Assembly: GCA_016839705.1 (NCBI GenBank) | Contig: JAEOTR010000041.1 | Coordinates: forward strand, 1-64,000 | Direction: 5' to 3' | Source of the DNA: Promethearchaeota archaeon | GTDB taxonomy: Archaea; Asgardarchaeota; Lokiarchaeia; Sigyniarchaeales; SOKP01 | Length of the DNA: 64,000 bases | Shown: piece after piece, positions 1 through 64,000 of the stretch | Position numbering within the stretch: the first letter of the stretch is position 1 | How the letters are laid out: the number at the start of each line of letters is the position of its first letter | The notes under the pieces: model-generated | What the model was told of the DNA's origin: nothing | What the model saw: only the letters and a program-made list of their open reading frames with translations | Database searches by the model: none | Translations under genes and position numbers: made by a program

Positions 1-217
1 AGCGATAGTTATATTAAAAATATGATTTGAAAAATCTAATCATTCAAGATATTTGAAAAATTAATTAAAATGGAAGAATTAAACAGTATTCAATAAGATT
101 CAGACTTTAAAATCCTTTGATACTTTTATTAATTATAAAAAACAAAAATTAGGGAATATTCTTCAAATTCTAAAGTGAAATAGATAGTAAATGTAGAATG
201 GGAAAAATAATAGATTT

Positions 218-3200
218 TTATATTTTTTCTTTTAATTTAAGTCTTGGAGCAAGTCCTAAGCTCATCATTTCTTGCAAAAGTAATTTAAACGCGTAAGAAC
301 AAACAACCTTAGAAATACTCGTGCCTTCTCCACAAACAGGACAGTAGCGTTTATCTCGATTTCGGTCATAGACTGCCAAGAGCCCACATTTTTCACAAAC
401 TAATATAACAGTTCGATCCGATTCATCTAGTAATCTTTCTTTTAATAGTAGGGCTGAGCCATGGCCTACAAGGCAATCTCGCTCCATCTCACCAAACCGT
501 AAGCCTCCTTCTCTTGCTCTTCCTTCTGTTGGTTGTCTAGTTAATATTTGAACTGGTCCACGAGCCCTAGCATGGAGTTTATCTGCCACTAAATGGTATA
601 ATTTTTGATAATATATGGGAGCACAATAAATACCTGCTTCATATTTTTCACCAGTTATGCCGTTATACATAACTTCTCTCCCATTGAATTCAAATCCCGC
701 ACCCACTAATTGCTCTTGGAGTTCCGTAATATCCGTCCATTCAAACGCAGTAGCATCCCCCAATTTTCCATTGACACATGCTATTTTACCACTGATACCC
801 TCAAACAATTGTCCTAGGGTCATCCTTGAGGGCATTGCATGTGGATTGACAATAATATCGGGTATTACACCGGATGAGGTGAATGGCATATCAGATTGTT
901 CCACTACTAATCCAAGGACTCCTTTTTGACCATGACGAGACGAAAACTTATCCCCCAACTCAGGTATCCTTAAATCTCTTACTTTAATTTTAACTAGCTT
1001 ATTCCCATCAACTGTTTCTGAAATTATAACCGTGTCTACAATTCCTTGTTCATTATGTCTCATGTTTTTTGAAGTTTCTCGCCTATTTGGCTGCATAAGC
1101 TCAAATTCTTCATAGGATTTTATAAATCTTGGTGGTGAAGTCCTACCTATTAGAACATCTCCCCCATTTACTTGAGTTTCAGGTTCTATTATTCCATCTT
1201 CTTCAGATAGTAAGCGATAAGATTCGGCGGATTTAAATCCTCTAACTCCTCTCTCAGGAATTTCAAATTTGTCAACTTCTCCTCCTGGATATTTTCTTTC
1301 CTCAGCATCATATGTTCTAAAGAAATGACTACGAGCAAGACCTCTCTCAATTGATGCTTTATTAATAATAATCGCATCTTCTATATTAAAACCTTCAAAG
1401 CTCATCATCCCAATAATGAAATTCTGTCCTGCAGGACGTTTATTAATTCCAATTATCTCCATTGGACTTGTTTTTACAAGTGGTTGTTGAGGATAATGTA
1501 AGGTATGACCTCTGGTATCAAGTCTTAAATGCATATTTGCGGCGAATAATCCTAAAGCTTGCTTTACCATCCCTGCTTCGTAAGTATTTCTTGGTGATTG
1601 GTTATGTTCCGGAAAAGGAATAATTGATGCACAAATTCCAAGAATAGCAGCAGGTGAAGTTTCTAAATGTGTATGCTCTGCTGTCAGATCCTCCTCAAAC
1701 ATGGCTATATATGCGTTCTCTTCTTCCTCTGCATCTAAATATTCAATTACACCCTTTAGGACTAAATCTGACCATCGATATTTATTTTGTTTTAATTTTT
1801 CAATATCATCCTTACCAATCAGTAGTTTTTTGTTTTTTATTACAAAAAGTGGTCTTGTAGCTCTTCCAGCATCACAATTAATTTGAATCTCTTTAGAATC
1901 ATGATAATAACCAATATTTACATGCTGTCCTATTTCTCCTTTTCTTCTTTTTTCTCTAAGTTGTCTTATAAAAGGGTTATATTGTTGATGAACACCAACG
2001 AGTTTTCCGTTTAGAAATATTTTAACTTTATCTCCTTTTACATTTTTAACTTCATTTATAGGGATAACTCCTAAATCGATAAGAATATTTTCAAGTATTC
2101 TTTCATCAGTCCCCACAGAAATTATTGAGGCCAAGCCAAGATTTTTAACTAGACCACAGTTTGGGCCCTCAGGAGTTTCAGCGGGGCAAATTTTTCCCCA
2201 TTGAGTTGGATGAAGATCTCTAGCCTCAAAATGAGGTTGACTACGACTTAATGGAGAGATAACTCTTCTTAAGTGACTTAATGTTCCCACATGGTTATTT
2301 CTATTTAATAATTGACTTACACCTGCCTTACCACCAACCCAATTGCCAGTAGCTAAGGCGTGTCTAATTCTTTCTGTAATTACATCTGCTCTAACTGCGG
2401 TTTTAATGTTTGGTGCTCTACCTCGAACAGCAGTCCTTTCAAGTTGATATTTAATGTCTTTCACAAGATTTAAAAAGGCCACCCTAAATAATGATGTAAA
2501 CAATTCTCCAGCTAATTTCAATCTTTTATTTGCATAGTGATCTTTGTCATCTGGTTCCCGGAATCCTTGGGCAAGTTCCATTACTTTTTGTGCCATCTGT
2601 CCTAAATAATATGCTTTTTTTATCCGGTCTTCTTCTTCATTACCAATATGGGGTAGTAAATATCTATCTAAAACCTGAAGGGCTCTTCTTATACGATAAT
2701 CTTTAGTTTGGCCAATTGCAACTCTTTTTCCGATATAATCAAGGGCATTTTGCTGGGATTTCTCCGGATCTCTGAGTACTTGAATTTCAGAGGCAACATC
2801 TATTACCGGGATCAACTCCTTTTGAATTTCCTCATTTTCGGATATAGCTTCAAATATTTCTCTATCTGAATGTAATCCTAGGGCCCTCATAAGGATAGCT
2901 AAAGGAATTTTCCCAGGAACAGAAGGGAATGAAACTCGTAAGTTACCATCCTTTTTTCTCTCAATAGTTACAGGTGCTCTGAAACCACTCCTAGTTGAAA
3001 ATACTTTTGCTTGATGAGTAGCACTGGAACTTCTACTCGCTTCTTCTGCTAGTATTCTGTTAGGAGCTAAATCTTCTTGGGTAACAAGCACACGTTCTGT
3101 TCCATTTATTATGAAATATCCCCCAGGATCGAGGGGATCCTCGCCCTTGTTAATCAATTCTTGCTCAGATAAACTCTCTAATGGACATCGGCAGCTTTTT

Positions 3201-3589
3201 AGCATTATAGGAATTTTCCCTATATATATATCCAGAGTTTCTTCAGCTTCTTCTCTCTGAGTACGCTCATCTATCGTAATTGGAGTCATTTCTAATGTAA
3301 TATCTGCAGCATAACTTAATTCTCTTATTCTTGCTTCAATAGGGGTAATTTCCATAGTGGCGCCATCGGCTTCCCTCACTTTAGGAATCCCTACGATAAT
3401 TTTGCCAAATTTAATTTTAAACCCAGGAATATCAGGGATCACTTCTCCTGACTCATCAACTATTGCTTGCATTTCATATTCAATGAAACCATTATATGAA
3501 TCTAAATGCTGGCGAACCAGACCTTTTTCATCAAATAAGCTTTTTAACACAATCCATTTATCTTCATTTGATAACTTTTCTGAACTCAA
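218..3589 (-). CDS. rpoB: DNA-directed RNA polymerase subunit B (Rpo2, unsplit)
   Basis: GDKFSSRHGQKG, GGLRFGEMERD and C-terminal Zn finger; 1123 aa; TTG start. Confidence 0.98.
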   Translation of the reverse strand: MSSEKLSNEDKWIVLKSLFDEKGLVRQHLDSYNGFIEYEMQAIVDESGEVIPDIPGFKIKFGKIIVGIPKVREADGATMEITPIEARIRELSYAADITLEMTPITIDERTQREEAEETLDIYIGKIPIMLKSCRCPLESLSEQELINKGEDPLDPGGYFIINGTERVLVTQEDLAPNRILAEEASRSSSATHQAKVFSTRSGFRAPVTIERKKDGNLRVSFPSVPGKIPLAILMRALGLHSDREIFEAISENEEIQKELIPVIDVASEIQVLRDPEKSQQNALDYIGKRVAIGQTKDYRIRRALQVLDRYLLPHIGNEEEDRIKKAYYLGQMAQKVMELAQGFREPDDKDHYANKRLKLAGELFTSLFRVAFLNLVKDIKYQLERTAVRGRAPNIKTAVRADVITERIRHALATGNWVGGKAGVSQLLNRNNHVGTLSHLRRVISPLSRSQPHFEARDLHPTQWGKICPAETPEGPNCGLVKNLGLASIISVGTDERILENILIDLGVIPINEVKNVKGDKVKIFLNGKLVGVHQQYNPFIRQLREKRRKGEIGQHVNIGYYHDSKEIQINCDAGRATRPLFVIKNKKLLIGKDDIEKLKQNKYRWSDLVLKGVIEYLDAEEEENAYIAMFEEDLTAEHTHLETSPAAILGICASIIPFPEHNQSPRNTYEAGMVKQALGLFAANMHLRLDTRGHTLHYPQQPLVKTSPMEIIGINKRPAGQNFIIGMMSFEGFNIEDAIIINKASIERGLARSHFFRTYDAEERKYPGGEVDKFEIPERGVRGFKSAESYRLLSEEDGIIEPETQVNGGDVLIGRTSPPRFIKSYEEFELMQPNRRETSKNMRHNEQGIVDTVIISETVDGNKLVKIKVRDLRIPELGDKFSSRHGQKGVLGLVVEQSDMPFTSSGVIPDIIVNPHAMPSRMTLGQLFEGISGKIACVNGKLGDATAFEWTDITELQEQLVGAGFEFNGREVMYNGITGEKYEAGIYCAPIYYQKLYHLVADKLHARARGPVQILTRQPTEGRAREGGLRFGEMERDCLVGHGSALLLKERLLDESDRTVILVCEKCGLLAVYDRNRDKRYCPVCGEGTSISKVVCSYAFKLLLQEMMSLGLAPRLKLKEKI

Positions 3590-3635
3590 CGTTTATCATT
3601 CCATATATAGTATTAATTTCAATAAAAAAATCATA

Positions 3636-3893
3636 TTATGCTTTTTCCTTTTTTACGTAGCGATAATAATCCACAGATTTAACTGTTGTATGTGAGTCTC
3701 GGATTATTTTTACAATATCTCCTTCTTTTGCTCCGATAGCAATTGCAACAGGATCCTTTTCAAATAACTGAGGTAAATCAGTTACCTCTATTTTATATTT
3801 TTCTAAGAGCTTTAGAGTTTCTTCTTTAGTTAAAAGAAGATGTTGAGGAACAAATTTATGTAATAAGACATCAATTTTTTTCTTCTTAGTCAA
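3636..3893 (-). CDS. rpoH: RNA polymerase subunit H (Rpo5)
   Basis: H-x-x-VPxH, LPxL..DPVA and GDIVKIIR motifs; directly upstream of rpoB. Confidence 0.97.
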   Translation of the reverse strand: MTKKKKIDVLLHKFVPQHLLLTKEETLKLLEKYKIEVTDLPQLFEKDPVAIAIGAKEGDIVKIIRDSHTTVKSVDYYRYVKKEKA

Positions 3894-4001
3894 GGAAAAA
3901 TCCTCTTATAAATCGATTTATAATTAATGAAATCAGACTTTTCTAAAAAATTTTACCATTTTTCACCATTTTCAAATAAGTAGCGAAGATACATTATGTA
4001 T

Positions 4002-4634
4002 TTATTCTTCTTGAAAACAGCGAAAAACCCAATATCCGCTTCTTTTACATATGATGTCAACTTTCTTGCTTGGGAACTCTTTTTTAAGATAATTTAAAAC
4101 AAAAGGTGCCCCCATTTTCTTTTTTATCACAAATTGAAAAGATCCATTTGATTCTAAAAAATTAGGAATTATATGGAGTAAAGTTAAAAACTCTTTTCTT
4201 CCCTGTCGAAGAGGGGGATTCATGAAAATTCCATTAAATTTTAGATTTTTAGCTTTAATAGGTTCAAAATAATTTCCAGAAAAAATACGGATGTTTCTGT
4301 TATTTCGTAAGTTTATTTTAATATTTTCCTTTGTACACCAAATTGCGTGTTTATTAATGTCAATTAAAAATACAAGGCTTTCTGGTGATTCATAGCTTAG
4401 AACTACTCCAATTGGTCCATAACCACACCCTAAATCGAGCAATACGCTTGGCTCCCCAGGAATCACCATATGTTCAATTAAGATTTTCGTACCCAAATCT
4501 ATTTTACGAAAAGAAAAAACCCCTGTCACAGTCTTAAAAATATAAAGATGTCTCCTTAAACTTTCAGAAATTGTGTGGATTTTTACTTTTACATTGGGAA
4601 ATTCACTAGAATAATGTTCATTTCTATTATTCAT
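4002..4634 (-). CDS. Class I SAM-dependent methyltransferase (RsmC/MTS-like)
   Basis: GVFS..IDLGT, LDLGCGYG and NPP motifs. Confidence 0.9.
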   Translation of the reverse strand: MNNRNEHYSSEFPNVKVKIHTISESLRRHLYIFKTVTGVFSFRKIDLGTKILIEHMVIPGEPSVLLDLGCGYGPIGVVLSYESPESLVFLIDINKHAIWCTKENIKINLRNNRNIRIFSGNYFEPIKAKNLKFNGIFMNPPLRQGRKEFLTLLHIIPNFLESNGSFQFVIKKKMGAPFVLNYLKKEFPSKKVDIICKRSGYWVFRCFQEE

Positions 4635-4661
4635 AATATAAAAGAGGTTTGAATAATATCT

Positions 4662-5666
4662 CTATTTATTTTCATTCCATCGAGGGTAGGTACCTCTCTC
4701 CATGAAGACCTTATTTGATTTTACTAGAATTCCTGATTTAGCTTTATACATTTGCATTGCATTCTTTAAGGAAGTACCAAATCCGATTAATTCCTTTTTC
4801 ATCGTCATTAATGCAACCAATAAATTGGGTTTGATTCTAGCATCAATATAACATATACCTGCTGAAGCTAAATCCGCTCCATGGCAAATTGCATCAACTG
4901 CCGTATCTCGAATATAAATTTTTGGTAGATGGGAAACCATTCTTTCCATTGGAAATATGAGCTTTCTCAAGTAATACTCATCATTTTCCATTTGATAAAT
5001 TGTAAAAGCATCTTTTAAATTTTGGAGTGTAATGAGGGTTGTATTTTCAGTAAAATTCCCAACTCTTGTTCTTCTAAGTTCTAACATATGAGCACCTGAA
5101 CAAAGCGCCTCTCCAATATCAAAGCAAAATTTCCTTATATAGGTGCCAGCTTCACAACCAATCCTGAATAACACATGATTATTGTTAACTTCTAGAACTT
5201 GACTATAGTATATTTCTCTAACTCTTAGTCTTCTCGCTACAGATGATACTAAAGGAGGTCTTTGGTATATTTTCCCTGTGAATAATTTAAATATTTTTTC
5301 AATTCGAGATAAATTTTCTGGAGAATGTAAATACAGTACACCAACATACTCCTTTCCAGCATTCAATAATGCTGATAAAGCTCTTGTGGCTCTACCTAGA
5401 GCACAGGGTAAAACACCCGTAACTTTGGGATCTAAGGTCCCTCCATGTCCAGCATTTGCGATTCCTAATATTTTTCGAACCCATGACACAATTTCATGAC
5501 TAGTAGGACCACTTGTTTTATCTAAATTAATTACTCCATATTGTAGTAGTTGGTCAATACTCCTCTTTTCTGGTTCACATCCATAACTTGGATTAGAATT
5601 ATCTTGTGATTTCACTAATAATTGCTCAGGTTCATCAGAAGGTAATTTAAATTGTTTATTTTCCAT
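4662..5666 (-). CDS. cbf5: H/ACA pseudouridine synthase Cbf5
   Basis: GPTSHE, GHGGTLDPKVTG (catalytic Asp), GTYIR and C-terminal PUA domain; uninterrupted. Confidence 0.97.
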   Translation of the reverse strand: MENKQFKLPSDEPEQLLVKSQDNSNPSYGCEPEKRSIDQLLQYGVINLDKTSGPTSHEIVSWVRKILGIANAGHGGTLDPKVTGVLPCALGRATRALSALLNAGKEYVGVLYLHSPENLSRIEKIFKLFTGKIYQRPPLVSSVARRLRVREIYYSQVLEVNNNHVLFRIGCEAGTYIRKFCFDIGEALCSGAHMLELRRTRVGNFTENTTLITLQNLKDAFTIYQMENDEYYLRKLIFPMERMVSHLPKIYIRDTAVDAICHGADLASAGICYIDARIKPNLLVALMTMKKELIGFGTSLKNAMQMYKAKSGILVKSNKVFMERGTYPRWNENK

Positions 5667-5784
5667 ACTAAAAAACAGAGAGAAGAGTTTTTATGCATTA
5701 TAAATTTTGAAATTTCATAAATATTACTCAAAAATGGAATAGTTAGTTATGAGATTGAAAGATCTGAATGATTCCCAGTATTTA

Positions 5785-5888
5785 CGGGCTATAGGGGAAT
5801 TGAACCCCCGACCTTCCTTTTCATGAGAGCTAATCTCATAAATGTCAGGTTAAAAGCCTGCTGCGCTACCTGCCTGCGCCAATAGCCC
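5785..5888 (-). tRNA. tRNA-Lys(UUU) with 30-nt intron (5814-5843) in the variable loop, about position 44/45
   Basis: Acceptor GGGCTAT/ATAGCCC; anticodon arm CAGG-CTTTTAA-CCTG; T arm GGGGG-TTCAATT-CCCCT; removing the hairpin insert gives a 74-nt cloverleaf. Exact junction is less certain because the central helix has one mismatch. Confidence 0.93.
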
Positions 5889-6017
5889 TTACATATATCT
5901 GAGTATAAGTAAAGATTGTACTTACAATAAATCAATTATTATATAAAAATTTTATTGTATGAGGTGTCTCTTCTTTAAATTTTGAATAATTTATTATTAT
6001 CGTAGTTTATTGTAGAC

Positions 6018-7037
6018 CTAATTGCTAAAATGTTTATATCCATTACCTTTTAGTTCGCTTCTTACGTTCTCTTTTAAGATAAATATACTTTCCTCTGAGA
6101 TAACTTTGCCTATTTTAAATAATCTTCCATTTTGTGTTTGGATTGCCTTATTCGCCTTAGAAAATTTATTTGCTGGTATCGTAAAAAGATGAATGTATTC
6201 CTCCCCCGCATTCAATACAAGATCTTCCAATGGAATTTTAAATTCTTGAGAATATAATCTAGCTTCAGATTCAATTAAATTTTCATTAAAGTCGATTTCA
6301 AACCCTAAGTTTGGATTCGATCTCATTAAATCATATAACATTTTTGAAAAACCATCTGAAGAATCTATACTCGAAGTAGCTAGCTGCCTGTCAGATAATA
6401 TTAGTGCTTCAACTCCTGAAATTTTAGGTTCTAAGACGCTCATAATAGATCTTTCATACTTCGGAAAGTCCTCAATCACCCCCCTTCTATTTAAGAGGAT
6501 ATCAAAACCAACGCCAGTTAAACCGAACTTTCCATTAGCGACTACTATATCACCAACTTTAATTCCCCTTCGAAAAATTATGCCTGCTCTTGTTTTTAAT
6601 CCAAATACTGTTGGATTTATGATAAGTTCTTTTGTTTCGTTGATATCTCCCCCAATGTAGTCAATATCAAATTCTAAAGAAGAATCGACCATCCCTTTTA
6701 TTATTCCGATAAATTCCCCTTTCTTTAATTCTTTAGGTAAACCTAAAGATACAATCAATCCCCTTGGTTTGACCCCTTTCACTAGTAAATCACTCAAATT
6801 CATTATAACTGATTTCCGTCCAATCTGATAAAAACTCATTTTGGGTGGTACATCAGTAGTAGAGACAAGCATATCTGAATTCAAAACTAAGAGATTCCCC
6901 ATCCTTTCCTCTTCCAGGTTGAAAAAAAAGGAGTCATCACTCATCAAGTCTTTACCAGTTTTCTTGAAGATGATATCTTCAATAATTTTTATTAAAGCAA
7001 TTTCTCCGAGATCAGCTATCGTAGAATCGTTATTCAT
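6018..7037 (-). CDS. thiL: Thiamine-monophosphate kinase
   Basis: GE..LI, DML, NLSDL, GGD, IDSSDG and GEEY motifs. Confidence 0.92.
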   Translation of the reverse strand: MNNDSTIADLGEIALIKIIEDIIFKKTGKDLMSDDSFFFNLEEERMGNLLVLNSDMLVSTTDVPPKMSFYQIGRKSVIMNLSDLLVKGVKPRGLIVSLGLPKELKKGEFIGIIKGMVDSSLEFDIDYIGGDINETKELIINPTVFGLKTRAGIIFRRGIKVGDIVVANGKFGLTGVGFDILLNRRGVIEDFPKYERSIMSVLEPKISGVEALILSDRQLATSSIDSSDGFSKMLYDLMRSNPNLGFEIDFNENLIESEARLYSQEFKIPLEDLVLNAGEEYIHLFTIPANKFSKANKAIQTQNGRLFKIGKVISEESIFILKENVRSELKGNGYKHFSN

Positions 7038-7258
7038 TAGATTAAATTTACTTAACTTATTTGTGTGTAAAATATAGTAATCACTAATATTTATCCCTAT
7101 TCTGTTTTCAATACGCTATACTTATTTTTTGGTAATATATACTACCTAAAGCACAAATACTAGTATCACGTTTAAAAAGTATTATAACACGTTTTTATGA
7201 AGACAAAAACTTTTGTAGGATCCTTCAATATATTTATTTTAAGTAATAATATTTTTGC

Positions 7259-7359
7259 GCCTCTGTGGCTTAGCGGTAGAGCAACATTTAAATTCACTTT
7301 GACCTAAATGTTAAAGATTCGTAATCTGTGGGCCGGGGGTTCAATTCCCCCCAGAGGCT
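7259..7359 (+). tRNA. tRNA-Thr(CGU) with 29-nt intron (7286-7314) at position 28/29
   Basis: Acceptor GCCTCTG/CAGAGGC; spliced anticodon arm ACAGA-TTCGTAA-TCTGT; BHB-like AGCA/ACA...TGTT/AAA. Confidence 0.94.
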
Positions 7360-7363
7360 TTAA

Positions 7364-8377
7364 TCATACTTCTTCAGTGACAATGTATTTCTTTATGATT
7401 TGTAATGCAAGCATTTTAAAGGCATCATTGATATTCTCACCAGTTTTAGCAGAGGTTTCAATATATGAAAGATTCAGCCTTTTCGCAATCTCTTCGCCTT
7501 CTTCAGTAGATACGACTCGATCTTCAATCAAATCTATTTTATTTCCCACTAAAATCAAAGAAATCATTGGTGAAACACTTTTAATCTCTTTATGCCAATC
7601 ATCTACGCTATCGAAAGTCTCTTTACGAGAAACATCATAAACAAGAATACCCGCTTCCGCATTTGATAAATACGATTGTCTTACACGCTTAAATTGAGCT
7701 TGACCTGCCAAATCCCATATTACAAAACGAACTTTTGAGTCTAATCCCTCAAATCCACATTCTTTCTTCATAATTGAAGTACCAATAGTAGATTTATAAT
7801 CCGTCAGAAAAGAGTTTTCAACAAATCGATGAACCATACTGGTCTTACCTACACCCCCTTCACCACCTAAAATTAATTTATACGCGTATTCTGCCGATTC
7901 AATCTTAATCTTTTGGAGTGTATCTACTTTCCTTTCAATGTTTTGAATGCTTAAATCTTCAATGAGTTTGGGTATTACAGGGCTAACAGTTCTTCCATCA
8001 AATATTCGAGCAATTTTTTCAGCGGCTAAGTATGCATATGGAAAAATAGGATCAACCATTGCAATGGAATCTAAAACAGTAACAAAAATAGCTTCTGGAC
8101 CCGCTTCACAAAAAATAATTCGGTGTTCTTCTGTGTCAAAAGTTCCTGTTCCAAAAGCACCAGAACTAAATTCCTCAGTAATTCTGGTTAGAACAGGTTC
8201 CACTAATGCACTGACACCTCCAATTACATCTTCTTCTATTTCTGTATCAGATTCTCCTTTTAAAGCAGCCATTACCAAACCTTCTCTGTTTACGATAATG
8301 GCTGCCATTAAATTTTTTCCAACTTCCTGCCTATACCACTTAAGCATTGCATCGAGTTTATTTCGATCAACAGACAT
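7364..8377 (-). CDS. Roadblock/LC7 domain fused to a Rab/Ras-like small GTPase
   Basis: N-terminal AAIIVNREGLVMAA roadblock pattern; G-boxes GEGGVGKT, TIG, WDLAGQ, NKID, ETSAK. Confidence 0.9.
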   Translation of the reverse strand: MSVDRNKLDAMLKWYRQEVGKNLMAAIIVNREGLVMAALKGESDTEIEEDVIGGVSALVEPVLTRITEEFSSGAFGTGTFDTEEHRIIFCEAGPEAIFVTVLDSIAMVDPIFPYAYLAAEKIARIFDGRTVSPVIPKLIEDLSIQNIERKVDTLQKIKIESAEYAYKLILGGEGGVGKTSMVHRFVENSFLTDYKSTIGTSIMKKECGFEGLDSKVRFVIWDLAGQAQFKRVRQSYLSNAEAGILVYDVSRKETFDSVDDWHKEIKSVSPMISLILVGNKIDLIEDRVVSTEEGEEIAKRLNLSYIETSAKTGENINDAFKMLALQIIKKYIVTEEV

Positions 8378-8725
8378 GAATTATACAATCTTAATATGAT
8401 GTTTTTAAATAGATCACAAAATGACTAAAATTATTATTTAATATAACACGTCTATCTTAAAAATTTATAGAAAACCAAAATACTATTAAATATTTAGATA
8501 TCATGATTTTCATTTAATTGCAAATGAAATCTTGATAGGTCAAAAAATAACTCGAAAAAAATTAGTTCTTCATATCTTCTCTTCATTGGTTGCCTTACAG
8601 ATAGTTATCTTTTTAAAAACATCGATCAAAGAAAAAAGTGAAGTGAAAAATTGTAAAAATTAATTATATTCTCTTAATTCAATATCTTTAGATAATTAAT
8701 ATCAATATAAAAAATATTAAATTAC

Positions 8726-8840
8726 GCAGGAGTTGCCAAGCCTGGTCTACGGCGCTAGAATATTACGTACGTGTACGATTATGGCGTTACTGAGGCTCTA
8801 GTGACATAGGTCTTCGTGGGTTCGAATCCCACCTCCTGCA
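8726..8840 (+). tRNA. tRNA-Leu(GAG) with 30-nt intron (8759-8788) at position 30/31
   Basis: Acceptor GCAGGAG/CTCCTGC-A; spliced arm CTAGA-CTGAGGC-TCTAG; long variable arm; BHB-like CGCT/AGA...GGCG/TTA. Confidence 0.94.
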
Positions 8841-8942
8841 TACCTAGATCAAATGTTAACATATTGAGTAATATCATACTCAAGATTAATCGGATTTAAT
8901 AATGATCATTAAATACAAAAAATTAATTCATAATAAAATAAT

Positions 8943-10142
8943 GTGATTTCTATTTCGAGTATATTATTAGAAAAAGAATTTGAAACAAAAAAGCATGTAG
9001 AATCATTGGCGTTTAATAGAGCTGCTTCAACTGTAGGAGAAACAAAAGCGATTGATTATATTGAACGAGAATTAAATCTGGAAAATATTGATTCTCATTA
9101 TGAATATTTTCACTGGACTGGGCCTACTAGAATATTAATGAGGATAAGTTATTTAGTAATTATGACCTATCTACTTCTTTCACGTTTGTTTTTACCTATA
9201 ATAGTCTATGCAGTAATAAAAGTTTCTTTTGAAAGAACAAGACAGATGACATTAATAAAAAAAGAATCGTCAAAGAATATTTTTGCCAAAATACCCGCAA
9301 AAGTAGAAGGTACTAAAAGACCCGTGGTTATTTTCTCAGCTCATTATGATTCTATTTCAGCGAATATTTCTTACCGAATTCAAGTTTTAATGTTCTTAAT
9401 ATATAGATTAATTATAGGCTTTTACATATGTGTTATCTTCATACTTTCTATATGGCTTACTCTTGATATATATTCAATATATGGACTCCCTACTGATATA
9501 GTTATACTCATTTCCATTTTATCTTTAATCGGAATAGTAACATCACTCCCAATTCTTTATCTCGTTTTTAATGAAAAACCTTCTTCAAGTTCAATTGATA
9601 ACGCAAGCGGGGTGGCTATATTAATTGAATTAGCAAAATTGTTTAAAAATAACCCACTCGATAAAATCGATTTATACTTTGTGTGGACTGGTGCCGAGGA
9701 ATGGGGTTTAAAAGGTGCAAAAAAATTCTGTTCTGAACATTTTATCCATTTGAATGAGGAGTATGATCTCAATGAGTCTATTAGCATCAATATTGATATG
9801 GTAGGAACATATATTGGACTATTAGATAAAGTTGGGTTACCCTTAAGAAGAAGATTGAATAAAAATTTAAACAATATTTTAGAAGCGACCGCTAACTCAT
9901 TAAACATTCCAATAACTAGATTCAATAAAATAATTGAACCTAAAATGGATCATACAATTTTTAGGAGGTTTGCCAGGAGAGTCAGAAAAAATCTTCAAAT
10001 AGCTTGTTTTCATTCAGATAAAGATTCGAAATATATTCACTCATTAAGAGATACACCTGATAAATGTACGTCTGAAAACCTTAATGGTTGCTTAGCAATT
10101 TGTTACCAAGCCCTTAGATCTATTGATTTAAGGGTTAAATAA
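8943..10142 (+). CDS. Membrane-embedded M28 family metallopeptidase
   Basis: SAHYD, DNASG, GAEE, NIDMVG, DH and YIH Zn-ligand motifs; TM helices. Confidence 0.9.
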   Translation: MISISSILLEKEFETKKHVESLAFNRAASTVGETKAIDYIERELNLENIDSHYEYFHWTGPTRILMRISYLVIMTYLLLSRLFLPIIVYAVIKVSFERTRQMTLIKKESSKNIFAKIPAKVEGTKRPVVIFSAHYDSISANISYRIQVLMFLIYRLIIGFYICVIFILSIWLTLDIYSIYGLPTDIVILISILSLIGIVTSLPILYLVFNEKPSSSSIDNASGVAILIELAKLFKNNPLDKIDLYFVWTGAEEWGLKGAKKFCSEHFIHLNEEYDLNESISINIDMVGTYIGLLDKVGLPLRRRLNKNLNNILEATANSLNIPITRFNKIIEPKMDHTIFRRFARRVRKNLQIACFHSDKDSKYIHSLRDTPDKCTSENLNGCLAICYQALRSIDLRVK

Positions 10143-13100
10143 TTAGAAAAAATCAGCTAACTGATGCTGTTTGATCTTTGGATTGTTAGTTAAGCTCTCA
10201 ACATATTCTTCGATTAGTTCCATTCTTTGAATAGTATATTCATCTAAATTAAACTCCTTACAAAGTTTTAAAGCCCTAGGAATATATTTCGATATTCCTC
10301 CGCGATTAACTGTTAGTATTATTTTATTTCCACATGCAGAACATTTTCCAGCATTTGAAATTGGTGGTCTTCTATATTTTGTATTACATTTTACACATCT
10401 GAATTCCTGCACACTGAATTTTCTTAAATTCCCTAAAATATCTGGATTAAAATGTGTCGAAAGGATTTTTTCTGCTACTTTTCTAGCATCCACTGCCTTT
10501 ATTATTTTAGCCAGATGTAATTGAGCGTCGATTTTATCATCCATGGATTCGTATAGTTTATACGCGGTAATTTTTGGACCTTCATTAATATCATCTGTTG
10601 GAATATTATAGCCAAGATTTTCATATTGTTGTGGAGTCCCTAGTCGATCTTTTACCAATTCAATAACTTTTCCGAGTTCAGAAGGTAATGCATAAGTTTC
10701 AGTAGCTTCAAAAAATTCTAATGGATACTTATATAAAATATCTACATTATGTGCTTGAACATCTACTTCATTTGGATCCAAAATCGACGATATAACTAAA
10801 GTTGCATCCATTCTACCCCCTATCTTATTAGGTAGATAATGTCGAGAGAAATTTAAAAGAGGATCTAATAATAACATAATTCCATCTTCATCACCGTCAC
10901 AGTCTCTTCGCTTCGCAGCATGCCAGAAGGGATGTGCATAAATCGCTCTTGCAGGGCTGAATCCAATAATCCTTCCGACTATGCCAGCACTAGTATGAGG
11001 TGCTAACCCAGCAACTAAATGCCCAATTAGGTCCTCATTTTTAGTAATATTATAAAAGCAATCCATCTTATAAAAACGTTCTAATTCCTCATCAAGAAAA
11101 TTTGCTATTTTGATAAAATATTGAGCACAATCATCTGAAAGGATTACATCTTGCACCCTTAATTCTATAATCTGTTCTAAATCGTTCAAAGGGTCTCCTT
11201 TATAATCGTGAGTATATCCCAATTCTTTTAGTTTTTTAATGCTTATTCCTATTTCCTTAGGTTTAAAATGTGATAACGGTATATCTGTGGCATCATATCT
11301 TATTTCTGCTGTTTTGTAAACTAAAACTTTGTTTTTAGCTCTTAATATCCCCTTCTCTAATGGTTCAGGAACTTTAAACTGATTGGTTAATCCGTAAATT
11401 CCCTTTAATTGTTTAGGTAATGTAATCTGTAAAGAGTCTAAAATTGAATTCACATGCTTCTTTAGATTAAAAATTGCTTCACTAGATGATTTTAACCTCT
11501 CATTACATTGAGGGCATTTACTCCCATCATTTGGATCACTAGGAGGATAGATTTTTTTACATTTCTCACAAATTGATCCCAGTTCAGTATGGGTAGAGCA
11601 ATTAGGACAAATATTAAATATACTTATTGTTCCACAATTTGGGCATTTTTTCCGACATACATCTATTTTTACTCTCTGAAGTTCTAATGCTTTTTCAACT
11701 GATCGAGAACTCCCAACCTTATCACTTAAGGGAAATAAGCTATGAACTCCTTTCATACTTTTCCTCTCCGACTTTTCTGGTCTTCCCATCCTGGACCCAA
11801 TGAAATATGGCGCTTTATTTCTAACTCTTATTGAAGAAATCCTAGTAAAATATGAAAAGACAGTATCTTCACCCGTAGGTCTTACCTTCTTTTTATTATT
11901 TAGACAAAAAATTTCTGAATAAACATAGTTCATGCTTTTGCTAAAATGGATCTTTCCATCGATGATTCTATGAGTGATAAAAGCTTTCTCAAGAATTTCT
12001 TTAATAGAAGGGTCAATTTCTAACACAATTTTGCATTCAGAATCTAAAAATCCTGAGATAAAAGCATCTCTTATTTTACAGAGTTCCTCAATTGTAATAT
12101 TACCCCAAAAATCAGTAAAAACCGGGTGTAGTGGGATATTGAAATCCTTAGATATCTTTATTGCTTCTTTAGCCGTGGGCTTGAGGTAAAAGGGATTTTC
12201 TATTAATTCATTTAACCTAGAATTACTGCTAATTTGATCATTAACCGCTTTTTTTAGTTCTAGTGCCCACCACTCTTCTACATATCCGGAGGGAAGTAAC
12301 TTGTGATTGTTCTCAGCAAAATCCCCAAATCCAAAGAGAATATCTCCTATGAACAATATTTCTTCTAAATCCCTGAACACTTTTTTAGCCATTTTATATG
12401 TTGGAATCCTGATTACATCCCCGTTTATTAATTTTACTATAGGTGGTTCTATACCGCTTACGGGGCAAATACTTGCACTCTTTCCTGGTCTTTCAATTCT
12501 AAGTTGTGTACCAATTGCTACAAAATCGTCTAAAATACCCATTGCAGCAGGGTGCATACCTCCTGCAGCTAAGCCTGTGTTTCGAGATCGTCCATATCTT
12601 ATTCGATGACCTCCAATTGCAGAAGGATGACTAAAAACAGCTCGACCCGCAATTATGTCAGCAACATATTTAAAATTGGGGATAATTTGTTCTTGGGGTG
12701 TTTTTCCACTCCTACTAATTTGTGAATCGGTTTTTTCAGATTGTTCCTTCTGGGCTATTTTTTTTAAATCAGCTAACCAATCCCAGCCTTCCAGGTTCAT
12801 AGATTTAGCAATTTTTAATAATTTTGGAGCTTTTAATAAGAATCCATCGTTCAAAACAAGACATGCTCCTCCTCTTATATGATTTGTCTCTATTCTGGGC
12901 AAATCTCTAAATGCTGAAACTTCTTCTTCTTCGGTTGAATCACCATTTATTTCAATAGGTAAATTTTTAACAGCATATCTTATCTCACGATTCGAGGACG
13001 GATATTGTAGATGAACATTTCTGTCATACAACTTGACCTCTTCTACATATCTACCGATTTCAGCTTCCGTAGCCTCATATTTAGGGATATTTGATTTTTT

Positions 13101-13598
13101 CCTCACATAATCAGCAATTAATACGCATAAAGCTGCTGTAGTGCCTCCTGCTGCTCTAATTGGACCGGCGAAATATAATGAGATATACTTTTTTCCCATA
13201 TGATCTTTTCGGATTAATATCTTGGAAATTCCTTCAAGTGGAGCACTAACTATACCCGATGTCTTTATCGCTAATCCTGCTCTTATAGCTCTTTCTACTC
13301 TTTCTTCTAAGGTTTTAATATTGCCAATTTTTTTGTCTAAAATATCTGTCACGATTTTAAATACGATCTCATCAGCGTTTAATCCGTTGTTTTTTAACTC
13401 TCTTATTTTTTCTGCAATTCCTTCAGGCCCGACTAGCTTTTCTACTCTTCCAGCTAGATCCTTTGCTTGAGGACATTCTACATAAATTTCAGGATCAAGA
13501 CCTTTGCTCCTTGCTTCTTCAGCTATGCGGTAACATTGATCTACTTGACCTTGAATAGTAGCGAAATACTCTTCCATCTCTTTCGTTGTCTTTACCAT
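10143..13598 (-). CDS. polC: DNA polymerase D large subunit DP2
   Basis: YFAGPIRAAGGT, RRDCDGDED catalytic motif, Zn fingers, C-terminal PIP box QHQLADFF; no intein. Confidence 0.98.
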   Translation of the reverse strand: MVKTTKEMEEYFATIQGQVDQCYRIAEEARSKGLDPEIYVECPQAKDLAGRVEKLVGPEGIAEKIRELKNNGLNADEIVFKIVTDILDKKIGNIKTLEERVERAIRAGLAIKTSGIVSAPLEGISKILIRKDHMGKKYISLYFAGPIRAAGGTTAALCVLIADYVRKKSNIPKYEATEAEIGRYVEEVKLYDRNVHLQYPSSNREIRYAVKNLPIEINGDSTEEEEVSAFRDLPRIETNHIRGGACLVLNDGFLLKAPKLLKIAKSMNLEGWDWLADLKKIAQKEQSEKTDSQISRSGKTPQEQIIPNFKYVADIIAGRAVFSHPSAIGGHRIRYGRSRNTGLAAGGMHPAAMGILDDFVAIGTQLRIERPGKSASICPVSGIEPPIVKLINGDVIRIPTYKMAKKVFRDLEEILFIGDILFGFGDFAENNHKLLPSGYVEEWWALELKKAVNDQISSNSRLNELIENPFYLKPTAKEAIKISKDFNIPLHPVFTDFWGNITIEELCKIRDAFISGFLDSECKIVLEIDPSIKEILEKAFITHRIIDGKIHFSKSMNYVYSEIFCLNNKKKVRPTGEDTVFSYFTRISSIRVRNKAPYFIGSRMGRPEKSERKSMKGVHSLFPLSDKVGSSRSVEKALELQRVKIDVCRKKCPNCGTISIFNICPNCSTHTELGSICEKCKKIYPPSDPNDGSKCPQCNERLKSSSEAIFNLKKHVNSILDSLQITLPKQLKGIYGLTNQFKVPEPLEKGILRAKNKVLVYKTAEIRYDATDIPLSHFKPKEIGISIKKLKELGYTHDYKGDPLNDLEQIIELRVQDVILSDDCAQYFIKIANFLDEELERFYKMDCFYNITKNEDLIGHLVAGLAPHTSAGIVGRIIGFSPARAIYAHPFWHAAKRRDCDGDEDGIMLLLDPLLNFSRHYLPNKIGGRMDATLVISSILDPNEVDVQAHNVDILYKYPLEFFEATETYALPSELGKVIELVKDRLGTPQQYENLGYNIPTDDINEGPKITAYKLYESMDDKIDAQLHLAKIIKAVDARKVAEKILSTHFNPDILGNLRKFSVQEFRCVKCNTKYRRPPISNAGKCSACGNKIILTVNRGGISKYIPRALKLCKEFNLDEYTIQRMELIEEYVESLTNNPKIKQHQLADFF

Positions 13599-13830
13599 GT
13601 TAAATCATAATAGAAATTATTTTTGGGAGTATAGAGAAAATTTTACTTCTGTTATTATAGGTATTTCATACCATAAATTAAATTCAATTATTAATCTACT
13701 ATTTCATTAATAAATCTGGAGAGAATGCTAATTTATTACTCTCTTGTGATATAAAAGGAATACATGTTTTTCCTTTAATAAAAAATAATTTAATTCTGTT
13801 AACCATAATAGAAATAAATCAATTTTTTAA

Positions 13831-15639
13831 TTGAAAATCTTGAATGTTAAGAATAATAAAGAAAAAAAAATCATCCTGAGAAAACTAGTGAATTCTGGGA
13901 TAAATATCACACCCTCTCTCTTGGAATTTATATTAAATTTGGATAATCCCCTTCAAAAAGTAAACCTAATAATAAAGGATTCAAGTTTTATTGCTAGCTT
14001 TAAGGGTCACTTAACTGAAAGTATTTTAGCTAAACTATCAAATGAAGAAATAAAGAGAGTAGTCAAAAGAAAATTCATCAGCCAAGAAGCTCATTCTAGT
14101 GAAGAATATCTAGATAAAAATAACAACAATAATTCTTATCAATCCAAAGGAGCAACAAATTCTACTAATAACGATATTGAATCGAATTCTATCATAGATA
14201 CAGAAACATTTCTTACCAAAACAAGTGAGAGTGATTTATCAAACCCTCACCTCATGATTAAAGAAAAAAGTAAACACTCCTCTCATTTAGAAGAATCTAA
14301 TAACATAAACATAAAACCAATAGAGAGTGCTAAATCAACTAGTATATTCACTCCCATTGCAAAAGAGTATGATTTTCAATTAGATATTTTAAAGGACCCT
14401 ACTGGAAAATTATATACAAATGGAGATTATGAAGATTTTTATGAATTAACATTTGACAAATTTAACAGGCTCCGAAAATTGATGAGAAAAAGAACAGAGG
14501 TTCATGCAGCAGACAATATCAACAATATATTAAGACTATCCAATAAAGTGGAAGTTTCGGTTATTGGCATGGTACACACCATTCGAAAAACCAAAAACGG
14601 AAATTATATTTTAACTTTAGAAGATCTTACAGGATTAATTAACGTATTAATTAGAATCGGCTCTGAAAATCAAGATAATTTAAATATTAAAATCGTTGAA
14701 AGAACTCTTAGTGATCAGATGGTATACATAGAAGGTACATATAATCCAGGAGAGAAACGTAAATCTAGTATAATATATGGAAATTTTATCTCAAAAATTG
14801 ATGTTCCAAGAGATATTGAACCAAACAAATCAAATGAACCATTATCCATTGCATTAATTTCAGATACTCATATAGGTAGTAAAGAATTTGAATCAAAATT
14901 ATGGAGTAGATTTATAGATTTTTTAAATGGAAGAATTGGTAATAAAGAACAAAAAGAGCGTGCTGGAAGAATTAAATATATTATTATCAATGGTGATTTA
15001 GTTGATGGCATTGGAATTTACCCTACACAACAAAGCGACCTTGTTATTTCTAATATTTATGAACAGTTTAGCAAAGCCACAGAAATGCTTTCAGAAATTC
15101 CCGACTATATAAAAATTATCTATAGTTCAGGAAATCATGAGCCTGTAAGAAATGCGATCCCTCGACCAGCAGTTCCAAAAAAATATTCGGGAGAACTGAT
15201 AAACCAGGGTGTAATTTGTATTGGTAATCCTTCAATAGTTCAAACTCATGGAGTAAATACCTTAGTTTTTCATGGTGACAGTATACTCGATATGAATATG
15301 TTGATCCCTGGTTTAGAAAATAAAAAACCTGTTGAAACAATGAAAGAATTCTTGAAATGTCGTCATTTAGCTCCAATTTATGGAAAAAAGACCCAAATTG
15401 CCCCAACTAGTAAAGATTGGCTAACAATTGATAAAATTCCAGATATCTTTCACACAGGACATATCCATATTAATGATATGGGATCGTACAATAAAATTCT
15501 ACTAGTTAATTCTGGATGTTTTCAAAGCCAAACAGATTTTATGAATTCATTAGGAATTCATCCTACACCAGGAATTTTGTCTATAATTGATTTAGATACT
15601 TTAAAAGGGACACAACTAGACTTAAAAAGTAGTGTTTAA
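13831..15639 (+). CDS. polB: DNA polymerase D small subunit DP1 (proofreading exonuclease)
   Basis: OB fold plus SDTHIGS, GDLVDG, GNHE, HGD and GHIH phosphoesterase motifs. Confidence 0.96.
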   Translation: MKILNVKNNKEKKIILRKLVNSGINITPSLLEFILNLDNPLQKVNLIIKDSSFIASFKGHLTESILAKLSNEEIKRVVKRKFISQEAHSSEEYLDKNNNNNSYQSKGATNSTNNDIESNSIIDTETFLTKTSESDLSNPHLMIKEKSKHSSHLEESNNINIKPIESAKSTSIFTPIAKEYDFQLDILKDPTGKLYTNGDYEDFYELTFDKFNRLRKLMRKRTEVHAADNINNILRLSNKVEVSVIGMVHTIRKTKNGNYILTLEDLTGLINVLIRIGSENQDNLNIKIVERTLSDQMVYIEGTYNPGEKRKSSIIYGNFISKIDVPRDIEPNKSNEPLSIALISDTHIGSKEFESKLWSRFIDFLNGRIGNKEQKERAGRIKYIIINGDLVDGIGIYPTQQSDLVISNIYEQFSKATEMLSEIPDYIKIIYSSGNHEPVRNAIPRPAVPKKYSGELINQGVICIGNPSIVQTHGVNTLVFHGDSILDMNMLIPGLENKKPVETMKEFLKCRHLAPIYGKKTQIAPTSKDWLTIDKIPDIFHTGHIHINDMGSYNKILLVNSGCFQSQTDFMNSLGIHPTPGILSIIDLDTLKGTQLDLKSSV

Positions 15640-15678
15640 TAATTCTATTTATTAAAGTATAAGAAATGATTATAATCA

Positions 15679-16365
15679 ATGAATTTAGCAAATCCCCCTA
15701 TTAATAATCCAGAATTATTAGTATTATATCTTTGGAAAATAATTGATCTCCCTACTATTACATTGAATGACTTTTTATTCAAAATATCCTATGATCTCTT
15801 TGTACTTCCCCCCGATAAAGCAAAAGAATTTATAAATTCATGTATAGAAAATAAACTACTAGTTCTAACTGAAAAAAAGGATTTATCATTATCAACTTCT
15901 TTAAATACAGAATTAAAAAATTGGCAAAAACTTCGAAAAAATGAGATTAATCAGAACATAAATTTAGTAAAGAAGATAAATCAATTAAAAGCCGTTAATG
16001 AGAAAGGGAAATCCACAAATTTTAGCAAGCATCTTAATTCCCTTGTAGATAAAGAAACCTTAAATAGAGCGGTCAGAGTAAAGAATGAGGATTTTGATAT
16101 TAAAGAGCTTGATTTTGAAAAAGGGATTATTAAAGCAACAATTAAAGGATCAAAACAACACCCATATATAATTGAACTAGATTTAAAGAATAAGCATATA
16201 AAACATGATTGTCATGATTTTGAAGCAAGAAGAAGTAAAAATAAACAATTCTGCAAACATTTAACTAAGTTCTTTTTATTGTTGAGAGAGAGTCATAAAG
16301 TTTCAACTGAACAATTTCTCATGTACATATCAGAAAACATTGAGAAATGGGACTTTTTTTCTTAA
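15679..16365 (+). CDS. SWIM zinc-finger protein
   Basis: GS..PY...HDCHDF...FCKH SWIM-like motif; N-terminal winged-helix-like region. Confidence 0.75.
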   Translation: MNLANPPINNPELLVLYLWKIIDLPTITLNDFLFKISYDLFVLPPDKAKEFINSCIENKLLVLTEKKDLSLSTSLNTELKNWQKLRKNEINQNINLVKKINQLKAVNEKGKSTNFSKHLNSLVDKETLNRAVRVKNEDFDIKELDFEKGIIKATIKGSKQHPYIIELDLKNKHIKHDCHDFEARRSKNKQFCKHLTKFFLLLRESHKVSTEQFLMYISENIEKWDFFS

Positions 16366-17669
16366 ATCAACTTTTTAAATATGTTATTTTTTAATTTGAC
16401 TTTATCTGTTTGTAATAAAGTAGGTTTATGATTTAATATCGCTTGAATTTTATCAATTTCAGAAAGTACCTTTTCAATTATATCAATTTCAATATCTAGT
16501 TTAATAATTTTTGTTCTCCCATAATGGCCCATTGATTTAACTTCGGCAGAAATTATTCCCGCTAAAGTAAGTTCGCTTATGTAATCACTAATTCTTCTTT
16601 TAGTTAATTGTCTAATGCCTGGGATAAATCCTTTAATTTCAGAATGTACTTCGTATATATCACCTGAAATTATAATATGATCAGGACTATATTTAGAAAT
16701 TAAATATACTGCCGTTAGAACTAATTGGGCTTGAAGCGGCATACCTTTAATATATTCCATAATATGATCTTTTTCCAAATCATCGTGAGCTCTTTCAACA
16801 TACTTAGAGTTTACACTTTTACTTTGAGCTCTTTCAGCTAATTCTCCTGCTTTTCGTAACAATTGTAATGCTTTTCTAGCATCCCCATGCTCTTTAGCAG
16901 CGAGGGCAGCACATAAAGGTATAACATCCTCTTTTAAAACTATCTCTCGAAAAGCAATTTTTGCTCTTTTGTTAAGGATATCTCTGAGTTCACCTGCATC
17001 ATAGGAAGGAAATACAATATGTTCTTCTCCTAAACTAGATAAAATTCTTGGATCTAAGGTTTTTCGAAACTTTAGCTTATTCGAAATACCTATTAAGCTA
17101 GTTTTGCATTGATCCAAGTTTTCATTCAATCTTGTTAAGTCATAAAGTATTTCATTTCCCCCTTTTTTTTCTATTAAAATATCTATTTCATCTAATACCA
17201 AGAAACAAATAGAATTCCTCACTTTAGAATCTAATAATCCTAATAATTTCTTAAAGATTATATCTTTGGGAAGACCCGTTGGCGGGATTTTCTCTTCTCT
17301 TGAGATAGTGTTGTAGATATGTGCTAAAATGCGATATGGAGTAGAAACTACATTACAATTGATATAGATCCACCAAGGTTTTATCTCCGTATTTTGTTGT
17401 GCTAATTTTTGGCTAATATATCTAATCGTAGCGGTTTTACCTGTTCCAGTCTGGCCATAACAGAGAAAACTCGGAGGAGCATTACCAAATAAAGCACAAG
17501 CAGTTTTCTCAGCAATATCTTTTATTTGCACATCTCGATGAGGTAATTCATGAGGAATATAAGATGGTTCTAAAGCATCACGATTATTGAATATTCGTGG
17601 ACCTTTAAGATAATTCTTGTAAAATTTGTCAATACTAAATTTATAATTATTATTATCGTTTTTCAACAA
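16362..17669 (-). CDS. cdc6: Orc1/Cdc6 replication initiator
   Basis: Y.P..LPHR, GQTGTGKT, LDEID, GDARKAL and C-terminal wHTH with G..GRT. Confidence 0.97.
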   Translation of the reverse strand: MLKNDNNNYKFSIDKFYKNYLKGPRIFNNRDALEPSYIPHELPHRDVQIKDIAEKTACALFGNAPPSFLCYGQTGTGKTATIRYISQKLAQQNTEIKPWWIYINCNVVSTPYRILAHIYNTISREEKIPPTGLPKDIIFKKLLGLLDSKVRNSICFLVLDEIDILIEKKGGNEILYDLTRLNENLDQCKTSLIGISNKLKFRKTLDPRILSSLGEEHIVFPSYDAGELRDILNKRAKIAFREIVLKEDVIPLCAALAAKEHGDARKALQLLRKAGELAERAQSKSVNSKYVERAHDDLEKDHIMEYIKGMPLQAQLVLTAVYLISKYSPDHIIISGDIYEVHSEIKGFIPGIRQLTKRRISDYISELTLAGIISAEVKSMGHYGRTKIIKLDIEIDIIEKVLSEIDKIQAILNHKPTLLQTDKVKLKNNIFKKLI

Positions 17670-17696
17670 CTATAACACCAATGTTCATATTGTATT

Positions 17697-17738
17697 TTCC
17701 ACTCGAAATATTATCCTATAAATTATATTTCGACTGTA
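17697..17738. promoter_or_regulatory. Pair of inverted mini-ORB-like Orc1/Cdc6 binding sites
   Basis: TTCCACTCGAAATA (17697-17710, +) and TACAGTCGAAATA (17726-17738, -) just upstream of cdc6, next to a very AT-rich tract. Confidence 0.5.
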
Positions 17739-17985
17739 TTTATAAAATTAATTATTAATCTTTCATTTAATAGAAAGATGTTAAAGCTTTAACATCTAAT
17801 TTTGAGTAAGCTTTTCAATAAGTTATATTAATAATGTCGGTGCTTTAAAAGAATATTATTCATGAAGCAATATTTATTAAGATCTTATTAATAAAAATGC
17901 TATTACAAATAATTTAATTTAATCAAAAATTTGTTTTATTATTTAATTTATAAAAGATATTCACTAGATCGGGTATTAGGAAAAC

Positions 17986-18756
17986 TTGATGGCAGAAGAG
18001 AAATTAAAAGAACGAGAAAAAAGAAATAAAAAAATCGCAATGATTCTAGCTTTGTTTTTCGCGTGTTTAATTCTTCTAAATTTCCTAGTTATTTCAATTT
18101 TTTTTACATGGGCAGACTGGGTTGGATTATTAATTTTCTCACTTCTATTAATCGTTCCCGCTTACATTTCAAACGCTTCGATGGTTATCACGGGCGGAGG
18201 GCGTCCTATTGATGGTGGAAAATCTTTTAGAGATGGAAGAAGAATATTGGGTGACCACAAAACAGTAAAAGGTTTAAAAGGGCCATTATACATTGGTATC
18301 CCTATATCATTCATCATTTTTCTACTTTTCTTCATCCTTTGGCAACCAATTGAAGGAATTATACTCCAAGCATCAGCAGAAGGGCAATATATCTTGTATA
18401 ATAATAAAGATATATTTAAATATTATTTTATCGGAGGAGAAGTCCCTTTCAATTTTTTAGTGTTGTTTATAAGAATTATACTAGCCTCATATGGAGCTGT
18501 GGTTGGTGATTTAGTTGGGTCATTTCTTAAGAGAAGATTTGCTATAAAAAGTGGGGCACCATTTTGGATTGTTGACCAATTAGATTTTGCTTTAATTGCA
18601 ATCCTCTTTGTGTCTATTCCCGGATTTATCTTTCCACAATTGTTTTATTTACCAGACATTTATATCCTCATTTTTTTGATAATTCTTACACCAGCCGTAA
18701 GTGTAATCGCAAATACGGTAGCATATTTGGTAGGGCTGAAGTCAGTGCCCTACTGA
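17986..18756 (+). CDS. carS: CDP-archaeol synthase
   Basis: PAYISN, PIDGG, GDHKT, GDLVGSFLKRR and DQLD motifs. Confidence 0.93.
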   Translation: MMAEEKLKEREKRNKKIAMILALFFACLILLNFLVISIFFTWADWVGLLIFSLLLIVPAYISNASMVITGGGRPIDGGKSFRDGRRILGDHKTVKGLKGPLYIGIPISFIIFLLFFILWQPIEGIILQASAEGQYILYNNKDIFKYYFIGGEVPFNFLVLFIRIILASYGAVVGDLVGSFLKRRFAIKSGAPFWIVDQLDFALIAILFVSIPGFIFPQLFYLPDIYILIFLIILTPAVSVIANTVAYLVGLKSVPY

Positions 18757-18761
18757 AATTT

Positions 18762-19265
18762 TTAATCCACTGTTTTGCATTTAATTTCGAGCGGGGTAAT
18801 TCTATTTTCAAGAACTAGGAATTTTTGGCATAACTTATTTAAACTTTTAATATATTCCCCCTTTCGTCCTATAGCGATACCCCTTTCTTCATAAGTTAAA
18901 AAATACAATGAAATTTCTCTTAATCCAGAAGAATCATCTTTTTCTATTCTTATATCATGGATGTATAGATCTGGAAAAAAACTAAACAGGAGATTAATAA
19001 AGACATTCTCGACTCTAATAATTAATAGTTTTTTAGATTTGAATTCTCTTCTCATAGAGTCAAGATAATACTTAGAAATGAAATAGCTCTCTTTTCTTAC
19101 AAAAAAGAAGATAAATTTATCAATTACAACTATAAATTCTGGACATATTCCTCTTGTTTTATTATAAAAGTACTTTCCTAACTTAATTTCAAAATTAGAA
19201 TATTTTTTTACAAATGATAACATTTGATAAAAATATAAGTCATCGAGTATAGTGTAAAAACCCAT
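18762..19265 (-). CDS. KH-domain protein, divergent archaeal NusA-like
   Basis: C-terminal RGIAIGRKGEYIK KH (GxxG) motif; first KH degenerate. Confidence 0.65.
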   Translation of the reverse strand: MGFYTILDDLYFYQMLSFVKKYSNFEIKLGKYFYNKTRGICPEFIVVIDKFIFFFVRKESYFISKYYLDSMRREFKSKKLLIIRVENVFINLLFSFFPDLYIHDIRIEKDDSSGLREISLYFLTYEERGIAIGRKGEYIKSLNKLCQKFLVLENRITPLEIKCKTVD

Positions 19266-19371
19266 GTTACAATTTCTTAAGGAAAAAATTTAAAGTACAA
19301 AGAAATTCAATTAATCAGCTAAAAATTTTAAACTCGACTTAGAAAGAATTTAGTATAATTATAAAAGAAAC

Positions 19372-19809
19372 ATGAAAGGTAGCGGATTTGTTTTTATGGA
19401 GCACACTGCTGATGTTAGCGTTAAAAGTTGGGGTAAAACCCTTGAAGAGGCTTTTTCTCAAACAGCACTCAGCTTAATGACAACTATTTCTCCTGACTTG
19501 AAAAAGATATCACCAAAAAAAGAAAAAGAGATTGAAATTATCTCAGAAGATAAGTATGCATTGTGCTTTGATTTCTTATCTGAATTTCTTTATATATTTG
19601 ATGTAGAAGAATTAATCTTTAGTATTGTTTCTGTAATATCCATACAGAAAATAGGAGAAAAATATAAATTAGTAGCTATAGCTAAAGGTGAACCATTTGA
19701 TAAAGAGAAACATGAAATTGGAACCGAAGTAAAAGCTATTACTTATTCATTTATGAATATTGAAGAAAAAGAAGATAAAGTCGAGATTAATATCGTTTTT
19801 GATATTTAA
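19372..19809 (+). CDS. Archease (RtcB activator)
   Basis: EHTAD, EVKAITY and C-terminal FDI. Confidence 0.96.
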   Translation: MKGSGFVFMEHTADVSVKSWGKTLEEAFSQTALSLMTTISPDLKKISPKKEKEIEIISEDKYALCFDFLSEFLYIFDVEELIFSIVSVISIQKIGEKYKLVAIAKGEPFDKEKHEIGTEVKAITYSFMNIEEKEDKVEINIVFDI

Positions 19810-19828
19810 TTTTGTTAGAGAATAAAAA

Positions 19829-21301
19829 TTATCCTTTAACAACACCTACTGGTACTAACCTGACGATTTTTTCAACTATTCCAAGGTCATGGCTAACTTG
19901 AACAACTTGATCAATATCTTTATATGCACCGGGACTTTCTTCTGCGAGGACCTTCATAGAAGCACTCTTTACCAGAATCCCTTTTTTTCCGAGATCTTCT
20001 TTTACTTTTGTACCCCAATATCGTTTAACAGCTTTTGATCTCGACATTACACGACCAGATCCATGAGCTGTCGATCCAAAAGATAAATCCATCGCTTTTG
20101 GCTTACCTACACATAAATATGAAGCTGATCCCATAGTTCCGGGAATTAAAGCAGGTTGACCAATATCTTTATAATCTTGAGGTAACGCGGGGTGATTAGG
20201 AGGAAATGCTCTAGTCGCACCTTTACGATGGACATTTAATTTCATCTTTTTGCCATCCACATCGTGTTCTTCAATCTTTAGAATATTATGGCAAACACCA
20301 TAAATCATATGCATGTCTAATGCATCAATATCTTTATTAAATGCATTTTGAAAAGATTCTCTTAACCAGTGAGTAATCAACTGACGATTAGTAAACCCAA
20401 AATTAGCAGCACATGCCATTTGTTTTAGGTAATTTTGTGCTTCGGGTGTATCTGCTGGTACACAAGCTAGTTCTCTATCTGGTACTCTAATTTTATATTG
20501 CTTCATTGCCTGTTCGATATTACGTAAACTATCCGTGCATACTTGATGACCTAATGCTCTACTTCCGGTATGAACCATTATAGTAATTTGATTTTTCTCA
20601 TGTATTCCTAGTTTTTTGGCAATTTCTTTATTATAAATATTATCTACTCTTTGTATCTCTAGAAAATGATTTCCACTCCCTAAAGAACCAAGTTGCTTGA
20701 TAGCTCTTTGTTTTGCCTTTTGTGATACTAAAGAGGCATCTGCATTCTTTAGACAGCCGTTCTCTTCTAAATGCTCAGCATCTTCATCAATAGCATACCC
20801 ATTATCTAAAGCCCAATTCAACCCATTATTTAGAACTTTATCTAACTCAGAATAGCTTATGTTTAATTTACCCTTTGAACCTAACCCAGAAGGGATATTT
20901 CTAAAAATATTCTCTAATAAATCAGGCAGTAAGTTTCTAATATCGTTGAGAAATAAATTTGTTCTTAATAGTCGCACACCACAATTTATATCGTACCCAA
21001 CTCCTCCAGGGGATATCATTCCCGTTTCAGCTTCAGTTCCCGCTACTCCACCAATACAAAAACCGTATCCCTGATGGGCATCAGATAATGCTATAGCATG
21101 TTTTTGGATCCCTGGTAAACATGCAACATTGCATATTTGATCCAATGTACGGTCTCCCTTAATTTTCTCTAAGATATAACTATTAGCATAAATTTTAACC
21201 GGGACTCTCATCTGGAATTTCTCTATTTTGCCTTGAATCCGAGTCATCAATGTTTTCGGAGGAATCTCGTAAATATTTTCCTCAACTTTATTAACATTCA
21301 T
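19829..21301 (-). CDS. rtcB: tRNA-splicing ligase RtcB
   Basis: DAHQGYG, GYDINCG, GSGNHF, HTGSR, HRKGAT and HGSGR motifs intact. Confidence 0.98.
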   Translation of the reverse strand: MNVNKVEENIYEIPPKTLMTRIQGKIEKFQMRVPVKIYANSYILEKIKGDRTLDQICNVACLPGIQKHAIALSDAHQGYGFCIGGVAGTEAETGMISPGGVGYDINCGVRLLRTNLFLNDIRNLLPDLLENIFRNIPSGLGSKGKLNISYSELDKVLNNGLNWALDNGYAIDEDAEHLEENGCLKNADASLVSQKAKQRAIKQLGSLGSGNHFLEIQRVDNIYNKEIAKKLGIHEKNQITIMVHTGSRALGHQVCTDSLRNIEQAMKQYKIRVPDRELACVPADTPEAQNYLKQMACAANFGFTNRQLITHWLRESFQNAFNKDIDALDMHMIYGVCHNILKIEEHDVDGKKMKLNVHRKGATRAFPPNHPALPQDYKDIGQPALIPGTMGSASYLCVGKPKAMDLSFGSTAHGSGRVMSRSKAVKRYWGTKVKEDLGKKGILVKSASMKVLAEESPGAYKDIDQVVQVSHDLGIVEKIVRLVPVGVVKG

Positions 21302-21511
21302 CTTAAAATTATAAATCAGTCTGTTTTCAAATATTTTTCCTTTTAATTTTATATCATCCTAAATATATCATTTAATTTAACTTTACTATTAATCGAAATT
21401 CTTTGTTTTTTACTTTTTATTCAAAAAGGTAATGCATGTTTAGCCCTATTCTAATGCCCATAATTGCACACTTTTTCTTTAAATAAACTTACTATATACA
21501 ATTTTTGAAAA

Positions 21512-21796
21512 ATGTTGAAATCATCGAAATTAGAAGAATTAGAAGAAAAATATCTAAATCGTCTTTTGCGAACTTTGATATATGTTGTCCATAGAAGCAA
21601 GGAGCATAAATTTGTTACTCTTAGAGATTTGAGGTATAATCTGAAAAGAAGTGGCACCAATTTATCAAATATATTAAAAATTTTAGAAAGAGATAATCTA
21701 TTGAATCGTAGTTCAACGAGACCTAAAAAAGTATTTCCCACAAAGCTTGGAAAACAGCTTTTGAGAAGAATTGAAAATATTATCATTCCAGAATAG
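21512..21796 (+). CDS. Small winged-helix (MarR-like) DNA-binding protein
   Basis: TLRDL...NLSNILKILERDNLL...PTKLG wHTH pattern. Confidence 0.7.
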   Translation: MLKSSKLEELEEKYLNRLLRTLIYVVHRSKEHKFVTLRDLRYNLKRSGTNLSNILKILERDNLLNRSSTRPKKVFPTKLGKQLLRRIENIIIPE

Positions 21797-21943
21797 GTTA
21801 AAGTTATATTATAAAAAGATACAAGAAAGTTTACTTGATTTCGACGAAGCAAAGAAACTCTAACTTGTCCAGATTGTTTATAATCTTCTGAATCATAAAG
21901 AAATTTTAGTTTTTCACTTCCTTGTTACCTTTATCTTTTCCTA

Positions 21944-22846
21944 TTAAACTTCGATTTTTCTCCATTTTTTTCTTCTAATTACCACTATAATGATAATAAT
22001 AACTATTCCAATATACATTAGGGGATTAAAACCCCAAATTTTCATAAATTCTTCGAAAGGTGAAACTTCTCTATAAAACCTGATTCCAGTATCCATCCAA
22101 GGACTTTTAGTATTGGTCCATTCACATATATAGGATTTTCCTCCAAAAATATCCACCAGTTGGCAGGGAGCCAAATTATATCCCCCTCTACCATATACAG
22201 GTTGTTTCCCATACACTCTAAGCTCTACTCTCCCTGTAGTGTTTCCAATCCATTCTTGAGAAGTCCCTAAATGATGGACTATATAGAATAAATCACTGGA
22301 ATCTAAAGGATTACTCATTGACCCACTGAAATGATATCTTATAACAGATGTACTATTCTTGAGAAGGGTGACATTATTTCTAATTAAAATGATTGGATAT
22401 TTCTCAATAAACCATGCTAAATGGACATCAATCTCTGTAATATTTTCATTCCATGGTGAAATACTTAAAAGATCAAAAAGAATTTGAGTATTATTTACAT
22501 GTACCTCAAACATGAAATCAGTGACATTTTTTGCTAGGGAGAAAGGCAGTATAATAGGTATAGATGTGGTGTTTTCTTGATTGAATATCGTATAATTTGC
22601 ATCAAGATTGATATCAATTTTTTTAGGAAAATCGGTAGCATTGAAGCTGATAATGGTATTAGTATGAGAAAGTTGTAAAGGTAATGTACTATTTGTAAAT
22701 ATTTCTGCAATAAATTGATCTGGTACAGGCGCAATGGAAACAGTTACAGGAGGAGTCGTAATTGAAAAACTTAGGATTAAAAATGAAACAATAATGATGG
22801 AAAATACATGTTTGTGTGCCTTCATTAATTCACCCGTTTCAACCAC
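21944..22846 (-). CDS. Secreted/membrane-anchored hypothetical protein
   Basis: N-terminal hydrophobic signal, beta-rich body with many N-x-S/T sequons, C-terminal TM plus basic tail. Confidence 0.75.
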   Translation of the reverse strand: MVETGELMKAHKHVFSIIIVSFLILSFSITTPPVTVSIAPVPDQFIAEIFTNSTLPLQLSHTNTIISFNATDFPKKIDINLDANYTIFNQENTTSIPIILPFSLAKNVTDFMFEVHVNNTQILFDLLSISPWNENITEIDVHLAWFIEKYPIILIRNNVTLLKNSTSVIRYHFSGSMSNPLDSSDLFYIVHHLGTSQEWIGNTTGRVELRVYGKQPVYGRGGYNLAPCQLVDIFGGKSYICEWTNTKSPWMDTGIRFYREVSPFEEFMKIWGFNPLMYIGIVIIIIIVVIRRKKWRKIEV

Positions 22847-23086
22847 CTTATTGTATTCAAGAATTCTATTTAAATCTATTGTCGGATGTTATAGTAGTTA
22901 TTAAATATTACGAATAAAGTAAAAGAAAACAATCGCATAGAAATTAAAATTTGTATACCCTCTTAATAACAATATAAAAACCGATTGAACCCAAATACCC
23001 AAAAGTCATCTCTTACTTATCTGAGGAATTGAATTTAATGCTAAAATACAATAAAAACACATATCCTAAAAAAAGATAGAAAAAAA

Positions 23087-23812
23087 TTACTTGATTTCTA
23101 CAAATGAAAGTAATTCTAACTTATCCAGATTGTTCATTATCTTCTGAATTTCCGGCACCGGACGCCCTGATTCTTCTCCTATGTCGGAAAGCGTGTGAAA
23201 ACCGTCCGCCAGATGTGCAATAGCATATTCCTCTGCATTTAAAATTCCGGTTGCTATAACCTGCCTTGGTAAGCGTTTAGCAGTCCACATCGGCTTTACA
23301 TCCCTCACCTCACGTAAGTCCTCCTCCGAAAGCACCAACCCCTTTTTCGCAATACGCTTCTGGGACTTCAGGAAATCTTTCTTGAATATTTTGAGAATAG
23401 GTATCTTCAACTGGATTTCTGCAACCTTGCCTACTTTCAGGATCTCGTCGATTATACTATCAAAATCCCGAAAAATACGGACGTCACCTGACCAACTTTC
23501 AAGTTGATCACCGAACTTGGCAACAAATTTATCAATAATATCAGTTAAGGCTTTGTGGGTGATTTTTGCATCATCATTCTTATCAGCTGCGGCTGTACAT
23601 AAGACACCCTCCTTAAAAACAAGCAAAAGATAAAAAATTTGCATATCTATTACTTTTAATTCCCCTGATCCTTTGGAGAATTCAACTGAAAAATCTTTAA
23701 GTGCAGTAAGAAAACCACTTACCAAATCTTGGTTAAATTCTATACTTCCATACTTTCGGTGTATTAAACAGATACCTGTGTATTGATGGATAAGGTAAAA
23801 ATTATGTAACAT
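23087..23812 (-). CDS. Longin-domain protein with C-terminal winged helix
   Basis: FYLI...GICL...DLVSGFLTALKDF pattern typical of Asgard longin domains; C-terminal DGFHTLSDI..LDKLELL. Confidence 0.75.
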   Translation of the reverse strand: MLHNFYLIHQYTGICLIHRKYGSIEFNQDLVSGFLTALKDFSVEFSKGSGELKVIDMQIFYLLLVFKEGVLCTAAADKNDDAKITHKALTDIIDKFVAKFGDQLESWSGDVRIFRDFDSIIDEILKVGKVAEIQLKIPILKIFKKDFLKSQKRIAKKGLVLSEEDLREVRDVKPMWTAKRLPRQVIATGILNAEEYAIAHLADGFHTLSDIGEESGRPVPEIQKIMNNLDKLELLSFVEIK

Positions 23813-23913
23813 GATGAAAACCTCAACTACTATTTTAAAACTTATTTCTTAATGTATATTTAATAAGATTATGATAATATAAATTTCAGCTTGTGTAAAA
23901 GAAAATCTAATTT

Positions 23914-26553
23914 TTATTTATAAATATCATACAACGATCTTATCTTGAAAGAGTCAACAATTTCCTGATTCGAATACTCTGTATTAGCAAGTACAGCTCT
24001 TATGACTTCAATATCGATGGTATATATTTCATCAGGATCCATTGAAAAGTAGTTATCTGAGGCTATGAAATCTACTAAATCTGAGCTGATGATGACATAT
24101 AATGCGATTTCTTTTGCTCTAAGTTTTATTTTGAAATAACTATTAGAATTGTTTTCTCCTGGTAGCTCTTCCGAATCGTAGGTAATCTCAGGATCTTTTA
24201 GCTTAAAAAGTTTCGGAGCATCAAATAATCGAAAACCCCGATGAACTAAATTGGGATTTTTTCCTTTTTGATTCAATCTATAGAAGATTATATTATTTTG
24301 GAGTGATAATTGCTCCTTATTTATTTCACTGGTATCTAAAGAAATAAGTTTTAATGAACTACAGGGTGAAATTGTAGAAGATTTAACACCATTAAATAAT
24401 AATTCCCCTTCAGAATTTAATATTTTCCATTCTAATTCAACATCACAAGGCTTCTTCAAATCATTTGTCACCCAAAATTCAACAAGGTCTGGTTCTTCCT
24501 TGACACTGGCAAATAAAGGTTGAAAGAATCGCTTTGCAAAATAGTGAAGTGCTTTCCACCTTCCATAATAATCCAATGATGACCAACTTGCAACGGGCCA
24601 GCAATCATTTAATTGCCAATAAAGAGCTCCCATACAATGATAATCGGTACGATTTTGTCTCCAATATTCAACGCCATATTCAATTGCTTCTGCTTGAGTA
24701 ATTTGTGACAAAATAACTTGATGTTCGAATTCTTCCGGTATTGAAAAACGCTTATCCATATAATCCCTAATTTTTTGATTACCAGCTCCATTTTTCTGAT
24801 GATTTTCCATTATCTGAGAATTGAAATCATATTGATCAGGGGGACAAAACGTTTCAATAGTTTTCAAGGAAGGAAAAGATTCAAAACCGAATTCGGACAT
24901 AAAACGAGAATTAAAATTTCTGTAAGCAGAGAATGGGAAATTTCCATGCCAAACAGCCCAGTAGTGTGAATCACCAGCATTGGGATTATTTGAACTCCTT
25001 GCTGCTAGATTTTCCATAATGAAACCACTTGATGGAGAACTAGGCCAATATGGTCGAGTTGGGTCAAATTTCTGGATTAACTCAGGTAACAATTTTTCAA
25101 ATATTTTCAAATAAAAATTTACTAGAAAATTATGTCTTTCTATATTGTCTTTTACTATCCCAGAGCTGATTAATTCCCTCTTCCATAACGCTTCAATTTC
25201 ATTATTACCACACCATAATGCAAGACTAGGATGAATTCGTAATCTTTTTATGCTTTGAATTGCCTCCTTCTCCACGTTTTTAATAAAATCCAATCTATAA
25301 GGATAAAGTGCACAAGCGAATGGGAAATCTTGCCAGACTAATAAACCCAATTCATCGCATAAGTTATATAAAGACTCATCCTCATAAATCCCTCCACCCC
25401 ATATGCGAATCATGTTCATGTTTGCTTTTTTAGCATACATTAAATTCATAGAATAAAGTCCTAGCTTCTTACCCCTAGGAATAAAGCTGTCAATTGGAAT
25501 CCAATTTGCACCCTTCGCAAAAAGTGGAATTCCATTTAGAAGGAAATAGAATGTTTCCCCCCATTTATCTTCTTTTCTAACAAGTTTGATCTCTCGTAAT
25601 CCTATTTGCTGTGTTACCCTTTCTAAAACCCCATCTTTTATAATTGAAACCTTTACTTGATAAAGGTTTGGGTTACCGAGATCGTGTGTCCACCATAAGA
25701 AAGGATTTTGAATATCAAAAGTGAGAATTTCTTTTTGTTTGTTTAGAGGGAATTCCTTTACAAAAATTTCATCGTCTGGTGCTTTTAATTGTGCTTTTAA
25801 TTTGCATCCTAATTCTGAGATATCAGAGAAATTAGATGCAAATTCAATTTCTATAAACAATTTTGCAGTGTTTATATCTACAATAGAAAATTCATTTGGA
25901 TCACTGATATTCATAATATTCTTATTATATTCGAGGTTTGTATAGGGGAAAACTGATTTGATTTTAATATCATCAAATCCTATTAATTCAACAGTCTTCC
26001 ATATACCCATATCGGGCAATTTCGGTCCCCAATCCCAACCAAATGAATACTGTGCTTTCCTCAAATAGGGGACGCCTGGGATTGCGGCGTATCCCGTGTT
26101 TAACTTTACCTTATTTTTTTCTATTTCTTCACGGCTCTTAACAGTAGGGCTTTTGAAATTAATTGTAAGTATATTGCTTTTGTGCTTTAATATAGATTTT
26201 ACTTCATAATCATATCTTACAAACATGTTATTTACGGACCCTATTAATTCGTTATTTAAAATCACCTCCGCTATTGTGTCTAATCCATGAAATCGGAGTA
26301 TGATGTTCTTATGTTCAAGAAAACTTGGTTCTACACTAAATTCTATTTCATAAACCCAATCAGACTCATACACCCACTTCATTTGATGCTCATTTTCACC
26401 ATAAAAAGGATCTTCAATAAGTTCATTATCACATAAAGCTTCAAAAACAGTTCCAGGAACTTGACCATCCATTTCAATTGATTTTTCTGGATTTTTTATG
26501 GTCCATATCCCATCCAATGAAATCTTTTCAACTTTTTGTAGGATTCTTACCAA
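23914..26553 (-). CDS. GH2 beta-mannosidase
   Basis: RKAQYSFGWDWGP, KGANWIP, WCGNNE (acid/base) and SEFG (nucleophile). Confidence 0.95.
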   Translation of the reverse strand: MVRILQKVEKISLDGIWTIKNPEKSIEMDGQVPGTVFEALCDNELIEDPFYGENEHQMKWVYESDWVYEIEFSVEPSFLEHKNIILRFHGLDTIAEVILNNELIGSVNNMFVRYDYEVKSILKHKSNILTINFKSPTVKSREEIEKNKVKLNTGYAAIPGVPYLRKAQYSFGWDWGPKLPDMGIWKTVELIGFDDIKIKSVFPYTNLEYNKNIMNISDPNEFSIVDINTAKLFIEIEFASNFSDISELGCKLKAQLKAPDDEIFVKEFPLNKQKEILTFDIQNPFLWWTHDLGNPNLYQVKVSIIKDGVLERVTQQIGLREIKLVRKEDKWGETFYFLLNGIPLFAKGANWIPIDSFIPRGKKLGLYSMNLMYAKKANMNMIRIWGGGIYEDESLYNLCDELGLLVWQDFPFACALYPYRLDFIKNVEKEAIQSIKRLRIHPSLALWCGNNEIEALWKRELISSGIVKDNIERHNFLVNFYLKIFEKLLPELIQKFDPTRPYWPSSPSSGFIMENLAARSSNNPNAGDSHYWAVWHGNFPFSAYRNFNSRFMSEFGFESFPSLKTIETFCPPDQYDFNSQIMENHQKNGAGNQKIRDYMDKRFSIPEEFEHQVILSQITQAEAIEYGVEYWRQNRTDYHCMGALYWQLNDCWPVASWSSLDYYGRWKALHYFAKRFFQPLFASVKEEPDLVEFWVTNDLKKPCDVELEWKILNSEGELLFNGVKSSTISPCSSLKLISLDTSEINKEQLSLQNNIIFYRLNQKGKNPNLVHRGFRLFDAPKLFKLKDPEITYDSEELPGENNSNSYFKIKLRAKEIALYVIISSDLVDFIASDNYFSMDPDEIYTIDIEVIRAVLANTEYSNQEIVDSFKIRSLYDIYK

Positions 26554-26672
26554 CTCTTAGAAAATGAATGAATGATAAATACAATGTTTAAAATGAAATG
26601 AAATAAATCTTAAATAATTTGATATCAAATATAATTTTAATCAAAATTAGATAAATTAAAAGGAGAATTAAT

Positions 26673-26987
26673 ATGAATTTCTATTTATTCACAGTAACTG
26701 TTCCCACTATTGAAGAGGGAAAGAAAATCGCTAAGATTTTAGTTGAAAGCAAACTTGCAGCTTGTGTTAATATTTTAAAAGATATTTCTTCAGTTTATAG
26801 ATGGAAGGGAGAAATTCAAGAGGATAATGAGCATCTACTATTAATCAAAACAACAGAAGAAAATAGCGAATCCATAGTTCAAAAAATAAATACAATCCAT
26901 TCATATACAGAACCAGAATGCATTGGATTTAAAATAGAAAAAGGCTCTCAAAAATATTTAAATTGGATTAAAGATGTTGTTGATTGA
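26673..26987 (+). CDS. cutA: Divalent-cation tolerance protein CutA
   Basis: LAACVN, SVYRWKG and HSY..PE. Confidence 0.96.
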   Translation: MNFYLFTVTVPTIEEGKKIAKILVESKLAACVNILKDISSVYRWKGEIQEDNEHLLLIKTTEENSESIVQKINTIHSYTEPECIGFKIEKGSQKYLNWIKDVVD

Positions 26988-27011
26988 TTAAATGATTATT
27001 CATCGCAAATT

Positions 27012-27839
27012 ATGGCAAATGATTTATTGCATGTAGACTGGGTTTTTGTCGATACAATTATAATATTGTTATTGGTATTGCTATTAATAGGAGTAAGAGT
27101 TTTTAAATCAATTTATCGATGGCGATTCAGTTTTTCTAATAAAGCCCTTGAACAACATTCATTTCATAGACCACAGGAACAATTTAGAAGTCAGAGTCTT
27201 AATACCAAATATTGGAAATTAACGAAAAACACGACTTTAACAAATACAAAATCAAATAACGATGTGATTTTAATATTAAGTACAACACACAAGAAAAGGT
27301 TACTTCGAATTTTAACTGAGGGCTTATGTAGTTATGGTTTTATTATCGTTTCTTTACGGATTACAAAAAAAGCTTCTGAAAATATTAATCATGAGTTACA
27401 TACACTAATTTCATTCATAATAAACAACTCCAAACAGAAAGGTCTTATAAGGAATTCTAATTATGCCTTATTAGAATACTCCCATTCTTGGTTCCCATAC
27501 AAAGTAGTTTTATCGGATCCTAATAACACTGGATTAATATTACTTAATCCAAGAATGAAAAAAAAACATATGGGAATTCTAGAGGAAATATTTAATAGTC
27601 AACATCAACATCCTCAATTGTTTTATATTTTTAGCAAAAGAAGTTTCTTTATTTTGAAAAATAAAAACATTAAACTGTATAAGAAATATTTCGGGGATAA
27701 GAGAGAGAATAAGATAGAATTAATCACACTGGAAAAATCCAATAGAAACTTTAAATATTACGAAACTATTCTATTAGGAATTCTCATTGATATTATAGAA
27801 AATAAAATGATTGATCCAAAGTTCACAGGTAGTACATGA
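27012..27839 (+). CDS. Hypothetical membrane-anchored protein
   Basis: N-terminal TM; alpha/beta body; first gene of an overlapping run. Confidence 0.65.
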   Translation: MANDLLHVDWVFVDTIIILLLVLLLIGVRVFKSIYRWRFSFSNKALEQHSFHRPQEQFRSQSLNTKYWKLTKNTTLTNTKSNNDVILILSTTHKKRLLRILTEGLCSYGFIIVSLRITKKASENINHELHTLISFIINNSKQKGLIRNSNYALLEYSHSWFPYKVVLSDPNNTGLILLNPRMKKKHMGILEEIFNSQHQHPQLFYIFSKRSFFILKNKNIKLYKKYFGDKRENKIELITLEKSNRNFKYYETILLGILIDIIENKMIDPKFTGST

Positions 27840-28543
27840 AGAATCAAAAAATTGTAAGGACACATCATAATTCAATAACATATTCAGAAGATGATTGGAC
27901 TCTATTAAAAAGTAAAAGAAGCAATGCTTTAAGAATATTAGAGATATTTGCCCAAGAAGGTTTTAATCCATTCGTATACGGTAGCCTTGCGCGTGGTGAT
28001 GTGCATGAGTTTAGTGACATTGATATTGTATTTATTCAACAAATTCCATCATTTCAGATTGAATTTATTTTAAATAAAAATGGTTTCGAAAATTATTTTA
28101 GAGAAATAATCATGGCAACACCGCTAGATTCAATAAAACTTTATATTCACTTAAGTGAATTAGAGAGTATTACTATTCCCTTGTCAAAACTGGGAAAAAA
28201 TGTAATTGAATTCTATAATTTTGGAGGAAAAATTAATATAAATGACTTAAAATCAGGAATTAGAGTACCTGGAATAGATAAACGGCTGGTACTAATTAAA
28301 CCTAACCTCAATGGGCATGAAGAAATATCAATCATTGGAAATGAGTCATTTGCTGCTAAGGAAGTAGGTATTAGTATTGATATTGTGAATGAACGTAAAA
28401 GGATTTTATTAAAAAGAGAGAAATACGGTAAAACGGGAGTATTCTTAAAAAGGAGACTTCATTTAAACGAATCTACTGAGGAAGTACTAAAAACCCTTGC
28501 CAAAAAAAAGTCAATAATAAGAAAAAAACTGTTTAAAGTGTGA
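27836..28543 (+). CDS. Predicted nucleotidyltransferase (COG2413-like)
   Basis: YGSLARGDV...SDIDI, RVPGIDKRL and GKTGVF. Confidence 0.9.
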   Translation: MKNQKIVRTHHNSITYSEDDWTLLKSKRSNALRILEIFAQEGFNPFVYGSLARGDVHEFSDIDIVFIQQIPSFQIEFILNKNGFENYFREIIMATPLDSIKLYIHLSELESITIPLSKLGKNVIEFYNFGGKININDLKSGIRVPGIDKRLVLIKPNLNGHEEISIIGNESFAAKEVGISIDIVNERKRILLKREKYGKTGVFLKRRLHLNESTEEVLKTLAKKKSIIRKKLFKV

Positions 28544-29691
28544 GAAAAGTTAAAATTGTCAAAAGTAAAGAAAGTAATTACTATATTAAGGGAAGAAGGC
28601 TTCCTAAAGGCTGTAAATTATGCCTAAAAGGTCAAAAAGCTGTCTTATTTTTAAATGGAATTTGTCAAAAACCAAATCATTGCTCTTGGTATTGTCCTAT
28701 CTCAGAAGAAAGAAAAAATAAACATTTAACCTTTGCAAATGAAATAAAAATTAATTCACAGGAAGGATTGTTAGAAGAGGTAAATAAAATCGATGCAAAA
28801 GGAATGAGTATTACTGGTGGGGAACCACTTTCTAAACTGAATCTAATAAAAACTCTTGATTCTATTCAATATATCAAATCACAAAAAGGAAATAAATTCC
28901 ATATACATCTTTACACAAATGGTATCAATTTTGATGAAATAAAGGCAAAAAAACTCGTCTCAGCAGGTTTAGATGAAATTAGGTTTCATCCTGGTAAAGA
29001 AAACTGGGCAACTATTGAATATGCTTTAGATACAGGATTAACAGTTGGTGCAGAAGTTCCAGTTATTCCTAGCAGAGAAAGCTTGAATGTTCTCCGAGAA
29101 TTTATTATTTATCTTGATAAAATCGAAGCAGACTTCATCAATTTAAATGAATTTGAATATTGTTTCCCAAACAGCGAATCCTTAAAAGAGAGGGGATTCT
29201 ATTTACAAAAAGGTTCTATTGCTTCTGTAGTCAATAGTCAGCAAGCTGCTCTTGATCTTATGAAAGATCTGAGTAAGAGTGTTTCTCTTCAAATACATTT
29301 TTGCTCTACAACCGCAAAAGATTCCTTTCAATTAAAAAACAGGTACTTACGAAGAGCTAAAAACATAAAGTTGCCATATGAAGTAATAACTGATGAGGGT
29401 CTTTTAATATTTGCTCAAATAGAAGGGAACAGAGAGGATCTTGAAAAGTTTTATCATTTCACTTTATCAGAAATGAAAATAGATGAAAAATTGGTTGTAT
29501 ATAACGGGGAGAATATAAAGGTACCATTTTATATTTCAATAGATACTCAATTTGTATCATTATTTGAAAGTTTTCAGCTTAAAGGTTATGTAGTAGAAAT
29601 AACACCCTTTAGAGTCTTAAAATATCAACAAATAACAGAAAAAACACCTATAAAATTATTTAAGAAAGAATATGGTTTTGATGAAAATTGA
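28540..29691 (+). CDS. Radical SAM protein (COG2108-like)
   Basis: GCKLC..G.K.VLF, Cys cluster, ITGGEP, HIHLYT and LDEIRFHP. Confidence 0.88.
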   Translation: MRKVKIVKSKESNYYIKGRRLPKGCKLCLKGQKAVLFLNGICQKPNHCSWYCPISEERKNKHLTFANEIKINSQEGLLEEVNKIDAKGMSITGGEPLSKLNLIKTLDSIQYIKSQKGNKFHIHLYTNGINFDEIKAKKLVSAGLDEIRFHPGKENWATIEYALDTGLTVGAEVPVIPSRESLNVLREFIIYLDKIEADFINLNEFEYCFPNSESLKERGFYLQKGSIASVVNSQQAALDLMKDLSKSVSLQIHFCSTTAKDSFQLKNRYLRRAKNIKLPYEVITDEGLLIFAQIEGNREDLEKFYHFTLSEMKIDEKLVVYNGENIKVPFYISIDTQFVSLFESFQLKGYVVEITPFRVLKYQQITEKTPIKLFKKEYGFDEN

Positions 29692-30154
29692 AAACGTAAA
29701 TTCGAAGGATATTAAGCAAATTATAGCCCTTGAACGAGAGATTTTCAAAGAAAATGCATTTTCACAAGAATTAATGGAGAGTTTCTTGCATTTTTCTAAA
29801 AAAGAGAGGAACATATTCTTTCTAAAACTTGGAACAAGTAAAGAAAAAAATAAATTAATTGGTTTTATAATTGTCATCAAGGACAGAATTGATAGGGTAA
29901 ATATTTTGAATTTTCTTATAAATCCTAGATATCAAAATAAAGGATATGGTTCTTTTCTTTTACAAAAAACTATTGAGAAAATAAAACTAATGGAAGAAAT
30001 CAAGAGAGTCGTTTTGAATGTTCAAGTGAGTAATACTATTGCAATTAAGCTTTACGAAAAATTTAATTTTAAAAAAAATCCAAATATTTTGGAGAATTAT
30101 TATCAATCTGGAGAAAGTTCTTATGTTATGGAGCTGACTTTTAAAAGTTTATAA
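29672..30154 (+). CDS. RimI/Ard1-like GNAT N-acetyltransferase (start may be 29681)
   Basis: QNKGYG acetyl-CoA motif, SN..AI.LY.KF.F and YY..GE. Confidence 0.9.
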   Translation: MVLMKIENVNSKDIKQIIALEREIFKENAFSQELMESFLHFSKKERNIFFLKLGTSKEKNKLIGFIIVIKDRIDRVNILNFLINPRYQNKGYGSFLLQKTIEKIKLMEEIKRVVLNVQVSNTIAIKLYEKFNFKKNPNILENYYQSGESSYVMELTFKSL

Positions 30155-30376
30155 TTTTATCTTTTCTCAGCTTTTTCGCTTTATTTTTTCCCTATTTATT
30201 CTCAGCAAATCTTTTACTAAAAACCTCTAAATAAAAAATATTCATCTTAATCTTATCCTTTACGCTATGTTAAAAAGAGTTTTTCTAATAGAATAGACTT
30301 ATAAATAAATTCTATTATACTATCTGTAAATAATAATTAATTCAGATCAATTTTAAACAAAAGGGATTGATAAAAA

Positions 30377-30532
30377 GTGACTCCAGTAGATAAGGAAATG
30401 CAAGAAGAAATTAAGAAAGGTGTCACACTCACAAAAGTTGATGCCGCAGACCTCCAAAAAAGGGAAGAAGAAAAAAAGAAACGTATGGAAGAACTCGAAA
30501 AAGTTAAAGCAGCTTTAGGTCAAAAAGATTAG
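30377..30532 (+). CDS. 51-aa protein with WH2-like motif (absent from ORF track)
   Basis: GTG start; MTPVDKEMQEEIKKGVTLTKVDAADLQKREEEKKKRMEELEKVKAALGQKD; coding-like composition in an AT-rich gap; followed by T-tracts. Confidence 0.75.
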   Translation: MTPVDKEMQEEIKKGVTLTKVDAADLQKREEEKKKRMEELEKVKAALGQKD

Positions 30533-30673
30533 TTTTTTGATAAACAAGTTTTTATTTTATCTTTTTTATTTATTTTATTTTTGTATTTAGTGATTTTGAA
30601 TAAAATTAAGCTTATTTTATACTAAAAATTACTACTAAATAACGAGAATTATTATGGGAGTTAGTCTTAGGAT

Positions 30674-31750
30674 TTGAAAATTCATCACATCAATCAAAAA
30701 CAAAGAGTAATCACAATCACACCTGAAAATCTTAATGATTTATGGACACTTTACAATATAATTAGGGAGGGTGATGAAATCTCTGCTCGTACTCAGCGAA
30801 GAGTTGTGTTGAGAGAGGGGTCTAAGGGTGAAAGAAAAACGATGAGATTGAAATTACGGGCAGAAACTATTTCATTTCATGAGTTTTCAAATCGATTGAG
30901 GGTGAAAGGAAAAATTTTGGAAGGACCAGAAGATTTTGTTAGTTTTGGGACATACCATACATTAAATATTGAACCTTTACAAAAAATCGATATCATCAAA
31001 GAAATGTGGTCTAAGCATGAATTGCGAAGACTAAAGGAAAGTTCCAAATTAGAGTCTAATTTTATTATTTTATTTGTAGCGATTGAAACGGGGCTAGCTA
31101 CTATTGCTACTATAACGAATTTTAGTCATAATAGGATAGCAACTATAAAGAAGCATATACCAGGAAAAAGATACCAAACTTCCTATCGTAATAAGGCACT
31201 AAATGAATTTTATGAGGATATTGGGAAAGTAGTAATAGAAAATTTAAAAGCACTTGAAGTAGATTTAATAATATTATCTGGTCCTGGAAATACAAAAAAT
31301 CATTTTATGGAATATTTAAAAAAAAATCTAAATTCAACTATTAACGTTAAAATTGAGCTTTGTCATGCAAGCTCCGGTACTGAAAGTGCAATAATTGAAA
31401 CATTAAAGTCTAAAGAATTGGCCAATTTAAAAAAAAAAGTGAAAATTTTACAAGAAACTGAAAAAATCGAGAACATTCTTACTCAATTCTCTCTTGATGC
31501 CGATCTAATTCGTATTGGGCTAGAGGAAGTATTTGAAGCTTCTGAACGGGGCGCACTTAAGCAGGTATTAATCGCTGATATTATGATTCGCGGAGTCTCA
31601 AAAGAAAAAAAACTTAAAATTGAAGAAATTATTACAAATGTTGAAAAATCTGGAGGAGAAATTACTATTATGAGTACTGAAAATATTGCTGGAGAACAAT
31701 TGGTGAATTTAGGATCTATTTTGGGGATTTTACGATATAAAAATCAATAG
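30674..31750 (+). CDS. pelA: Pelota/Dom34 ribosome rescue factor
   Basis: DLW.LY, RLRVKG, YHTLN, SGPG and eRF1-like domain 3. Confidence 0.95.
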   Translation: MKIHHINQKQRVITITPENLNDLWTLYNIIREGDEISARTQRRVVLREGSKGERKTMRLKLRAETISFHEFSNRLRVKGKILEGPEDFVSFGTYHTLNIEPLQKIDIIKEMWSKHELRRLKESSKLESNFIILFVAIETGLATIATITNFSHNRIATIKKHIPGKRYQTSYRNKALNEFYEDIGKVVIENLKALEVDLIILSGPGNTKNHFMEYLKKNLNSTINVKIELCHASSGTESAIIETLKSKELANLKKKVKILQETEKIENILTQFSLDADLIRIGLEEVFEASERGALKQVLIADIMIRGVSKEKKLKIEEIITNVEKSGGEITIMSTENIAGEQLVNLGSILGILRYKNQ

Positions 31751-31756
31751 TTTATT

Positions 31757-32791
31757 ATGACTGCTACAGTTAATTACATCGATGAAAAATCAGGAATTCC
31801 ACTATTTGGTGTTGATTTTATAGGAGTAATTGACCGTGGGACAAATATTATAGAGCTTAAACCTCTAACACTGTGCAACTTAAAATGTAAATATTGTTTT
31901 GTAAGTGCTGGAGACTACTCCACTAACTTCATTGTTGATCATGAATATATAACTAAAAAAGTAAAGGAACTAATTAAGATTAAAGGAAACCACGATATTG
32001 AAATTCATTTTGCACCCTACGGTGAAATACTACTTTATCCTAAATTACTTAATTTAATAGAAAAACTATGGGGCATTGAGGGAATTGAAAGGGTTTCAAT
32101 GCAAACTAACGGGTTACTCCTTAATCATGAAATAATTAGGCAATTGGAACACGTTAATCTTACTCGTATTAATATTAGCTTAAATTCTTTAAACCAAGAA
32201 AAAGCGGGGTACTTAAGTGATTGTCAAGACTATACAATGAATTCATTGCTCAAAAACATTGAGGATCTTTTACACTCCAAGATAAACGTATTAATAGCAC
32301 CTGTCTGGTTCCCTGGAGAAAATGATAACGATATTGAGGAAATTATTAATTATGTTATCGAGATGAGAAAACAAGGGTATACTGAAAAAGACCTTCAAAT
32401 TGGAATTCAAAAATACTTGACGTATAAAACAGGAAGAAAGTTAAAAAAAATTAGACCAAAGAGTTGGGATTATTTTTACAAGCAATTATCTAGATTAGAA
32501 AAGAAGTATGATATAAAATTAAAACTTGGACCAAAAGATTTCAATATTCACAAACGTAATAGTCTTAAATCTTTAGAATTTAATAAAAATGATATTATCA
32601 GTCTAACAGTCATATCTCAGGGGCGTTGGGATAATGAATACATTGGCAGGATAAGTGAGAATTTAGGAATAAAATTATTAGTAAATAAGAAATTTTTTGA
32701 TTTCAAAAATATCATCGGAAAGAATATTAAAGCAAAAATTATAAAGGCAAACTATAAAGATAATATTATGACCGCCATCTTTCCAATATAG
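31757..32791 (+). CDS. Radical SAM protein (COG2100-like)
   Basis: GVIDRGTN, CNLKCKYC and SMQTNG. Confidence 0.9.
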   Translation: MTATVNYIDEKSGIPLFGVDFIGVIDRGTNIIELKPLTLCNLKCKYCFVSAGDYSTNFIVDHEYITKKVKELIKIKGNHDIEIHFAPYGEILLYPKLLNLIEKLWGIEGIERVSMQTNGLLLNHEIIRQLEHVNLTRINISLNSLNQEKAGYLSDCQDYTMNSLLKNIEDLLHSKINVLIAPVWFPGENDNDIEEIINYVIEMRKQGYTEKDLQIGIQKYLTYKTGRKLKKIRPKSWDYFYKQLSRLEKKYDIKLKLGPKDFNIHKRNSLKSLEFNKNDIISLTVISQGRWDNEYIGRISENLGIKLLVNKKFFDFKNIIGKNIKAKIIKANYKDNIMTAIFPI

Positions 32792-32998
32792 ACTAGATCT
32801 CTTTAAAAAGATTAAATCTTTGAGATAAAGAATATTTCTGGAATAATCCTATTAATTAAATACACCTAAAAATCCAGAAGACTCCAAGTTCTTTAAAATG
32901 AATGATACTTATTTTGTTCCTTGAAATATTTTTCTTTTATAAGTGTATAATTATCATTTTTTTCAATTATTTAAAATTCAAAAAATTCAAACGAGAAA

Positions 32999-34969
32999 AT
33001 GAGCTTCAAATCGAAAGGTCCTAAATCACATCCCAACCACAGTCCTAAAGCTAATCCCGAACCCCCAAAACCCACCCCTGCAAAAGATTCAAAATCACCA
33101 AACCAAAAACCGAACCAAACGCCTAATCAAAACCCTAAACCCAAACCAAATGAAGAAACTAAAAATAATATTAACCCATCTCCACCAGACATTAATAAAG
33201 ATGCAAGAAATACCAACATTAACCTCATTTCTCAACCACATAAAGAATCTAGTAAACCCCTTACGAAATCCCCCCTCGAACCGAATAAGGAATCTAAAAA
33301 TAGAATTACACGACCTAAGTTCAAACCAAATCCAAATAATGGATCTAAAAATATCATTTCACGACTAATATTCGATCCAAATAAAGCATCCCCAAATAAA
33401 AATAAAATAAGAAGACCAAAATTTGGTCCGAATGATGAAGCTAAGAACAAAATAATAAAGTATAAACTTGAGCCAACAGAAAAACCTATAAATAGAATAA
33501 CAATACCAACATTCGATCCACATCAAAAAACTAAAAACAGAATTACACGATCAACATTCGATCCACATCAAAAAACTAATAACAAAATTACACGACCAGC
33601 ATTCAATCCAAATCAAATGGCTAATAATCGAATCACTAAAGCCAAATATTCTCCCATTACGAAAACAAAAAATGAACCTCAAAAACCTTCAATAAAAATA
33701 AATCCATATCAAACTAAAAGTCTGAATTTGGGTAAGAAGAGATATTCAGAAAAAGATGTTAGAAACTGGATAACACATTATAAGAAATGTAGAAATTATA
33801 AGAAAGTACAAAATCAATTACGAAAAAGTGGTCATAAAGTGCCTGCTATTTCAACTCTTAAAAATAGAATCAAGGAATTGATAGGGAAGGAGAAATACAA
33901 GGAACTCATGAAAAAATATACTTTCGATGATGCAATCAAAATTGCATATCAAGTTGGTATAAATAAAACTGGAGTACGTGGAAAAATTTTATCACGTCCT
34001 AATGAATTTAAAGGCGTTAAATCAAAATTATTATACCAATGTGGAAAATGCGACTCTTCACGGAAAACTACTTTAGATGCGATTATAAATAACAAAAGCT
34101 GGTGCCTAAAATGTGTAGCAAAAAGTCGAGTAGGTGCCCAGAGAGGTTCAATAGCAGAACATCAAAATATTATAACTCAAAAAGGTGGTAAATTAAAAGA
34201 AGTGATCTATGAAGATCCGAAAGAAAAACTTTTCAATCAAAGGGCAAGATTCAAAATTGAATGTGAAGCTGGTCATAAGTTTAATATTAATGCCCATAAT
34301 TTGAAACAAGGAAAATGGTGTAGGAAATGTAGTTACGAAGTTATAGGTGAAAAACTAAGAGGATCTTTCCAAGATATTCAAGCGCTTATTGAAAAAAGAG
34401 GTGGGAAATGTCTTTCTAAACCAGAAGACTACCAAAATCAACATGAAAAGTTAAAAATACTCTGTAGTGAAAACCATATATTTGAAAGCGCTCCAACAAA
34501 CTTTATAAGAGGTGATTGGTGTCCTCAATGTTCTCAAGGAAAATTTGAGAGTTTGTCGAGGAAGTTCTTCGAAGAAATTTTTCAAAAAGAATTTCCAAAG
34601 GAACGACCAAATTGGCTAGTAAATGCTCGGGGTAATCAAATGGAATTAGATGGTTATAATAAAGACTTAAAGCTGGCTTTTGAAGCACAAGGAGAACAAC
34701 ATTATCGTGCCGTAGCACACTTTAACCAGACTTTAAAGGATCTCAGACAAAGAAAAGAAGATGATTTGATGAAATTGGATCTATGTAAACAAAATGATGT
34801 TAGATTAATTCAAGTACCATATTATATACCTCCTAGTAAAATGCAACAGTATATAATTAATCAATACGAAAGCTTGTCAAATCAGAAATTACCAGATATT
34901 CCAGACGTAGACTATAATAATTTTTATGATACTAAAGATGATCAAAAAAAGATGGATAATTATTTATAA
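32999..34969 (+). CDS. Repeat-containing protein with tandem zinc ribbons and C-terminal PD-(D/E)xK-type endonuclease domain
   Basis: P/N/K-rich N-terminus; three C..H/..WCxxC modules; ELDGY..LAFEAQGEQH...D..K...C...LIQVPY. Confidence 0.8.
   Translation: MSFKSKGPKSHPNHSPKANPEPPKPTPAKDSKSPNQKPNQTPNQNPKPKPNEETKNNINPSPPDINKDARNTNINLISQPHKESSKPLTKSPLEPNKESKNRITRPKFKPNPNNGSKNIISRLIFDPNKASPNKNKIRRPKFGPNDEAKNKIIKYKLEPTEKPINRITIPTFDPHQKTKNRITRSTFDPHQKTNNKITRPAFNPNQMANNRITKAKYSPITKTKNEPQKPSIKINPYQTKSLNLGKKRYSEKDVRNWITHYKKCRNYKKVQNQLRKSGHKVPAISTLKNRIKELIGKEKYKELMKKYTFDDAIKIAYQVGINKTGVRGKILSRPNEFKGVKSKLLYQCGKCDSSRKTTLDAIINNKSWCLKCVAKSRVGAQRGSIAEHQNIITQKGGKLKEVIYEDPKEKLFNQRARFKIECEAGHKFNINAHNLKQGKWCRKCSYEVIGEKLRGSFQDIQALIEKRGGKCLSKPEDYQNQHEKLKILCSENHIFESAPTNFIRGDWCPQCSQGKFESLSRKFFEEIFQKEFPKERPNWLVNARGNQMELDGYNKDLKLAFEAQGEQHYRAVAHFNQTLKDLRQRKEDDLMKLDLCKQNDVRLIQVPYYIPPSKMQQYIINQYESLSNQKLPDIPDVDYNNFYDTKDDQKKMDNYL
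33296..33655 (+). repeat. About 8 degenerate 15-17-aa coding repeats (NRITRPxFxP)
   Basis: 28-nt identity CAACATTCGATCCACATCAAAAAACTAA at 33507 and 33552 (45-nt period). Confidence 0.85.
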
Positions 34970-35058
34970 CTTGAATCTCCATTAATATTTTATCAGAAGG
35001 ATTTATATTAATCAATAGAATTAAAAAAAATTACATCATATAGGAGATCTAGAAAATT

Positions 35059-35682
35059 ATGAGCCCTATAATTACACATGAAGATGAATTAATGTTAGCA
35101 AAGTCTGAGAACGAATTAGTCTCGCAATTCAAAAAACTAGCAAGAGCTCAAAGTGCCTTGATCAGTTCTCAAAAAAAATATGCTGAAAATATCTCAAAGG
35201 CTAATATTACGCGAGAAATGTTAAACAGAATCTTCAGGGACGTATTAAAACAAATGCAAACTCTTGCTCGAGAGCATAGATCTAACATTAAGGATGAAGA
35301 AGTACAGTTGTATAAAGAGATAATTCAGCAAAATGATGAATATATTAAAGCAAATAATACATATTTGAATGCAATAAAAGATATAGCGATTCAAAAGGAA
35401 TATTTAGTAGCAAAGAAAGATGAGTTTGTGGAAGCGTTATCTGATCTCGCAGATAGAAGATCAACTGTAATTAAAAAAGCGTTAAATGTTGAAAAAGCAA
35501 AGAATAAACTAATAGATGGGGATAAATTAAATATTCTTGACCAAGAACTAAATGATGTTCAAAGAGATTTTGATAGAGCGCGTGATATTCTACTCAAGAA
35601 AATTCATCAATTTAAAGAAGTTCGAGAAGAAACTAATACCCTTTGGCTTAAATTAAAGGAAACTATAAGAGAATTTAGCTAG
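35059..35682 (+). CDS. All-helical coiled-coil protein, BAR-domain-like
   Basis: 207 aa, essentially Pro-free, long amphipathic helices; BAR assignment is inference. Confidence 0.6.
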   Translation: MSPIITHEDELMLAKSENELVSQFKKLARAQSALISSQKKYAENISKANITREMLNRIFRDVLKQMQTLAREHRSNIKDEEVQLYKEIIQQNDEYIKANNTYLNAIKDIAIQKEYLVAKKDEFVEALSDLADRRSTVIKKALNVEKAKNKLIDGDKLNILDQELNDVQRDFDRARDILLKKIHQFKEVREETNTLWLKLKETIREFS

Positions 35683-35811
35683 TAAACCCAGTTCCTTCTT
35701 TTTTCTATATTTATAACACTCGACATATTATGTTTAGACTTAAGTTTATTAAATAGAAATATATATAATTAATAGAAAGATTTTAATTGAAATTATAAAA
35801 TTGTTAGAAAT

Positions 35812-36264
35812 ATGTGTGCAGAAGAATTTGCCTCTTTTTTAGATAATACAAGAAAAGCACCAATGGAAGAAAAATTAAGTGCCTTCGGTGACATAGTTGA
35901 AAAAATAATGCAAATCGTGCTAAAAATACCTGATTTAGTAGACCATAGTCTTCAAGATATCAATTCAAAGGTCTCAAATTTACAAAATCAATTGACTTCC
36001 ATAAATCGAGATATTTCATCACTAAAATCAAGATCTGGTGGTCCAACTGCTGCTATTCCTGCTGTTTCAAATGCACCTGGGGCTCTACCTGGAGGTCCAC
36101 CTGGAGGTCCACCAAGAAGTCCGCCACCACCGCCTGGTGCACCACCTGGGGGACCTGGTCCTGGTCCTGGTCCTGGTCGACCTGCACAACCAGTATCGCT
36201 AAGAGGTGCAATTATGGGTGAATTAAAAGAACTGTTTTCTCGTCGTAGACAGGCATCTGGCTAA
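35812..36264 (+). CDS. Coiled-coil / polyproline / C-terminal helix protein
   Basis: Heptad region, GPPGGPPRSPPPPPGAPPGGPGPGPGPG, then SLRGAIMGELKELF. Confidence 0.85.
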   Translation: MCAEEFASFLDNTRKAPMEEKLSAFGDIVEKIMQIVLKIPDLVDHSLQDINSKVSNLQNQLTSINRDISSLKSRSGGPTAAIPAVSNAPGALPGGPPGGPPRSPPPPPGAPPGGPGPGPGPGRPAQPVSLRGAIMGELKELFSRRRQASG

Positions 36265-36556
36265 ATTTTTGAGACTGAATGGGATGATAACAATCCTTTT
36301 TTAAATTTCAATATTCTCAGTAATTTTAGTATACTCTATAAATAAAAATTTGTCCCCTTTTGACCGAAGGATAGATACTCTTCACGTAAAAGGTAAGGAT
36401 TATGCCTAATTTGTTAAACAGGTAACCATTTTCAAATTTATTTATATTTAGGGCATTATTTTATGCGATAACCATGAATTAGTGTAATAAATAGTCAACT
36501 CTTAAGAAATTAGACTTAAAAACTACGAAATCAGGATTTAAAGTTGGATTAAGATT

Positions 36557-37135
36557 TCAAAACTCTAAAAATCCAGGATCATCAAAGATATCATCGATTT
36601 TTCTTTCCTTTTTTATTTTTGAATCACTTTCCGCAAATAAGGATTCCTCATCTGTTCGAACCCCTCGCTCTAATTCTTCAGTATCAAGTTTTAATATTGC
36701 ATCCTTTTCAAGTCGTTTATACTCTTCAGACTTCATCTTCCAATTACTAACTTCATCTAAATCTACATTATCTTCTTCTAAAAGTATTCCCGCCTTAACC
36801 TTACAGAGATCTGATAAAATAGAGTAAGATAAAGCCACGTCTCCCCATTCGTTATCTATTTTTAATTTTTGTACTCGTTTCTCTATTCTATAAAGCTCTT
36901 GATCAGCATAAAATATGTCTATAAAATCTCCAAATGCATCAACGGGTTCTGAAATTGAATTTACTAATACTTCCTTTGTCAATCCGCAATTTCCACATTT
37001 TACCGTAGCAAAGGCTCCTTTTTTCTTAATATCAGTGATTTTAACACTTTTTTCCCCACATTCTGGACAGGTAAAGATTTTAGGAACTCTTTTTACTCGT
37101 TTTGGTGAAACTTGCTTCCTTTTACGACGTCCCAT
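36557..37135 (-). CDS. elf1: Transcription elongation factor Elf1 with C-terminal extension
   Basis: MGRRKRK..FTCPECG..CGNC...EPVDAF..FID. Confidence 0.88.
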   Translation of the reverse strand: MGRRKRKQVSPKRVKRVPKIFTCPECGEKSVKITDIKKKGAFATVKCGNCGLTKEVLVNSISEPVDAFGDFIDIFYADQELYRIEKRVQKLKIDNEWGDVALSYSILSDLCKVKAGILLEEDNVDLDEVSNWKMKSEEYKRLEKDAILKLDTEELERGVRTDEESLFAESDSKIKKERKIDDIFDDPGFLEF

Positions 37136-37344
37136 TTTAATTATCTCCTAATACTGATATTTTCTATAAAAATGACTTTAAAATTTCTAATATATTAAAG
37201 AGAAACAAGAACTAAAAATTTTTGCTTTATCTTAAAGTATTTTAGTAGATATCGAAAAATTTTTTAGGAATGGATAATTAGTTAAAATACTCTTTTTTAC
37301 TGAAATGCTTTTACAGGTTAAAAAATAATGAGTGGATTTTAGGT

Positions 37345-38445
37345 ATGGAGCATAAAAACTTAACATTGGAAGATGATGAAAAGTTAATAGAGAATATTAT
37401 GAATGATCTGGAAATGAGATATATTGTTCTTTTTCTCTATGTAATAAGAAATGATTTACTTAAAGATTTGAGCGATAAAACTCTTATTGAATCCTATGAA
37501 AGAATTCTAGTATTAGATGAAATATATAAAAACAATATTGTTAACTTTTGGGAGGATGAATTTATTGATGTATATATTGATCTAGGATTAATAAAAAACA
37601 TTCGCAGTAAAAGAGAATTTGATCAAAAAGATGACGATTTTATGATTAAATTAGGGGAAGAAACAATAACTATTGAAGAGGATACGATTTCTGTTCCTGA
37701 TGATACATTATTTTTAATCATTAACAAAAAATTTAAGGATTTAACAAGGAGAAATTTTAATTTAGCTCTCACAAGATTAAAGGGAGTAAGGTGTGAAAAA
37801 AGCAGTGTTATACACTCATTAATATTTGAAATTGGCGAACATGATTACACACTTTCAAATGATTTGTATTATATTTTAGATCAATTTGGAAATATTTATC
37901 AAGCTATTAAAATAGAGATTACAATAGAAGGCTTTTATCAAAGATTTAAAGATATTGAGGAGAAAGTTAACGATTTCATTAAGATTTTTAATCCGGTGTT
38001 AAATACTAAACCCCTTTTAAAAAAAATAAATAGTGCTATTGCGGAAGATAAAGAAATTATAAATTACTTAAAGGATGAGAAGGTTGAACTCCCAGAAAAA
38101 TTTAATTTTGGGAAAATAAGTAGAGAAAATCCATTATTTAAGAATTGGAATTCACAATTAATCTCACTGCTTAAGTTAAGATATCAAATGATGCAAATTG
38201 AAGAAAGAATAGTGGGATTAAAAGGCAAGTATTCAGGTAAGGAAAAAGAATTTACATACCTTGAATTTGTTGAGCGGGTTACCTATAATGAAGATAATTT
38301 ATTAGATGATATTCAGAAATCATTAGTCGAGTATAGGAAAGAATTAGTTGAAATAAGTGAGCAAATTTCAAAAGTAACAAAGAAAGAAATAAAATTATTA
38401 AATTTAGATTATGAAAGGTTATTAATAACTAGTGATGATGACTAA
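37345..38445 (+). CDS. Hypothetical protein (winged-helix-like plus coiled coil), operon gene 1
   Basis: 366-aa ORF in a tightly spaced co-directional cluster. Confidence 0.8.
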   Translation: MEHKNLTLEDDEKLIENIMNDLEMRYIVLFLYVIRNDLLKDLSDKTLIESYERILVLDEIYKNNIVNFWEDEFIDVYIDLGLIKNIRSKREFDQKDDDFMIKLGEETITIEEDTISVPDDTLFLIINKKFKDLTRRNFNLALTRLKGVRCEKSSVIHSLIFEIGEHDYTLSNDLYYILDQFGNIYQAIKIEITIEGFYQRFKDIEEKVNDFIKIFNPVLNTKPLLKKINSAIAEDKEIINYLKDEKVELPEKFNFGKISRENPLFKNWNSQLISLLKLRYQMMQIEERIVGLKGKYSGKEKEFTYLEFVERVTYNEDNLLDDIQKSLVEYRKELVEISEQISKVTKKEIKLLNLDYERLLITSDDD

Positions 38446-38447
38446 TA

Positions 38448-39416
38448 TTGAATTGCCCATCTTGTAATATTGAAATGAAGTCGTTAGTTGCTGGGATTTT
38501 TCAATGCCCGCAGTGTAAAAAAATTATTAAGGAGAAGGGAGAGGAAACTCAAGATCAAGAAAAGTCAAAAATTGAAATGGGAGATTTTTATGAAGGAGAA
38601 TATTTTCATAAAAATGCCAGTTTAAACAAACAATTTGAAATTTGCGAAAAAGGAATTATTATTGATAAAACAGGAAATCGCATATTTGCGGCATTAATTT
38701 GCCATAGTGCTTATTTTAAAGAGGAGAAATATGTTAGATTGTCTTGGTGGAAGAATTTTCAGCATGCGGGTATGTTTAAAATCTATGATAAAAATGTTCT
38801 TTCAAACACGATTAGTGCTTTAGAAAAAATCCAGGAAACTTTTAATGACATTTGGGATTGGAGTGGAAAATATGGGAAAAAAGAGCCTAAAACAGATGAA
38901 GAGCTGGAAAAAGAAAAGAATTTGGAAATCATCAAATATAGAATATTAGAGAACCGAACCTGTCCTAGATGCTTAAAAAAAATGGATAAAAAGAAATCTC
39001 ATTATGAATGTCAACATTGTGGTGAGATTGTTATTTTAGAAGGATATAATCAACCTATTTTTAATATTAGTCCTGAAGATCTTGATTTGCATTTTCATGG
39101 AAATTTTCCCATAAATTTTTATTTACCCGTTAGTGGAATAACCATTAAATGGCTAATGGGGGAATGGAAAGCCATAGTAGTTATATATTCAAAAGACAAC
39201 CCCAATAAAAAGTGGCTAAGGTTTTATTGGTGGGTAAGAGATCTGAGTAATATCTTAAAATATGGTCAAAGAGAAATGGGAGAAGGTACTCAAATGGGTT
39301 GGAAAGTTCAAAGAGGAATTTCATCACCAAATATTTATGATAAAAAACAAATTATGAAATTAATAAAAGCTCTTAGAAAAATATCAGCAGAATTGAATTG
39401 GGAAATCTCACAATAA
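38448..39416 (+). CDS. Protein with two (Zn ribbon + PC4-like) modules, operon gene 2
   Basis: CPSC..CPQC and CPRC..CQHC, each followed by related YVRLSWW / WLRFYWW segments. Confidence 0.75.
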   Translation: MNCPSCNIEMKSLVAGIFQCPQCKKIIKEKGEETQDQEKSKIEMGDFYEGEYFHKNASLNKQFEICEKGIIIDKTGNRIFAALICHSAYFKEEKYVRLSWWKNFQHAGMFKIYDKNVLSNTISALEKIQETFNDIWDWSGKYGKKEPKTDEELEKEKNLEIIKYRILENRTCPRCLKKMDKKKSHYECQHCGEIVILEGYNQPIFNISPEDLDLHFHGNFPINFYLPVSGITIKWLMGEWKAIVVIYSKDNPNKKWLRFYWWVRDLSNILKYGQREMGEGTQMGWKVQRGISSPNIYDKKQIMKLIKALRKISAELNWEISQ

Positions 39417-39442
39417 TAATTATGTAAATTGGAGTTGCTATT

Positions 39443-40582
39443 ATGGAGGAAATTCAGGACACAACATGGAAAACATTAATGAAGGATTTTGAGAATGGCC
39501 TTGAAGTAGCTACAGCGGAATTGCAAAAACGAGATGTAGAAAATATTCCTGGAGCAAAGGAAGCATTAATTCAAAGGTTATCTAATATGAAACTTCATTT
39601 TCCCAAAAATAATGGAGAAATTTTTTTGAAATCGATAAATGAAACAATCCAAAACGCATTTTTCCCCAATACAAAAAACTTTACTGAGGCTTTTGAAAAG
39701 ATCTTGAAATCAAGAACTCATGAGCAAGATTTCATAATTAATGAATTACTAAATGGATTTGTGGCATCAAAAGCAAAGGCAATTGCTTCTGGTACGCAAG
39801 GACCAATTATAGATAGAATGGTTGAAGCTTTTAGTAAAAGAAGTGATTTTCATATTGTTGATTATCAATTTTTTGCGATGTTCGGGGATCCGAATAAACC
39901 TCGCCATTATATAAAAAAACAACTTGAAGAATTGGTGAATATGTTTGGACTCGTTTCAAAAGAACTTGTCATAGAGAAAGACGTGAGAAGGAGCGAGGAA
40001 AAGATATACACTTTTTATACTTTTCCCGATGATATCATAGGAATACTTGAAGAAAAATATTTAACAATCGATCCTGATTTGGGATATGCTTATGTATCTG
40101 AGGGATTTGATAGGAATGTCTTTATTTGTATGTTTCTTGCTAATATTACCATAAATAGAGATGATCTGGATAAAATTGGAGGGTCTTTTACTATTAATGG
40201 AATTTCTGCTATTTTTGCATTAATTTTATTATTAAGTTTTATGCCTAAACTATCAGTCGATGAAACAAATCCCATTTTGAATGATCCTAGTTTTGATGCA
40301 AATAACATGAGTGTTATTCCAAAATCTTGGATGATGAAACAAGTGTTGGAACCCTTATTTGACCCACTGATCAAAATCATCGCATATAGAGTGGGAGGAG
40401 GCCTTTGGTTATCAAAAATTATAGATTCTGAGATTAACAAAAAAATTCATCAACAAATAAGATTTCTTATTAAAGATGTAAATAAGTGGATCTTAGGAAA
40501 TTTATGTAGAGTCGAGATACCTATTTTTGTCGAAATCTCAAATATATTTACTGAAATTTTAGTAGGATATGATGAAGAATAA
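39443..40582 (+). CDS. Hypothetical protein, operon gene 3
   Basis: 379-aa ORF; GGAG upstream; possible central wHTH. Confidence 0.8.
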   Translation: MEEIQDTTWKTLMKDFENGLEVATAELQKRDVENIPGAKEALIQRLSNMKLHFPKNNGEIFLKSINETIQNAFFPNTKNFTEAFEKILKSRTHEQDFIINELLNGFVASKAKAIASGTQGPIIDRMVEAFSKRSDFHIVDYQFFAMFGDPNKPRHYIKKQLEELVNMFGLVSKELVIEKDVRRSEEKIYTFYTFPDDIIGILEEKYLTIDPDLGYAYVSEGFDRNVFICMFLANITINRDDLDKIGGSFTINGISAIFALILLLSFMPKLSVDETNPILNDPSFDANNMSVIPKSWMMKQVLEPLFDPLIKIIAYRVGGGLWLSKIIDSEINKKIHQQIRFLIKDVNKWILGNLCRVEIPIFVEISNIFTEILVGYDEE

Positions 40583-40608
40583 GATTATGAGGAGTGCCTA
40601 GTTTATAG

Positions 40609-41913
40609 ATGAGTTACCAAAAAAAAAGTAGTAGAACCATTAAACCTGGAAGGAAGAGAGAAAAGTGGACAGATATTCTTCCGAGATATCTAACATTCAT
40701 TAGCCATATGCGTCCTATATTAAGAGAAACTCGAAGAATCATAATTGAACTAGATGCTGATTTGTTATTCGATACAGAAATTTTAGATAAAATTCGTCAA
40801 GAGGAGGAAAAAAGAAATATTCGCAAAGTAAGAGCACTTTCCGAATTTTCAGCTATGTATAGATCAAATGTGTATGATATTATTAAAGATTTCATCATTA
40901 AATATCGAGAAGAAATTCAAATAATAGATATTAAAGATTATATTATAGAGTTTCTACATGAGTCTGTTAATGCTTTAAATGTCTTACAACACATAACTAA
41001 CCCTGATGAACGTGACATAGAGAATACGTATCTATATCAATTAGTAAAATTTATCGAAGAGATCATATTTCCCAGAGGTTCAAACTTAAAAATCATTTAT
41101 GAAAAGTTATTAGAAAATTCATTAAATTATTATGAATGTCAAAGACATATTTTACAACCCCATACTTATTATAGGGAAAAATTAGAGAGTCTTGATTATT
41201 TTGAAATTCCGGGAATATCACCAAAAGTATATCAAATTATTAATAACATTACCTCCCTTTACAATTTAGATCCTAATTTTGGGGAATTTCCTGAGAGGGA
41301 AAACCATGAAATCCCTATGATTTTAAAAAATGACGTCTTCTTGCCATATATTGATTCTATTGCCAATGCTGAGGAAGAAGCCATAGAAAGAATTGCTGAG
41401 CGATTAGGATTAAGATTAGTAGATGGTATATTTCTTGCACCACATGAGGATTTTGTAAATATTCTCCTTGAAAATAATTATCTACGTGAAAATAAGCAAT
41501 CAGATGGAAAAATAAGGTTGCTACCTCAATTCAGTAATGAAACACTGATAATTTATTATTTAGCTTTCTCATCACAGCGAAGAGGGTTTTTATCCAAAGA
41601 GTTGGTAAATTGGATTTCAATGAATTTTGCCTTTCTTGTTTATATGGGTATTCTGAAGTGGAAATTATCAGACGAGAATATTTTTTATACTATTTTTAAA
41701 GATTTACAAACAAATGAAAAGATATTACCATATTTAATGAAGCTTATATGTTTTCCTAATTATTTAGGAGTAGATAAGATGAAGATCAGAGATTCAGTTC
41801 AATATCGTAAAGAAATTTTTAATTTCATTGGATCTCAGATTGATAACCTTAAAGATTTTATAAATGAAATTGCTAATTTCTGTATGAAATTTGATAAAAG
41901 AAATAACGAATAA
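40609..41913 (+). CDS. Hypothetical helical protein, operon gene 4
   Basis: 434-aa ORF; GAGGAG upstream; basic N-terminus. Confidence 0.8.
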   Translation: MSYQKKSSRTIKPGRKREKWTDILPRYLTFISHMRPILRETRRIIIELDADLLFDTEILDKIRQEEEKRNIRKVRALSEFSAMYRSNVYDIIKDFIIKYREEIQIIDIKDYIIEFLHESVNALNVLQHITNPDERDIENTYLYQLVKFIEEIIFPRGSNLKIIYEKLLENSLNYYECQRHILQPHTYYREKLESLDYFEIPGISPKVYQIINNITSLYNLDPNFGEFPERENHEIPMILKNDVFLPYIDSIANAEEEAIERIAERLGLRLVDGIFLAPHEDFVNILLENNYLRENKQSDGKIRLLPQFSNETLIIYYLAFSSQRRGFLSKELVNWISMNFAFLVYMGILKWKLSDENIFYTIFKDLQTNEKILPYLMKLICFPNYLGVDKMKIRDSVQYRKEIFNFIGSQIDNLKDFINEIANFCMKFDKRNNE

Positions 41914-41936
41914 ATTATAATAAGAGTGGAGTAAAA

Positions 41937-43046
41937 ATGAGTAAAAAAAAAGAGGATAATGGCGTAATCATTACCTATACGGATGATGTTATTAAGGAAC
42001 GTCTAGGTAAATATGGGGCAGTTTATTTTTCTGCAGATATCAAAGAATCTGTAGAAGATATTTTAGGGAATGAAGTTAAGAAGGAATTACTAGACGATTT
42101 CTTTAAAGCTTTAATGAAGTATGACGAATTTATGGAACAATTAAAAAATACAAAATTAAATCCTAATTTAACAGTACTTTTATATGGTCCTCCAGGTACT
42201 GGTAAAACATCATTAACAAGAGGATTTGCTAAGAAATATAATATTCCCTTATGTGTTGTAGAATCTGATAGACTTGTATCTCCATTACTCGGAGATACGA
42301 TAAAAAATATAAGAGGTGTTGTTGAACTTGCATCAGAAATTTCAAAGGATAGAGGAGCTTTTATTCTTTTTTTTGATGAAATTGATGCTATTGGTTCTGA
42401 AAGATCTAATATTCACGAAGTTGGAGAAATTAAACGCGCGGTAATATCTTTTCTACAAGTTATTGACAGAGTTAATTATGAGGGTGTACCATTAGCGATA
42501 TTTGGAGCAACTAACCATCAACATCAACTTGATTCTGCGATATGGCGTCGTTTCACCTTCCATTTCAGATTTGACTTCCCTAATTACCAATTGCGAAAAA
42601 AGATAATTGAATCTTTTCTCGATAAGATAAAAGATGCAAAAATAGGCATCGATAATTCCATATTTACAAATTTGAATTCCGAATATGATGAAATACAAAC
42701 AATACATAAAAATTTAGAAAATAAACTAGGGCATAAAATTTCTGAGTTTGATGATGATATGTTATGGGATGAGATCACCAAAAAACATAAGAGGGAGGGT
42801 CTGTTAAAATTGACTTATGGTTATTCTGGGTCTGATATTGAAAGAGGAACAAGAGTGGCATTATTTAAGGCAATTAATGCGGAACTTCTTACCCATGATA
42901 TTTTCTATAACTCCCTAAGACTAGTTGGAGGCACTGCTATTCATGTTCAAAGACAAGACATACTGAGTAGTGATAGAAATTTAGCAAGAGGAACCAGAAA
43001 TTCTAAGGAAGAACGAAAAGATTTACCCTCTCCCCCCGAAATTTAG
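41937..43046 (+). CDS. Single-domain AAA+ ATPase (classic clade), operon gene 5
   Basis: GPPGTGKT, FFDEID, ATN..LDSAIWRRF and GYSGSDI. Confidence 0.93.
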   Translation: MSKKKEDNGVIITYTDDVIKERLGKYGAVYFSADIKESVEDILGNEVKKELLDDFFKALMKYDEFMEQLKNTKLNPNLTVLLYGPPGTGKTSLTRGFAKKYNIPLCVVESDRLVSPLLGDTIKNIRGVVELASEISKDRGAFILFFDEIDAIGSERSNIHEVGEIKRAVISFLQVIDRVNYEGVPLAIFGATNHQHQLDSAIWRRFTFHFRFDFPNYQLRKKIIESFLDKIKDAKIGIDNSIFTNLNSEYDEIQTIHKNLENKLGHKISEFDDDMLWDEITKKHKREGLLKLTYGYSGSDIERGTRVALFKAINAELLTHDIFYNSLRLVGGTAIHVQRQDILSSDRNLARGTRNSKEERKDLPSPPEI

Positions 43047-43070
43047 TGATATTAAATATATTGACTTGCT

Positions 43071-44111
43071 ATGAAAGAAAATCAAGTATTTAATCTTGAA
43101 AAGATTAAGGACCTCACCGCTTCTATTGATGTGCTCCAAGCTAGAGTTCATCAATTAACAGAAAAATCGTTGAAAGCTGAAACCTGGAAAAAATTATTGA
43201 TAGAAAGTTTTTCAGGAGAAAATAATCTTTCTCAAACTGATATTATCTCAGATTTATTAGTAAATATAAGCAAAAAGTTACAAAAAATTGCGAGGGAAAA
43301 TATTGGTCAATTTTTAAACTTTCAAGAAGGATTAATAAGAAAATATAAAGAAATCAACCAGCAGAAATTAAAGAAAATAAAACTAGATGAAGATTCATTG
43401 AGAAGAATAGGTTTATTTCTAATTGAAAATAGAAATATAAGCAAGTTAATTCATCAAATTTCCTACACTCCTTCTTTAGAAGTTTCTTTATGGATAGAAA
43501 TCTTAGACTCGCTCCAACAAAACTCTTTGTTTTTAAAAATAATGAAAAGAATCGCACTATATAGAGAAAATTTAATACACGATAAACTCAAAATAGAAAT
43601 CAAAAAAATTCCTAAAGATACGGAAACATCTTTAGTAAATGAATATGAAAAAGCTTTTTTAGAAGATCCTGAGTTGTCTTTTAAGGAATTTCTTCAAATC
43701 ATCGAGAACAATTTAACTCAACAAGAATTAAAAGAAAAAAGAATATTTTTAAAAGAAGCAAAAGAAAAAGAAGAATTAGAAAATTTGAAAAAAAATCAAG
43801 AGGAACACAAAGAAACTTATAATGATTATCTCAAATTATCTGATAGTGAATTCAAGAGAAAAAGGCGTAAGAAATCTAGAGAAAAATTAAAATCCATAAC
43901 AATAGATACCAAAGAAATAAAAGAAATAGAGATTAGTGATGAAATCACTGAAAAAATTGAAAAATTTAAATCTAAGTTTGACAAAACTTTCGAAGAAAAA
44001 TATTTAATTCAAAAAGATGATGAAAAAGATCCTCTTGATCTAGTAAGGGAAAGAAAAAGAAAAAAGGAAAGTGAATACAAGCAGTATAAAGATCATTTTG
44101 AAGAAAACTAA
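43071..44111 (+). CDS. Charged coiled-coil hypothetical protein, operon gene 6
   Basis: 346 aa; E/K-rich C-terminal half. Confidence 0.8.
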   Translation: MKENQVFNLEKIKDLTASIDVLQARVHQLTEKSLKAETWKKLLIESFSGENNLSQTDIISDLLVNISKKLQKIARENIGQFLNFQEGLIRKYKEINQQKLKKIKLDEDSLRRIGLFLIENRNISKLIHQISYTPSLEVSLWIEILDSLQQNSLFLKIMKRIALYRENLIHDKLKIEIKKIPKDTETSLVNEYEKAFLEDPELSFKEFLQIIENNLTQQELKEKRIFLKEAKEKEELENLKKNQEEHKETYNDYLKLSDSEFKRKRRKKSREKLKSITIDTKEIKEIEISDEITEKIEKFKSKFDKTFEEKYLIQKDDEKDPLDLVRERKRKKESEYKQYKDHFEEN

Positions 44112-44123
44112 TTAATAATTTAG

Positions 44124-45752
44124 AAGTGTTGTAAGATCCAGACGAAAAATTTCAAAATTTCTATTGGTTCGAAAGAGATATCAATTCAAGAAAGATACAC
44201 TCTAATTAAAGGAATAATTAAAAGAAACCAAATTGAAAATTTAAAAAATGAAGCTTTCACTGGAGTTCTAAAAGAATTAAATATAATTTCTCTTGACAAA
44301 TTCATTAATCTCTATCAAGGTCGATCTGATAAATTCAACAAACTAGAGAAATCTCTTGAAATATTGAATCTATTTGAAGAATTTAATAATATTCTGGAAA
44401 AAAATATTGAAACTATTTCTCAATATTTCGAATTTATCCAATCTATGATTCTGATATTAAGATCGAAGATACTCCTAAAAAATAGAGAACAATTATTAAA
44501 AGAATTAGAAATTACAGAAAGGTTTAAACAATCTAGCGACGTTAAAGCCATTACAAATCTTTTGCAAAAATTAAACGAGTCTATGGATGATAATAAGAAG
44601 AAAATAAAATATTTAGAAGAAGATTACTTACAACGAAAAAACCAAAATAACCAGTTTATAAAGCAAAAAACTGATTTTATCTCAAGGATACAAGAACTAA
44701 CTCAACTAAAAAAAAGTTGTTTTAGTCAAATTAATAAAATCACTCGAGAGATGTCGGGGAATTCTATAGACAAGAAAGAGAAATTAAATGGAATAATTGA
44801 AATTGATAATAATATGACTAATGCTCAAAAAATAAGAGCTCTCCAAACGAAGGCAAAAGAAGTACAAATTGAGATTAGGGAACTCAATTCAAATCTAGGT
44901 GACTTGAATTTAAGATATGAAGAGTTTAATCCGATTTATCAGACTTATAAACAGGACTACAATAATCTTATTGAAATTATTAATAATGATGCAAATAAAA
45001 TTGAGGAATTGCAATTTAAGCTTAGAGAGGAGGTTAAAGAAAGTGAAAACGATAGTTCCCAGACCTATGATGACCTTGATTTGAAGTCAATACGATCAAA
45101 ACAAGAAATTGAAGAAGCTATTAAAAATACGACTTCTGAGATAAAATCACTATCAATTCCCAATAATTTAATTAACTCTAAAAACCCAGAAGATTTATCA
45201 CTTGTAATAGAAAAGTTAAATCATTTTAATGATACAGCAAGCACTTTGGAGAAAGATGTTAGAATAAGTAAGGAAGAAGCTGAACTTGAGGAGATTTTTG
45301 AATCTTTTCAAAAGTTAGAGATGGTTATTTCTGATCTTGAACATCTTATTAATATCTTTTTATCGAAAATTAATCTAGAATCACATTTCCAAATTCTATT
45401 AAATGATAATAATAAGATGTTTTATATTCAATCATCTTTTACTCGGAATAATAAAGAAAAACTTATTTTCGATAAATTAACTACCCCAGAGAAGATATTT
45501 TTTATTATTATCTATTTTATTTCAATCGAAATCCAACTTAAAAATAACAATATAGTTTTTTCAAATCAATTTATACCAAGTAATTATAATAAAGCAGGTT
45601 CCATTTATAGAACAATTAGAAAAATAATCCCTCTTTTTGAAAGTGAGGATTTTTCAGAATTTAACTTAATATTTATTCTATCAAATTTAGAAATGAAAAA
45701 AGAAATTAAAAATTTAAAAATAATAACGATTCAAGAAAGTAGTGAAACTTAG
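44124..45752 (+). CDS. Degenerate SMC/Rad50-like coiled-coil protein, operon gene 7 (true start uncertain; track start 44364)
   Basis: Frame open from 44124: KIQTKNFKISIGSKEISIQERYTLIKG resembles an SMC N-terminal head; long coiled coil; C-terminal LTTPEK resembles the LSGGEK signature. Confidence 0.6.
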   Translation, partial: KCCKIQTKNFKISIGSKEISIQERYTLIKGIIKRNQIENLKNEAFTGVLKELNIISLDKFINLYQGRSDKFNKLEKSLEILNLFEEFNNILEKNIETISQYFEFIQSMILILRSKILLKNREQLLKELEITERFKQSSDVKAITNLLQKLNESMDDNKKKIKYLEEDYLQRKNQNNQFIKQKTDFISRIQELTQLKKSCFSQINKITREMSGNSIDKKEKLNGIIEIDNNMTNAQKIRALQTKAKEVQIEIRELNSNLGDLNLRYEEFNPIYQTYKQDYNNLIEIINNDANKIEELQFKLREEVKESENDSSQTYDDLDLKSIRSKQEIEEAIKNTTSEIKSLSIPNNLINSKNPEDLSLVIEKLNHFNDTASTLEKDVRISKEEAELEEIFESFQKLEMVISDLEHLINIFLSKINLESHFQILLNDNNKMFYIQSSFTRNNKEKLIFDKLTTPEKIFFIIIYFISIEIQLKNNNIVFSNQFIPSNYNKAGSIYRTIRKIIPLFESEDFSEFNLIFILSNLEMKKEIKNLKIITIQESSET

Positions 45753-46263
45753 AATGGAATTGGAAAATGTTGAAGAAGTAATAAGGAATGTTACTAAAAT
45801 TATCTTAACTAATCCCCAAAAAATGATAAGAGAAGAAGATTTGAAAAATTTGAGCAGAGATTTTAACTTTGATTTTGTAATGAGTCAAATTTATGTAAAA
45901 TTACAAGATATTGGTTTTGAATTAATCAAAACAACATTTCTTGAACAAAAATTTTATATTTTAACCTCTGAGGGTAAGGATGATAATGTTACACCATCGC
46001 AATACGGTACTTTAGCTTTAATAGTTGCTCTAAGCAAAGAAGTTGATGAGAATATAAAAATTGAGGATTTAAAAGAGATTTTTGCTGAAACATGGGATAG
46101 TGACATTCAATTTTTAATTGATAATGATTATCTTAGAAAATTTGAAGAACTAGGGATAATAAAAGTGGCACCATTGGGGAAAGCTATCATGAAAAATATC
46201 ATTGGCGATATCCAATTAAAGAATTTACTAGAGTTGTTTAAGGAAGACCATCAAAATGAATAA
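45742..46263 (+). CDS. Tandem winged-helix protein (kite/ScpB/Nse-like), operon gene 8
   Basis: LQDIGFELI..FYIL linker, then IQFLIDNDYL..KVAPLGK; overlaps the SMC-like gene. Confidence 0.6.
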   Translation: MKLRMELENVEEVIRNVTKIILTNPQKMIREEDLKNLSRDFNFDFVMSQIYVKLQDIGFELIKTTFLEQKFYILTSEGKDDNVTPSQYGTLALIVALSKEVDENIKIEDLKEIFAETWDSDIQFLIDNDYLRKFEELGIIKVAPLGKAIMKNIIGDIQLKNLLELFKEDHQNE

Positions 46264-46281
46264 AATTATACTCATTTTATT

Positions 46282-47490
46282 TCAAATAATAATATCAACG
46301 ATGTTTTGTTGTAGTATTTGTGGCATTAGTCCGAATGCCTCTATCCCATCAACCGAAATGGCATTTGGGAATGCTTTTTTCATTATATTATATGCTCCAT
46401 TCACGTCAGCATTGAGTAGAACACCTTTGGAGGTTTTGAACAGACCTCTGGAAATTCTTTTTCCTACATAGGTTTCATGTTTTCCAATCGGTTCATTATC
46501 CAAGAAAGAGCATTTAGAAGTATGATTTTCATTAACAGTTAAAACATGAATTCCTTTTAATTGAGCTTTATATTCGATTTGTTTTACTAATTTCAAGAAA
46601 GGGATTTGCACAAATTTCTGATTATTTTTTTTTCCAATATTAATCTTCTGCTTCCATCCATGATTATAACCTATTATAATTGTTCCAATGTTATGTAAAG
46701 TGCAATATTCAATTATACTCTTAGAGATTCGATGAAATAATGTAGTAAGTTTATTGTTTCGAGTTAAATGGAGTTTTTGAATCCGTTTTGTATCATTAAA
46801 ATTGCCTTTCTTACTTTCAATACTCCTATAATATGCTAATTGCTTGTTATAATATTGATTTATAGATTTTATCATCCCACCCTTAATAATAAATGGTTTA
46901 CATCCATTATTATTTACAGCAGTTATGAGATTATTTAATCCTAAATCAATGCTTAGCAAATGATCTTTATCTAATCTTAAATCATTCTCTTTTTTTTCAT
47001 AAACAAGCTCAACTTTATATTTTACTCCTAAAGGGATTATCCTTACTTCTTTTAATCTTTCTGTAATTCTTGTTTTAATTGGGTTAATATTTACTCTTTT
47101 TGGAAAGTGTATATATCCTTGTTTTATCGTGCATTGCTGATTGGTGAAAATTACTACAGATTCCCCCTTTTTCTTTTTATATCCTGGAATTTTAGGTCTT
47201 CTTTTAAATTTCCTAAAATCAAGCCTATACTCCTTGAGACCTTTAAAATATGATTTCCAATTTCTGTTCACGTATTTGAGGATTTGCTGTGATGTCTGAG
47301 AAGGAAGACTTTGGTAAGCTTGTTTGTTTTTAAGAATGAAATCTAAGTCATAATAAGTTAAAAGATTATTGAGATTAAAAAAATCTTGTCTAACATACCA
47401 ATTAGCTAAATTGTAAAGGTTTTTAGCTAAATGACATATTGTTGATAATTCTAATGAATATTCTACTTGGATAACTTCAGTTAATCTCAT
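46282..47490 (-). mobile_element. tnpB: Solo TnpB (IS200/IS605/IS607 superfamily, IS1341-like, no tnpA)
   Basis: KNLYN, SIDLGLNNL, ENHTSKCS and NADVNGAYNI; sits between convergent housekeeping blocks. Confidence 0.93.
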
Positions 47491-47642
47491 TTTAATACTA
47501 GTGAAAAACCATTGCTATTTAATGAAATATAGTATCCATAATAACTGATTTTTCCAATAATAATATCAAATGAATACAAAAGATATAACTTATGGAAAAT
47601 ATATTTACTATAAAATAAATTAAAAAATTTGAAAATAAATTG

Positions 47643-48059
47643 TTAGTCTTCAAGATCCATTTTAAATTGCTCGTAAATTTTTCTAACTCTGTCTGCCGAA
47701 GGCCCTTCTCCACGTACGCCTGATTCATCGACTATAATTTTCCCACTCAATATTGAGATTATGTTTTGATCTTCAATATAATTCACATGTCCTTTCGAGA
47801 AAATAGTGGCTATCCGTTCGCTAAGCGCAACCATAGGAAAGGGTTCTTCTTCTAAACTCACAAAATTATAAAAATTACTCCTTATAAACAATTTTGGGAA
47901 TGTTTTATTTTTTTCATTTTTCACATTAATAAGGATAAGGTTTGAATCTTCTGAGATTCCTTTTAATTGGCCAACAAAAAATTTATCCTTATCAATGTAT
48001 ACTTTAACGATTTTATCAATAAGCGTTGCTAACTCAGTATTATATTGTCTAAATGACAT
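47643..48059 (-). CDS. Sm-like protein with C-terminal domain (SmAP3 type)
   Basis: Sm1 motif GQLKGI...NLIL plus C-terminal V.ESGV.G.GP.A.RV..IY. Confidence 0.88.
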   Translation of the reverse strand: MSFRQYNTELATLIDKIVKVYIDKDKFFVGQLKGISEDSNLILINVKNEKNKTFPKLFIRSNFYNFVSLEEEPFPMVALSERIATIFSKGHVNYIEDQNIISILSGKIIVDESGVRGEGPSADRVRKIYEQFKMDLED

Positions 48060-48122
48060 AATTCATACAACAGAACATTTTTACTTATTATAATATTATT
48101 TTCTTTCGTTTTTATTCTTAAT

Positions 48123-48785
48123 TTAAATAAATAACTCATTTATTAGTTTCTCAATATTTTCTTCAGTTAAAGCACTTGTTGTAATAATCTTAAGGTTTGG
48201 ATTGATTTTTTCTGCATCTTTTATCATTTCTTCTATGTTTACATCCATTACATCTCTTAAATCTATTTTATTAATTACTGCTATATCCGAAGACTTGAAC
48301 AACATTGGATGTTTGCGTATAACCCATGGACCTTCTGTTATAGAAACTATAACTACTCTCTTATCAGCACCTAGTATAAAATCTGATGGGCAGATTAAAT
48401 TCCCAACATTCTCAATAAAAAGAATATCAATCTGCTGTAAATCATGATTTTTTATTACCTGCGAAATATGATACGAATTTAACGAACACTCTCTACCGGT
48501 GTTAATTTGAATTGAGGTAACTCCATGTTTACTAATTCTATCGGCATCAATTCTTGTAGTTACATCACCATTAATAACAAGAATTCGATATTCCTTGGAG
48601 ACCCTCCTTATTATCGCTTCGATTAGTGCTGTTTTTCCTGCACCAATTGCTCCTACGAAATCAATAGATTTTATTTTAAGTTCGTTTAAAACCTTCCTAT
48701 TTTTTTCAGCTAATCTATCATTATTAGCAAGTAAATCCTCATTTAACTCAATTACTTTGGAGATCTCCTTGTCAGACATTATCAA
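48123..48785 (-). CDS. hypB: Hydrogenase nickel-incorporation GTPase HypB
   Basis: GAIGAGKT, INTG.EC, ENVGNLICP, KHP and NKID. Confidence 0.93.
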   Translation of the reverse strand: MIMSDKEISKVIELNEDLLANNDRLAEKNRKVLNELKIKSIDFVGAIGAGKTALIEAIIRRVSKEYRILVINGDVTTRIDADRISKHGVTSIQINTGRECSLNSYHISQVIKNHDLQQIDILFIENVGNLICPSDFILGADKRVVIVSITEGPWVIRKHPMLFKSSDIAVINKIDLRDVMDVNIEEMIKDAEKINPNLKIITTSALTEENIEKLINELFI

Positions 48786-48880
48786 ATTTTTATATATGAG
48801 TTGAAATCAAATAAATTACGAAAATAAAATCATTGTCATTGATATTTTTTATGGATATAAAAGAAAAGTTACAAAATCTT

Positions 48881-49834
48881 TTATCTCCCTAATTGGATTC
48901 TATATACAATGTATGCTCCCAAAATCCCACCTAGATCCGGTAAATAAAACAAAATATATATAGGATCACTAAGCGCAAGTAATAACCCCGGCAATAATCT
49001 GAACAGGATTATTATATATAAAAATGTTCTTCCTTTCAATCTAATTGGAAGAAAATACATCATTGCAGTAATCTGTTGATTCATAATAGGAAAAAGTGAA
49101 TAAGACAATATTCCTAATATTCCACCCCACGCAAATCCAACAAATATTGAATTCTCAATCCTATCTATTGGTATATAAAAATGCAAAGATAATCTCATTA
49201 TAATATAAAACAACGCAGAAAATAAGCTACTTATGATATACAACTTAAATAAAAATTTAGGGCCTTTTCTTGCTTCAATATTTCTTGCCATAAAATAAAG
49301 AAACATTAACATTATAATCAATAAGAAAAATCCAAAAAAATCAATTTCACTTATAAAAAGACTTGTAATAAATGTATGGTAAGTAAAATCAAAGATTAGA
49401 CCGTATAAACTCAAATAAATATATTGAGGAAGCCCATAAAGACCAAAAATTATCCCAACAATTGAAAAAACGATAATCATTACAAATAATGTCTTTGTGC
49501 CTGAAAATTGAGTAGACTTTTTATAAAGTTGTTGGCTACTCTCATAAGTCTTTAAGGTTTTCTTTCTTTCTCGATCCTGTCTTTTTAGATATTTTTTTAA
49601 TGCCTTTGGGCCTTGATCTAAATATTCTTGAGATTTAGGTTTTTGTAAATCTACATCTGGATAGCGTTTCTTTGTGCTTTTTGGAGTGGTGGGTGCAACT
49701 GATACATGCTTTAATTCAAATGTACATTCATGATTTTCAGGCAATCTATGTTTCTTACAAAAAGTTCCACCACAATATTTACAAGTAAAAGGTAGATATC
49801 CAATCTGTTCACCACAAAACTCACAATACGTCAA
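48881..49834 (-). CDS. AN1 zinc finger plus rhomboid-like membrane domain (catalytic dyad absent)
   Basis: C..C....[22 protein letters not shown]; about 6 TMs; IE...G...F..LY rhomboid pattern. Confidence 0.8.
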
Positions 49835-50013
49835 TATGAATCACAGTAGAATTTTTCAATCGTTTACCTTTTGGTTTGATAAAAAAGTACCCATAATATA
49901 ATTTTAAAAAATTATTATCCTTGATAATTTTTTAGGTTTTTTTTGTTATTTTAAATTATTATTTGAATTTCTAAGTCTTCAAAAAGAAATTCAGATTGTA
50001 AATCAACTGAAGA

Positions 50014-50979
50014 TTAAAGTGTTATACCACCTTGAGTTAGAACTAAAGTTACAATCAACATTCCCACCAGAGATACGGCTAAGAATATGTAGACTTTTTT
50101 GTTCCACTTCCAAATATTTTGACCATCCAAAATCCCAATGGGGATCATATTAAACGAACCTAACATGAAATTTAAATAAGCAGAAACTACAAATAGGGGA
50201 CCTAATGGGTTAAGGCTTGAAGGGATTAAAAAAGCTATAATAAATAGAATAATCCCATAAACAAGGTTTACAGATGGTCCCGCTGCTTTACATAAACCTG
50301 TTTTTTTACTCACCTTTTCTAGCCCTAAAACTACAACTGCACCTGGTAAAGCTAAAGAAGGTATTGGTATATTTAATAGTCCAGCAACTAGTGAAATAAC
50401 AGTCAATAGCATACCGAATGTAAGAAGTCGAAATTTTGTCTGCAATTTAAAACGTAAAGCTACTTGTCGATGACCGAATTCATGGAAAAGAAAAGCTGTC
50501 ATGTAGATACCTGCTAGCATAAATGTTGTCCAACCATAACCTATGGCAAATAGAACTGGATCATAAAAGATCATAACTCCTATAACGAAAATCAAAACTG
50601 AGGCTATTACAAAATGTATTAACTCTGATAAATGTGGAAATAAGATTCCCTTAAACTTTATCCCGGAATCGGGTTCAAAAGCATTTGCAGGAACGTGAGT
50701 TTCTTGACGAAACCATGTATAAGTCCCGTCTGTTGTCCCACGAGCTACACCCGGAGGTGATTGTTGATACTCCTGTACATGGTGAGTGGGTGAAATTTGA
50801 GTAGATTCAGTATAAGAACTCGTAGGAGGTTGCACTTGTGGAATATTCAGAGCCTCCCTGACAATATTACATTCATGATCTATTGGATCTTTATGAAAAG
50901 AACAATAATCTTGACTACAATTGCTACAAAAAAAAGGTTCTCCCATAATTTCATTTCCACAGTGAGCACATCTTACCAT
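50014..50979 (-). CDS. AN1 zinc finger plus M50 (site-2) intramembrane metalloprotease
   Basis: AN1 Cys/His pattern; HEFGH, AAGP and FNMIPIGILDG. Confidence 0.9.
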   Translation of the reverse strand: MVRCAHCGNEIMGEPFFCSNCSQDYCSFHKDPIDHECNIVREALNIPQVQPPTSSYTESTQISPTHHVQEYQQSPPGVARGTTDGTYTWFRQETHVPANAFEPDSGIKFKGILFPHLSELIHFVIASVLIFVIGVMIFYDPVLFAIGYGWTTFMLAGIYMTAFLFHEFGHRQVALRFKLQTKFRLLTFGMLLTVISLVAGLLNIPIPSLALPGAVVVLGLEKVSKKTGLCKAAGPSVNLVYGIILFIIAFLIPSSLNPLGPLFVVSAYLNFMLGSFNMIPIGILDGQNIWKWNKKVYIFLAVSLVGMLIVTLVLTQGGITL

Positions 50980-51172
50980 TATTATAACCTAATATTATGA
51001 AATTTTTTTTGTGTTATTTTTTAATTAATTTATTATTAAATTCCAAATTTAAAACTTTATTTAGATAGTTAGAGACACTTTTCTTCTGTGCTTATTAACC
51101 TTGTTTTTGCTAAATTTTATTAATGTAAAGTTTACTATTTTAGTAGAGTTAAAGGATTTATAAGTGAGTGTG

Positions 51173-51325
51173 ATGAGTGAGGAAGAAGAACAAGATGAAA
51201 AATCTCTAGAAGAGGAACGACAAAAACTAGCTGAATTAGGTGTGGATAACACTTGGGGATTACTGACATCTGGTGAAAAAAAGAAAGAAGAACCGGAAAA
51301 GAAACCTTTTAGAGGTTTCAAATAA
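51173..51325 (+). CDS. 50-aa charged microprotein (absent from ORF track)
   Basis: MSEEEEQDEKSLEEERQKLAELGVDNTWGLLTSGEKKKEEPEKKPFRGFK; purine-rich coding bias; GTGAG upstream. Confidence 0.7.
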   Translation: MSEEEEQDEKSLEEERQKLAELGVDNTWGLLTSGEKKKEEPEKKPFRGFK

Positions 51326-51416
51326 AAATATAAAACTTTCCTATTTTTACAGAAACAGAATGTAATTATATTTCTAATTACTTAGTATAATTATTATAAC
51401 TTATATAGAAGTCGGG

Positions 51417-51671
51417 TTGATACATACGAAAAAATCAAAAAGAACAGTGTATTGCCCAACCTGTGAGTGTGAAGTTGTATTACGCAGAAAGAATTTTGAA
51501 CACCAATATCATGAGTTACTTTGCTTTCTTGTAATCCTTACAATGGGTATTGGATTTATTATTTATTATCTGTTAAAACATAGCAAAAAACCTAATACAT
51601 GTCCTAATTGTGAAACTGAATTTGACTTGGAAACCCATAAAGAGATTATTATTAAAGAAAGAGATTTTTAA
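51417..51671 (+). CDS. LITAF-like zinc-ribbon membrane protein
   Basis: CPTC - hydrophobic helix - CPNC architecture. Confidence 0.7.
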   Translation: MIHTKKSKRTVYCPTCECEVVLRRKNFEHQYHELLCFLVILTMGIGFIIYYLLKHSKKPNTCPNCETEFDLETHKEIIIKERDF

Positions 51672-51714
51672 ATTCACTACATGACGAAATTGGTAATAAT
51701 TAGACAAAAGAACT

Positions 51715-51975
51715 CTATTTTATTTTCATTTCCTTTTTGCATCTTGGACAAATTTTATCATCTTCAGATAACTGCTTTTTCATAATTATCTTTTGATATT
51801 TGCATTTCGAATTAGGACATGTAAGAGTATATTTTGATAACTTAATATTTGATTTTTCAGGGACTTTAGCGTTATTAGTTTTACTCTCGATTTTTTTCTT
51901 TAGACTTGGAATTGGTGTCTTTCCTTTTGGCTTTAATTCTTCATCCTCTGGTTTAAGCCACTTGTCTAATCCCAC
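51715..51975 (-). CDS. Small zinc-ribbon protein
   Basis: CPNSKC...CPRC; N-terminal GLDKWL. Confidence 0.75.
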   Translation of the reverse strand: MGLDKWLKPEDEELKPKGKTPIPSLKKKIESKTNNAKVPEKSNIKLSKYTLTCPNSKCKYQKIIMKKQLSEDDKICPRCKKEMKIK

Positions 51976-52085
51976 TTGATACTCACTTTAAAAATGCTCT
52001 CTATCAGTAATAAGGAAAAATAGAGCTTTAATATATTTTATAAAAAAGAGAAAAAAATAAAAATTTGTTTATCAAAATTTTCGAA

Positions 52086-53330
52086 TTAGAAGACTTGTAC
52101 CTTTCCTGCTATTAAACGTCTTCTTAAGTCAAGAAAACTATCCTTGCTCATTTTTTCCTCAAAAACTTCATTCGCAATCTTTCTTACCGACTCAAAATTA
52201 ACATTTTCCGCTTCGATTAATTCTATACTCGCGATCCAAGGATCCGTAATAGGCCTTCCTATCTGAGAGAGCAATTTTACATGAGCTTCTGCTATGTCAC
52301 CTTGACCTAGTTGAAAAATTTCTCTTGCGATTTCCGTACTCAATACATTATAAAGTTTTCCCACATGATTAACTGGGTTTTTTCCACAAACCGCTTCTAA
52401 ACTCATAGTTCGGCAAGGAGTAATAAGGCCATTAGACCTATTGCCACGTCCTACTTCTCCATCATCTCCTGCTTCTGCTGAAGTGCCCGTAATTGTAAGA
52501 TACATGATTCCTTTCTCAATATTATCTGCGACATTAACCTGACAAGTAACATCGCGTTCTGGAATGATATCTGAAGCTAAATCTAAAACAGCGTCTTTAA
52601 TTTGATTTGTGTAACTCATATATTCACTTGCGTCTTCTATATATTTACTTACCATTGCTGCTGCTACGGTTATCCCAACTTCATCTCCAATTCTCTCCAC
52701 CATTATTTTAATATCCTCACCAGAACCTTTGCACTTCTTTTTGAATTTATTTGAATTAATCATCCTTTCAGCTTCTAAAGCAATTTTTTCAACATCAGAA
52801 TATGGGGCATAGCCCACTCCGAAACTAGTATCATTAGCAAGTGGAATATCCTCAGTATGATGTGATTCATCAAAAACTCCGGTTAAATCTATCGACCCGG
52901 GTCTAACCGCATAATCAAACTGAATATCTCGGTTTAAATCAAGGTTTCTAAATATTTCAGATAGTACTTTACGTTGTGTTTCAATACAGATAGTTGCGAC
53001 AGGAATATAATCGAGTTTATTAGACCCATCAGAACATTCTGTAAGAATTTGGTGTATTGCCCTTCCAACAATCAAGAAATATTGTGGTTGGATGATTAAG
53101 CCTCCACCAAATTCTGGTTTTGCAGTTCCTCCAACAAGAGCCGCTTTATCAACATTATGGTGGTACACACGATCGTAATTTTCAAGATAATAAGCACACA
53201 AGGCTCTTGAGCAGGCATCAGCAACTGCATCGCAAACCGTATCAGGATGTCCAATACCTTTCCTTTCAACAAGCTCCGGAAATTCGCTTTTTTCTATTGG
53301 TAAAAAACCGGCTTTCGTTACCTTTAACAC
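52086..53330 (-). CDS. mat: Archaeal S-adenosylmethionine synthetase
   Basis: [26 protein letters not shown] and [13 protein letters not shown]. Confidence 0.97.
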
Positions 53331-53544
53331 AAAATATCAACTTTTACTTAGTTCGTTTTTTAAAATTATTTATTAAAAAGGTCCTTATTGTAAATATTTT
53401 ATCTTTATTAAATGAAAAATGCTGTTATTGCATTTTATATAACTGCTAAATATTGCATGATTTATATATTTTGTAACTATAATATGCATAATTGATATAT
53501 TTTTTATAATTATAAAACTAAGAAAGATTTTTGAGTCAAATAGA

Positions 53545-54117
53545 ATGCAGAAATTTCCATCTTTAAGCGAAATAAAACCTTTAAGGAAAAAATTAAATAT
53601 AAGCCAAAAAGAACTTGCTTTTGAAATGAAATTAACTCAGTCCACTATCTCAAGAATTGAAAGTGGTACAGTTGATCCTCCATATTCTAAAGTTAAAAAC
53701 ATATTTGAATATTTAGAGAGTGAACGCATAGCTCGTAAGAAATCAAAAAAGCAAGCTAAAGATATAATGACTCGTACAATCATTTCTATCAAGCCTAATT
53801 CATCAATAAGAGATGCTGTAGAATTAATGAATCAACATGGATATTCTCAACTCCCCTTATTAGAGCAAAATGATAATTTTGGAAGCATTACATCGAAAAA
53901 AATTCAGAAATATATAACTGACAACCCTGAGATTCTTGGCGCTGATGTGTCCCTTATAAAAGAATTACCATTTCCTGAAGTTGATGAGAATTGGAATGTA
54001 AAGGATATTTCAGATTTACTTGTGAAATATTCCGCTGTATTGGTAAAAAATGAAACACATAATATTGTTGGAATAATTACAGATGCTGATTTTCTCAAAC
54101 TTTCTGGTAACTTTTAA
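53545..54117 (+). CDS. HTH-XRE plus CBS pair transcriptional regulator
   Basis: SQKELA..QSTISRIESG..DP; YSQLP; GIIT.AD. Confidence 0.93.
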   Translation: MQKFPSLSEIKPLRKKLNISQKELAFEMKLTQSTISRIESGTVDPPYSKVKNIFEYLESERIARKKSKKQAKDIMTRTIISIKPNSSIRDAVELMNQHGYSQLPLLEQNDNFGSITSKKIQKYITDNPEILGADVSLIKELPFPEVDENWNVKDISDLLVKYSAVLVKNETHNIVGIITDADFLKLSGNF

Positions 54118-54232
54118 TACATCACATGAAACCGTGCGAAAGATACGAAAATAGAATTGATTTAAAAATATAATACAACATTAACAACATAAAAAAAATT
54201 TATTTATAACTTACCATTTAAGTAAACGGGAA

Positions 54233-55237
54233 TTGATGACTAGCACTGTAATTGAAAAAGTTAACAACTTGTTAAAAAAGGCTAATTTTGAAACCTTTGT
54301 TTTAGGAAATTTTGCCACAAAGACGAGTAAATTTTGTTTTGATTTATTAGGAAAAAAGGATGATGTAGTGTTTAGTGTTAAAGTTTTTTCTAACATAGAT
54401 AACATAAATCCCGAAGTAATTCAAGATATCAAATCACTTTCTCTGATATTAAAGTCTAAACCATTATTGATAGGATTGAAGAACCGATATCAAAAATTAG
54501 AAGATAATACAATATACGTAAGAGATGGATTACCTTTCATAACCGTTAACACGTTCGAGAATATTCTAAATAACAATATCTTTCCATATGTTTTAGCTCG
54601 GAGAGGTGGCGGCGTAATATTTCTGAATGGATTTTTGATGAAAAAAATAAGAGAAGAACATTCAATAACAAGAAAAGAGTTATCAGAACAATTAGGAGTA
54701 GCTAAGAGAACTATTAGTGCCTATGAAAATGAAAGTATGCGTCCATCGGAGGAAATGGCAGAAAAAATTCTAAGCATCTTAGAAAATAATGAAATTTTCA
54801 AAAAAATAAACATTTTCAAATGGAAAATTAAATACGACATGGATGCCCAAGAAATTTCTGAAGAAAAAGAGTTAAGTGAATTTGAATCGCATATAAAAAC
54901 AATTATTGATGATATAGGATTATCGTCTTATTGGTATAAAAAAGCTACAGTTCCGTTCAAATTATCATTATTTTCCTCACTTAATCAAACAAAGAATGAT
55001 GGTTTTTATCCTCTCTTTTCTAACATCTCTGAAGATCAGAATAATGTTAATGAGATGAATTTTAACAGTTTGAAAATGTTCAATGATTTATTTCATAAAA
55101 CAGCGTTATATATTATCGATAATAATGTAAGAATACCCGGAGCTACTAAAAGAAAAGATATCCATGTTGTAAAAATAAAAAATCTGGAAGAAGTTAATGA
55201 TGAAGAAGAATTCATCGATCTCATTCAAGATTCATAA
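54233..55237 (+). CDS. Archaeal HTH transcriptional regulator (COG1395-like)
   Basis: CFDL, KV..NID, ARRGG and HTH ELSEQLGVAKRTISAYE. Confidence 0.88.
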   Translation: MMTSTVIEKVNNLLKKANFETFVLGNFATKTSKFCFDLLGKKDDVVFSVKVFSNIDNINPEVIQDIKSLSLILKSKPLLIGLKNRYQKLEDNTIYVRDGLPFITVNTFENILNNNIFPYVLARRGGGVIFLNGFLMKKIREEHSITRKELSEQLGVAKRTISAYENESMRPSEEMAEKILSILENNEIFKKINIFKWKIKYDMDAQEISEEKELSEFESHIKTIIDDIGLSSYWYKKATVPFKLSLFSSLNQTKNDGFYPLFSNISEDQNNVNEMNFNSLKMFNDLFHKTALYIIDNNVRIPGATKRKDIHVVKIKNLEEVNDEEEFIDLIQDS

Positions 55238-55250
55238 GGAGAAATAAAAT

Positions 55251-55940
55251 TTGATCTGCGGTATTGACGAGGCTGGTAGAATATAATCTATCTCGGATTA
55301 TATACCAAAAGGCCCCGTAATTGGTCCTCTTGTGTTATGTGGAGTTTGCTATAAAGAATCCAATTTATCCTATTTAGAGCGGATTGGCGTAAAAGACTCT
55401 AAAAAATTAACTGCCAAAAGGAGGAGAATTTTAGCTAAATTAATAAAGGAATCGTGCCATTCATTTAAAATAATTGTCGTTCCTCCCCGAGAAATTGATG
55501 AAAGGGAAGAAAAAAGAATTACTCTGAATAAACTCGAGGAATTAAAAATGGCTGAAATTATTAGAGAATTAAAACCTGATACTATCTATATTGACGCAGT
55601 TGATGTAAATGAAGAAAGATTTACCCAATCAATCCTAGACCTCTTAAATTATAGCCCAAAAGAAATTATTTCAAAACATAAAGCTGATGACCTATTCCCT
55701 ATTGTATCTGCGGCTTCAATTATAGCAAAAGATAAAAGAGATGCATTAATTGAGGAATTAAAGGAAAAATATGGAGATTTCGGCTCTGGATATCCCTCAG
55801 ATTTAAGAACCACAGATTTTCTTCGGGAATATATAAAGAAAAAACAAAAAATACCCCCCTACGCGAGAAAAACATGGGATACAATAAAGAAAATAGTGGA
55901 TGAAGAATTAGGAAACAAAAAAATAACCGATTTTTTCTAA
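55251..55940 (+). CDS. rnhB: Ribonuclease HII, interrupted by a 30-nt intron (exon 1 55251-55279, exon 2 55310-55940; 219 aa spliced)
   Basis: AGGAGA then TTG start; spliced MICGIDEAGRGPVIGPLV; DSKKL, HKAD, SAASIIAK, GSGYPSD; PIP-like NKKITDFF. Confidence 0.93.
55280..55309 (+). other. BHB-type mRNA intron in rnhB
   Basis: TGGT-AG|A-ATATAATC-TATCTCG-GATTATAT-ACCA-AA|A: perfect 4-bp helix, two 3-nt bulges, 8-bp inner stem, in-frame TAA. Confidence 0.88.
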
Positions 55941-55942
55941 GT

Positions 55943-56635
55943 TTATCGTTTTTTCACTAATAAAACAATATGATTTGCTGCGTATTTATGAATGTTAATG
56001 CTTTCAATAATTTTATATCCCCTGTTTTCAAGAATTTTCTTTTCTTGGGCATAGATATATTCAGATTTTTGGACACTATCAATAGATTGAGATTTGACTG
56101 CTAAAACTAATAATCCTTTCTCGTTTAGATAATAATTACTATTATCTATAGCTATTTCTGCTTGGTTAGGTTGAGAAACATCCTGATAAATTAAATCTAT
56201 TTTTGAAAATATTGATTTTGCATATTCATCTGGATATCGAGCATCAGCAAAAATGGGAATAACATTTTTCCTTCGAGAGGTATTTTGTATTAACTGCCGA
56301 ATGCTTCTTTCTGCAAATTCAACACCATAAATTATACCGTTCGTCAGTATATCAGAAAGATGAGAAATAGTAGTGCCAGAAGAAGCTCCTAAATATAAAC
56401 AGCTTAAATCGTCGGATAGAAAATTATTAATTGGATTTTCCAATATTAGAGCTGCCAGTTTACTCCGAAATGGGTCCCATTCCCTATATTCATTTTCTTT
56501 ATATTCGAGCAACCGTTCTCCATAAACTCTATTTCCTTTATCTCTGTTTCTTGTATAAAGTCTCAATTTTTCTTTGGATCCAGATGTGAAAACATTGCAA
56601 AATTTAGGATGATTTTTTATTTCAATTTGTGACAT
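55943..56635 (-). CDS. flpA: Fibrillarin (C/D box 2'-O-methyltransferase)
   Basis: VYGE, YREWDPFRSKLAA, LYLGASSGTT.SH and YQDVSQP.Q. Confidence 0.97.
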   Translation of the reverse strand: MSQIEIKNHPKFCNVFTSGSKEKLRLYTRNRDKGNRVYGERLLEYKENEYREWDPFRSKLAALILENPINNFLSDDLSCLYLGASSGTTISHLSDILTNGIIYGVEFAERSIRQLIQNTSRRKNVIPIFADARYPDEYAKSIFSKIDLIYQDVSQPNQAEIAIDNSNYYLNEKGLLVLAVKSQSIDSVQKSEYIYAQEKKILENRGYKIIESINIHKYAANHIVLLVKKR

Positions 56636-56646
56636 GCTTTATCACC

Positions 56647-57849
56647 TTATCTTCTCTTTTTTGGCTTCTTTTTCTTTCCTTTAACAGGCTCTTCCTTTTT
56701 AGGTGGATTTGGATATTTAATTTCGATTTCGTTTATTTTAGATTCAATTTCTTTTGCTAGCTTATCTCCTATGAATTCACCGTTAAAATAATCGAGTTTA
56801 GCAGCAACTCCAATTTTCCCTGCGACTATTCGAGCAATTTTTCCACGATGATATGATTTTGCTGACCTTATTTGATTCCATTGGAATATTAAACCATGTT
56901 TTGGGCGTTTCTCTCCCGTTTTGAGAAAACGATAAAGAGCTTTTTCAGCCCCTAACAATTGTATTCTTGATGCTGGCATAAAAGCCAGTTTTTTCATACT
57001 ACCTGCTTTGGCGATAAGTTTAGCTCCGATTAATGCTCCGATAATAGCATTTATGTTGGGGGCAATCTTTTCCATTATATCTGCTAGATTAATTTCTAAA
57101 TCTTGTCTATACGAGTCTATAGAGATTATTTGATTTGCATAATCTTTAACCATTCCTAAATCAAAATCCGCTCCCATTGAATCTGAAGCAAATTTCTGCA
57201 AAATTCGAATTTTTTTCTCTCCAAGTTCAAAATGTTTTATTAGATTTTCGTAAGTATATCTCTCCCTTGCTCCTAAAGTAGAAACCATTTTTGCTAAAAG
57301 AATGTTATCTTCAATAATCTTATCGGTTAATTCTGGAAAATATAAACCATACCATTCTCTGAGTTGACTTGAAAATAAACTTATAGATTTTTTAAGTATA
57401 TCTAGAGTACCAATGATCTGAATAATTAAATTATCAGAATGACCACTTTCTTCTCTTACTTTTTTCTTGGTTAATTCCTCGTTGATTATTTTATATTGTG
57501 CGAGAATTTCATCTTTCCTTTTAATTATTCCTATGTTTTTTAATTGAGTTTCTAAATTGAGACGAAAATTTTTAAGTTCAAGTGAATCACTTTCTAAAAG
57601 TATACCATATCCTAATTGTTTTGTTAGTGTATGTAATTGTTTATTATCAAATACAAACTCTTCAAATCCAGAATTCTTCAATTCAGATAAAAACTCTTTG
57701 TATTTACTCTGAATGATACCTTTATCAATATCAATATAGAATTGAATAATTTTCTGGGTATCATTTTCAAAATCAATAAAATTCAAAATGGTTCCAGTTT
57801 CATCAAAAGCGAAAATCCCAACTAAAGTATCTGCTATATATGACTTCAT
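56647..57849 (-). CDS. nop5: Nop5 (Nop56/58) C/D RNP subunit
   Basis: REWYG.YFPEL, PASRIQLLGAEKAL, PKHG and basic tail. Confidence 0.97.
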   Translation of the reverse strand: MKSYIADTLVGIFAFDETGTILNFIDFENDTQKIIQFYIDIDKGIIQSKYKEFLSELKNSGFEEFVFDNKQLHTLTKQLGYGILLESDSLELKNFRLNLETQLKNIGIIKRKDEILAQYKIINEELTKKKVREESGHSDNLIIQIIGTLDILKKSISLFSSQLREWYGLYFPELTDKIIEDNILLAKMVSTLGARERYTYENLIKHFELGEKKIRILQKFASDSMGADFDLGMVKDYANQIISIDSYRQDLEINLADIMEKIAPNINAIIGALIGAKLIAKAGSMKKLAFMPASRIQLLGAEKALYRFLKTGEKRPKHGLIFQWNQIRSAKSYHRGKIARIVAGKIGVAAKLDYFNGEFIGDKLAKEIESKINEIEIKYPNPPKKEEPVKGKKKKPKKRR

Positions 57850-57924
57850 TTTTATGAGAAAAACAGAGATATTTTTTCGTCATTAATAATTATTATAAAA
57901 TTATAATCATTATTTTCTTAAAAA

Positions 57925-58851
57925 ATGCTTGAAATAAATCTCTCTGGGTTAAAGCTAAAATCTCCTCTTATTTTAGCTTCTGGAATTCTAGGTGTATCCT
58001 ATTCTTCAATGAAGAGAATATTCAATGCCGGGGCTGGGGCAGTAACTTCTAAATCGATTGGACCTAGAGCAAGAAAAGGTTATAAAAACCCTTCTATCTT
58101 AGAGATTTATCCCGGTACTTTTATAAATGCTGTTGGTCTTGGAAATCCTGGAATTGATAATTTCTTATCTGAAATTAAAGAAATAAAAGAAAATAAAATC
58201 CCCCTTATAGTTAGTGTGTTTGGAGATACAAACCAATCATATTTAAATGTTGCTACTAAAGCAGAACAGGCAGGTGCCGATGCTATTGAGATTAATATAT
58301 CTTGTCCACACGCAGAGGTATCATCGATAGGAATAGACAAAGATCTAACTTATTCCCTAGTTAAAACTCTAAAAGAAAAATTAGAAGTCCCGCTTTTTGT
58401 TAAGTTAAACCCTAACGTTACAAGTATAGGGGAAATAGCTTTAGCAGCGGAAAAGGGTGGTGCTGATGGAGTCGTTGCGATAAATACTCTAAGTGCTATG
58501 GTAATTGATATAAACACTAAAAGACCAATATTAGCTCATGGAAGTGGGGGTCTATCTGGAAGGGCGATTCATCCAATTGCCATTAAAAAAGTATATGATC
58601 TTTATCAATTATTAAAAATTCCAATTATTGGATGCGGAGGCATCTCTACTTGGAAAGAAGTAGTCGAATTTATATTGGCGGGTGCTTCTGCTGTTCAAAT
58701 TGGGACTGCACTTTATAGGGGTGTCGAGATCATTACTGAAATTAATAATTCCTTACTCAATTTTCTAAAGATTAACGGATATAAATCTATATCTGAATTA
58801 ATTGGATTATCACATGAATTTAAAACTCAGGAGGTACCTGATTTTGACTGA
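57925..58851 (+). CDS. pyrD: Dihydroorotate dehydrogenase 1B catalytic subunit
   Basis: LASG, KS, NAVGLGNPG, EINISCPH and GGLSG. Confidence 0.96.
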   Translation: MLEINLSGLKLKSPLILASGILGVSYSSMKRIFNAGAGAVTSKSIGPRARKGYKNPSILEIYPGTFINAVGLGNPGIDNFLSEIKEIKENKIPLIVSVFGDTNQSYLNVATKAEQAGADAIEINISCPHAEVSSIGIDKDLTYSLVKTLKEKLEVPLFVKLNPNVTSIGEIALAAEKGGADGVVAINTLSAMVIDINTKRPILAHGSGGLSGRAIHPIAIKKVYDLYQLLKIPIIGCGGISTWKEVVEFILAGASAVQIGTALYRGVEIITEINNSLLNFLKINGYKSISELIGLSHEFKTQEVPDFD

Positions 58852-59692
58852 AAACATAATAAGAACAGTCATTATAACAAAATCAACAGATGAATGTAAA
58901 GACATTAAAACATTATCATTCAATATGAAAGAGGAGAACACAAACTACATTCCACCAAAACCTGGGCAATTTGTTATGATTTGGGTTCCTGGTGTTGATG
59001 AAATCCCTATGTCTATATCTGATTGTGATATAAATGGAAATTGGAGTATTACAGTAAAAAATATTGGTGAATGTACCAATGCGATTTATAACCTAAAAGA
59101 GGGTGATTTTATTGGCGTCAGAGGACCTTTAGGTAATTGGTTTGAACTTCCGGAAGAAAAATCTAAAAACATATTTTTAATCGGGGGAGGAATAGGTATG
59201 GCTCCTCTTCGTTTTCTTACCCAAGAGTTGTATAAACATAAATTTTCCTTTATTCTAATTCAAGGTGCAAAAATCAAAAGCGAATTAATGTTTACAACTC
59301 AATTTCAAATGTTAGACAAGAATTCTACCGATATTTTTTATTGTACTGAAGATGGGAGTTATGGAACCGAAGGCATTGTAACTCTAGCTTTTGAAAGAAT
59401 TTTGGAAACTTACTCAAAAAGGCTACATTCAAATGCAATAACTTATACTTGTGGTCCTGAAAAAATGATATATTCTATCTACGAAATATGTGAGAAATGG
59501 AATATAGAACTTCATGCTAGTCTGGAGCGAATAATGAGATGTGGGTGTGGGCTGTGTGGATTGTGTGCAATCGATCCTTTAGGTTTATTAGTTTGTAAAG
59601 ACGGACCTGTATTTAAGACTGAATCCTTAAAGAAGATGGAAGATTTTGGAAAATATAAAAGAGATTTTACCGGTAGGAAAGTAAAATTGTAA
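58844..59692 (+). CDS. pyrK: Dihydroorotate dehydrogenase electron-transfer subunit
   Basis: PGQFVM, GGGIG.AP, CGP, CGCGLCGLC..VCKDGP; TTG 58844 follows GGAGGT, preferred over track start 58802. Confidence 0.95.
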   Translation: MTENIIRTVIITKSTDECKDIKTLSFNMKEENTNYIPPKPGQFVMIWVPGVDEIPMSISDCDINGNWSITVKNIGECTNAIYNLKEGDFIGVRGPLGNWFELPEEKSKNIFLIGGGIGMAPLRFLTQELYKHKFSFILIQGAKIKSELMFTTQFQMLDKNSTDIFYCTEDGSYGTEGIVTLAFERILETYSKRLHSNAITYTCGPEKMIYSIYEICEKWNIELHASLERIMRCGCGLCGLCAIDPLGLLVCKDGPVFKTESLKKMEDFGKYKRDFTGRKVKL

Positions 59693-59723
59693 AAACCTAA
59701 TTATTTTTTGAATATCACTTGAC

Positions 59724-61355
59724 ATGGCTTCTGAAAAAACTGAATTTCCTGAAAAAATTGAAAAAATCTCTAGGGAAATAATCAAATTCCTAATTCAGAA
59801 TCCACAGACTTCTCGGAAAAGAATTACTAATATAAAAGGTAAAATAGGAAAAAAATTCAACTTTAAAAAAGTTATTAAGAATGCTACAATCTTAGATTAT
59901 GCTACTCCAGATGAGAAAGAAATTATTCTTCCAATCCTGAAAAGGAGATCTACTAGAACCTTATCAGGTGTCTCTGTTATAGCTATAATGACGAAACCAC
60001 TTCCATGTCCAGGAACATGCATTTACTGTCCCGGACAGAATTCACAACCCGGTGAAAAGGTAGCCCAATCTTACACTGGTCGAGAACCCGCAGCCATGAG
60101 ATCTATCCATAATAATTATGACCCTTATCAACAAGTACAGAGCAGAATCAGAGATTTGGAGGTCATCGGTCATACTGTAGACAAAATTGAGCTTATTTGT
60201 ATGGGAGGTACCTTTTTATCTACAGATCTCAATTATCAACAAGAATTCATTAAGGGTGCTCTTGAAGGGATTATTGAACAGAGAGTTAAGAGCTTAGAGG
60301 AAGCTAAAAAGCTTGCTGAAACTTCTAAAAGAAGAGTTATAGGAATTACTGTTGAAACTAGACCAGATTATTGTAAAGAGGAACATGTAGACAGAATGCT
60401 TAAATATGGAACAACTCGAGTTGAACTTGGCATACAAACAGTCTATGATGATGTTTATGATTTGGTTAAAAGAGGTCATACCTCTATTGATAGCATTGAA
60501 GCAATTAGAATTGCTAAAGATGCGGGTTTAAAAATAAATGCTCATATAATGCCCAATCTGCCTGGTTCTGATTATTCTAAAGATTTAGAATTATTTGATA
60601 CATTATTTTCTAACTCCAATTATCGGCCAGATATGCTAAAGATTTATCCAACTTTAGTAATACATGGGACAGAATTGTATAATTGGTGGAAAGAAGGCAA
60701 ATATTCTCCTTACTTAGATGAAGAATTAATAGATTTAATCGCAAAGGTTAAAACTAATCTTCCACCTTATGTTAGGATTCAAAGAATTATGAGAGATATT
60801 CCCGCAACTTTAATTGAAGCTGGTTGCAAAAACAGCAATTTAAGGCAAATAGTGCAAGAAAGATTAAGAGAAATAGAAGATACATGTAAATGTATAAGAT
60901 GTAGGGAGTATGGGATCAGGAAGAAAAAGGAAATTATCGATGAGCGCTCTCTCGACGAAATTAAATTATATCGACTAGATTATGAAGCATCCGAAGGACA
61001 AGAAATTTTCTTGTCTTACGAGAATCAGAAAGAAGGATATTTGGTAGGTTATTTACGCTTACGACAACCCTCTGAATCTGCTCATAGACCTGAATTAAAT
61101 GATGGAAGGACCTTGATCGTAAGGGAAATTAAAGTTGTTGGCGAATTAGTACCAAGGGATATGAAGCCAAATCGATTTTCTCAAATCCAGCATCGAGGAT
61201 TTGGAAAGATGTTAATGCAAAATGCTGAGAAAATCTCATTCGAAGAATTCAATGCAAAAAAATTAGCCGTGATTAGCGGTATAGGTGCTAGAGATTGGTT
61301 CTATGAAATGGGATATAATTTAGATGGGGTATATGTTTCTAAATCTTTTGAATAA
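59724..61355 (+). CDS. elp3: tRNA uridine(34) acetyltransferase Elp3
   Basis: CPGTCIYCP, QSYTG.EP, ETRPD, CKCIRCRE and QHRGFG. Confidence 0.97.
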   Translation: MASEKTEFPEKIEKISREIIKFLIQNPQTSRKRITNIKGKIGKKFNFKKVIKNATILDYATPDEKEIILPILKRRSTRTLSGVSVIAIMTKPLPCPGTCIYCPGQNSQPGEKVAQSYTGREPAAMRSIHNNYDPYQQVQSRIRDLEVIGHTVDKIELICMGGTFLSTDLNYQQEFIKGALEGIIEQRVKSLEEAKKLAETSKRRVIGITVETRPDYCKEEHVDRMLKYGTTRVELGIQTVYDDVYDLVKRGHTSIDSIEAIRIAKDAGLKINAHIMPNLPGSDYSKDLELFDTLFSNSNYRPDMLKIYPTLVIHGTELYNWWKEGKYSPYLDEELIDLIAKVKTNLPPYVRIQRIMRDIPATLIEAGCKNSNLRQIVQERLREIEDTCKCIRCREYGIRKKKEIIDERSLDEIKLYRLDYEASEGQEIFLSYENQKEGYLVGYLRLRQPSESAHRPELNDGRTLIVREIKVVGELVPRDMKPNRFSQIQHRGFGKMLMQNAEKISFEEFNAKKLAVISGIGARDWFYEMGYNLDGVYVSKSFE

Positions 61356-61502
61356 TTAAGATTTCTAAATTCCTAGAGTATTGAATAGTCTGAACTTGAA
61401 AAGTTATTAACTTACATTTAAAAAATTATGTTTTTTTATAAGTTAATATACAAAAAGTTACATTATATTTTTGTGTCTAAAAAATAGGGTTATGGGTAAA
61501 AA

Positions 61503-62573
61503 ATGACATCAACAACAAAAAAAACTTCTCAACAAACAATTTCGATAAGTCCTAAACTTAAAGAACGAATTGAAAAATATGTCACGGCAAACCAACAGAA
61601 ATTTCCAAAAGATAATAGGTTTAAAAGTATTTCTGCTTTTTATACCAGCGTGATGGAAAAGGTATTGGATAGTTTTGAAAAAGGTAAAACTCTTGATGAT
61701 TTTGAAAGCTTTGTGGATAGTGATATTAAAGATTTTTTCGAGAAAATCTCCTTTAATGGGCTTATTCCGTATTACGAGGATGCAATTATAGCCAATAGAT
61801 ACCAAACTACTACTCTTGAAAGAAATCCTTTTTTCTACTTCACACTGAGAAGGTTCTATACATCAAGAATGGACCCCTATGATATTAAGAGCATACAATC
61901 CGTGTTCGATAGAGTTAGAAATTATATTCTTTCAAATAATCTTACTAAAGAATTCAGGTTAGATATTTTCTCTGGAAAAGGTGAAAAAAATCTAACGGCG
62001 GTTTTTGAACAAGCAGGTTTACATCAAAATTTATGTTTTGAGAATTTCAAATTTTCGGCAGCACTTTTCGGCTTATTAGGCGCAAAAATTACTAATTATC
62101 TATATTCCAGAAAAAATAATTATTGTAGATTTGATCTAAAAACTACAGATTTATTTTATCGAAAAGAGCTTTTAAAAAGAGAAAGGATCAAGCTAATGGA
62201 AGATAACTTATCCCATTTTATAAATTATAATAGAATAGTAGAAGATAAAGACTTTTTCCTATGGATGAAGATAGCGAGAGATAAGAATGCTTTCATATCG
62301 TTTACTAATGATGAAACTAAACAAGAATGGGTAAACTTAATAGAAAGCGAAATTGAACAATTTGGGGATGAAGATGATTATCATCTTAATATACTAAGGC
62401 TTTTTCAGAGACTTCATTGGATCGAAATTGAAAATGAGAAAGAATTGTTATTCCGAATTATACTACCCACATCTACAGACCAAAGTAATATCGATTATTT
62501 ATTAGAAACCCTTTCAAAAAAGGTAGAAATTATAATAAACAATGGTAAATATCAATTAAAAAAAAGGAAATGA
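61503..62573 (+). CDS. Hypothetical protein, N-terminal ribbon-helix-helix-like (paralog 1)
   Basis: QQTISISPKLK..I.KY..F.SISAF. Confidence 0.8.
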   Translation: MTSTTKKTSQQTISISPKLKERIEKYVTANQQKFPKDNRFKSISAFYTSVMEKVLDSFEKGKTLDDFESFVDSDIKDFFEKISFNGLIPYYEDAIIANRYQTTTLERNPFFYFTLRRFYTSRMDPYDIKSIQSVFDRVRNYILSNNLTKEFRLDIFSGKGEKNLTAVFEQAGLHQNLCFENFKFSAALFGLLGAKITNYLYSRKNNYCRFDLKTTDLFYRKELLKRERIKLMEDNLSHFINYNRIVEDKDFFLWMKIARDKNAFISFTNDETKQEWVNLIESEIEQFGDEDDYHLNILRLFQRLHWIEIENEKELLFRIILPTSTDQSNIDYLLETLSKKVEIIINNGKYQLKKRK

Positions 62574-62924
62574 AAGGCTAAAAAGATTAGATCTCATCCC
62601 TCAATTATCCTGTTTTGTTAATACCTGGTTTTTGCCTTTATGTCCTTAAAGATTCCCGTCTTTCCCCTTGATTTTATTGTCTAAATATAATTCATGACTA
62701 TGAATATTTAAAGTAATATATTAGTCATTAAAAACATGAAATTTTAAAAATGTACACTAAAAAAAGATTTTTAAAGAAAATTAGAATAGAAACATAATAT
62801 TGGATAATATGTATTTTGTAAAGTAAATAATATTAAAGAAAATTTATATTTAGCTTATGTGAATTAAAAACATGGTAGATTTTATCTACTAAATATTTAA
62901 TAATTAAGTAAAATGTTTATAATT

Positions 62925-64000
62925 ATGTCATCAAAGAAGTTCCTGTCAACAAAAAAAACAGCACAACAAACTATTTCTATTAGTCCTGCGCTTAAAGATT
63001 GGATAACAAGGTATGTCCGAGTAAATCACCAAAAAAATCAGAAAGATGATCGATATAAAAGTGTTTCAGCTTTCTATAATTATGTCATGGAAAAAACCCT
63101 GAGTCTATATAAAAAGGGAAAGACTCTGGACGATATTGAAAGAATTGAGGATAAAAAAATTAAAGATTTCTTTGATCGTTTTACATTTAAAGCTACAATT
63201 CCACTTTATGAAATGGTAATAGAGGATCACAAGTATTCGCCCTTTTCATTTGAATTTAATACCCGTTTTCTATTATTGTATTTAGATATGTTTAGGAGAG
63301 AAGTAAAATCACATAATTTTGAAGATGTCGACATTTTCTTCGAAAGGATAAGAAGTCGATATGCAAAGACTACAGTATCAAAAGAAATGAGATTAGACTT
63401 GTCTCTAGGTAATGATAGAGAACCTGCCAGGGGAATTTTAGAGTTTATCGGAAAATACAAGAATCTCCATTTTGAAAATTGTAAGTTTTTCGCTGCGGTT
63501 TTCGGTATCCTTGGAGTGCGAATTACTGATTTCATTTATTCACCAGATGATTATTATTGTCGATTAGAACTCCTTGAAACTGATCTTTTGTTTAACAGAG
63601 AAGATCTTGCAAAGAAAGAGAGACTGAAACTAATAGAAGAGAATGTAGAGTACATAATTAATTACGATAGGTTGCTCGAAGAAAAGGATATGTACCTGTG
63701 GGTGAAATTAGCTGACGATAATGAAGTATTTCTATCTTTCAAAAATCAAACCGCATTTAATAAATGGATTAAAACTATCGAGGTTCAATTGCAAAAATTT
63801 GGGAAGAAAGAAGAATTTTTAGAAAAAATATTATTATTCTTTAATAAACTTCATTGGATTGGAATTGAGAATAGGAAACACCTTTCTTTTCGAATTGAAC
63901 AAGTAATAGAAGAAACTAAAGAACAGAAACAGTATCTAATTAATTATCTTTCAAAATTTTCAAAAATCTCAGAAATGGAGGGAATTTATTACTTGAAATA
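62925..64000 (+). CDS. Paralog 2 of the preceding gene (absent from track; stop codon probably cut by window edge)
   Basis: MSSKKFLSTKKTAQQTISISPALKDWI...FENCKFFAAVFGILG...YYLK; window ends in-frame on TA. Confidence 0.85.
   Translation, partial: MSSKKFLSTKKTAQQTISISPALKDWITRYVRVNHQKNQKDDRYKSVSAFYNYVMEKTLSLYKKGKTLDDIERIEDKKIKDFFDRFTFKATIPLYEMVIEDHKYSPFSFEFNTRFLLLYLDMFRREVKSHNFEDVDIFFERIRSRYAKTTVSKEMRLDLSLGNDREPARGILEFIGKYKNLHFENCKFFAAVFGILGVRITDFIYSPDDYYCRLELLETDLLFNREDLAKKERLKLIEENVEYIINYDRLLEEKDMYLWVKLADDNEVFLSFKNQTAFNKWIKTIEVQLQKFGKKEEFLEKILLFFNKLHWIGIENRKHLSFRIEQVIEETKEQKQYLINYLSKFSKISEMEGIYYLK

Follow-up and report, generated by a model that had tools for sequence, protein, structure and literature searches.

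In archaea, a BHB intron in the pre-mRNA of cbf5 was reportedly described in work by Watanabe in 2002 and by Yoshinari in 2006. This gene, which encodes a pseudouridine synthase, carries the intron in Desulfurococcales and Sulfolobales (Yokobori 2009, PMC2738675), and in the literature that we searched it is the one archaeal gene documented as having its coding sequence spliced by the tRNA-splicing machinery. Asgard tRNA genes, for their part, are heavily interrupted, with repeated gains, non-canonical positions and BHB motifs; their introns show no copying signal, cross-isotype families amounting to 1.5% (0.6% in shuffles), while in Thermoproteales the corresponding figure is 28.3% (6.8% in shuffles) (bioRxiv 10.64898/2026.10.13.758758). 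The EndA endonuclease of Asgard archaea belongs to the (alpha-beta)2 class with an L1 loop (PMC5829648).

We analyzed a stretch of 64,000 nucleotides (the window) from an Asgard archaeon of the Loki type, Promethearchaeota archaeon, that contains three interrupted tRNA genes and an interrupted rnhB gene. As in Thermoproteales, there are many short introns at many tRNA positions, together with what appears to be a broad-specificity EndA. Thermoproteales tRNA introns reportedly include transposed ones with high identity between different sites, in work attributed to Sugahara in 2008 and to Fujishima in 2010; in contrast, we found no high-identity introns between sites within this genome. The tRNA introns resemble the published Asgard ones in their non-canonical sites, repeated gain, BHB motifs and predicted (alpha-beta)2 EndA with an L1/CSL loop, and this part of the picture is already published. 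However, the Asgard studies (bioRxiv 10.64898/2026.10.13.758758; PMC5829648) treat tRNA genes only, the text of the preprint making no mention of mRNA, and the overall median length in the preprint is 22-23 nt, as opposed to a modal length of about 30 nt at the non-canonical sites here.

The rnhB intron resembles that of cbf5 in being a tRNA-type intron in a coding sequence, presumably cut by a heteromeric EndA, with gain and loss among relatives. As for cbf5, it lies inside the coding sequence, and the message, which is predicted to be spliced, could not give the full protein unspliced. It differs in the gene, in the lineage (Asgard/Promethearchaeota), in splitting a catalytic motif 10 codons in, and in being one of several coding-sequence introns of its genome, those in EF-2 and mevalonate kinase being confirmed. 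We found no paper on an rnhB intron in the literature searched.

Anatomy and junctions of the inserts

An earlier note on this DNA had claimed four mini-introns of 30, 29, 30 and 30 nt in the three tRNA genes and rnhB, and the junction analysis bears this out (Table 1). The inserts have a common layout, in which 1 nt is followed by an AT-rich stem of 8-9 bp with a loop of 5-7 nt, then by 4 nt complementary to the upstream exon, and finally by 2 nt. In the order Lys, Thr, Leu and rnhB, the 5' bulges are ACA, ACA, AGA and AGA, and the introns start with ATTTA, ATTTA, AATAT and AATAT. Inner stems are present and outer helices weak in all four. The 4-bp central helix is complete, with bulges of 3 nt, in rnhB, Thr and Leu, and has 3/4 pairs (relaxed) in Lys. 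The A(C/G)A bulge, the two kinds of start, the internal stem and the weak outer helices are thus all as the earlier note described, and the string that it saw at both the Leu and the rnhB 5' splice sites, TAGAATAT, is indeed common to the two across the junction. The four inserts should be regarded as genuine archaeal BHB (tRNA-type) introns, of which that in rnhB interrupts an mRNA.

Table 1. Coordinates of the tRNA genes, the rnhB gene, their introns and the RNA ligase gene in the window.
Feature	Coordinates	Strand	Length	Details
tRNA-Lys(UUU) gene	5785..5888	-	104 nt	Rfam RF00005, 50.6 bits
tRNA-Lys(UUU) intron	5814..5843	-	30 nt	positions 44/45; 5' bulge ACA; inner stem 9 bp; central helix 3/4
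tRNA-Thr(CGU) gene	7259..7359	+	101 nt	Rfam, 48.3 bits
tRNA-Thr(CGU) intron	7286..7314	+	29 nt	positions 28/29 or equally 29/30; central helix 4/4, one G-U
tRNA-Leu(GAG) gene	8726..8840	+	115 nt	Rfam, 37.6 bits, E 0.00026
tRNA-Leu(GAG) intron	8759..8788	+	30 nt	positions 30/31 or equally 31/32; central helix 4/4
RtcB RNA ligase	19832..21139	-		PF01139, 564 bits, profile positions 1-426
rnhB exon 1	55251..55279	+		TTG start 13 nt past upstream stop; M-I-C-G-I-D-E-A-G-R(partial)
rnhB intron	55280..55309	+	30 nt	in-frame TAA; between ..GIDEAGR and GPVIG..
rnhB exon 2	55310..55940	+		209 aa + last base of Arg codon; PF01351, E 1.9e-41

BHB shape by itself is not above chance in this AT-rich genome. 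When the genome (3.36 Mb, 30% GC) was scanned strictly for BHB motifs, each length gave 30-4000 hits in a flat distribution, in which 29-30 nt did not stand out as a peak. A de novo search for coding-sequence introns by shape only failed, even with a bulge rule (A[CG] before the cut, A after it) and an ORF-merging filter; within the window, the same rule and filter yielded no further credible coding-sequence intron.

The junctions in the tRNA genes were established by comparison with intron-less genes. For tRNA-Lys the junction follows from comparison with orthologues and with the tRNA-Lys(CUU) paralogue, which is uninterrupted, and the spliced tRNA is identical at 74/74 positions to a same-genus orthologue that has no intron. 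Spliced tRNA-Leu likewise shows 85/85 identity with an intron-less orthologue, and the 20-mer across the tRNA-Thr junction is unbroken in an intron-less orthologue. The Thr intron lies in the anticodon stem, on its 5' strand, where its junction can be written in two ways because an A is repeated. Folding of the Thr and Leu introns is also no better than that of shuffles (z -0.05 and +0.6). The reality of the introns rests instead on the comparative evidence. The central helix of the Leu intron has 4/4 pairs in each of the nine distinct orthologues, and in one pair both bases have changed in a compensating way. That of the Lys intron is poor in its own genus (2/4 pairs in most relatives), and the inner stem of this intron shows several pair types among orthologues, i.e., compensatory change.

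Some automated approaches were unsuitable. ARAGORN found 0 tRNAs in the window by default and mis-parsed them when introns were allowed, so that Rfam was needed. Splicing out every segment and judging the product by ARAGORN's cloverleaf was too permissive for locating junctions, which were fixed instead by the intron-less orthologues.

Elsewhere in the genome, tRNA-Pro(GGG) has a 30-nt insert whose boundaries are approximate, contig 76 has a tRNA with two introns, and contig 36 has a 108-nt tRNA.

The rnhB intron among relatives

The DEDD active site of RNase HII includes a catalytic Asp and Glu. Exon 1 of rnhB encodes this catalytic Asp and Glu, and the match of exon 2 to the Pfam RNase_HII profile covers positions 9-198, i.e., it begins only at position 9. 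Removal of the insert restores the catalytic motif, GIDEAGR being joined to GP. The insert consists of 1 nt, an 8-bp stem with a 7-nt loop (8 nt in the returning strand), 4 nt (ACCA, pairing with exon TGGT) and 2 nt, and it folds with an MFE of -14.8 kcal/mol (z -2.3 against shuffles). No second rnhB match was found in this genome, whose assembly is 93% complete. As judged from these sequences, the rnhB message would have to be spliced like a tRNA to give RNase HII.

Among 55 family orthologues of rnhB, 32 have a homologous insert of 28-31 nt at the same codon, the lengths other than 30 nt being 28, 29 and 31 nt, and the remaining 23 lack it exactly, as in precise loss. All 32 insert-bearing orthologues have an in-frame stop, three of them with a frameshift as well, and in all 32 exon 1 is intact and in register, the DEAG(R) motif upstream of the insert being conserved. 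Identity in exon 2 among relatives is 56-89%. In a scan of 80 named species genomes, confined to Promethearchaeota, 57 carry the insert, 21 do not and 2 could not be read. The rnhB gene tree, a quick one, has well-supported branches that force at least five changes between presence and absence. The spliced N-terminus does not occur among the closest database proteins, where there are only N-terminally truncated calls that start inside the insert (MPKGPV..).

The pairing of intron with exon is maintained by covariation. Across the alignment 89% of cells are paired, against 72.5% in shuffles, and none of 500 shuffles reached as high a value; when partners are slid, pairing drops to 26-45%. Changes on both sides occurred in 10 of the 16 pairs. 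Exon wobble positions pair with the intron, as U-A, A-U and C-G at pair 9-43 and as U-G and G-C at pair 12-40. Because of this covariation and of the presence and absence of the insert among orthologues, we regard the rnhB intron as real.

Two further coding sequences of the genome have comparable inserts. That in EF-2 is of 30 nt (1+9+5+9+4+2) and that in mevalonate kinase is of 31 nt, both having the layout of the four. Of 30 mevalonate kinase orthologues, 15 have the insert, and all insert-bearing alleles have a Gly codon GGC that pairs with the intron. The coding-sequence introns of rnhB, EF-2 and mevalonate kinase are built just like the neighbouring tRNA introns.

Splicing enzymes and the source of the resemblance

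The EndA alpha subunit is encoded on contig 56 (35901-36491), and its nearest counterparts are catalytic subunits from crenarchaea (3P1Z_B, E 1e-34). Its alignment with the alpha subunit of A. pernix is gapless through the crenarchaeal-specific loop, with the Lys aligned (NKPR vs EKPR). A second EndA paralogue without the catalytic His is present in 10/10 same-genus genomes, at 32% identity in the one compared, and a beta subunit was not found in this 93%-complete assembly. The putative broad-specificity endonuclease that the earlier note had deduced from the introns is therefore supported at the level of the lineage by the loop Lys and the His-less paralogue, and this type of EndA agrees with that published for Asgard archaea (PMC5829648). 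The RtcB ligase encoded in the window is the expected exon-joining enzyme.

With high probability, in our judgement, the four inserts are relaxed BHB introns (the 'HBh' kind), excised by EndA with RtcB joining the exons, that resemble one another mainly through a shared minimal architecture. The intron itself would supply nearly the whole motif, namely one bulge nucleotide, an AT-rich hairpin of 8-9 bp as the inner helix, the 3' strand of the central helix (4 bp) and two bulge nucleotides, and the host gene would have to provide, upstream, no more than four nucleotides of complementary sequence and two for the bulge. Because it is self-contained, such a cassette of about 30 nt could be tolerated anywhere, coding sequence included. 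A two-subunit EndA, in which alpha is catalytic and has the crenarchaeal-type loop lysine and beta is the His-less paralogue, would cut both bulges, after which RtcB would ligate the exons. In rnhB, splicing would rebuild the catalytic GIDEAGRGP, so that active RNase HII would be made from spliced mRNA only. The resemblance would then mainly reflect minimal architecture in a lineage in which many mini-introns are rapidly gained and lost.

Convergence might go further than this, such that the introns had independent origins and the enzymes and an AT-rich genome merely favoured a minimal hairpin that measures about 30 nt and has A/U pairs beside the bulges; we consider the chances of this to be roughly even. 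The tRNAs, rnhB, EF-2 and mevalonate kinase have the same layout although the sites are unrelated, orthologues differ in the third bulge base (A, T, C or G), and within each orthologous set length is kept while the sequence diverges. Moreover, in 8 of 10 site pairs there is no similarity beyond that of permutations. However, convergence does not in itself account for the source of the inserts, the ATTTA and AATAT starts are not universal at the family's other sites, and the likeness among the Thr, rnhB and mevalonate kinase introns involves loop and apical-stem positions with differing structural roles, which convergence leaves unexplained.

It is unlikely, in our estimation, that the introns form one mobile family, sharing descent and spread by reverse splicing or transposition among tRNAs and into mRNAs, as the earlier note proposed. 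This idea draws on the Thr(CGU) and rnhB intron families, which are alike at the consensus level (the best pair, between genomes, is about 80% identical) and have a profile score of 4.29, against 1.8 +/- 0.65 in column permutations that preserve the hairpin (p 0.003-0.005); after correction for 10 tests, however, this signal is marginal. The comparison of Thr with mevalonate kinase gave p 0.016-0.03. The 5' junction octamers in the genome are also clustered, four pairs matching at 7/8 or more against 0.73 expected (P 0.004, assuming independent columns), one of these pairs being two paralogous tRNA-Ser genes. Site turnover is fast, the three tRNAs being interrupted at 14 sites among 60 relatives. 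Positions are thus not fixed across the lineage, which is the second of the observations that the earlier note had named as counting against its view. The constant modal length, about 30 nt at non-canonical sites, would fit mobility too. On the other hand, none of nine introns has a second copy in this genome, the best secondary hits being exact matches of 12-15 nt with chance E-values, and cross-site identity among the four introns is 33-50%, below the level of at least 70-80% that marks transposed families of the Thermoproteales type. Pairs from the same genome are no more alike (0.435 identity) than pairs from different genomes (0.426). The likeness of the Leu and rnhB introns, the pair singled out in the earlier note, is within chance (cross-site identity 0.47; profile permutation p about 0.2), and the published test of Asgard tRNA introns points the same way (cross-isotype families 1.5%; bioRxiv 10.64898/2026.10.13.758758). 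Finally, each of the four introns (rnhB, Lys, Thr and Leu) is old and has been passed on vertically, and for this reason no recent landing in a protein gene is visible. The evidence for the four being copies of each other is weak, and sequence kinship among them is unproven and at most ancient. We similarly doubt that the Thr(CGU), rnhB and mevalonate kinase introns are diverged copies of one ancestral mobile cassette that moved among tRNA and protein genes; if they are, tRNA-type splicing would have seeded introns into mRNAs of the archaea most closely related to eukaryotes.

That the rnhB insert goes unspliced, leaving a pseudogene, an N-terminally truncated protein or a hairpin of 30 nt that ribosomes bypass, is highly improbable: public gene calls do begin inside or after the insert, but a truncated product would have no catalytic Asp and Glu, the gene is the genome's sole rnhB, both exons are conserved, exon-intron covariation maintains the BHB beyond a mere hairpin, insert length varies, and the same cassette occurs in tRNAs, where translation is irrelevant.

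Consequences for the organism and its annotation

If the introns are processed as we propose, an essential-looking DNA-repair/replication enzyme of an Asgard archaeon would depend on tRNA-type splicing, as would at least two more of its genes. Exon wobble positions in such genes are constrained by pairing with the intron. There is also a systematic annotation error, in that public rnhB records are N-terminally truncated proteins without the catalytic Asp and Glu. More generally, the origin and spread of BHB introns become testable in those archaea that stand closest to eukaryotes.

Shape and reality of the introns

By the Rfam tRNA model, long inserts interrupt three tRNA genes of the window, and the introns of these genes and of rnhB (encoding RNase HII) all have a common layout: 1 nt, a stem of 8-9 bp (discontinuous in Thr and Leu), a small loop, 4 nt and 2 nt. 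The 4-nt element of each pairs with four exon bases two positions before the cut. We recovered the features reported in an earlier note, namely the 5' bulges ACA, ACA, AGA and AGA (Lys, Thr, Leu and rnhB, respectively), the intron starts ATTTA (Lys, Thr) and AATAT (Leu, rnhB), and TAGAATAT, common to the Leu and rnhB 5' splice sites.

Introns and neighboring features (window positions unless a contig is named)
Feature	Position	Strand	Length (nt)	Description
tRNA-Lys(UUU)-Thr(CGU)-Leu(GAG) cluster	5785-8840			order and spacing kept in most same-genus genomes
tRNA-Lys(UUU) intron	5814-5843	minus	30	44/45, BHB register
tRNA-Thr(CGU) intron	7286-7314		29	28/29 (equally 29/30), BHB register
tRNA-Leu(GAG) intron	8759-8788		30	30/31 (equally 31/32), BHB register
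rnhB intron	55280-55309			ten codons including TAA, between ..ICGIDEAGR and GPVIGPLV..
Presumed fibrillarin-like and Nop5-like genes	55943-57849	minus		directly 3' of rnhB, opposite strand; putative box C/D RNP proteins
EF-2 BHB intron	contig 82: 11187-11216		30	layout 1+9+5+9+4+2, in-frame TAA
Mevalonate kinase BHB intron	contig 29: 8703-8733		31	frameshifting, between ..ILFGE and HFVVYG..

Compared with shuffled sequence, folding is better for the rnhB and Lys introns (z -2.3 and -2.7) but not for those of Thr and Leu. A strict genome scan for bulge-helix-bulge (BHB) motifs of 18 to 60 nt gave a flat background at each length, and no peak emerged with an added bulge rule or ORF-merging filter. 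Shape is no proof that the introns exceed chance; the comparative evidence is. After splicing, tRNA-Lys is identical (74/74) to the intron-less gene of a same-genus genome and tRNA-Leu matches its orthologues at 85/85, while the 20-mer spanning the tRNA-Thr junction is uninterrupted in another genome.

Introns in coding sequences

Excision of the rnhB intron restores a conserved motif; exon 2 matches the Pfam RNase_HII profile from position 9 onward, and DEAG is conserved upstream of the insert. The catalytic Asp and Glu lie in exon 1. The genome has a single rnhB, and public annotation gives truncated proteins beginning inside the insert. Among 55 orthologues from 60 same-family genomes, 32 carry a homologous insert of 28-31 nt at the same codon (exactly 30 nt in 29), and it is exactly absent from 23. 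Of 80 genomes of named species, 57 have the insert, 21 lack it and 2 are unreadable; these genomes, and the RNase HII proteins nearest to this one, bear the labels Lokiarchaeota, Promethearchaeota or Promethearchaeia (Asgard archaea). All 32 inserts of the same-family orthologues contain a stop codon in frame, and in three of them the frame is shifted as well. Presence and absence changed at least five times on well-supported gene-tree branches, including between sister genomes within genera.

In the rnhB alignment the BHB is 89% paired, versus 72.5% in shuffles (0/500 as high), and pairing falls to 26-45% when the partners are slid. Both sides change in 10 of its 16 pairs, and in the central helix the wobble bases of an Ala and a Gly codon covary with the intron. 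Such covariation between exon and intron makes sense only for a structure that is in use. In a quick gene tree with weak branches, this genome's RNase HII stands apart from other same-genus sequences, and its intron resembles those of other genera, starting AATAT rather than AATTT.

Two further coding sequences of the genome are interrupted. The EF-2 intron, with the layout of the rnhB orthologues' introns, lies just before the motif ..EEQARGITI. The mevalonate kinase intron begins ATTTA and is found in 15 of 30 orthologues (loci L265-L293); the Gly codon that pairs with it is GGC in all insert-bearing alleles, and GGA, GGC or GGT in intron-less ones.

Distribution and kinship

The assembly (3.36 Mb, about 30% GC, 93% complete; the window is bases 1-64000 of contig 25) yields 24 tRNAs with the Rfam model, few for such completeness, and 12 of these have inserts, of 26-30 nt at non-canonical sites and 19-22 nt at canonical ones. 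Many tRNA genes probably escape detection because they are heavily interrupted, as has been argued for Asgard (bioRxiv 10.64898/2026.10.13.758758).

Eight of the 10 same-genus genomes share the Lys 44/45 intron, which at least three other genera also have, in a single genome each; in the two same-genus genomes without it, the Thr(CGU) intron sits at 37/38 and not at 28/29. A second tRNA-Leu(GAG) intron, absent here, is found in many same-genus genomes (about 28-34 nt, in the variable arm, T-stem or T-loop; loci L115, L116, L118-L121, L114, L117). Alignment to intron-less references gives 14 distinct sites in the three tRNAs. Given these sites and the differences among relatives, intron positions are far from the lineage-wide fixity that the earlier note had set against its idea of spread. 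Within orthologous sets, length is kept (30, 29 or 30 nt) while the sequences of stems and loops drift apart, with compensatory changes. In most same-genus genomes, the same contigs hold all three clustered tRNAs (L055-L062, L084-L091). In another genus, tRNA-Lys(UUU) (L078, L080) has a 25-nt variable-loop insert between 5-nt direct repeats, AGGTC, which look like a target-site duplication or simply an ambiguous splice position.

It had been proposed that the introns spread by transposition. However, within the genome each of nine introns occurs only once and cross-site identity is 33-50%, and pairs from one genome are no more similar than pairs from different genomes. By hairpin-preserving column permutations of ten site pairs, the Leu/rnhB resemblance stressed earlier is within the permutation range (p about 0.2), as is Lys/rnhB (p about 0.4-0.6); eight pairs in all show no remarkable similarity. 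The others are Thr(CGU)/rnhB (p 0.003-0.005) and Thr/mevalonate kinase (p 0.016-0.03). Junction octamers cluster somewhat, with four pairs at ≥7/8 identity versus 0.73 expected, one of them formed by paralogous tRNA-Ser genes; an 8/8 match in one pair or more has a probability of 0.05. These signals are hints of kinship, not proof, and the introns involved are all old. In a published test, cross-isotype families held 1.5% of Asgard tRNA introns (0.6% in shuffles), in contrast to 28.3% in Thermoproteales (bioRxiv 10.64898/2026.10.13.758758).

Splicing enzymes and a probable shared design

The assembly has one gene for the splicing endonuclease EndA (197 aa). The protein is nearest to the catalytic subunits of crenarchaeal heterotetramers, and its alignment runs gap-free through the crenarchaeal-specific loop, including the conserved lysine. 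A second paralogue, present in 10/10 same-genus genomes, was not found in this incomplete assembly. In one same-genus genome it is 32% identical and lacks the loop region and the catalytic His, which would fit a structural beta subunit. The gene for the ligase RtcB is inside the window. Judged from these sequences, the lineage appears to encode the broad-specificity endonuclease that the earlier note expected, in agreement with the (alpha-beta)2 EndA with L1 loop described for Asgard archaea, an enzyme class able to cut relaxed motifs (PMC5829648).

The EndA type is already published, as is the fact that Asgard tRNA genes are heavily interrupted. Our literature search found no report of BHB introns in Asgard coding sequences, and mRNA is nowhere mentioned in the preprint on Asgard tRNA introns (bioRxiv 10.64898/2026.10.13.758758). 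The sole precedent found is cbf5, whose coding sequence, like that of rnhB, has a BHB intron, although in Crenarchaeota rather than Asgard (PMC2738675).

A shared minimal design best accounts for the resemblance of the four introns; such cassettes may also move between genes. Each intron supplies its own inner helix and a strand of the central helix, so that only four exon bases need to match, and a loop-bearing EndA would not need the outer helix. The same cassette could therefore be maintained in tRNAs and coding sequences alike.

Follow-up and report, generated by a model that had tools for sequence, protein, structure and literature searches.

WH2 motifs, gathered in PF02205 from N-WASP, WAVE, WIP, MIM, Spire, Cordon-bleu and VopL/VopF, occupy the cleft between subdomains 1 and 3 of the actin monomer. 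In Loki-type Asgard archaea, regulation of Lokiactin is held to run mainly through profilins and gelsolins, and the only WH2-like elements described in that account are four-residue motifs in gelsolin linkers (bioRxiv 10.1101/2025.11.30.690169). These linkers, from two-domain Asgard gelsolins, carry WH2-like LVDV/LKDV, LRRV and LKHV sequences (PMC9433394; bioRxiv 10.1101/2025.11.30.690169). Trypanosomatid (Leishmania) profilin has a WH2-like helical insertion that binds the actin cleft (PMC10907219), and the C-terminal peptide of Arcadin-2 binds the hydrophobic groove of crenactin, a hot spot for WH2 and thymosin (PMC5173319).

Within the window, by which we mean the whole 64,000-nucleotide stretch of Promethearchaeota archaeon DNA analysed (GCA_016839705.1, contig JAEOTR010000041.1), a small gene encodes a 51-residue protein in which a ~46-residue module of the Loki order stands alone, as a single copy. 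The module shares with WH2 a helix ending in I-x-x-G and an identical L-x-K-V spacing, and it too occurs both singly and in tandem arrays. It differs from WH2 as follows: the second hydrophobic position of the helix is polar instead, there is an obligatory and very conserved charged helix of 25–28 residues that WH2 does without, its distribution is restricted to one archaeal order, and its best member reaches 13.1 bits against the 23.1 bits of the WH2 model. The β-thymosins (PF01290) are likewise free-standing and 44–55 residues long, with an N-terminal helix, an LKKT-like segment and a C-terminal helix. Two residues between helix and motif that are extra relative to WH2 also occur in members of the MK-D1/Lokiarchaeum ossiferum type, and multi-repeat β-thymosins (Ciboulot, tetrathymosin) parallel the multi-repeat versions of the module. 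Unlike β-thymosins, the module ends in a far longer helix with a different charge pattern; HMM and profile–profile comparisons give no significant match, and the module is not found outside the Loki order.

The other systems are more distant. Gelsolin linkers come from the same organisms, where they give an Asgard actin regulator an LKKT-like motif for contact with actin, but they comprise only a four-residue stretch, lack an independent WH2-type helix before it and have no homology to the module family. Trypanosomatid profilin, like certain Asgard fusion proteins described below, unites a profilin fold and a WH2-like element in one polypeptide; the Leishmania element is an internal insertion, whereas the Asgard fusions have one to four C-terminal modules followed by a conserved tail, and the gene in the window is unfused. 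Arcadin-2, from Crenarchaeota, offers by analogy an archaeal peptide on an archaeal actin, as may hold for the module, yet its sequence is unrelated, its phylum and the actin family it serves are other ones, and it forms one segment of a larger protein. We read the gene, with a probability of roughly 55%, as encoding a Loki-order protein that binds actin through one free-standing module, much as WH2 motifs and thymosins do.

Gene structure, conservation and range

The small gene lies on the forward strand between genes for a GNAT N-acetyltransferase and Pelota:

29672..30154, + strand: upstream neighbour, a GNAT N-acetyltransferase (Pfam Acetyltransf_1, E 1.8e-16), separate from the 51-residue gene
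30294..30329, + strand: putative promoter block with a BRE/TATA-like element, a near-invariant upstream block in 27 same-genus orthologues
30299-30307, + strand: BRE/TATA-like element TTATAAATA, ~70 nt 5′ of the start codon
30363..30370, + strand: Shine–Dalgarno-like site GGGATTGA, 7 nt 5′ of the start codon
30377..30532, + strand: coding sequence of the 51-residue microprotein, GTG start and TAG stop (from the ORF list, conservation and dN/dS)
30533..30585, + strand: oligo-T tracts, an archaeal terminator-like region; a T-rich block is also conserved 3′ of the orthologues' stops
30674..31750, + strand: downstream neighbour, Pelota (eRF1 domains 1–3; Pfam eRF1_1/2/3)

A preliminary description of this DNA had proposed a 51-residue frame followed by T-rich tracts. 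The ORF list and the sequence bear out the frame, with a GTG start, and the tracts are present at 30533-30585 and conserved in orthologues. The 30294..30329 block is probably an archaeal promoter, judged from its sequence and conservation. The Shine–Dalgarno-like site reads GGTGTTGA in most orthologues, and the AAAGGTGTT columns are conserved in the same-genus upstream alignment. The 141-nt gap between the small gene and the Pelota gene contains the terminator-like tract. Conserved promoter block, Shine–Dalgarno-like site and oligo-T region together indicate that the 51-residue gene is its own transcription unit; the Pelota gene is a distinct one. Orthologues start with ATG, GTG or TTG at the identical position and conserve residues 2–7, so the long start is the right one. 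The encoded peptide contains I-K-K-G-V-T-L-T-K-V followed by a lysine/glutamate-rich stretch. The source genome (3.36 Mb, 97 contigs, 93% complete) has a G+C content of 31.4%.

A translated search of 60 relatives, a check that the preliminary description had suggested, finds the frame conserved: orthologues are intact in 33 of 36 same-genus genomes (65–84% identity, 50–63 codons), with weaker matches in three other families of the same order. Among 27 same-genus orthologues the median dN/dS is 0.084 (339 pairs; median dN 0.084, dS 0.925), and variable sites number 18, 10 and 42 at codon positions 1, 2 and 3. The 51-residue frame is thus a real gene under strong purifying selection. A set of 5.8 billion proteins holds more than 120 clusters of 44–51 residues, many of them entered under the label 'hypothetical protein' in MAGs of Promethearchaeota or Lokiarchaeota. 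The homologue in Promethearchaeum syntrophicum MK-D1, DSAG12_00453, is deposited under the same label, and the window's own protein is present in a predicted-protein collection. Gene callers therefore do find the gene, and with these entries from NCBI MAGs, P. syntrophicum and the predicted-protein collection two earlier statements fall: that it is unannotated and that it lies below gene-calling thresholds. The small homologue of L. ossiferum, annotated with 69 codons and identified by its mass (8.24 kDa) as GNAMCCOK_02436, was detected by mass spectrometry, both in the proteome sheet and in a co-immunoprecipitation (co-IP; five peptides, 43.5% coverage).

These observations bear on whether the frame could be a chance ORF, or an untranslated feature of an AT-rich intergenic region. 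Such a reading could appeal to its shortness, GTG start and want of a Pfam family, and to the ease with which lysine/glutamate-rich frames arise in a genome of 31.4% G+C. It is opposed by the intact frame in 33 of 36 genomes of the genus and across four families, by a dN/dS of 0.084 with variation at third positions, by the conserved promoter, Shine–Dalgarno-like site and terminator and by the peptides detected for the L. ossiferum homologue. On comparative sequence grounds the conservation pattern has already refuted it, and we assign it a probability close to nil.

To define the range of the family we used a profile built from an alignment of 30 diverse members (A1). This profile recovers the gene from 38 of 40 genomes in its own family and from all three in a sister family, and at E ≤ 1e-4 it has no match in 157 genomes from 25 other families of the phylum. 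For the genomes and profile searched, the gene appears specific to the Loki order. The lack of matches in those 25 families marks the family as lineage-specific, and its likeness to eukaryotic WH2 may be convergent. The order radical-SAM/GNAT/small gene/Pelota/radical-SAM is kept throughout the genus, and GNAT–small gene–Pelota recurs at loci of other families (L038, L040, L041 and L043); MK-D1-type genomes retain the small gene but not the GNAT–Pelota synteny.

Two features of the neighbourhood are recorded here for their own sake. The GNAT acetyltransferase gene lies directly 5′ of the small gene in most genomes. As pure speculation, the 51-residue protein might be a target of acetylation: after removal of Met its N terminus would be Ala or Thr, a typical substrate for N-terminal acetylation, and thymosin β4 is acetylated. 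Further along the window, a 656-residue ORF (32999-34969, + strand) has a long N-terminal low-complexity region with proline/asparagine/lysine-rich repeats, and several CxxC pairs in its C-terminal half.

The three-part module and its other settings

AlphaFold2, run with A1, predicts a helix (residues 6–14), a coil (15–22) and a second helix (23–50), with a mean pLDDT of 82.7:

30392..30418, + strand: residues 6–14, short amphipathic helix (AlphaFold2), aligned to the N-WASP WH2 helix
30419..30442, + strand: residues 15–22 (G-V-T-L-T-K-V-D), non-helical, with an LKKV-like L18-x-K20-V21 (AlphaFold2 coil)
30443..30526, + strand: residues 23–50, long charged helix (AlphaFold2), the most conserved part of the module

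The conserved hydrophobic positions of the first helix, M8 and I12, lie in a register equivalent to that of the WH2 helix. Across four families of the order, I12, L18, K20 and V21 are at least 90% conserved in A1. The same alignment shows E32, R36 and K42 to be invariant within a near-invariant run of the C-terminal helix (E30, E32, K33–K35, R36, E38, E39, L40, K42 and K44). The model agrees with the earlier proposal of a charged helix after the motif, at residues 23–50. This helix has no counterpart in the WH2 Pfam model, and it is common to the GTPase/LRR–RHH proteins and profilin fusions described below. A Foldseek search of the 51-residue model against the PDB gave no match (E > 5).

The module also occurs in tandem, in proteins of ~490 residues with ~10 copies from MK-D1, L. 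ossiferum and relatives. The 41 repeat units retain hydrophobic-x-x-E-I-x-x-G-x-x-L-x-K-I-D and the charged helix. AlphaFold2 renders a ten-repeat protein as ~36-residue helices joined by ~9-residue low-confidence coils with a ~46-residue period, the coils coinciding with the G-x-x-L-x-K-x-D segments. We considered a compact solenoid, which would explain the conserved hydrophobic residues, and rejected it: the ten-repeat model is not compact, with a pTM of 0.17 that is weak evidence against a solenoid, its alignment having only ten rows. The conserved hydrophobic residues thus seem not to be explained by a repeat core. Searching the predicted-protein collection for the exact sequences of the L. 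ossiferum and MK-D1 ten-repeat proteins returned neither.

A second setting is fusion to profilin, with modules C-terminal to the profilin domain: four in P0160, two in P0170 and one each in ORFs at L057 and L062. The N-terminal domains of P0170 (E 2.5e-4) and P0160 (E 1.5e-3) match Pfam Profilin just under threshold and over nearly the full model length, and P0170 also matches the structures of Loki profilin-1, Loki profilin-2 and Odin profilin (5yed, 5zzb and 5zza). All four fusions (L057, L062, P0160 and P0170) end in a conserved tail of ~40 residues with an aromatic-rich motif, which matches no Pfam family. Of separate note among profilins, the commonest homologue of the order has 205–220 residues and corresponds to B35_Pro1 of L. 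ossiferum (L061:1603-2244:+, on the source genome's own contig 76; L049-L060). It bears a strongly conserved C-terminal extension of ~60 residues, with a hydrophobic tail, itself conserved, at the end.

In a third setting, a single module is preceded by either a Ras-like GTPase or an LRR domain and followed by an RHH domain at the C terminus. An LRR–module–RHH gene on contig 27 is the only other module-bearing gene of the source genome; we found no tandem or profilin-fused form there at E ≤ 1, and its 214-residue profilin homologue has no module. An actin-related protein gene lies ~11 kb from the LRR–module–RHH gene (contig 27, 18036-18977 and 29315-30667; L071 and L002), which may be coincidence.

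Sequence comparison with WH2 and β-thymosin

Searching 177,635 PDB sequences with the A1 profile gave as best match the tandem WH2 of N-WASP (3m3n_W, E 0.0048), a significance that is the sum over three repeats with per-domain E values of 16–36. A second N-WASP chain (2vcp_D) ranked third and the WH2 of MIM (2d1k_C) sixth, all aligned in the WH2 register. The window protein has no Pfam WH2 or Thymosin match at E ≤ 10, and a PF02205 scan of the source genome, the check named in the preliminary description, finds nothing at the ORF. Among the 30 family members, one (L039) matches Pfam WH2 at 13.1 bits (E 0.079), below the gathering threshold of 23.1 bits, and none matches PF01290 Thymosin. Pfam matches to NPM1-C, DUF3006 and H-NS_N were discarded as spurious products of low complexity.

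The hhalign probability of A1 is 0.46% against thymosin β4 and below 1% against 42 β-thymosins. In pairwise shuffle tests against thymosin β4 the window protein has p = 0.05, in an out-of-register alignment, and only members of the MK-D1/G044 type align end to end (p = 0.004–0.008). Thymosin clusters (PF01290) lead the named look-alikes in the ESM Atlas, with a score of 0.89 and 171 shared features for the window protein and of 0.85 and 180 shared features for the MK-D1 homologue; both scores lie below 0.9, the level from which the tool counts a likeness as more than a lead.

The layout, as modelled, combines features of both families. A predicted helix precedes a predicted non-helical motif in the WH2-type arrangement M8/I12-x-x-G15-x-x-L18-x-K20-V21, and a free-standing protein of 51 residues with a predicted N-terminal helix, LKKT-type segment and C-terminal helix is of thymosin type. 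The contexts of the module include WH2-type ones, namely ten-fold tandem proteins and fusions to Asgard profilin, along with the GTPase/LRR–RHH proteins. A WH2-type regular expression matches four six-frame ORFs of the source genome, three by chance (TFB, RtcB and a 93-residue frame), so the expression alone is not significant.

Sequence statistics place the protein in neither the WH2 nor the β-thymosin family. What stands of the original WH2/thymosin-like label is the layout and the PDB profile matches; what does not is membership of the Pfam WH2 or Thymosin families, and the hhalign probabilities stay below 1%. Going by its sequence, the protein may work like a WH2 motif or β-thymosin, or at least looks like one.

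WH2-like repeats also turned up in an unexpected place. P0183, a eukaryote-looking protein of 762 residues from a JGI metagenome, has FHA, PP1-binding and two SAP domains and looks nuclear; it carries about a dozen WH2-like repeats (for example, A-I-K-A-G-V-Q-L-K-K-V), matched by the archaeal family profile and, below threshold, by Pfam WH2 (E 0.0021).

Lokiactin as the probable partner

The preliminary description had invoked Asgard actin and profilin, and the source genome does encode Lokiactin, profilin-like proteins and two actin-related proteins. Its Lokiactin (L069:1498-2640:-) has 381 residues and matches eukaryotic actins at E values of about 1e-160. Aligned with eukaryotic actin, the hydrophobic-cleft segments and the acidic N-terminal patch are largely unchanged, with the WH2-contacting residues being those that we take from WH2–actin structures.

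Published co-IP data from L. ossiferum offer a link to this actin. GNAMCCOK_04085 (56.41 kDa) was recovered with Lokiactin in 44 peptides at 70.5% coverage (bioRxiv 10.1101/2025.11.30.690169, Supplementary Table 2). Its log2 actin/IgG ratio of 4.53 (adjusted p 0.0021; same source, sheet 'CoIP Lokiactin') ranks it just above the bait Lokiactin (4.44) and 2DGel1 (3.97), which reports co-purification and is not proof of direct binding. We identify this protein as the ten-repeat form on three grounds: the L. ossiferum ten-repeat ORF has 488 residues and an equal monoisotopic mass (56.41 kDa), interpolation between the two 2DGel genes assigns it the gene index 4085, and a chaperonin of ~58 kDa two genes away matches GNAMCCOK_04087 (57.98 kDa). 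The small homologue GNAMCCOK_02436 was not significantly enriched in the same experiment (log2 0.57, adjusted p 0.105), and two profilins reached log2 values of 1.07 and 0.31 (bioRxiv 10.1101/2025.11.30.690169). The profilin values indicate that weak enrichment is what a low-affinity monomer binder shows in this co-IP. The ten-repeat protein is not taken up in the section where the authors treat regulators of Lokiactin (bioRxiv 10.1101/2025.11.30.690169).

The same dataset shows two further, unexplained proteins enriched with Lokiactin: GNAMCCOK_04250 (20.6 kDa, 91.7% coverage), with a co-IP log2 of 5.11, and the microprotein GNAMCCOK_03085 (4.41 kDa; log2 2.66, adjusted p 4.7e-4), which is also abundant in the proteome. 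We looked for the module in both and it is absent. In L. ossiferum (locus L036) the ten-repeat gene has as its same-strand neighbour a gene for a 586-residue protein with a highly charged start and a double zinc ribbon at its end, and a YggS-like gene and a thermosome subunit gene lie nearby.

The module most likely binds Lokiactin. We infer direct actin binding by the 51-residue protein, together with its binding site and an effect on polymerization, from the WH2/β-thymosin model, which by analogy proposes the following mechanism. The extended L18-x-K20-V21 segment would run up the actin surface, and the long charged helix 23–50 would cover more of the actin protomer or contact a partner. The one-module protein might hold actin monomers or hand them over, its ten-repeat relatives might engage many protomers at once and the profilin fusions would combine two monomer-binding elements.

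Lokiactin could also be bound in another way, along the side of the filament with one module per protomer, as nebulin repeats or other helical side-binders do, and not as a monomer held in the WH2 manner. The 51-residue protein would then be a weak filament-decorating or filament-stabilizing peptide, and its WH2 likeness would be coincidental, a product of combining an amphipathic helix with a basic turn. Filament avidity would fit the recovery of the ten-repeat protein at bait level when the single-module homologue is not so recovered; the modelled ~36-residue helices, repeating every ~46 residues, and a long charged helix as the most conserved part, suit it too. We nevertheless judge side binding improbable, as profilin binds monomers and a fusion to it accords better with the handling of monomers, the WH2 register is matched by the conserved positions and by the distances between them, the profile retrieves chains of WH2–actin complexes and the likewise weak enrichment of profilins makes a low value the expected one for a monomer binder.

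A different possibility is that the partner is not actin at all and the module serves as a general charged helical adaptor or linker, perhaps for a ribosome- or translation-linked factor (as the Pelota neighbourhood might suggest) or for a DNA-binding assembly (as the RHH fusions might), its WH2 likeness being due to chance in a lysine/glutamate-rich peptide and the ten-repeat co-IP result indirect or non-specific. All sequence-based tests of WH2 or thymosin membership are sub-threshold, the WH2-type expression hits TFB and RtcB by chance, and highly charged proteins are frequent pull-down contaminants. Across the genus, and in three further genera from two other families, GNAT, the small gene, Pelota and radical SAM moreover follow one another in this order, but the small gene has its own promoter block and terminator, which speaks against an operon, and MK-D1-type genomes have lost the synteny and kept the gene. 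In the GTPase and LRR proteins the module directly precedes the RHH domain with no evident link to actin; what does point to actin is the fusion to profilin and the enrichment with Lokiactin to the level of the bait, in 44 peptides (adjusted p 0.0021). The HMM profile, Pfam on one member and language-model features converge, too, on WH2/thymosin and on no other family. We therefore think a non-actin adaptor unlikely. A TMA7-like or translation-factor identity, prompted by the Pelota neighbour and the lysine/glutamate-rich tail, was set aside, as it has no Pfam support and the small gene is a separate transcription unit; it survives only as a version of the adaptor.

WH2/thymosin-like binding of Lokiactin thus stays our preferred reading and, though unproven, the 51-residue protein is a good candidate for an actin regulator of archaea that has not been described before. 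The literature searched yielded no account of an Asgard protein that is free-standing and WH2/thymosin-like, and a search for DSAG12_00453 returned nothing. The proposal is readily testable, with a peptide that can be synthesized and homologues in two organisms in culture, P. syntrophicum (DSAG12_00453) and L. ossiferum (GNAMCCOK_02436 and GNAMCCOK_04085). If it is true, a free-standing WH2/thymosin-like peptide, along with its ten-repeat and profilin-fused forms, would add a layer to the archaeal actin system and would bear directly on how much of the eukaryotic actin toolkit predates eukaryotes. It seems to us very doubtful that the module is a surviving archaeal relative of the eukaryotic WH2/β-thymosin motif, this class of element having arisen, in its single, tandem and profilin-linked forms, in Asgard archaea before eukaryotes. 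Were it such a relative, it would join profilin and gelsolin as a third class of actin regulators in Asgard archaea.

Follow-up and report, generated by a model that had tools for sequence, protein, structure and literature searches.

The 64,000-nucleotide stretch of Promethearchaeota DNA analysed here (the window) carries an operon of eight genes in which a classic AAA+ ATPase is encoded together with a kite protein and an SMC/Rad50-fold protein devoid of ATPase motifs (Table 1). We read the eight genes, with a probability of roughly one half, as encoding one DNA-associated SMC-type complex, vertically inherited and descended from an Smc5/6-like SMC-kleisin-kite machine; that their products would assemble into a complex is suggested by gene order. 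The role of such a complex has about even odds of being cellular DNA handling, and defence is a possible but less probable role. No published description of this eight-gene set was found.

Table 1. Genes of the operon and their predicted products
Gene	Coordinates	Strand	Product
gene 1	37345..38445	+	366 aa orphan, constant module
gene 2	38448..39416	+	322 aa, two zinc-ribbon repeats
gene 3	39443..40582	+	379 aa orphan, highly conserved
gene 4	40609..41913	+	434 aa orphan, most conserved of the eight
gene 5	41937..43046	+	369 aa single-domain classic AAA+ ATPase, IetA-like
gene 6	43071..44111	+	346 aa helical, Lys/Arg/Glu-rich tail, poorly conserved
gene 7	44124..45752	+	542 aa predicted hinge-less SMC/Rad50-fold pseudo-ATPase without ATPase motifs
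gene 8	45742..46263	+	173 aa predicted tandem winged-helix kite

The eight co-directional ORFs occupy positions 37345-46263 of the window, with intergenic gaps from gene 1 to gene 8 of 2, 26, 26, 23, 24, 12 and -11 bp, the last being an overlap of genes 7 and 8, and GGAG/GAGTGG-like motifs are present 5' of genes 1, 3, 4 and 5. These coordinates, gaps and motifs confirmed the original prediction of a tightly spaced, co-directional set with SD-like motifs. The frame of gene 7 is open from 44124, where there is no canonical start, and the first ATG/GTG/TTG is a TTG at 44364; the 80 codons before it are most likely translated, because they are conserved in orthologs and show a pN/pS of 0.36 relative to the same-genus ortholog. 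Crude, uncorrected pN/pS values ranged from 0.07 to 0.30 across all eight genes (0.16 for gene 1, 0.10 for gene 3, 0.07 for gene 4 and 0.26 for gene 6), revealing purifying selection on all of them that is strong on genes 3-5 (0.07-0.12), with genes 6-7 evolving much faster than these.

Of the 18 related loci fetched, 15 show the eight genes in this order, and the order holds across genera and both families in which the operon occurs, as had been expected of Asgard relatives. Together with the low pN/pS values, this recurrence argues that the set is more than a chance association. Gene 4 was found in 115 of 134 and 12 of 14 genomes of the two families, usually as one full-length match per genome, and in none of the 251 genomes sampled from other Asgard families; its relatives make up only 45 clusters among 1.84 billion representatives. 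Gene 7 was similarly present in 117/134 and 10/14 genomes, including 36 of 39 high-quality ones. The operon is thus confined to two related families of one Loki-type Asgard order, with no sign of spread beyond it. In the genome search with gene 4, identity was around 85-91% for most of the genus, 74-80% for most other genera of the family and around 50% for the other family, and this drop with taxonomic distance fits vertical descent.

Gene 7 had been proposed to hold remnants of an SMC-like head, and structural comparison bore this out. Its AF2 model (pLDDT 83.7) consists of strands at residues 10-30, helices at 74-416 and a C-terminal alpha/beta part at 418-536, corresponding to an SMC/Rad50 head plus around 340 residues of coiled coil. 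The top Foldseek matches were all SMC-family heads at probability 1.0 (Rad50 at 2.8e-8, MukB, Smc, JetC, Smc5/6 and LmuB). Smc5/6 also stood atop the VIA list with Z 11-13, and head-spanning alignments were obtained with Rad50 (4ncj_D, Z 11.2, rmsd 3.9 over 201 residues) and Smc5/6 (8hqs_B, Z 11.3, rmsd 4.3 over 223 residues), although coiled-coil-only matches reach Z-scores at least as high. A head with an antiparallel arm is therefore seen in the AF2 model, Foldseek and VIA. By contrast, the ATPase motifs are eroded: Walker A, signature and Walker B are degenerate in 16/16 orthologs. The P-loop position has TLIxG and then variable residues, and the Walker B position has IIFSN with no conserved acidic pair; the signature is LTTPEK in the family to which the window belongs and has degenerated further in the other family. 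Neither a hinge nor a zinc hook was found in the 16 orthologs, and the apex (residues 211-232) is a low-confidence, unconserved loop without CxxC. On its modelled fold, gene 7 is an SMC/Rad50-type pseudo-ATPase.

The assignment of gene 8 as a tandem wHTH kite also held. Its AF2 model (pLDDT 86.3) shows two consecutive winged-helix domains, whose top Foldseek matches were MAGE-G1/Nse3, MAGE-A3, Nse1 (7dg2_A, TM 0.54, rmsd 4.2), ScpB and JetB. A Foldseek-independent search of 48,161 chains returned MAGE-G1 (Z 10.1) and Nse1 (Z 10.0) as its top two, both alignments spanning the two domains (rmsd 3.7 over 151 residues for Nse1). In sequence comparison gene 8 did not fall into a kite Pfam family: SMC_ScpB, MksE, MAGE and DUF4194 were absent from the 25 listed of 28 Pfam families matched by 16 orthologs at E <= 1, hhalign against Loki ScpB gave an E of 0.054 over 23 columns, and the Atlas leads were low-scoring (MAGE 0.79, DUF4194 0.75). 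The model identifies gene 8 as a kite of the Nse1/Nse3 kind. Kite proteins (ScpB, MukE/MksE/JetB, Nse1/Nse3) bind the middle of the kleisin. The original prediction had alternatively offered an ESCRT-II/Vps4-like membrane-remodelling system, with gene 8 of the Vps25/Vps22 type and gene 5 Vps4-like; ESCRT-II chains do occur in the Foldseek list of gene 8 (2zme_A at E 0.015, 3cuq_A, 1w7p_D), but only from rank 20, and kite proteins come first in both structure searches.

Gene 5 was likewise correctly taken for an AAA ATPase (Pfam AAA, 4e-26), and it holds the only NTPase domain detected among the operon proteins. All 19 sequences show Walker A (GPPGTGKT), Walker B (LFFDEID), sensor 1 (GATNH) and the RR fingers (WRRF) unchanged; the pore loop, SPLLGD in most orthologs, keeps an LLG-type core without the aromatic residue of pore loop 1. 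Its nearest solved structures are VAT/p97, and it scored far better against PADLOC IetA (2e-58, 196.3 bits) than against TRIP13 (1e-18). This classic AAA is the other feature that would suit an ESCRT reading, but neither MIT nor Vps4_C was among the Pfam matches shown, CdvC scored only 80.6 bits (cut-off 650 bits) against 173.7 for NCBIfam IteA and the above IetA score, gene 7 has an SMC fold, and no ESCRT-III (Snf7) family appeared in the operon among the Pfam matches shown. Membrane remodelling is consequently very improbable.

The remaining genes gave few matches. Gene 1 is present in all type A loci fetched except L042, where the stretch ends short of it, and L049, where it was not found; it had no Pfam, PDB-profile or Atlas match. 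A kleisin (ScpA, MukF/JetA, Nse4) has an N-terminal helical domain and a C-terminal winged helix, and bridges SMC neck and cap. The suggestion that gene 1 is the kleisin found no sequence or feature evidence in those searches, and searches with Pfam, PDB profiles, Atlas and hhalign connected neither gene 1 nor gene 6 with kleisins or with the Nse4_C-like protein described below; no kleisin was recognised in the standard operon by these sequence searches. Gene 2 is built of two repeat units, in each of which a CxxC...CxxC zinc ribbon precedes a Trp/Tyr-rich domain of around 110 aa. In an 18-ortholog alignment C20, C23, C172, C175, C188 and C191 are invariant, the leading CxxC of the first ribbon being missing from two rows that start later, and the motifs YxRLSWW and KWLRFYWW are conserved. 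Its family matches were to zinc-ribbon families only, so the proposed PC4-like binder was not recovered. Gene 3 has 72-89% identity to most of its own family and 52-54% to most of the other; it has 636 database relatives, and none of the 120 listed contains a Pfam domain, those with a name being called "hypothetical"; no PDB-profile match was found. Gene 6 has a mean column identity of 39% (16 orthologs), matched only coiled coils in the PDB and could not be connected by hhalign with proteins of the sister operon.

This rare sister operon was found in two genomes, G135 and G141, at the site of the standard operon, with the same flanking genes. Divergent genes 1 (25% identity, E 1e-7), 3, 4 and 5 are accompanied there by an SMC of full length with intact motifs and by weakly Nse4-like and kite-like proteins. 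The SMC (1057-1071 aa; GKNGSGKS/GKNGTGKS; Pfam AAA_23 at 2e-17, SMC_N) has the Walker B DEFD and aligns end to end with the hinge-bearing second SMC that the window genome has in addition to a canonical Smc-ScpB locus. A 313-aa protein matches Nse4_C weakly (E 0.0013), so the sister operon holds a candidate kleisin separate from its gene 1 homolog; a 325-aa protein matches MksE (E 0.006). The original suggestion that an AAA+ ATPase may replace the dead SMC ATPase is too simple: the motifs of gene 7 are dead and those of gene 5 intact, but the AAA module also sits beside a motif-intact SMC. The module therefore does not simply stand in for the dead ATPase, and an ancestral partnership is more probable than a late replacement.

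Genes 1-5 can be regarded as a constant module and genes 6-8 as the pseudo-SMC/kite part. In two genomes, G179 and G253, an island of 8-11 kb lies exactly between genes 5 and 6, showing that co-transcription is not obligatory; in G179 a second Elf1-like gene precedes gene 6. These observations, and the much faster evolution of genes 6-7 than of genes 3-5, would suit two independent modules that are merely adjacent, an AAA machine with adaptors and a pseudo-SMC/kite scaffold. However, the two parts adjoin in 15/15 standard loci fetched, the two island-split ones included, remain linked in both sister operons although both modules have diverged deeply there, and in the window are packed with gaps of 12-26 bp and the overlap of genes 7 and 8. 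We consider mere adjacency unlikely.

The island codes for an ATPase resembling Rad50/LmuB, a PAPS reductase resembling BrxP (2e-46), a protein resembling nicking endonucleases (7e-46) and a TGT-family protein with weak similarity to DpdA. Defence genes are often clustered, and such defence-like neighbours raise the tentative alternative that the operon serves immunity or restriction of foreign DNA, as do Wadjet, Lamassu or eukaryotic Smc5/6, with the SMC-like arm sensing foreign DNA and the IetA-like AAA controlling an unrecognised effector encoded somewhere in genes 1-4. No fold has been assigned to genes 1-4 or 6, which leaves room for a hidden effector. Two deeply diverged versions of the operon occupy one locus even within a genus, G135 and G136 carrying different ones, which requires recombination or transfer; such variation at one locus is more typical of immunity loci. 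Moreover, a TnpB gene is inserted directly 3' of gene 8 in the window, and in two MAGs that are otherwise complete the contigs break at the operon locus. The named family nearest to gene 5 (PADLOC, NCBIfam) is IetA, an anti-phage/toxin-antitoxin ATPase described as playing the antitoxin-like part in an anti-phage system whose mechanism is unknown (PMC13069673). Against defence speak the high presence and conserved position across two families, with divergence that tracks taxonomy, the lack of spread outside the order noted above for gene 4, and the strong purifying selection on genes 3-5. In addition, Pfam, PADLOC and NCBIfam searches of the eight proteins revealed no effector domain such as a nuclease, protease or TIR, the PADLOC matches being to the AAA of gene 5 only, and the putative sensor, gene 7, has had a dead ATPase since before the two families split.

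If the eight products do form one SMC-type complex, gene 7, probably as a dimer, would constitute with gene 8 and the basic-tailed gene 6 a passive DNA-holding scaffold, to which gene 2 would add nucleic-acid contacts. A hexamer of gene 5 could be recruited through orphans 3 and 4, and perhaps 1, its ATP use driving assembly, release or remodelling of the scaffold or of a client held by it; the presence of the AAA module may have let the SMC ATPase decay. More speculatively, the operon may represent a third, lineage-specific SMC machine of Loki-type Asgard archaea, in which the AAA+ ATPase and two to four novel adaptors would drive or regulate an arm-and-kite scaffold derived from Smc5/6 that has lost its own ATPase. 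On the prevailing view, SMC complexes rely on an ABC ATPase cycle of their own; if the speculation is true, an SMC complex would here be powered or recycled in a novel manner, among archaea closely related to eukaryotes, and a conserved, selected SMC relative without ATP site, permanently linked to an AAA+, would be a natural experiment uncoupling scaffold from motor. Asgard archaea are the archaeal group closest to eukaryotes, and Smc5/6-type complexes with their Nse partners are thought to have originated there, so the operon could bear on the evolution of SMC regulators and loaders. With its intact SMC at the shared locus, the sister operon offers a ready-made comparison, and the hypothesis may become testable in cultured Loki-type strains, provided that the operon is present in them. 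Were the role defence, the operon would constitute an immune system specific to Asgard archaea and without a recognised effector.

Compared with known systems, the operon resembles IetAS (AAA ATPase IetA plus serine protease IetS) in that the AAA domain of gene 5 scores best against IetA models, but gene 5 lies far below the NCBIfam equivalog cut-off (173.7 vs 510 bits), no IetS subtilisin-like protease or other peptidase family was found in the eight proteins by Pfam, and the partners are entirely different. Lamassu LmuACB and the archaeal ASRP/ClsN/Sph proteins include short SMC-like proteins of 500-700 aa (PMC12663957; PMC9389158), and gene 7 is likewise short, with a head and shortened coiled coil and LmuB chains among its Foldseek matches; however, Walker motifs are retained in LmuB and ASRPs and a zinc hook in ASRPs (PMC9389158), features that gene 7 lacks, and neither an LmuA-type effector nor a PADLOC LmuB match for gene 7 was found. 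As in Wadjet JetABCD/MksBEFG, an SMC and a kite (JetB and MksE among the matches) are encoded in one operon with accessory genes, and the system may act against foreign DNA. Unlike Wadjet, it has a dead SMC and no match to the JetD/MksG Toprim nuclease or to JetA/MksF, none of JetA, JetB, JetC, JetD or Lmu matching the eight proteins in PADLOC at E <= 0.1, and it is restricted to one order and conserved in position rather than patchy. Archaeal "SMC5/6-related" SMC-kleisin-kite operons exist in TACK and Asgard archaea (bioRxiv 10.1101/2024.01.07.573240; PMC8665677). Unlike Smc5/6-Nse1/3/4, gene 7 is half-size and lacks hinge and ATPase motifs, the standard operon has no recognised kleisin, and the window genome separately keeps its two other SMC systems. 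There are also five extra conserved genes, including the classic AAA+ ATPase, and we found no paper reporting such genes in any SMC complex. Nevertheless, as in Smc5/6, an SMC-fold gene adjoins a kite gene matching Nse1 and Nse3/MAGE, Smc5/6 heads lead the VIA list of gene 7, and the sister operon pairs a full-length SMC bearing the DEFD Walker B with a weak Nse4_C match.

The evidence directly supports an operon in which a motif-dead, hinge-less arm with the SMC fold (gene 7) is linked, throughout the range of the gene family, to a kite protein (gene 8) and a motif-intact AAA+ ATPase (gene 5); a sister version exists in which the SMC itself has intact motifs. The eight co-directional genes with gaps under 30 bp of the original prediction were confirmed, successive gaps being 2, 26, 26, 23, 24, 12 and -11 bp (the last an overlap), with GGAG/GAGTGG-like motifs upstream of genes 1, 3, 4 and 5. 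Crude, uncorrected pN/pS values against a same-genus ortholog range from 0.07 to 0.30 across all eight genes, lowest in genes 3-5 (0.07-0.12) and highest in genes 6-7 (0.26-0.30).

The AF2 model of gene 7, from 16 orthologs (pLDDT 83.7), consists of N-terminal strands, an antiparallel coiled coil of about 340 residues whose apex is disordered, and an alpha/beta part at the C-terminus. All leading Foldseek matches were SMC-family chains at probability 1.0, with Rad50 (2.8e-8), MukB, Smc, JetC, Smc5/6 and Lamassu LmuB among the matches. With VIA-align, Smc5/6 heads came out on top (Z 11-13) and a head-spanning alignment to Rad50 reached Z 11.2 (rmsd 3.9 over 201 residues), a comparison that does not fix the SMC subfamily because coiled-coil-only matches were found at similar Z. 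Comparison of the gene 7 profile with intact SMC-like proteins by hhalign returned matches in the coiled coil only. In each of the 16 orthologs the P-loop, the signature motif and Walker B (reading IIFSN) have degenerated, and hinge and CxxC hook are absent; the signature reads LTTPEK in the family of the window's genome (own family) and is further degraded in the second family of the order that carries the operon. The SMC-like head remnants first noticed thus belong to an SMC-family fold, by AF2 and Foldseek, whose ATPase motifs have decayed. As the degeneration is common to all 16 orthologs, loss of the ATPase predates the split of the two families, and selection has maintained the protein since then.

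The gene 7 frame is open from 44124, and its first ATG, GTG or TTG is the TTG at 44364. The first 80 codons correspond to the conserved N-terminal strands and have a pN/pS of 0.36 against the same-genus ortholog, so that they are most likely translated. An in-frame ATG, GTG or TTG is lacking where these strands begin in 7 of 16 genomes, namely in the window (44109-44364) and in the fetched loci L039, L040, L041, L042, L043 and L050. Genes 6 and 7 of the window lie in one reading frame, with nothing between them but TAA (44109), three codons and TAG (44121); in L050, gene 7 directly follows the gene 6 stop, in frame. Non-canonical initiation (ATA/ATT/ATC), reinitiation or recoding at the gene 7 start is possible.

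Gene 8 was modeled as a tandem winged helix (pLDDT 86.3). Foldseek was led by MAGE-G1/Nse3, MAGE-A3, Nse1 (7dg2_A, TM 0.54, rmsd 4.2), ScpB and JetB, and a search of 48,161 chains by a method independent of Foldseek gave MAGE-G1 (Z 10.1) and Nse1 (Z 10.0, rmsd 3.7 over 151 residues) as its top two matches, each spanning both domains. Both structure searches therefore place Nse1/Nse3-type kites first, in agreement with the proposed tandem wHTH of ScpB/Nse1-3 type. At the sequence level no kite family was detectable, and hhalign gave no significant match to Loki ScpB or to the small proteins encoded next to the genome's second SMC. An ESCRT-like system had been offered as another reading of the operon; ESCRT-II does occur among the gene 8 Foldseek matches, from rank 20 only, and we consider this alternative very improbable.

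Gene 5 encodes, as expected, an AAA ATPase (Pfam AAA 4e-26), a 369-aa single-domain protein of the classic AAA+ type; 19 sequences all retain Walker A, Walker B, sensor 1 and two arginine fingers without variation, and pore loop 1 (SPLLGD) has no aromatic residue. Its closest solved relatives are VAT/p97/Cdc48 domains, and its closest named family is IetA (PADLOC 2e-58, versus 1e-18 for TRIP13), with 173.7 bits against the NCBIfam IetA model, far under the 510-bit equivalog cut-off. The operon contains no protease partner for gene 5 and is therefore not an IetAS system. A C-terminal PPEI (or PxEI) tail is conserved in most own-family genomes and differs in the second family, in the sister operon and in two island-bearing genomes (G179 and G253), where the C-terminus is also longer. 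Covariation of this tail with the SMC module was considered and dropped, as G179 and G253 have standard genes 6-8 yet another tail.

Of the remaining genes, gene 2 carries two copies of a unit made up of a zinc ribbon and a Trp/Tyr-rich domain, and gene 6 is helical and poorly conserved, with a basic tail. No relatives of known function were detectable for genes 1, 3 and 4, and ESM Atlas scores for gene 1 were at chance level. Profiles of genes 1, 2, 3, 4, 6 and 8 matched, among all PDB sequences, zinc ribbons and coiled coils at most.

The window corresponds to contig 25 of an Asgard MAG of 3.36 Mb. In public databases, close relatives of gene 3 carry the labels Lokiarchaeota, Promethearchaeota or Lokiarchaeia and, where named, are termed hypothetical. 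Gene 4, usually a single full-length match per genome, is present in 115/134 genomes of the own family and 12/14 of the second, and in 0/251 genomes from the other Asgard families sampled. Across most of the genus its identity is about 85-91%, dropping to 74-80% for the majority of the family's other genera and to about 50% in the second family, as expected under vertical descent. The gene 7 profile has matches in 117/134 and 10/14 genomes of the two families (36/39 high-quality genomes), and none in the order's two small remaining families (0/1 and 0/4, all incomplete genomes). Among 1.84 billion cluster representatives, the gene 4 profile found just 45 clusters; four single-protein scans for the context of its distant relatives (P0141-P0164, one bearing a Helarchaeota label) gave no result.

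Gene order, examined by tblastn and ORF inspection in 18 fetched loci, is 1-2-3-4-5-6-7-8 in 15 of them (13 within the stretch first fetched, two beyond an inserted island), so the arrangement is conserved among related Asgard genomes. As for the exceptions, the fetched stretch of G161 stops before genes 1-3, G134 yielded no gene 1 and has other ORFs separating gene 2 from gene 3, and G135 carries the sister operon instead. Five genomes without genes 2-4 were considered as true losses, an idea dropped given assembly problems at this spot in most of them. Most absences are probably assembly gaps, since the neighboring Elf1-like gene is cut in G238 (its match starting at the contig start) and matched only over its last third in G268, and since G187, one of two nominally single-contig genomes lacking both genes 2-4 and the Elf1-like gene, has genes 7-8 in a stretch containing a run of 100 N.

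The sister operon, deeply diverged, was found in two second-family genomes, G135 (single contig) and G141; G136, of the same genus as G135, has the standard form. It lies inverted between the flanks of the standard operon of other genomes (a GHMP-kinase-like gene, a 144-aa gene, a 683-aa gene and an AN1 zinc-finger gene), with gene 2 also alongside. Identities to the standard genes are 25% for gene 1', 26% for gene 3', 21-23% for gene 4' and 38% for gene 5'. These are followed by an SMC of 1057-1071 aa with intact Walker A (GKNGSGKS/GKNGTGKS) and Pfam matches to AAA_23 (2e-17), AAA_21 and AAA_29, SMC_N being below cut-off; it aligns end to end with the hinge-bearing second SMC of the window's genome (22% identity, E 6e-16). 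Next comes a 322-325-aa protein with a weak MksE match (E 0.006), in a segment that aligns with the second winged helix of gene 8 (hhalign E 0.003). A 313-aa protein has a weak Nse4_C match (E 0.0013), and 140 columns of a 176-aa protein align to the gene 8 profile (E 0.043); genes 1 and 6 gave no hhalign match to the 313-aa and 322-aa proteins. Singly weak, these matches jointly point to an ancestral SMC-kleisin-kite complex of Smc5/6 type.

Genes 1-5 form a module that stays constant and occurs with an intact SMC as well; the AAA is hence more than a substitute for a dead ATPase, and the suggestion that it replaces the ATPase of the SMC was too simple. That the eight genes form two unrelated modules, merely adjacent, is unlikely. 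Elsewhere in the window's genome, contig 49 carries an Smc gene, then a 333-aa ORF (a candidate ScpA) and ScpB, and the second-SMC locus on contig 73 is probably the genome's Smc5/6-related operon, which makes the standard operon a third SMC-type locus.

Coordinates of the operon, its neighbors and related features
Feature	Location	Strand	Remarks
Eight-gene operon	window 37345-46263	+	
Gene 5 C-terminal tail	window 42990-43046	+	
207-aa and 150-aa genes, upstream of operon	window 35059-36264	+	syntenic with operon in most genera of family
Elf1-type zinc-ribbon protein	window 36557-37135	-	Pfam Zn_ribbon_Elf1 1.7e-18; C-terminal extension about 115 residues
TnpB/IS605 OrfB-type gene	window 46282-47490	-	OrfB_IS605 8e-19; Cas12f1-like TNB 3e-11
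Conserved flanking 138-aa ORF	window 47643-48059		
Conserved flanking AN1 zinc-finger gene	window 48881-49834		
Island in G179	L101 (G179:C7:22000-38000) 891-8275		
Island in G253	L102 (G253:C55:44000-60603) 593-11380		
Second SMC, hinge-bearing, 1155 aa	G000 contig 73, L104 5562-11526	-	flanking ORFs 426, 216, 175 aa, no Pfam match

The divergent Elf1-like gene adjoins gene 1 in most loci fetched; its synteny with the operon extends to most of the genomes checked, and G179 has a second copy ahead of gene 6. The TnpB insertion in the window separates gene 8 from the conserved flank. G179 and G253 carry an 8-11 kb island between genes 5 and 6, encoding a Rad50/LmuB-like ATPase (644-669 aa, intact motifs including Walker A, CxxC hook), small paralogous proteins (136-156 aa) and a BrxP-like PAPS reductase, together with a nicking-endonuclease-like HhH-GPD protein in G179 and DUF5591 plus a TGT-family, weakly DpdA-like protein in G253. 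A separate "type B", with the Rad50-like ATPase replacing genes 6-8, was ruled out, those genes lying intact 8-11 kb further on. The defence-like character of the island separating genes 5 and 6, the TnpB insertion, the two haplotypes at a single locus and the affinity of gene 5 to IetA all favor a role of the same architecture in immunity or against foreign DNA, which we entertain only tentatively.

A role in cellular DNA handling is the reading we prefer, at a probability of roughly 0.5. A passive DNA-binding scaffold would be built from gene 7, probably in dimeric form, together with gene 8 and with gene 6 and its basic tail, and gene 2 would make nucleic-acid contacts. A gene 5 hexamer, acting via the orphans 3 and 4, would supply the sole ATP-driven step, in which the scaffold, or a client, may be loaded, released or remodeled.

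Among known systems, the closest are the SMC5/6-related operons of archaea and eukaryotic Smc5/6-Nse1/3/4 (bioRxiv 10.1101/2024.01.07.573240), then Wadjet/MksBEFG, and after that Lamassu and the archaeal ASRP/ClsN proteins (PMC9389158). The operon shares the fold of the SMC superfamily but not its defining ATPase and hinge or hook; unlike SMC-kleisin-kite systems it has no recognized kleisin, and unlike Wadjet and Lamassu it has no Toprim or Lmu effector. The operon also has an additional AAA+ module, which no paper found in our literature search describes.
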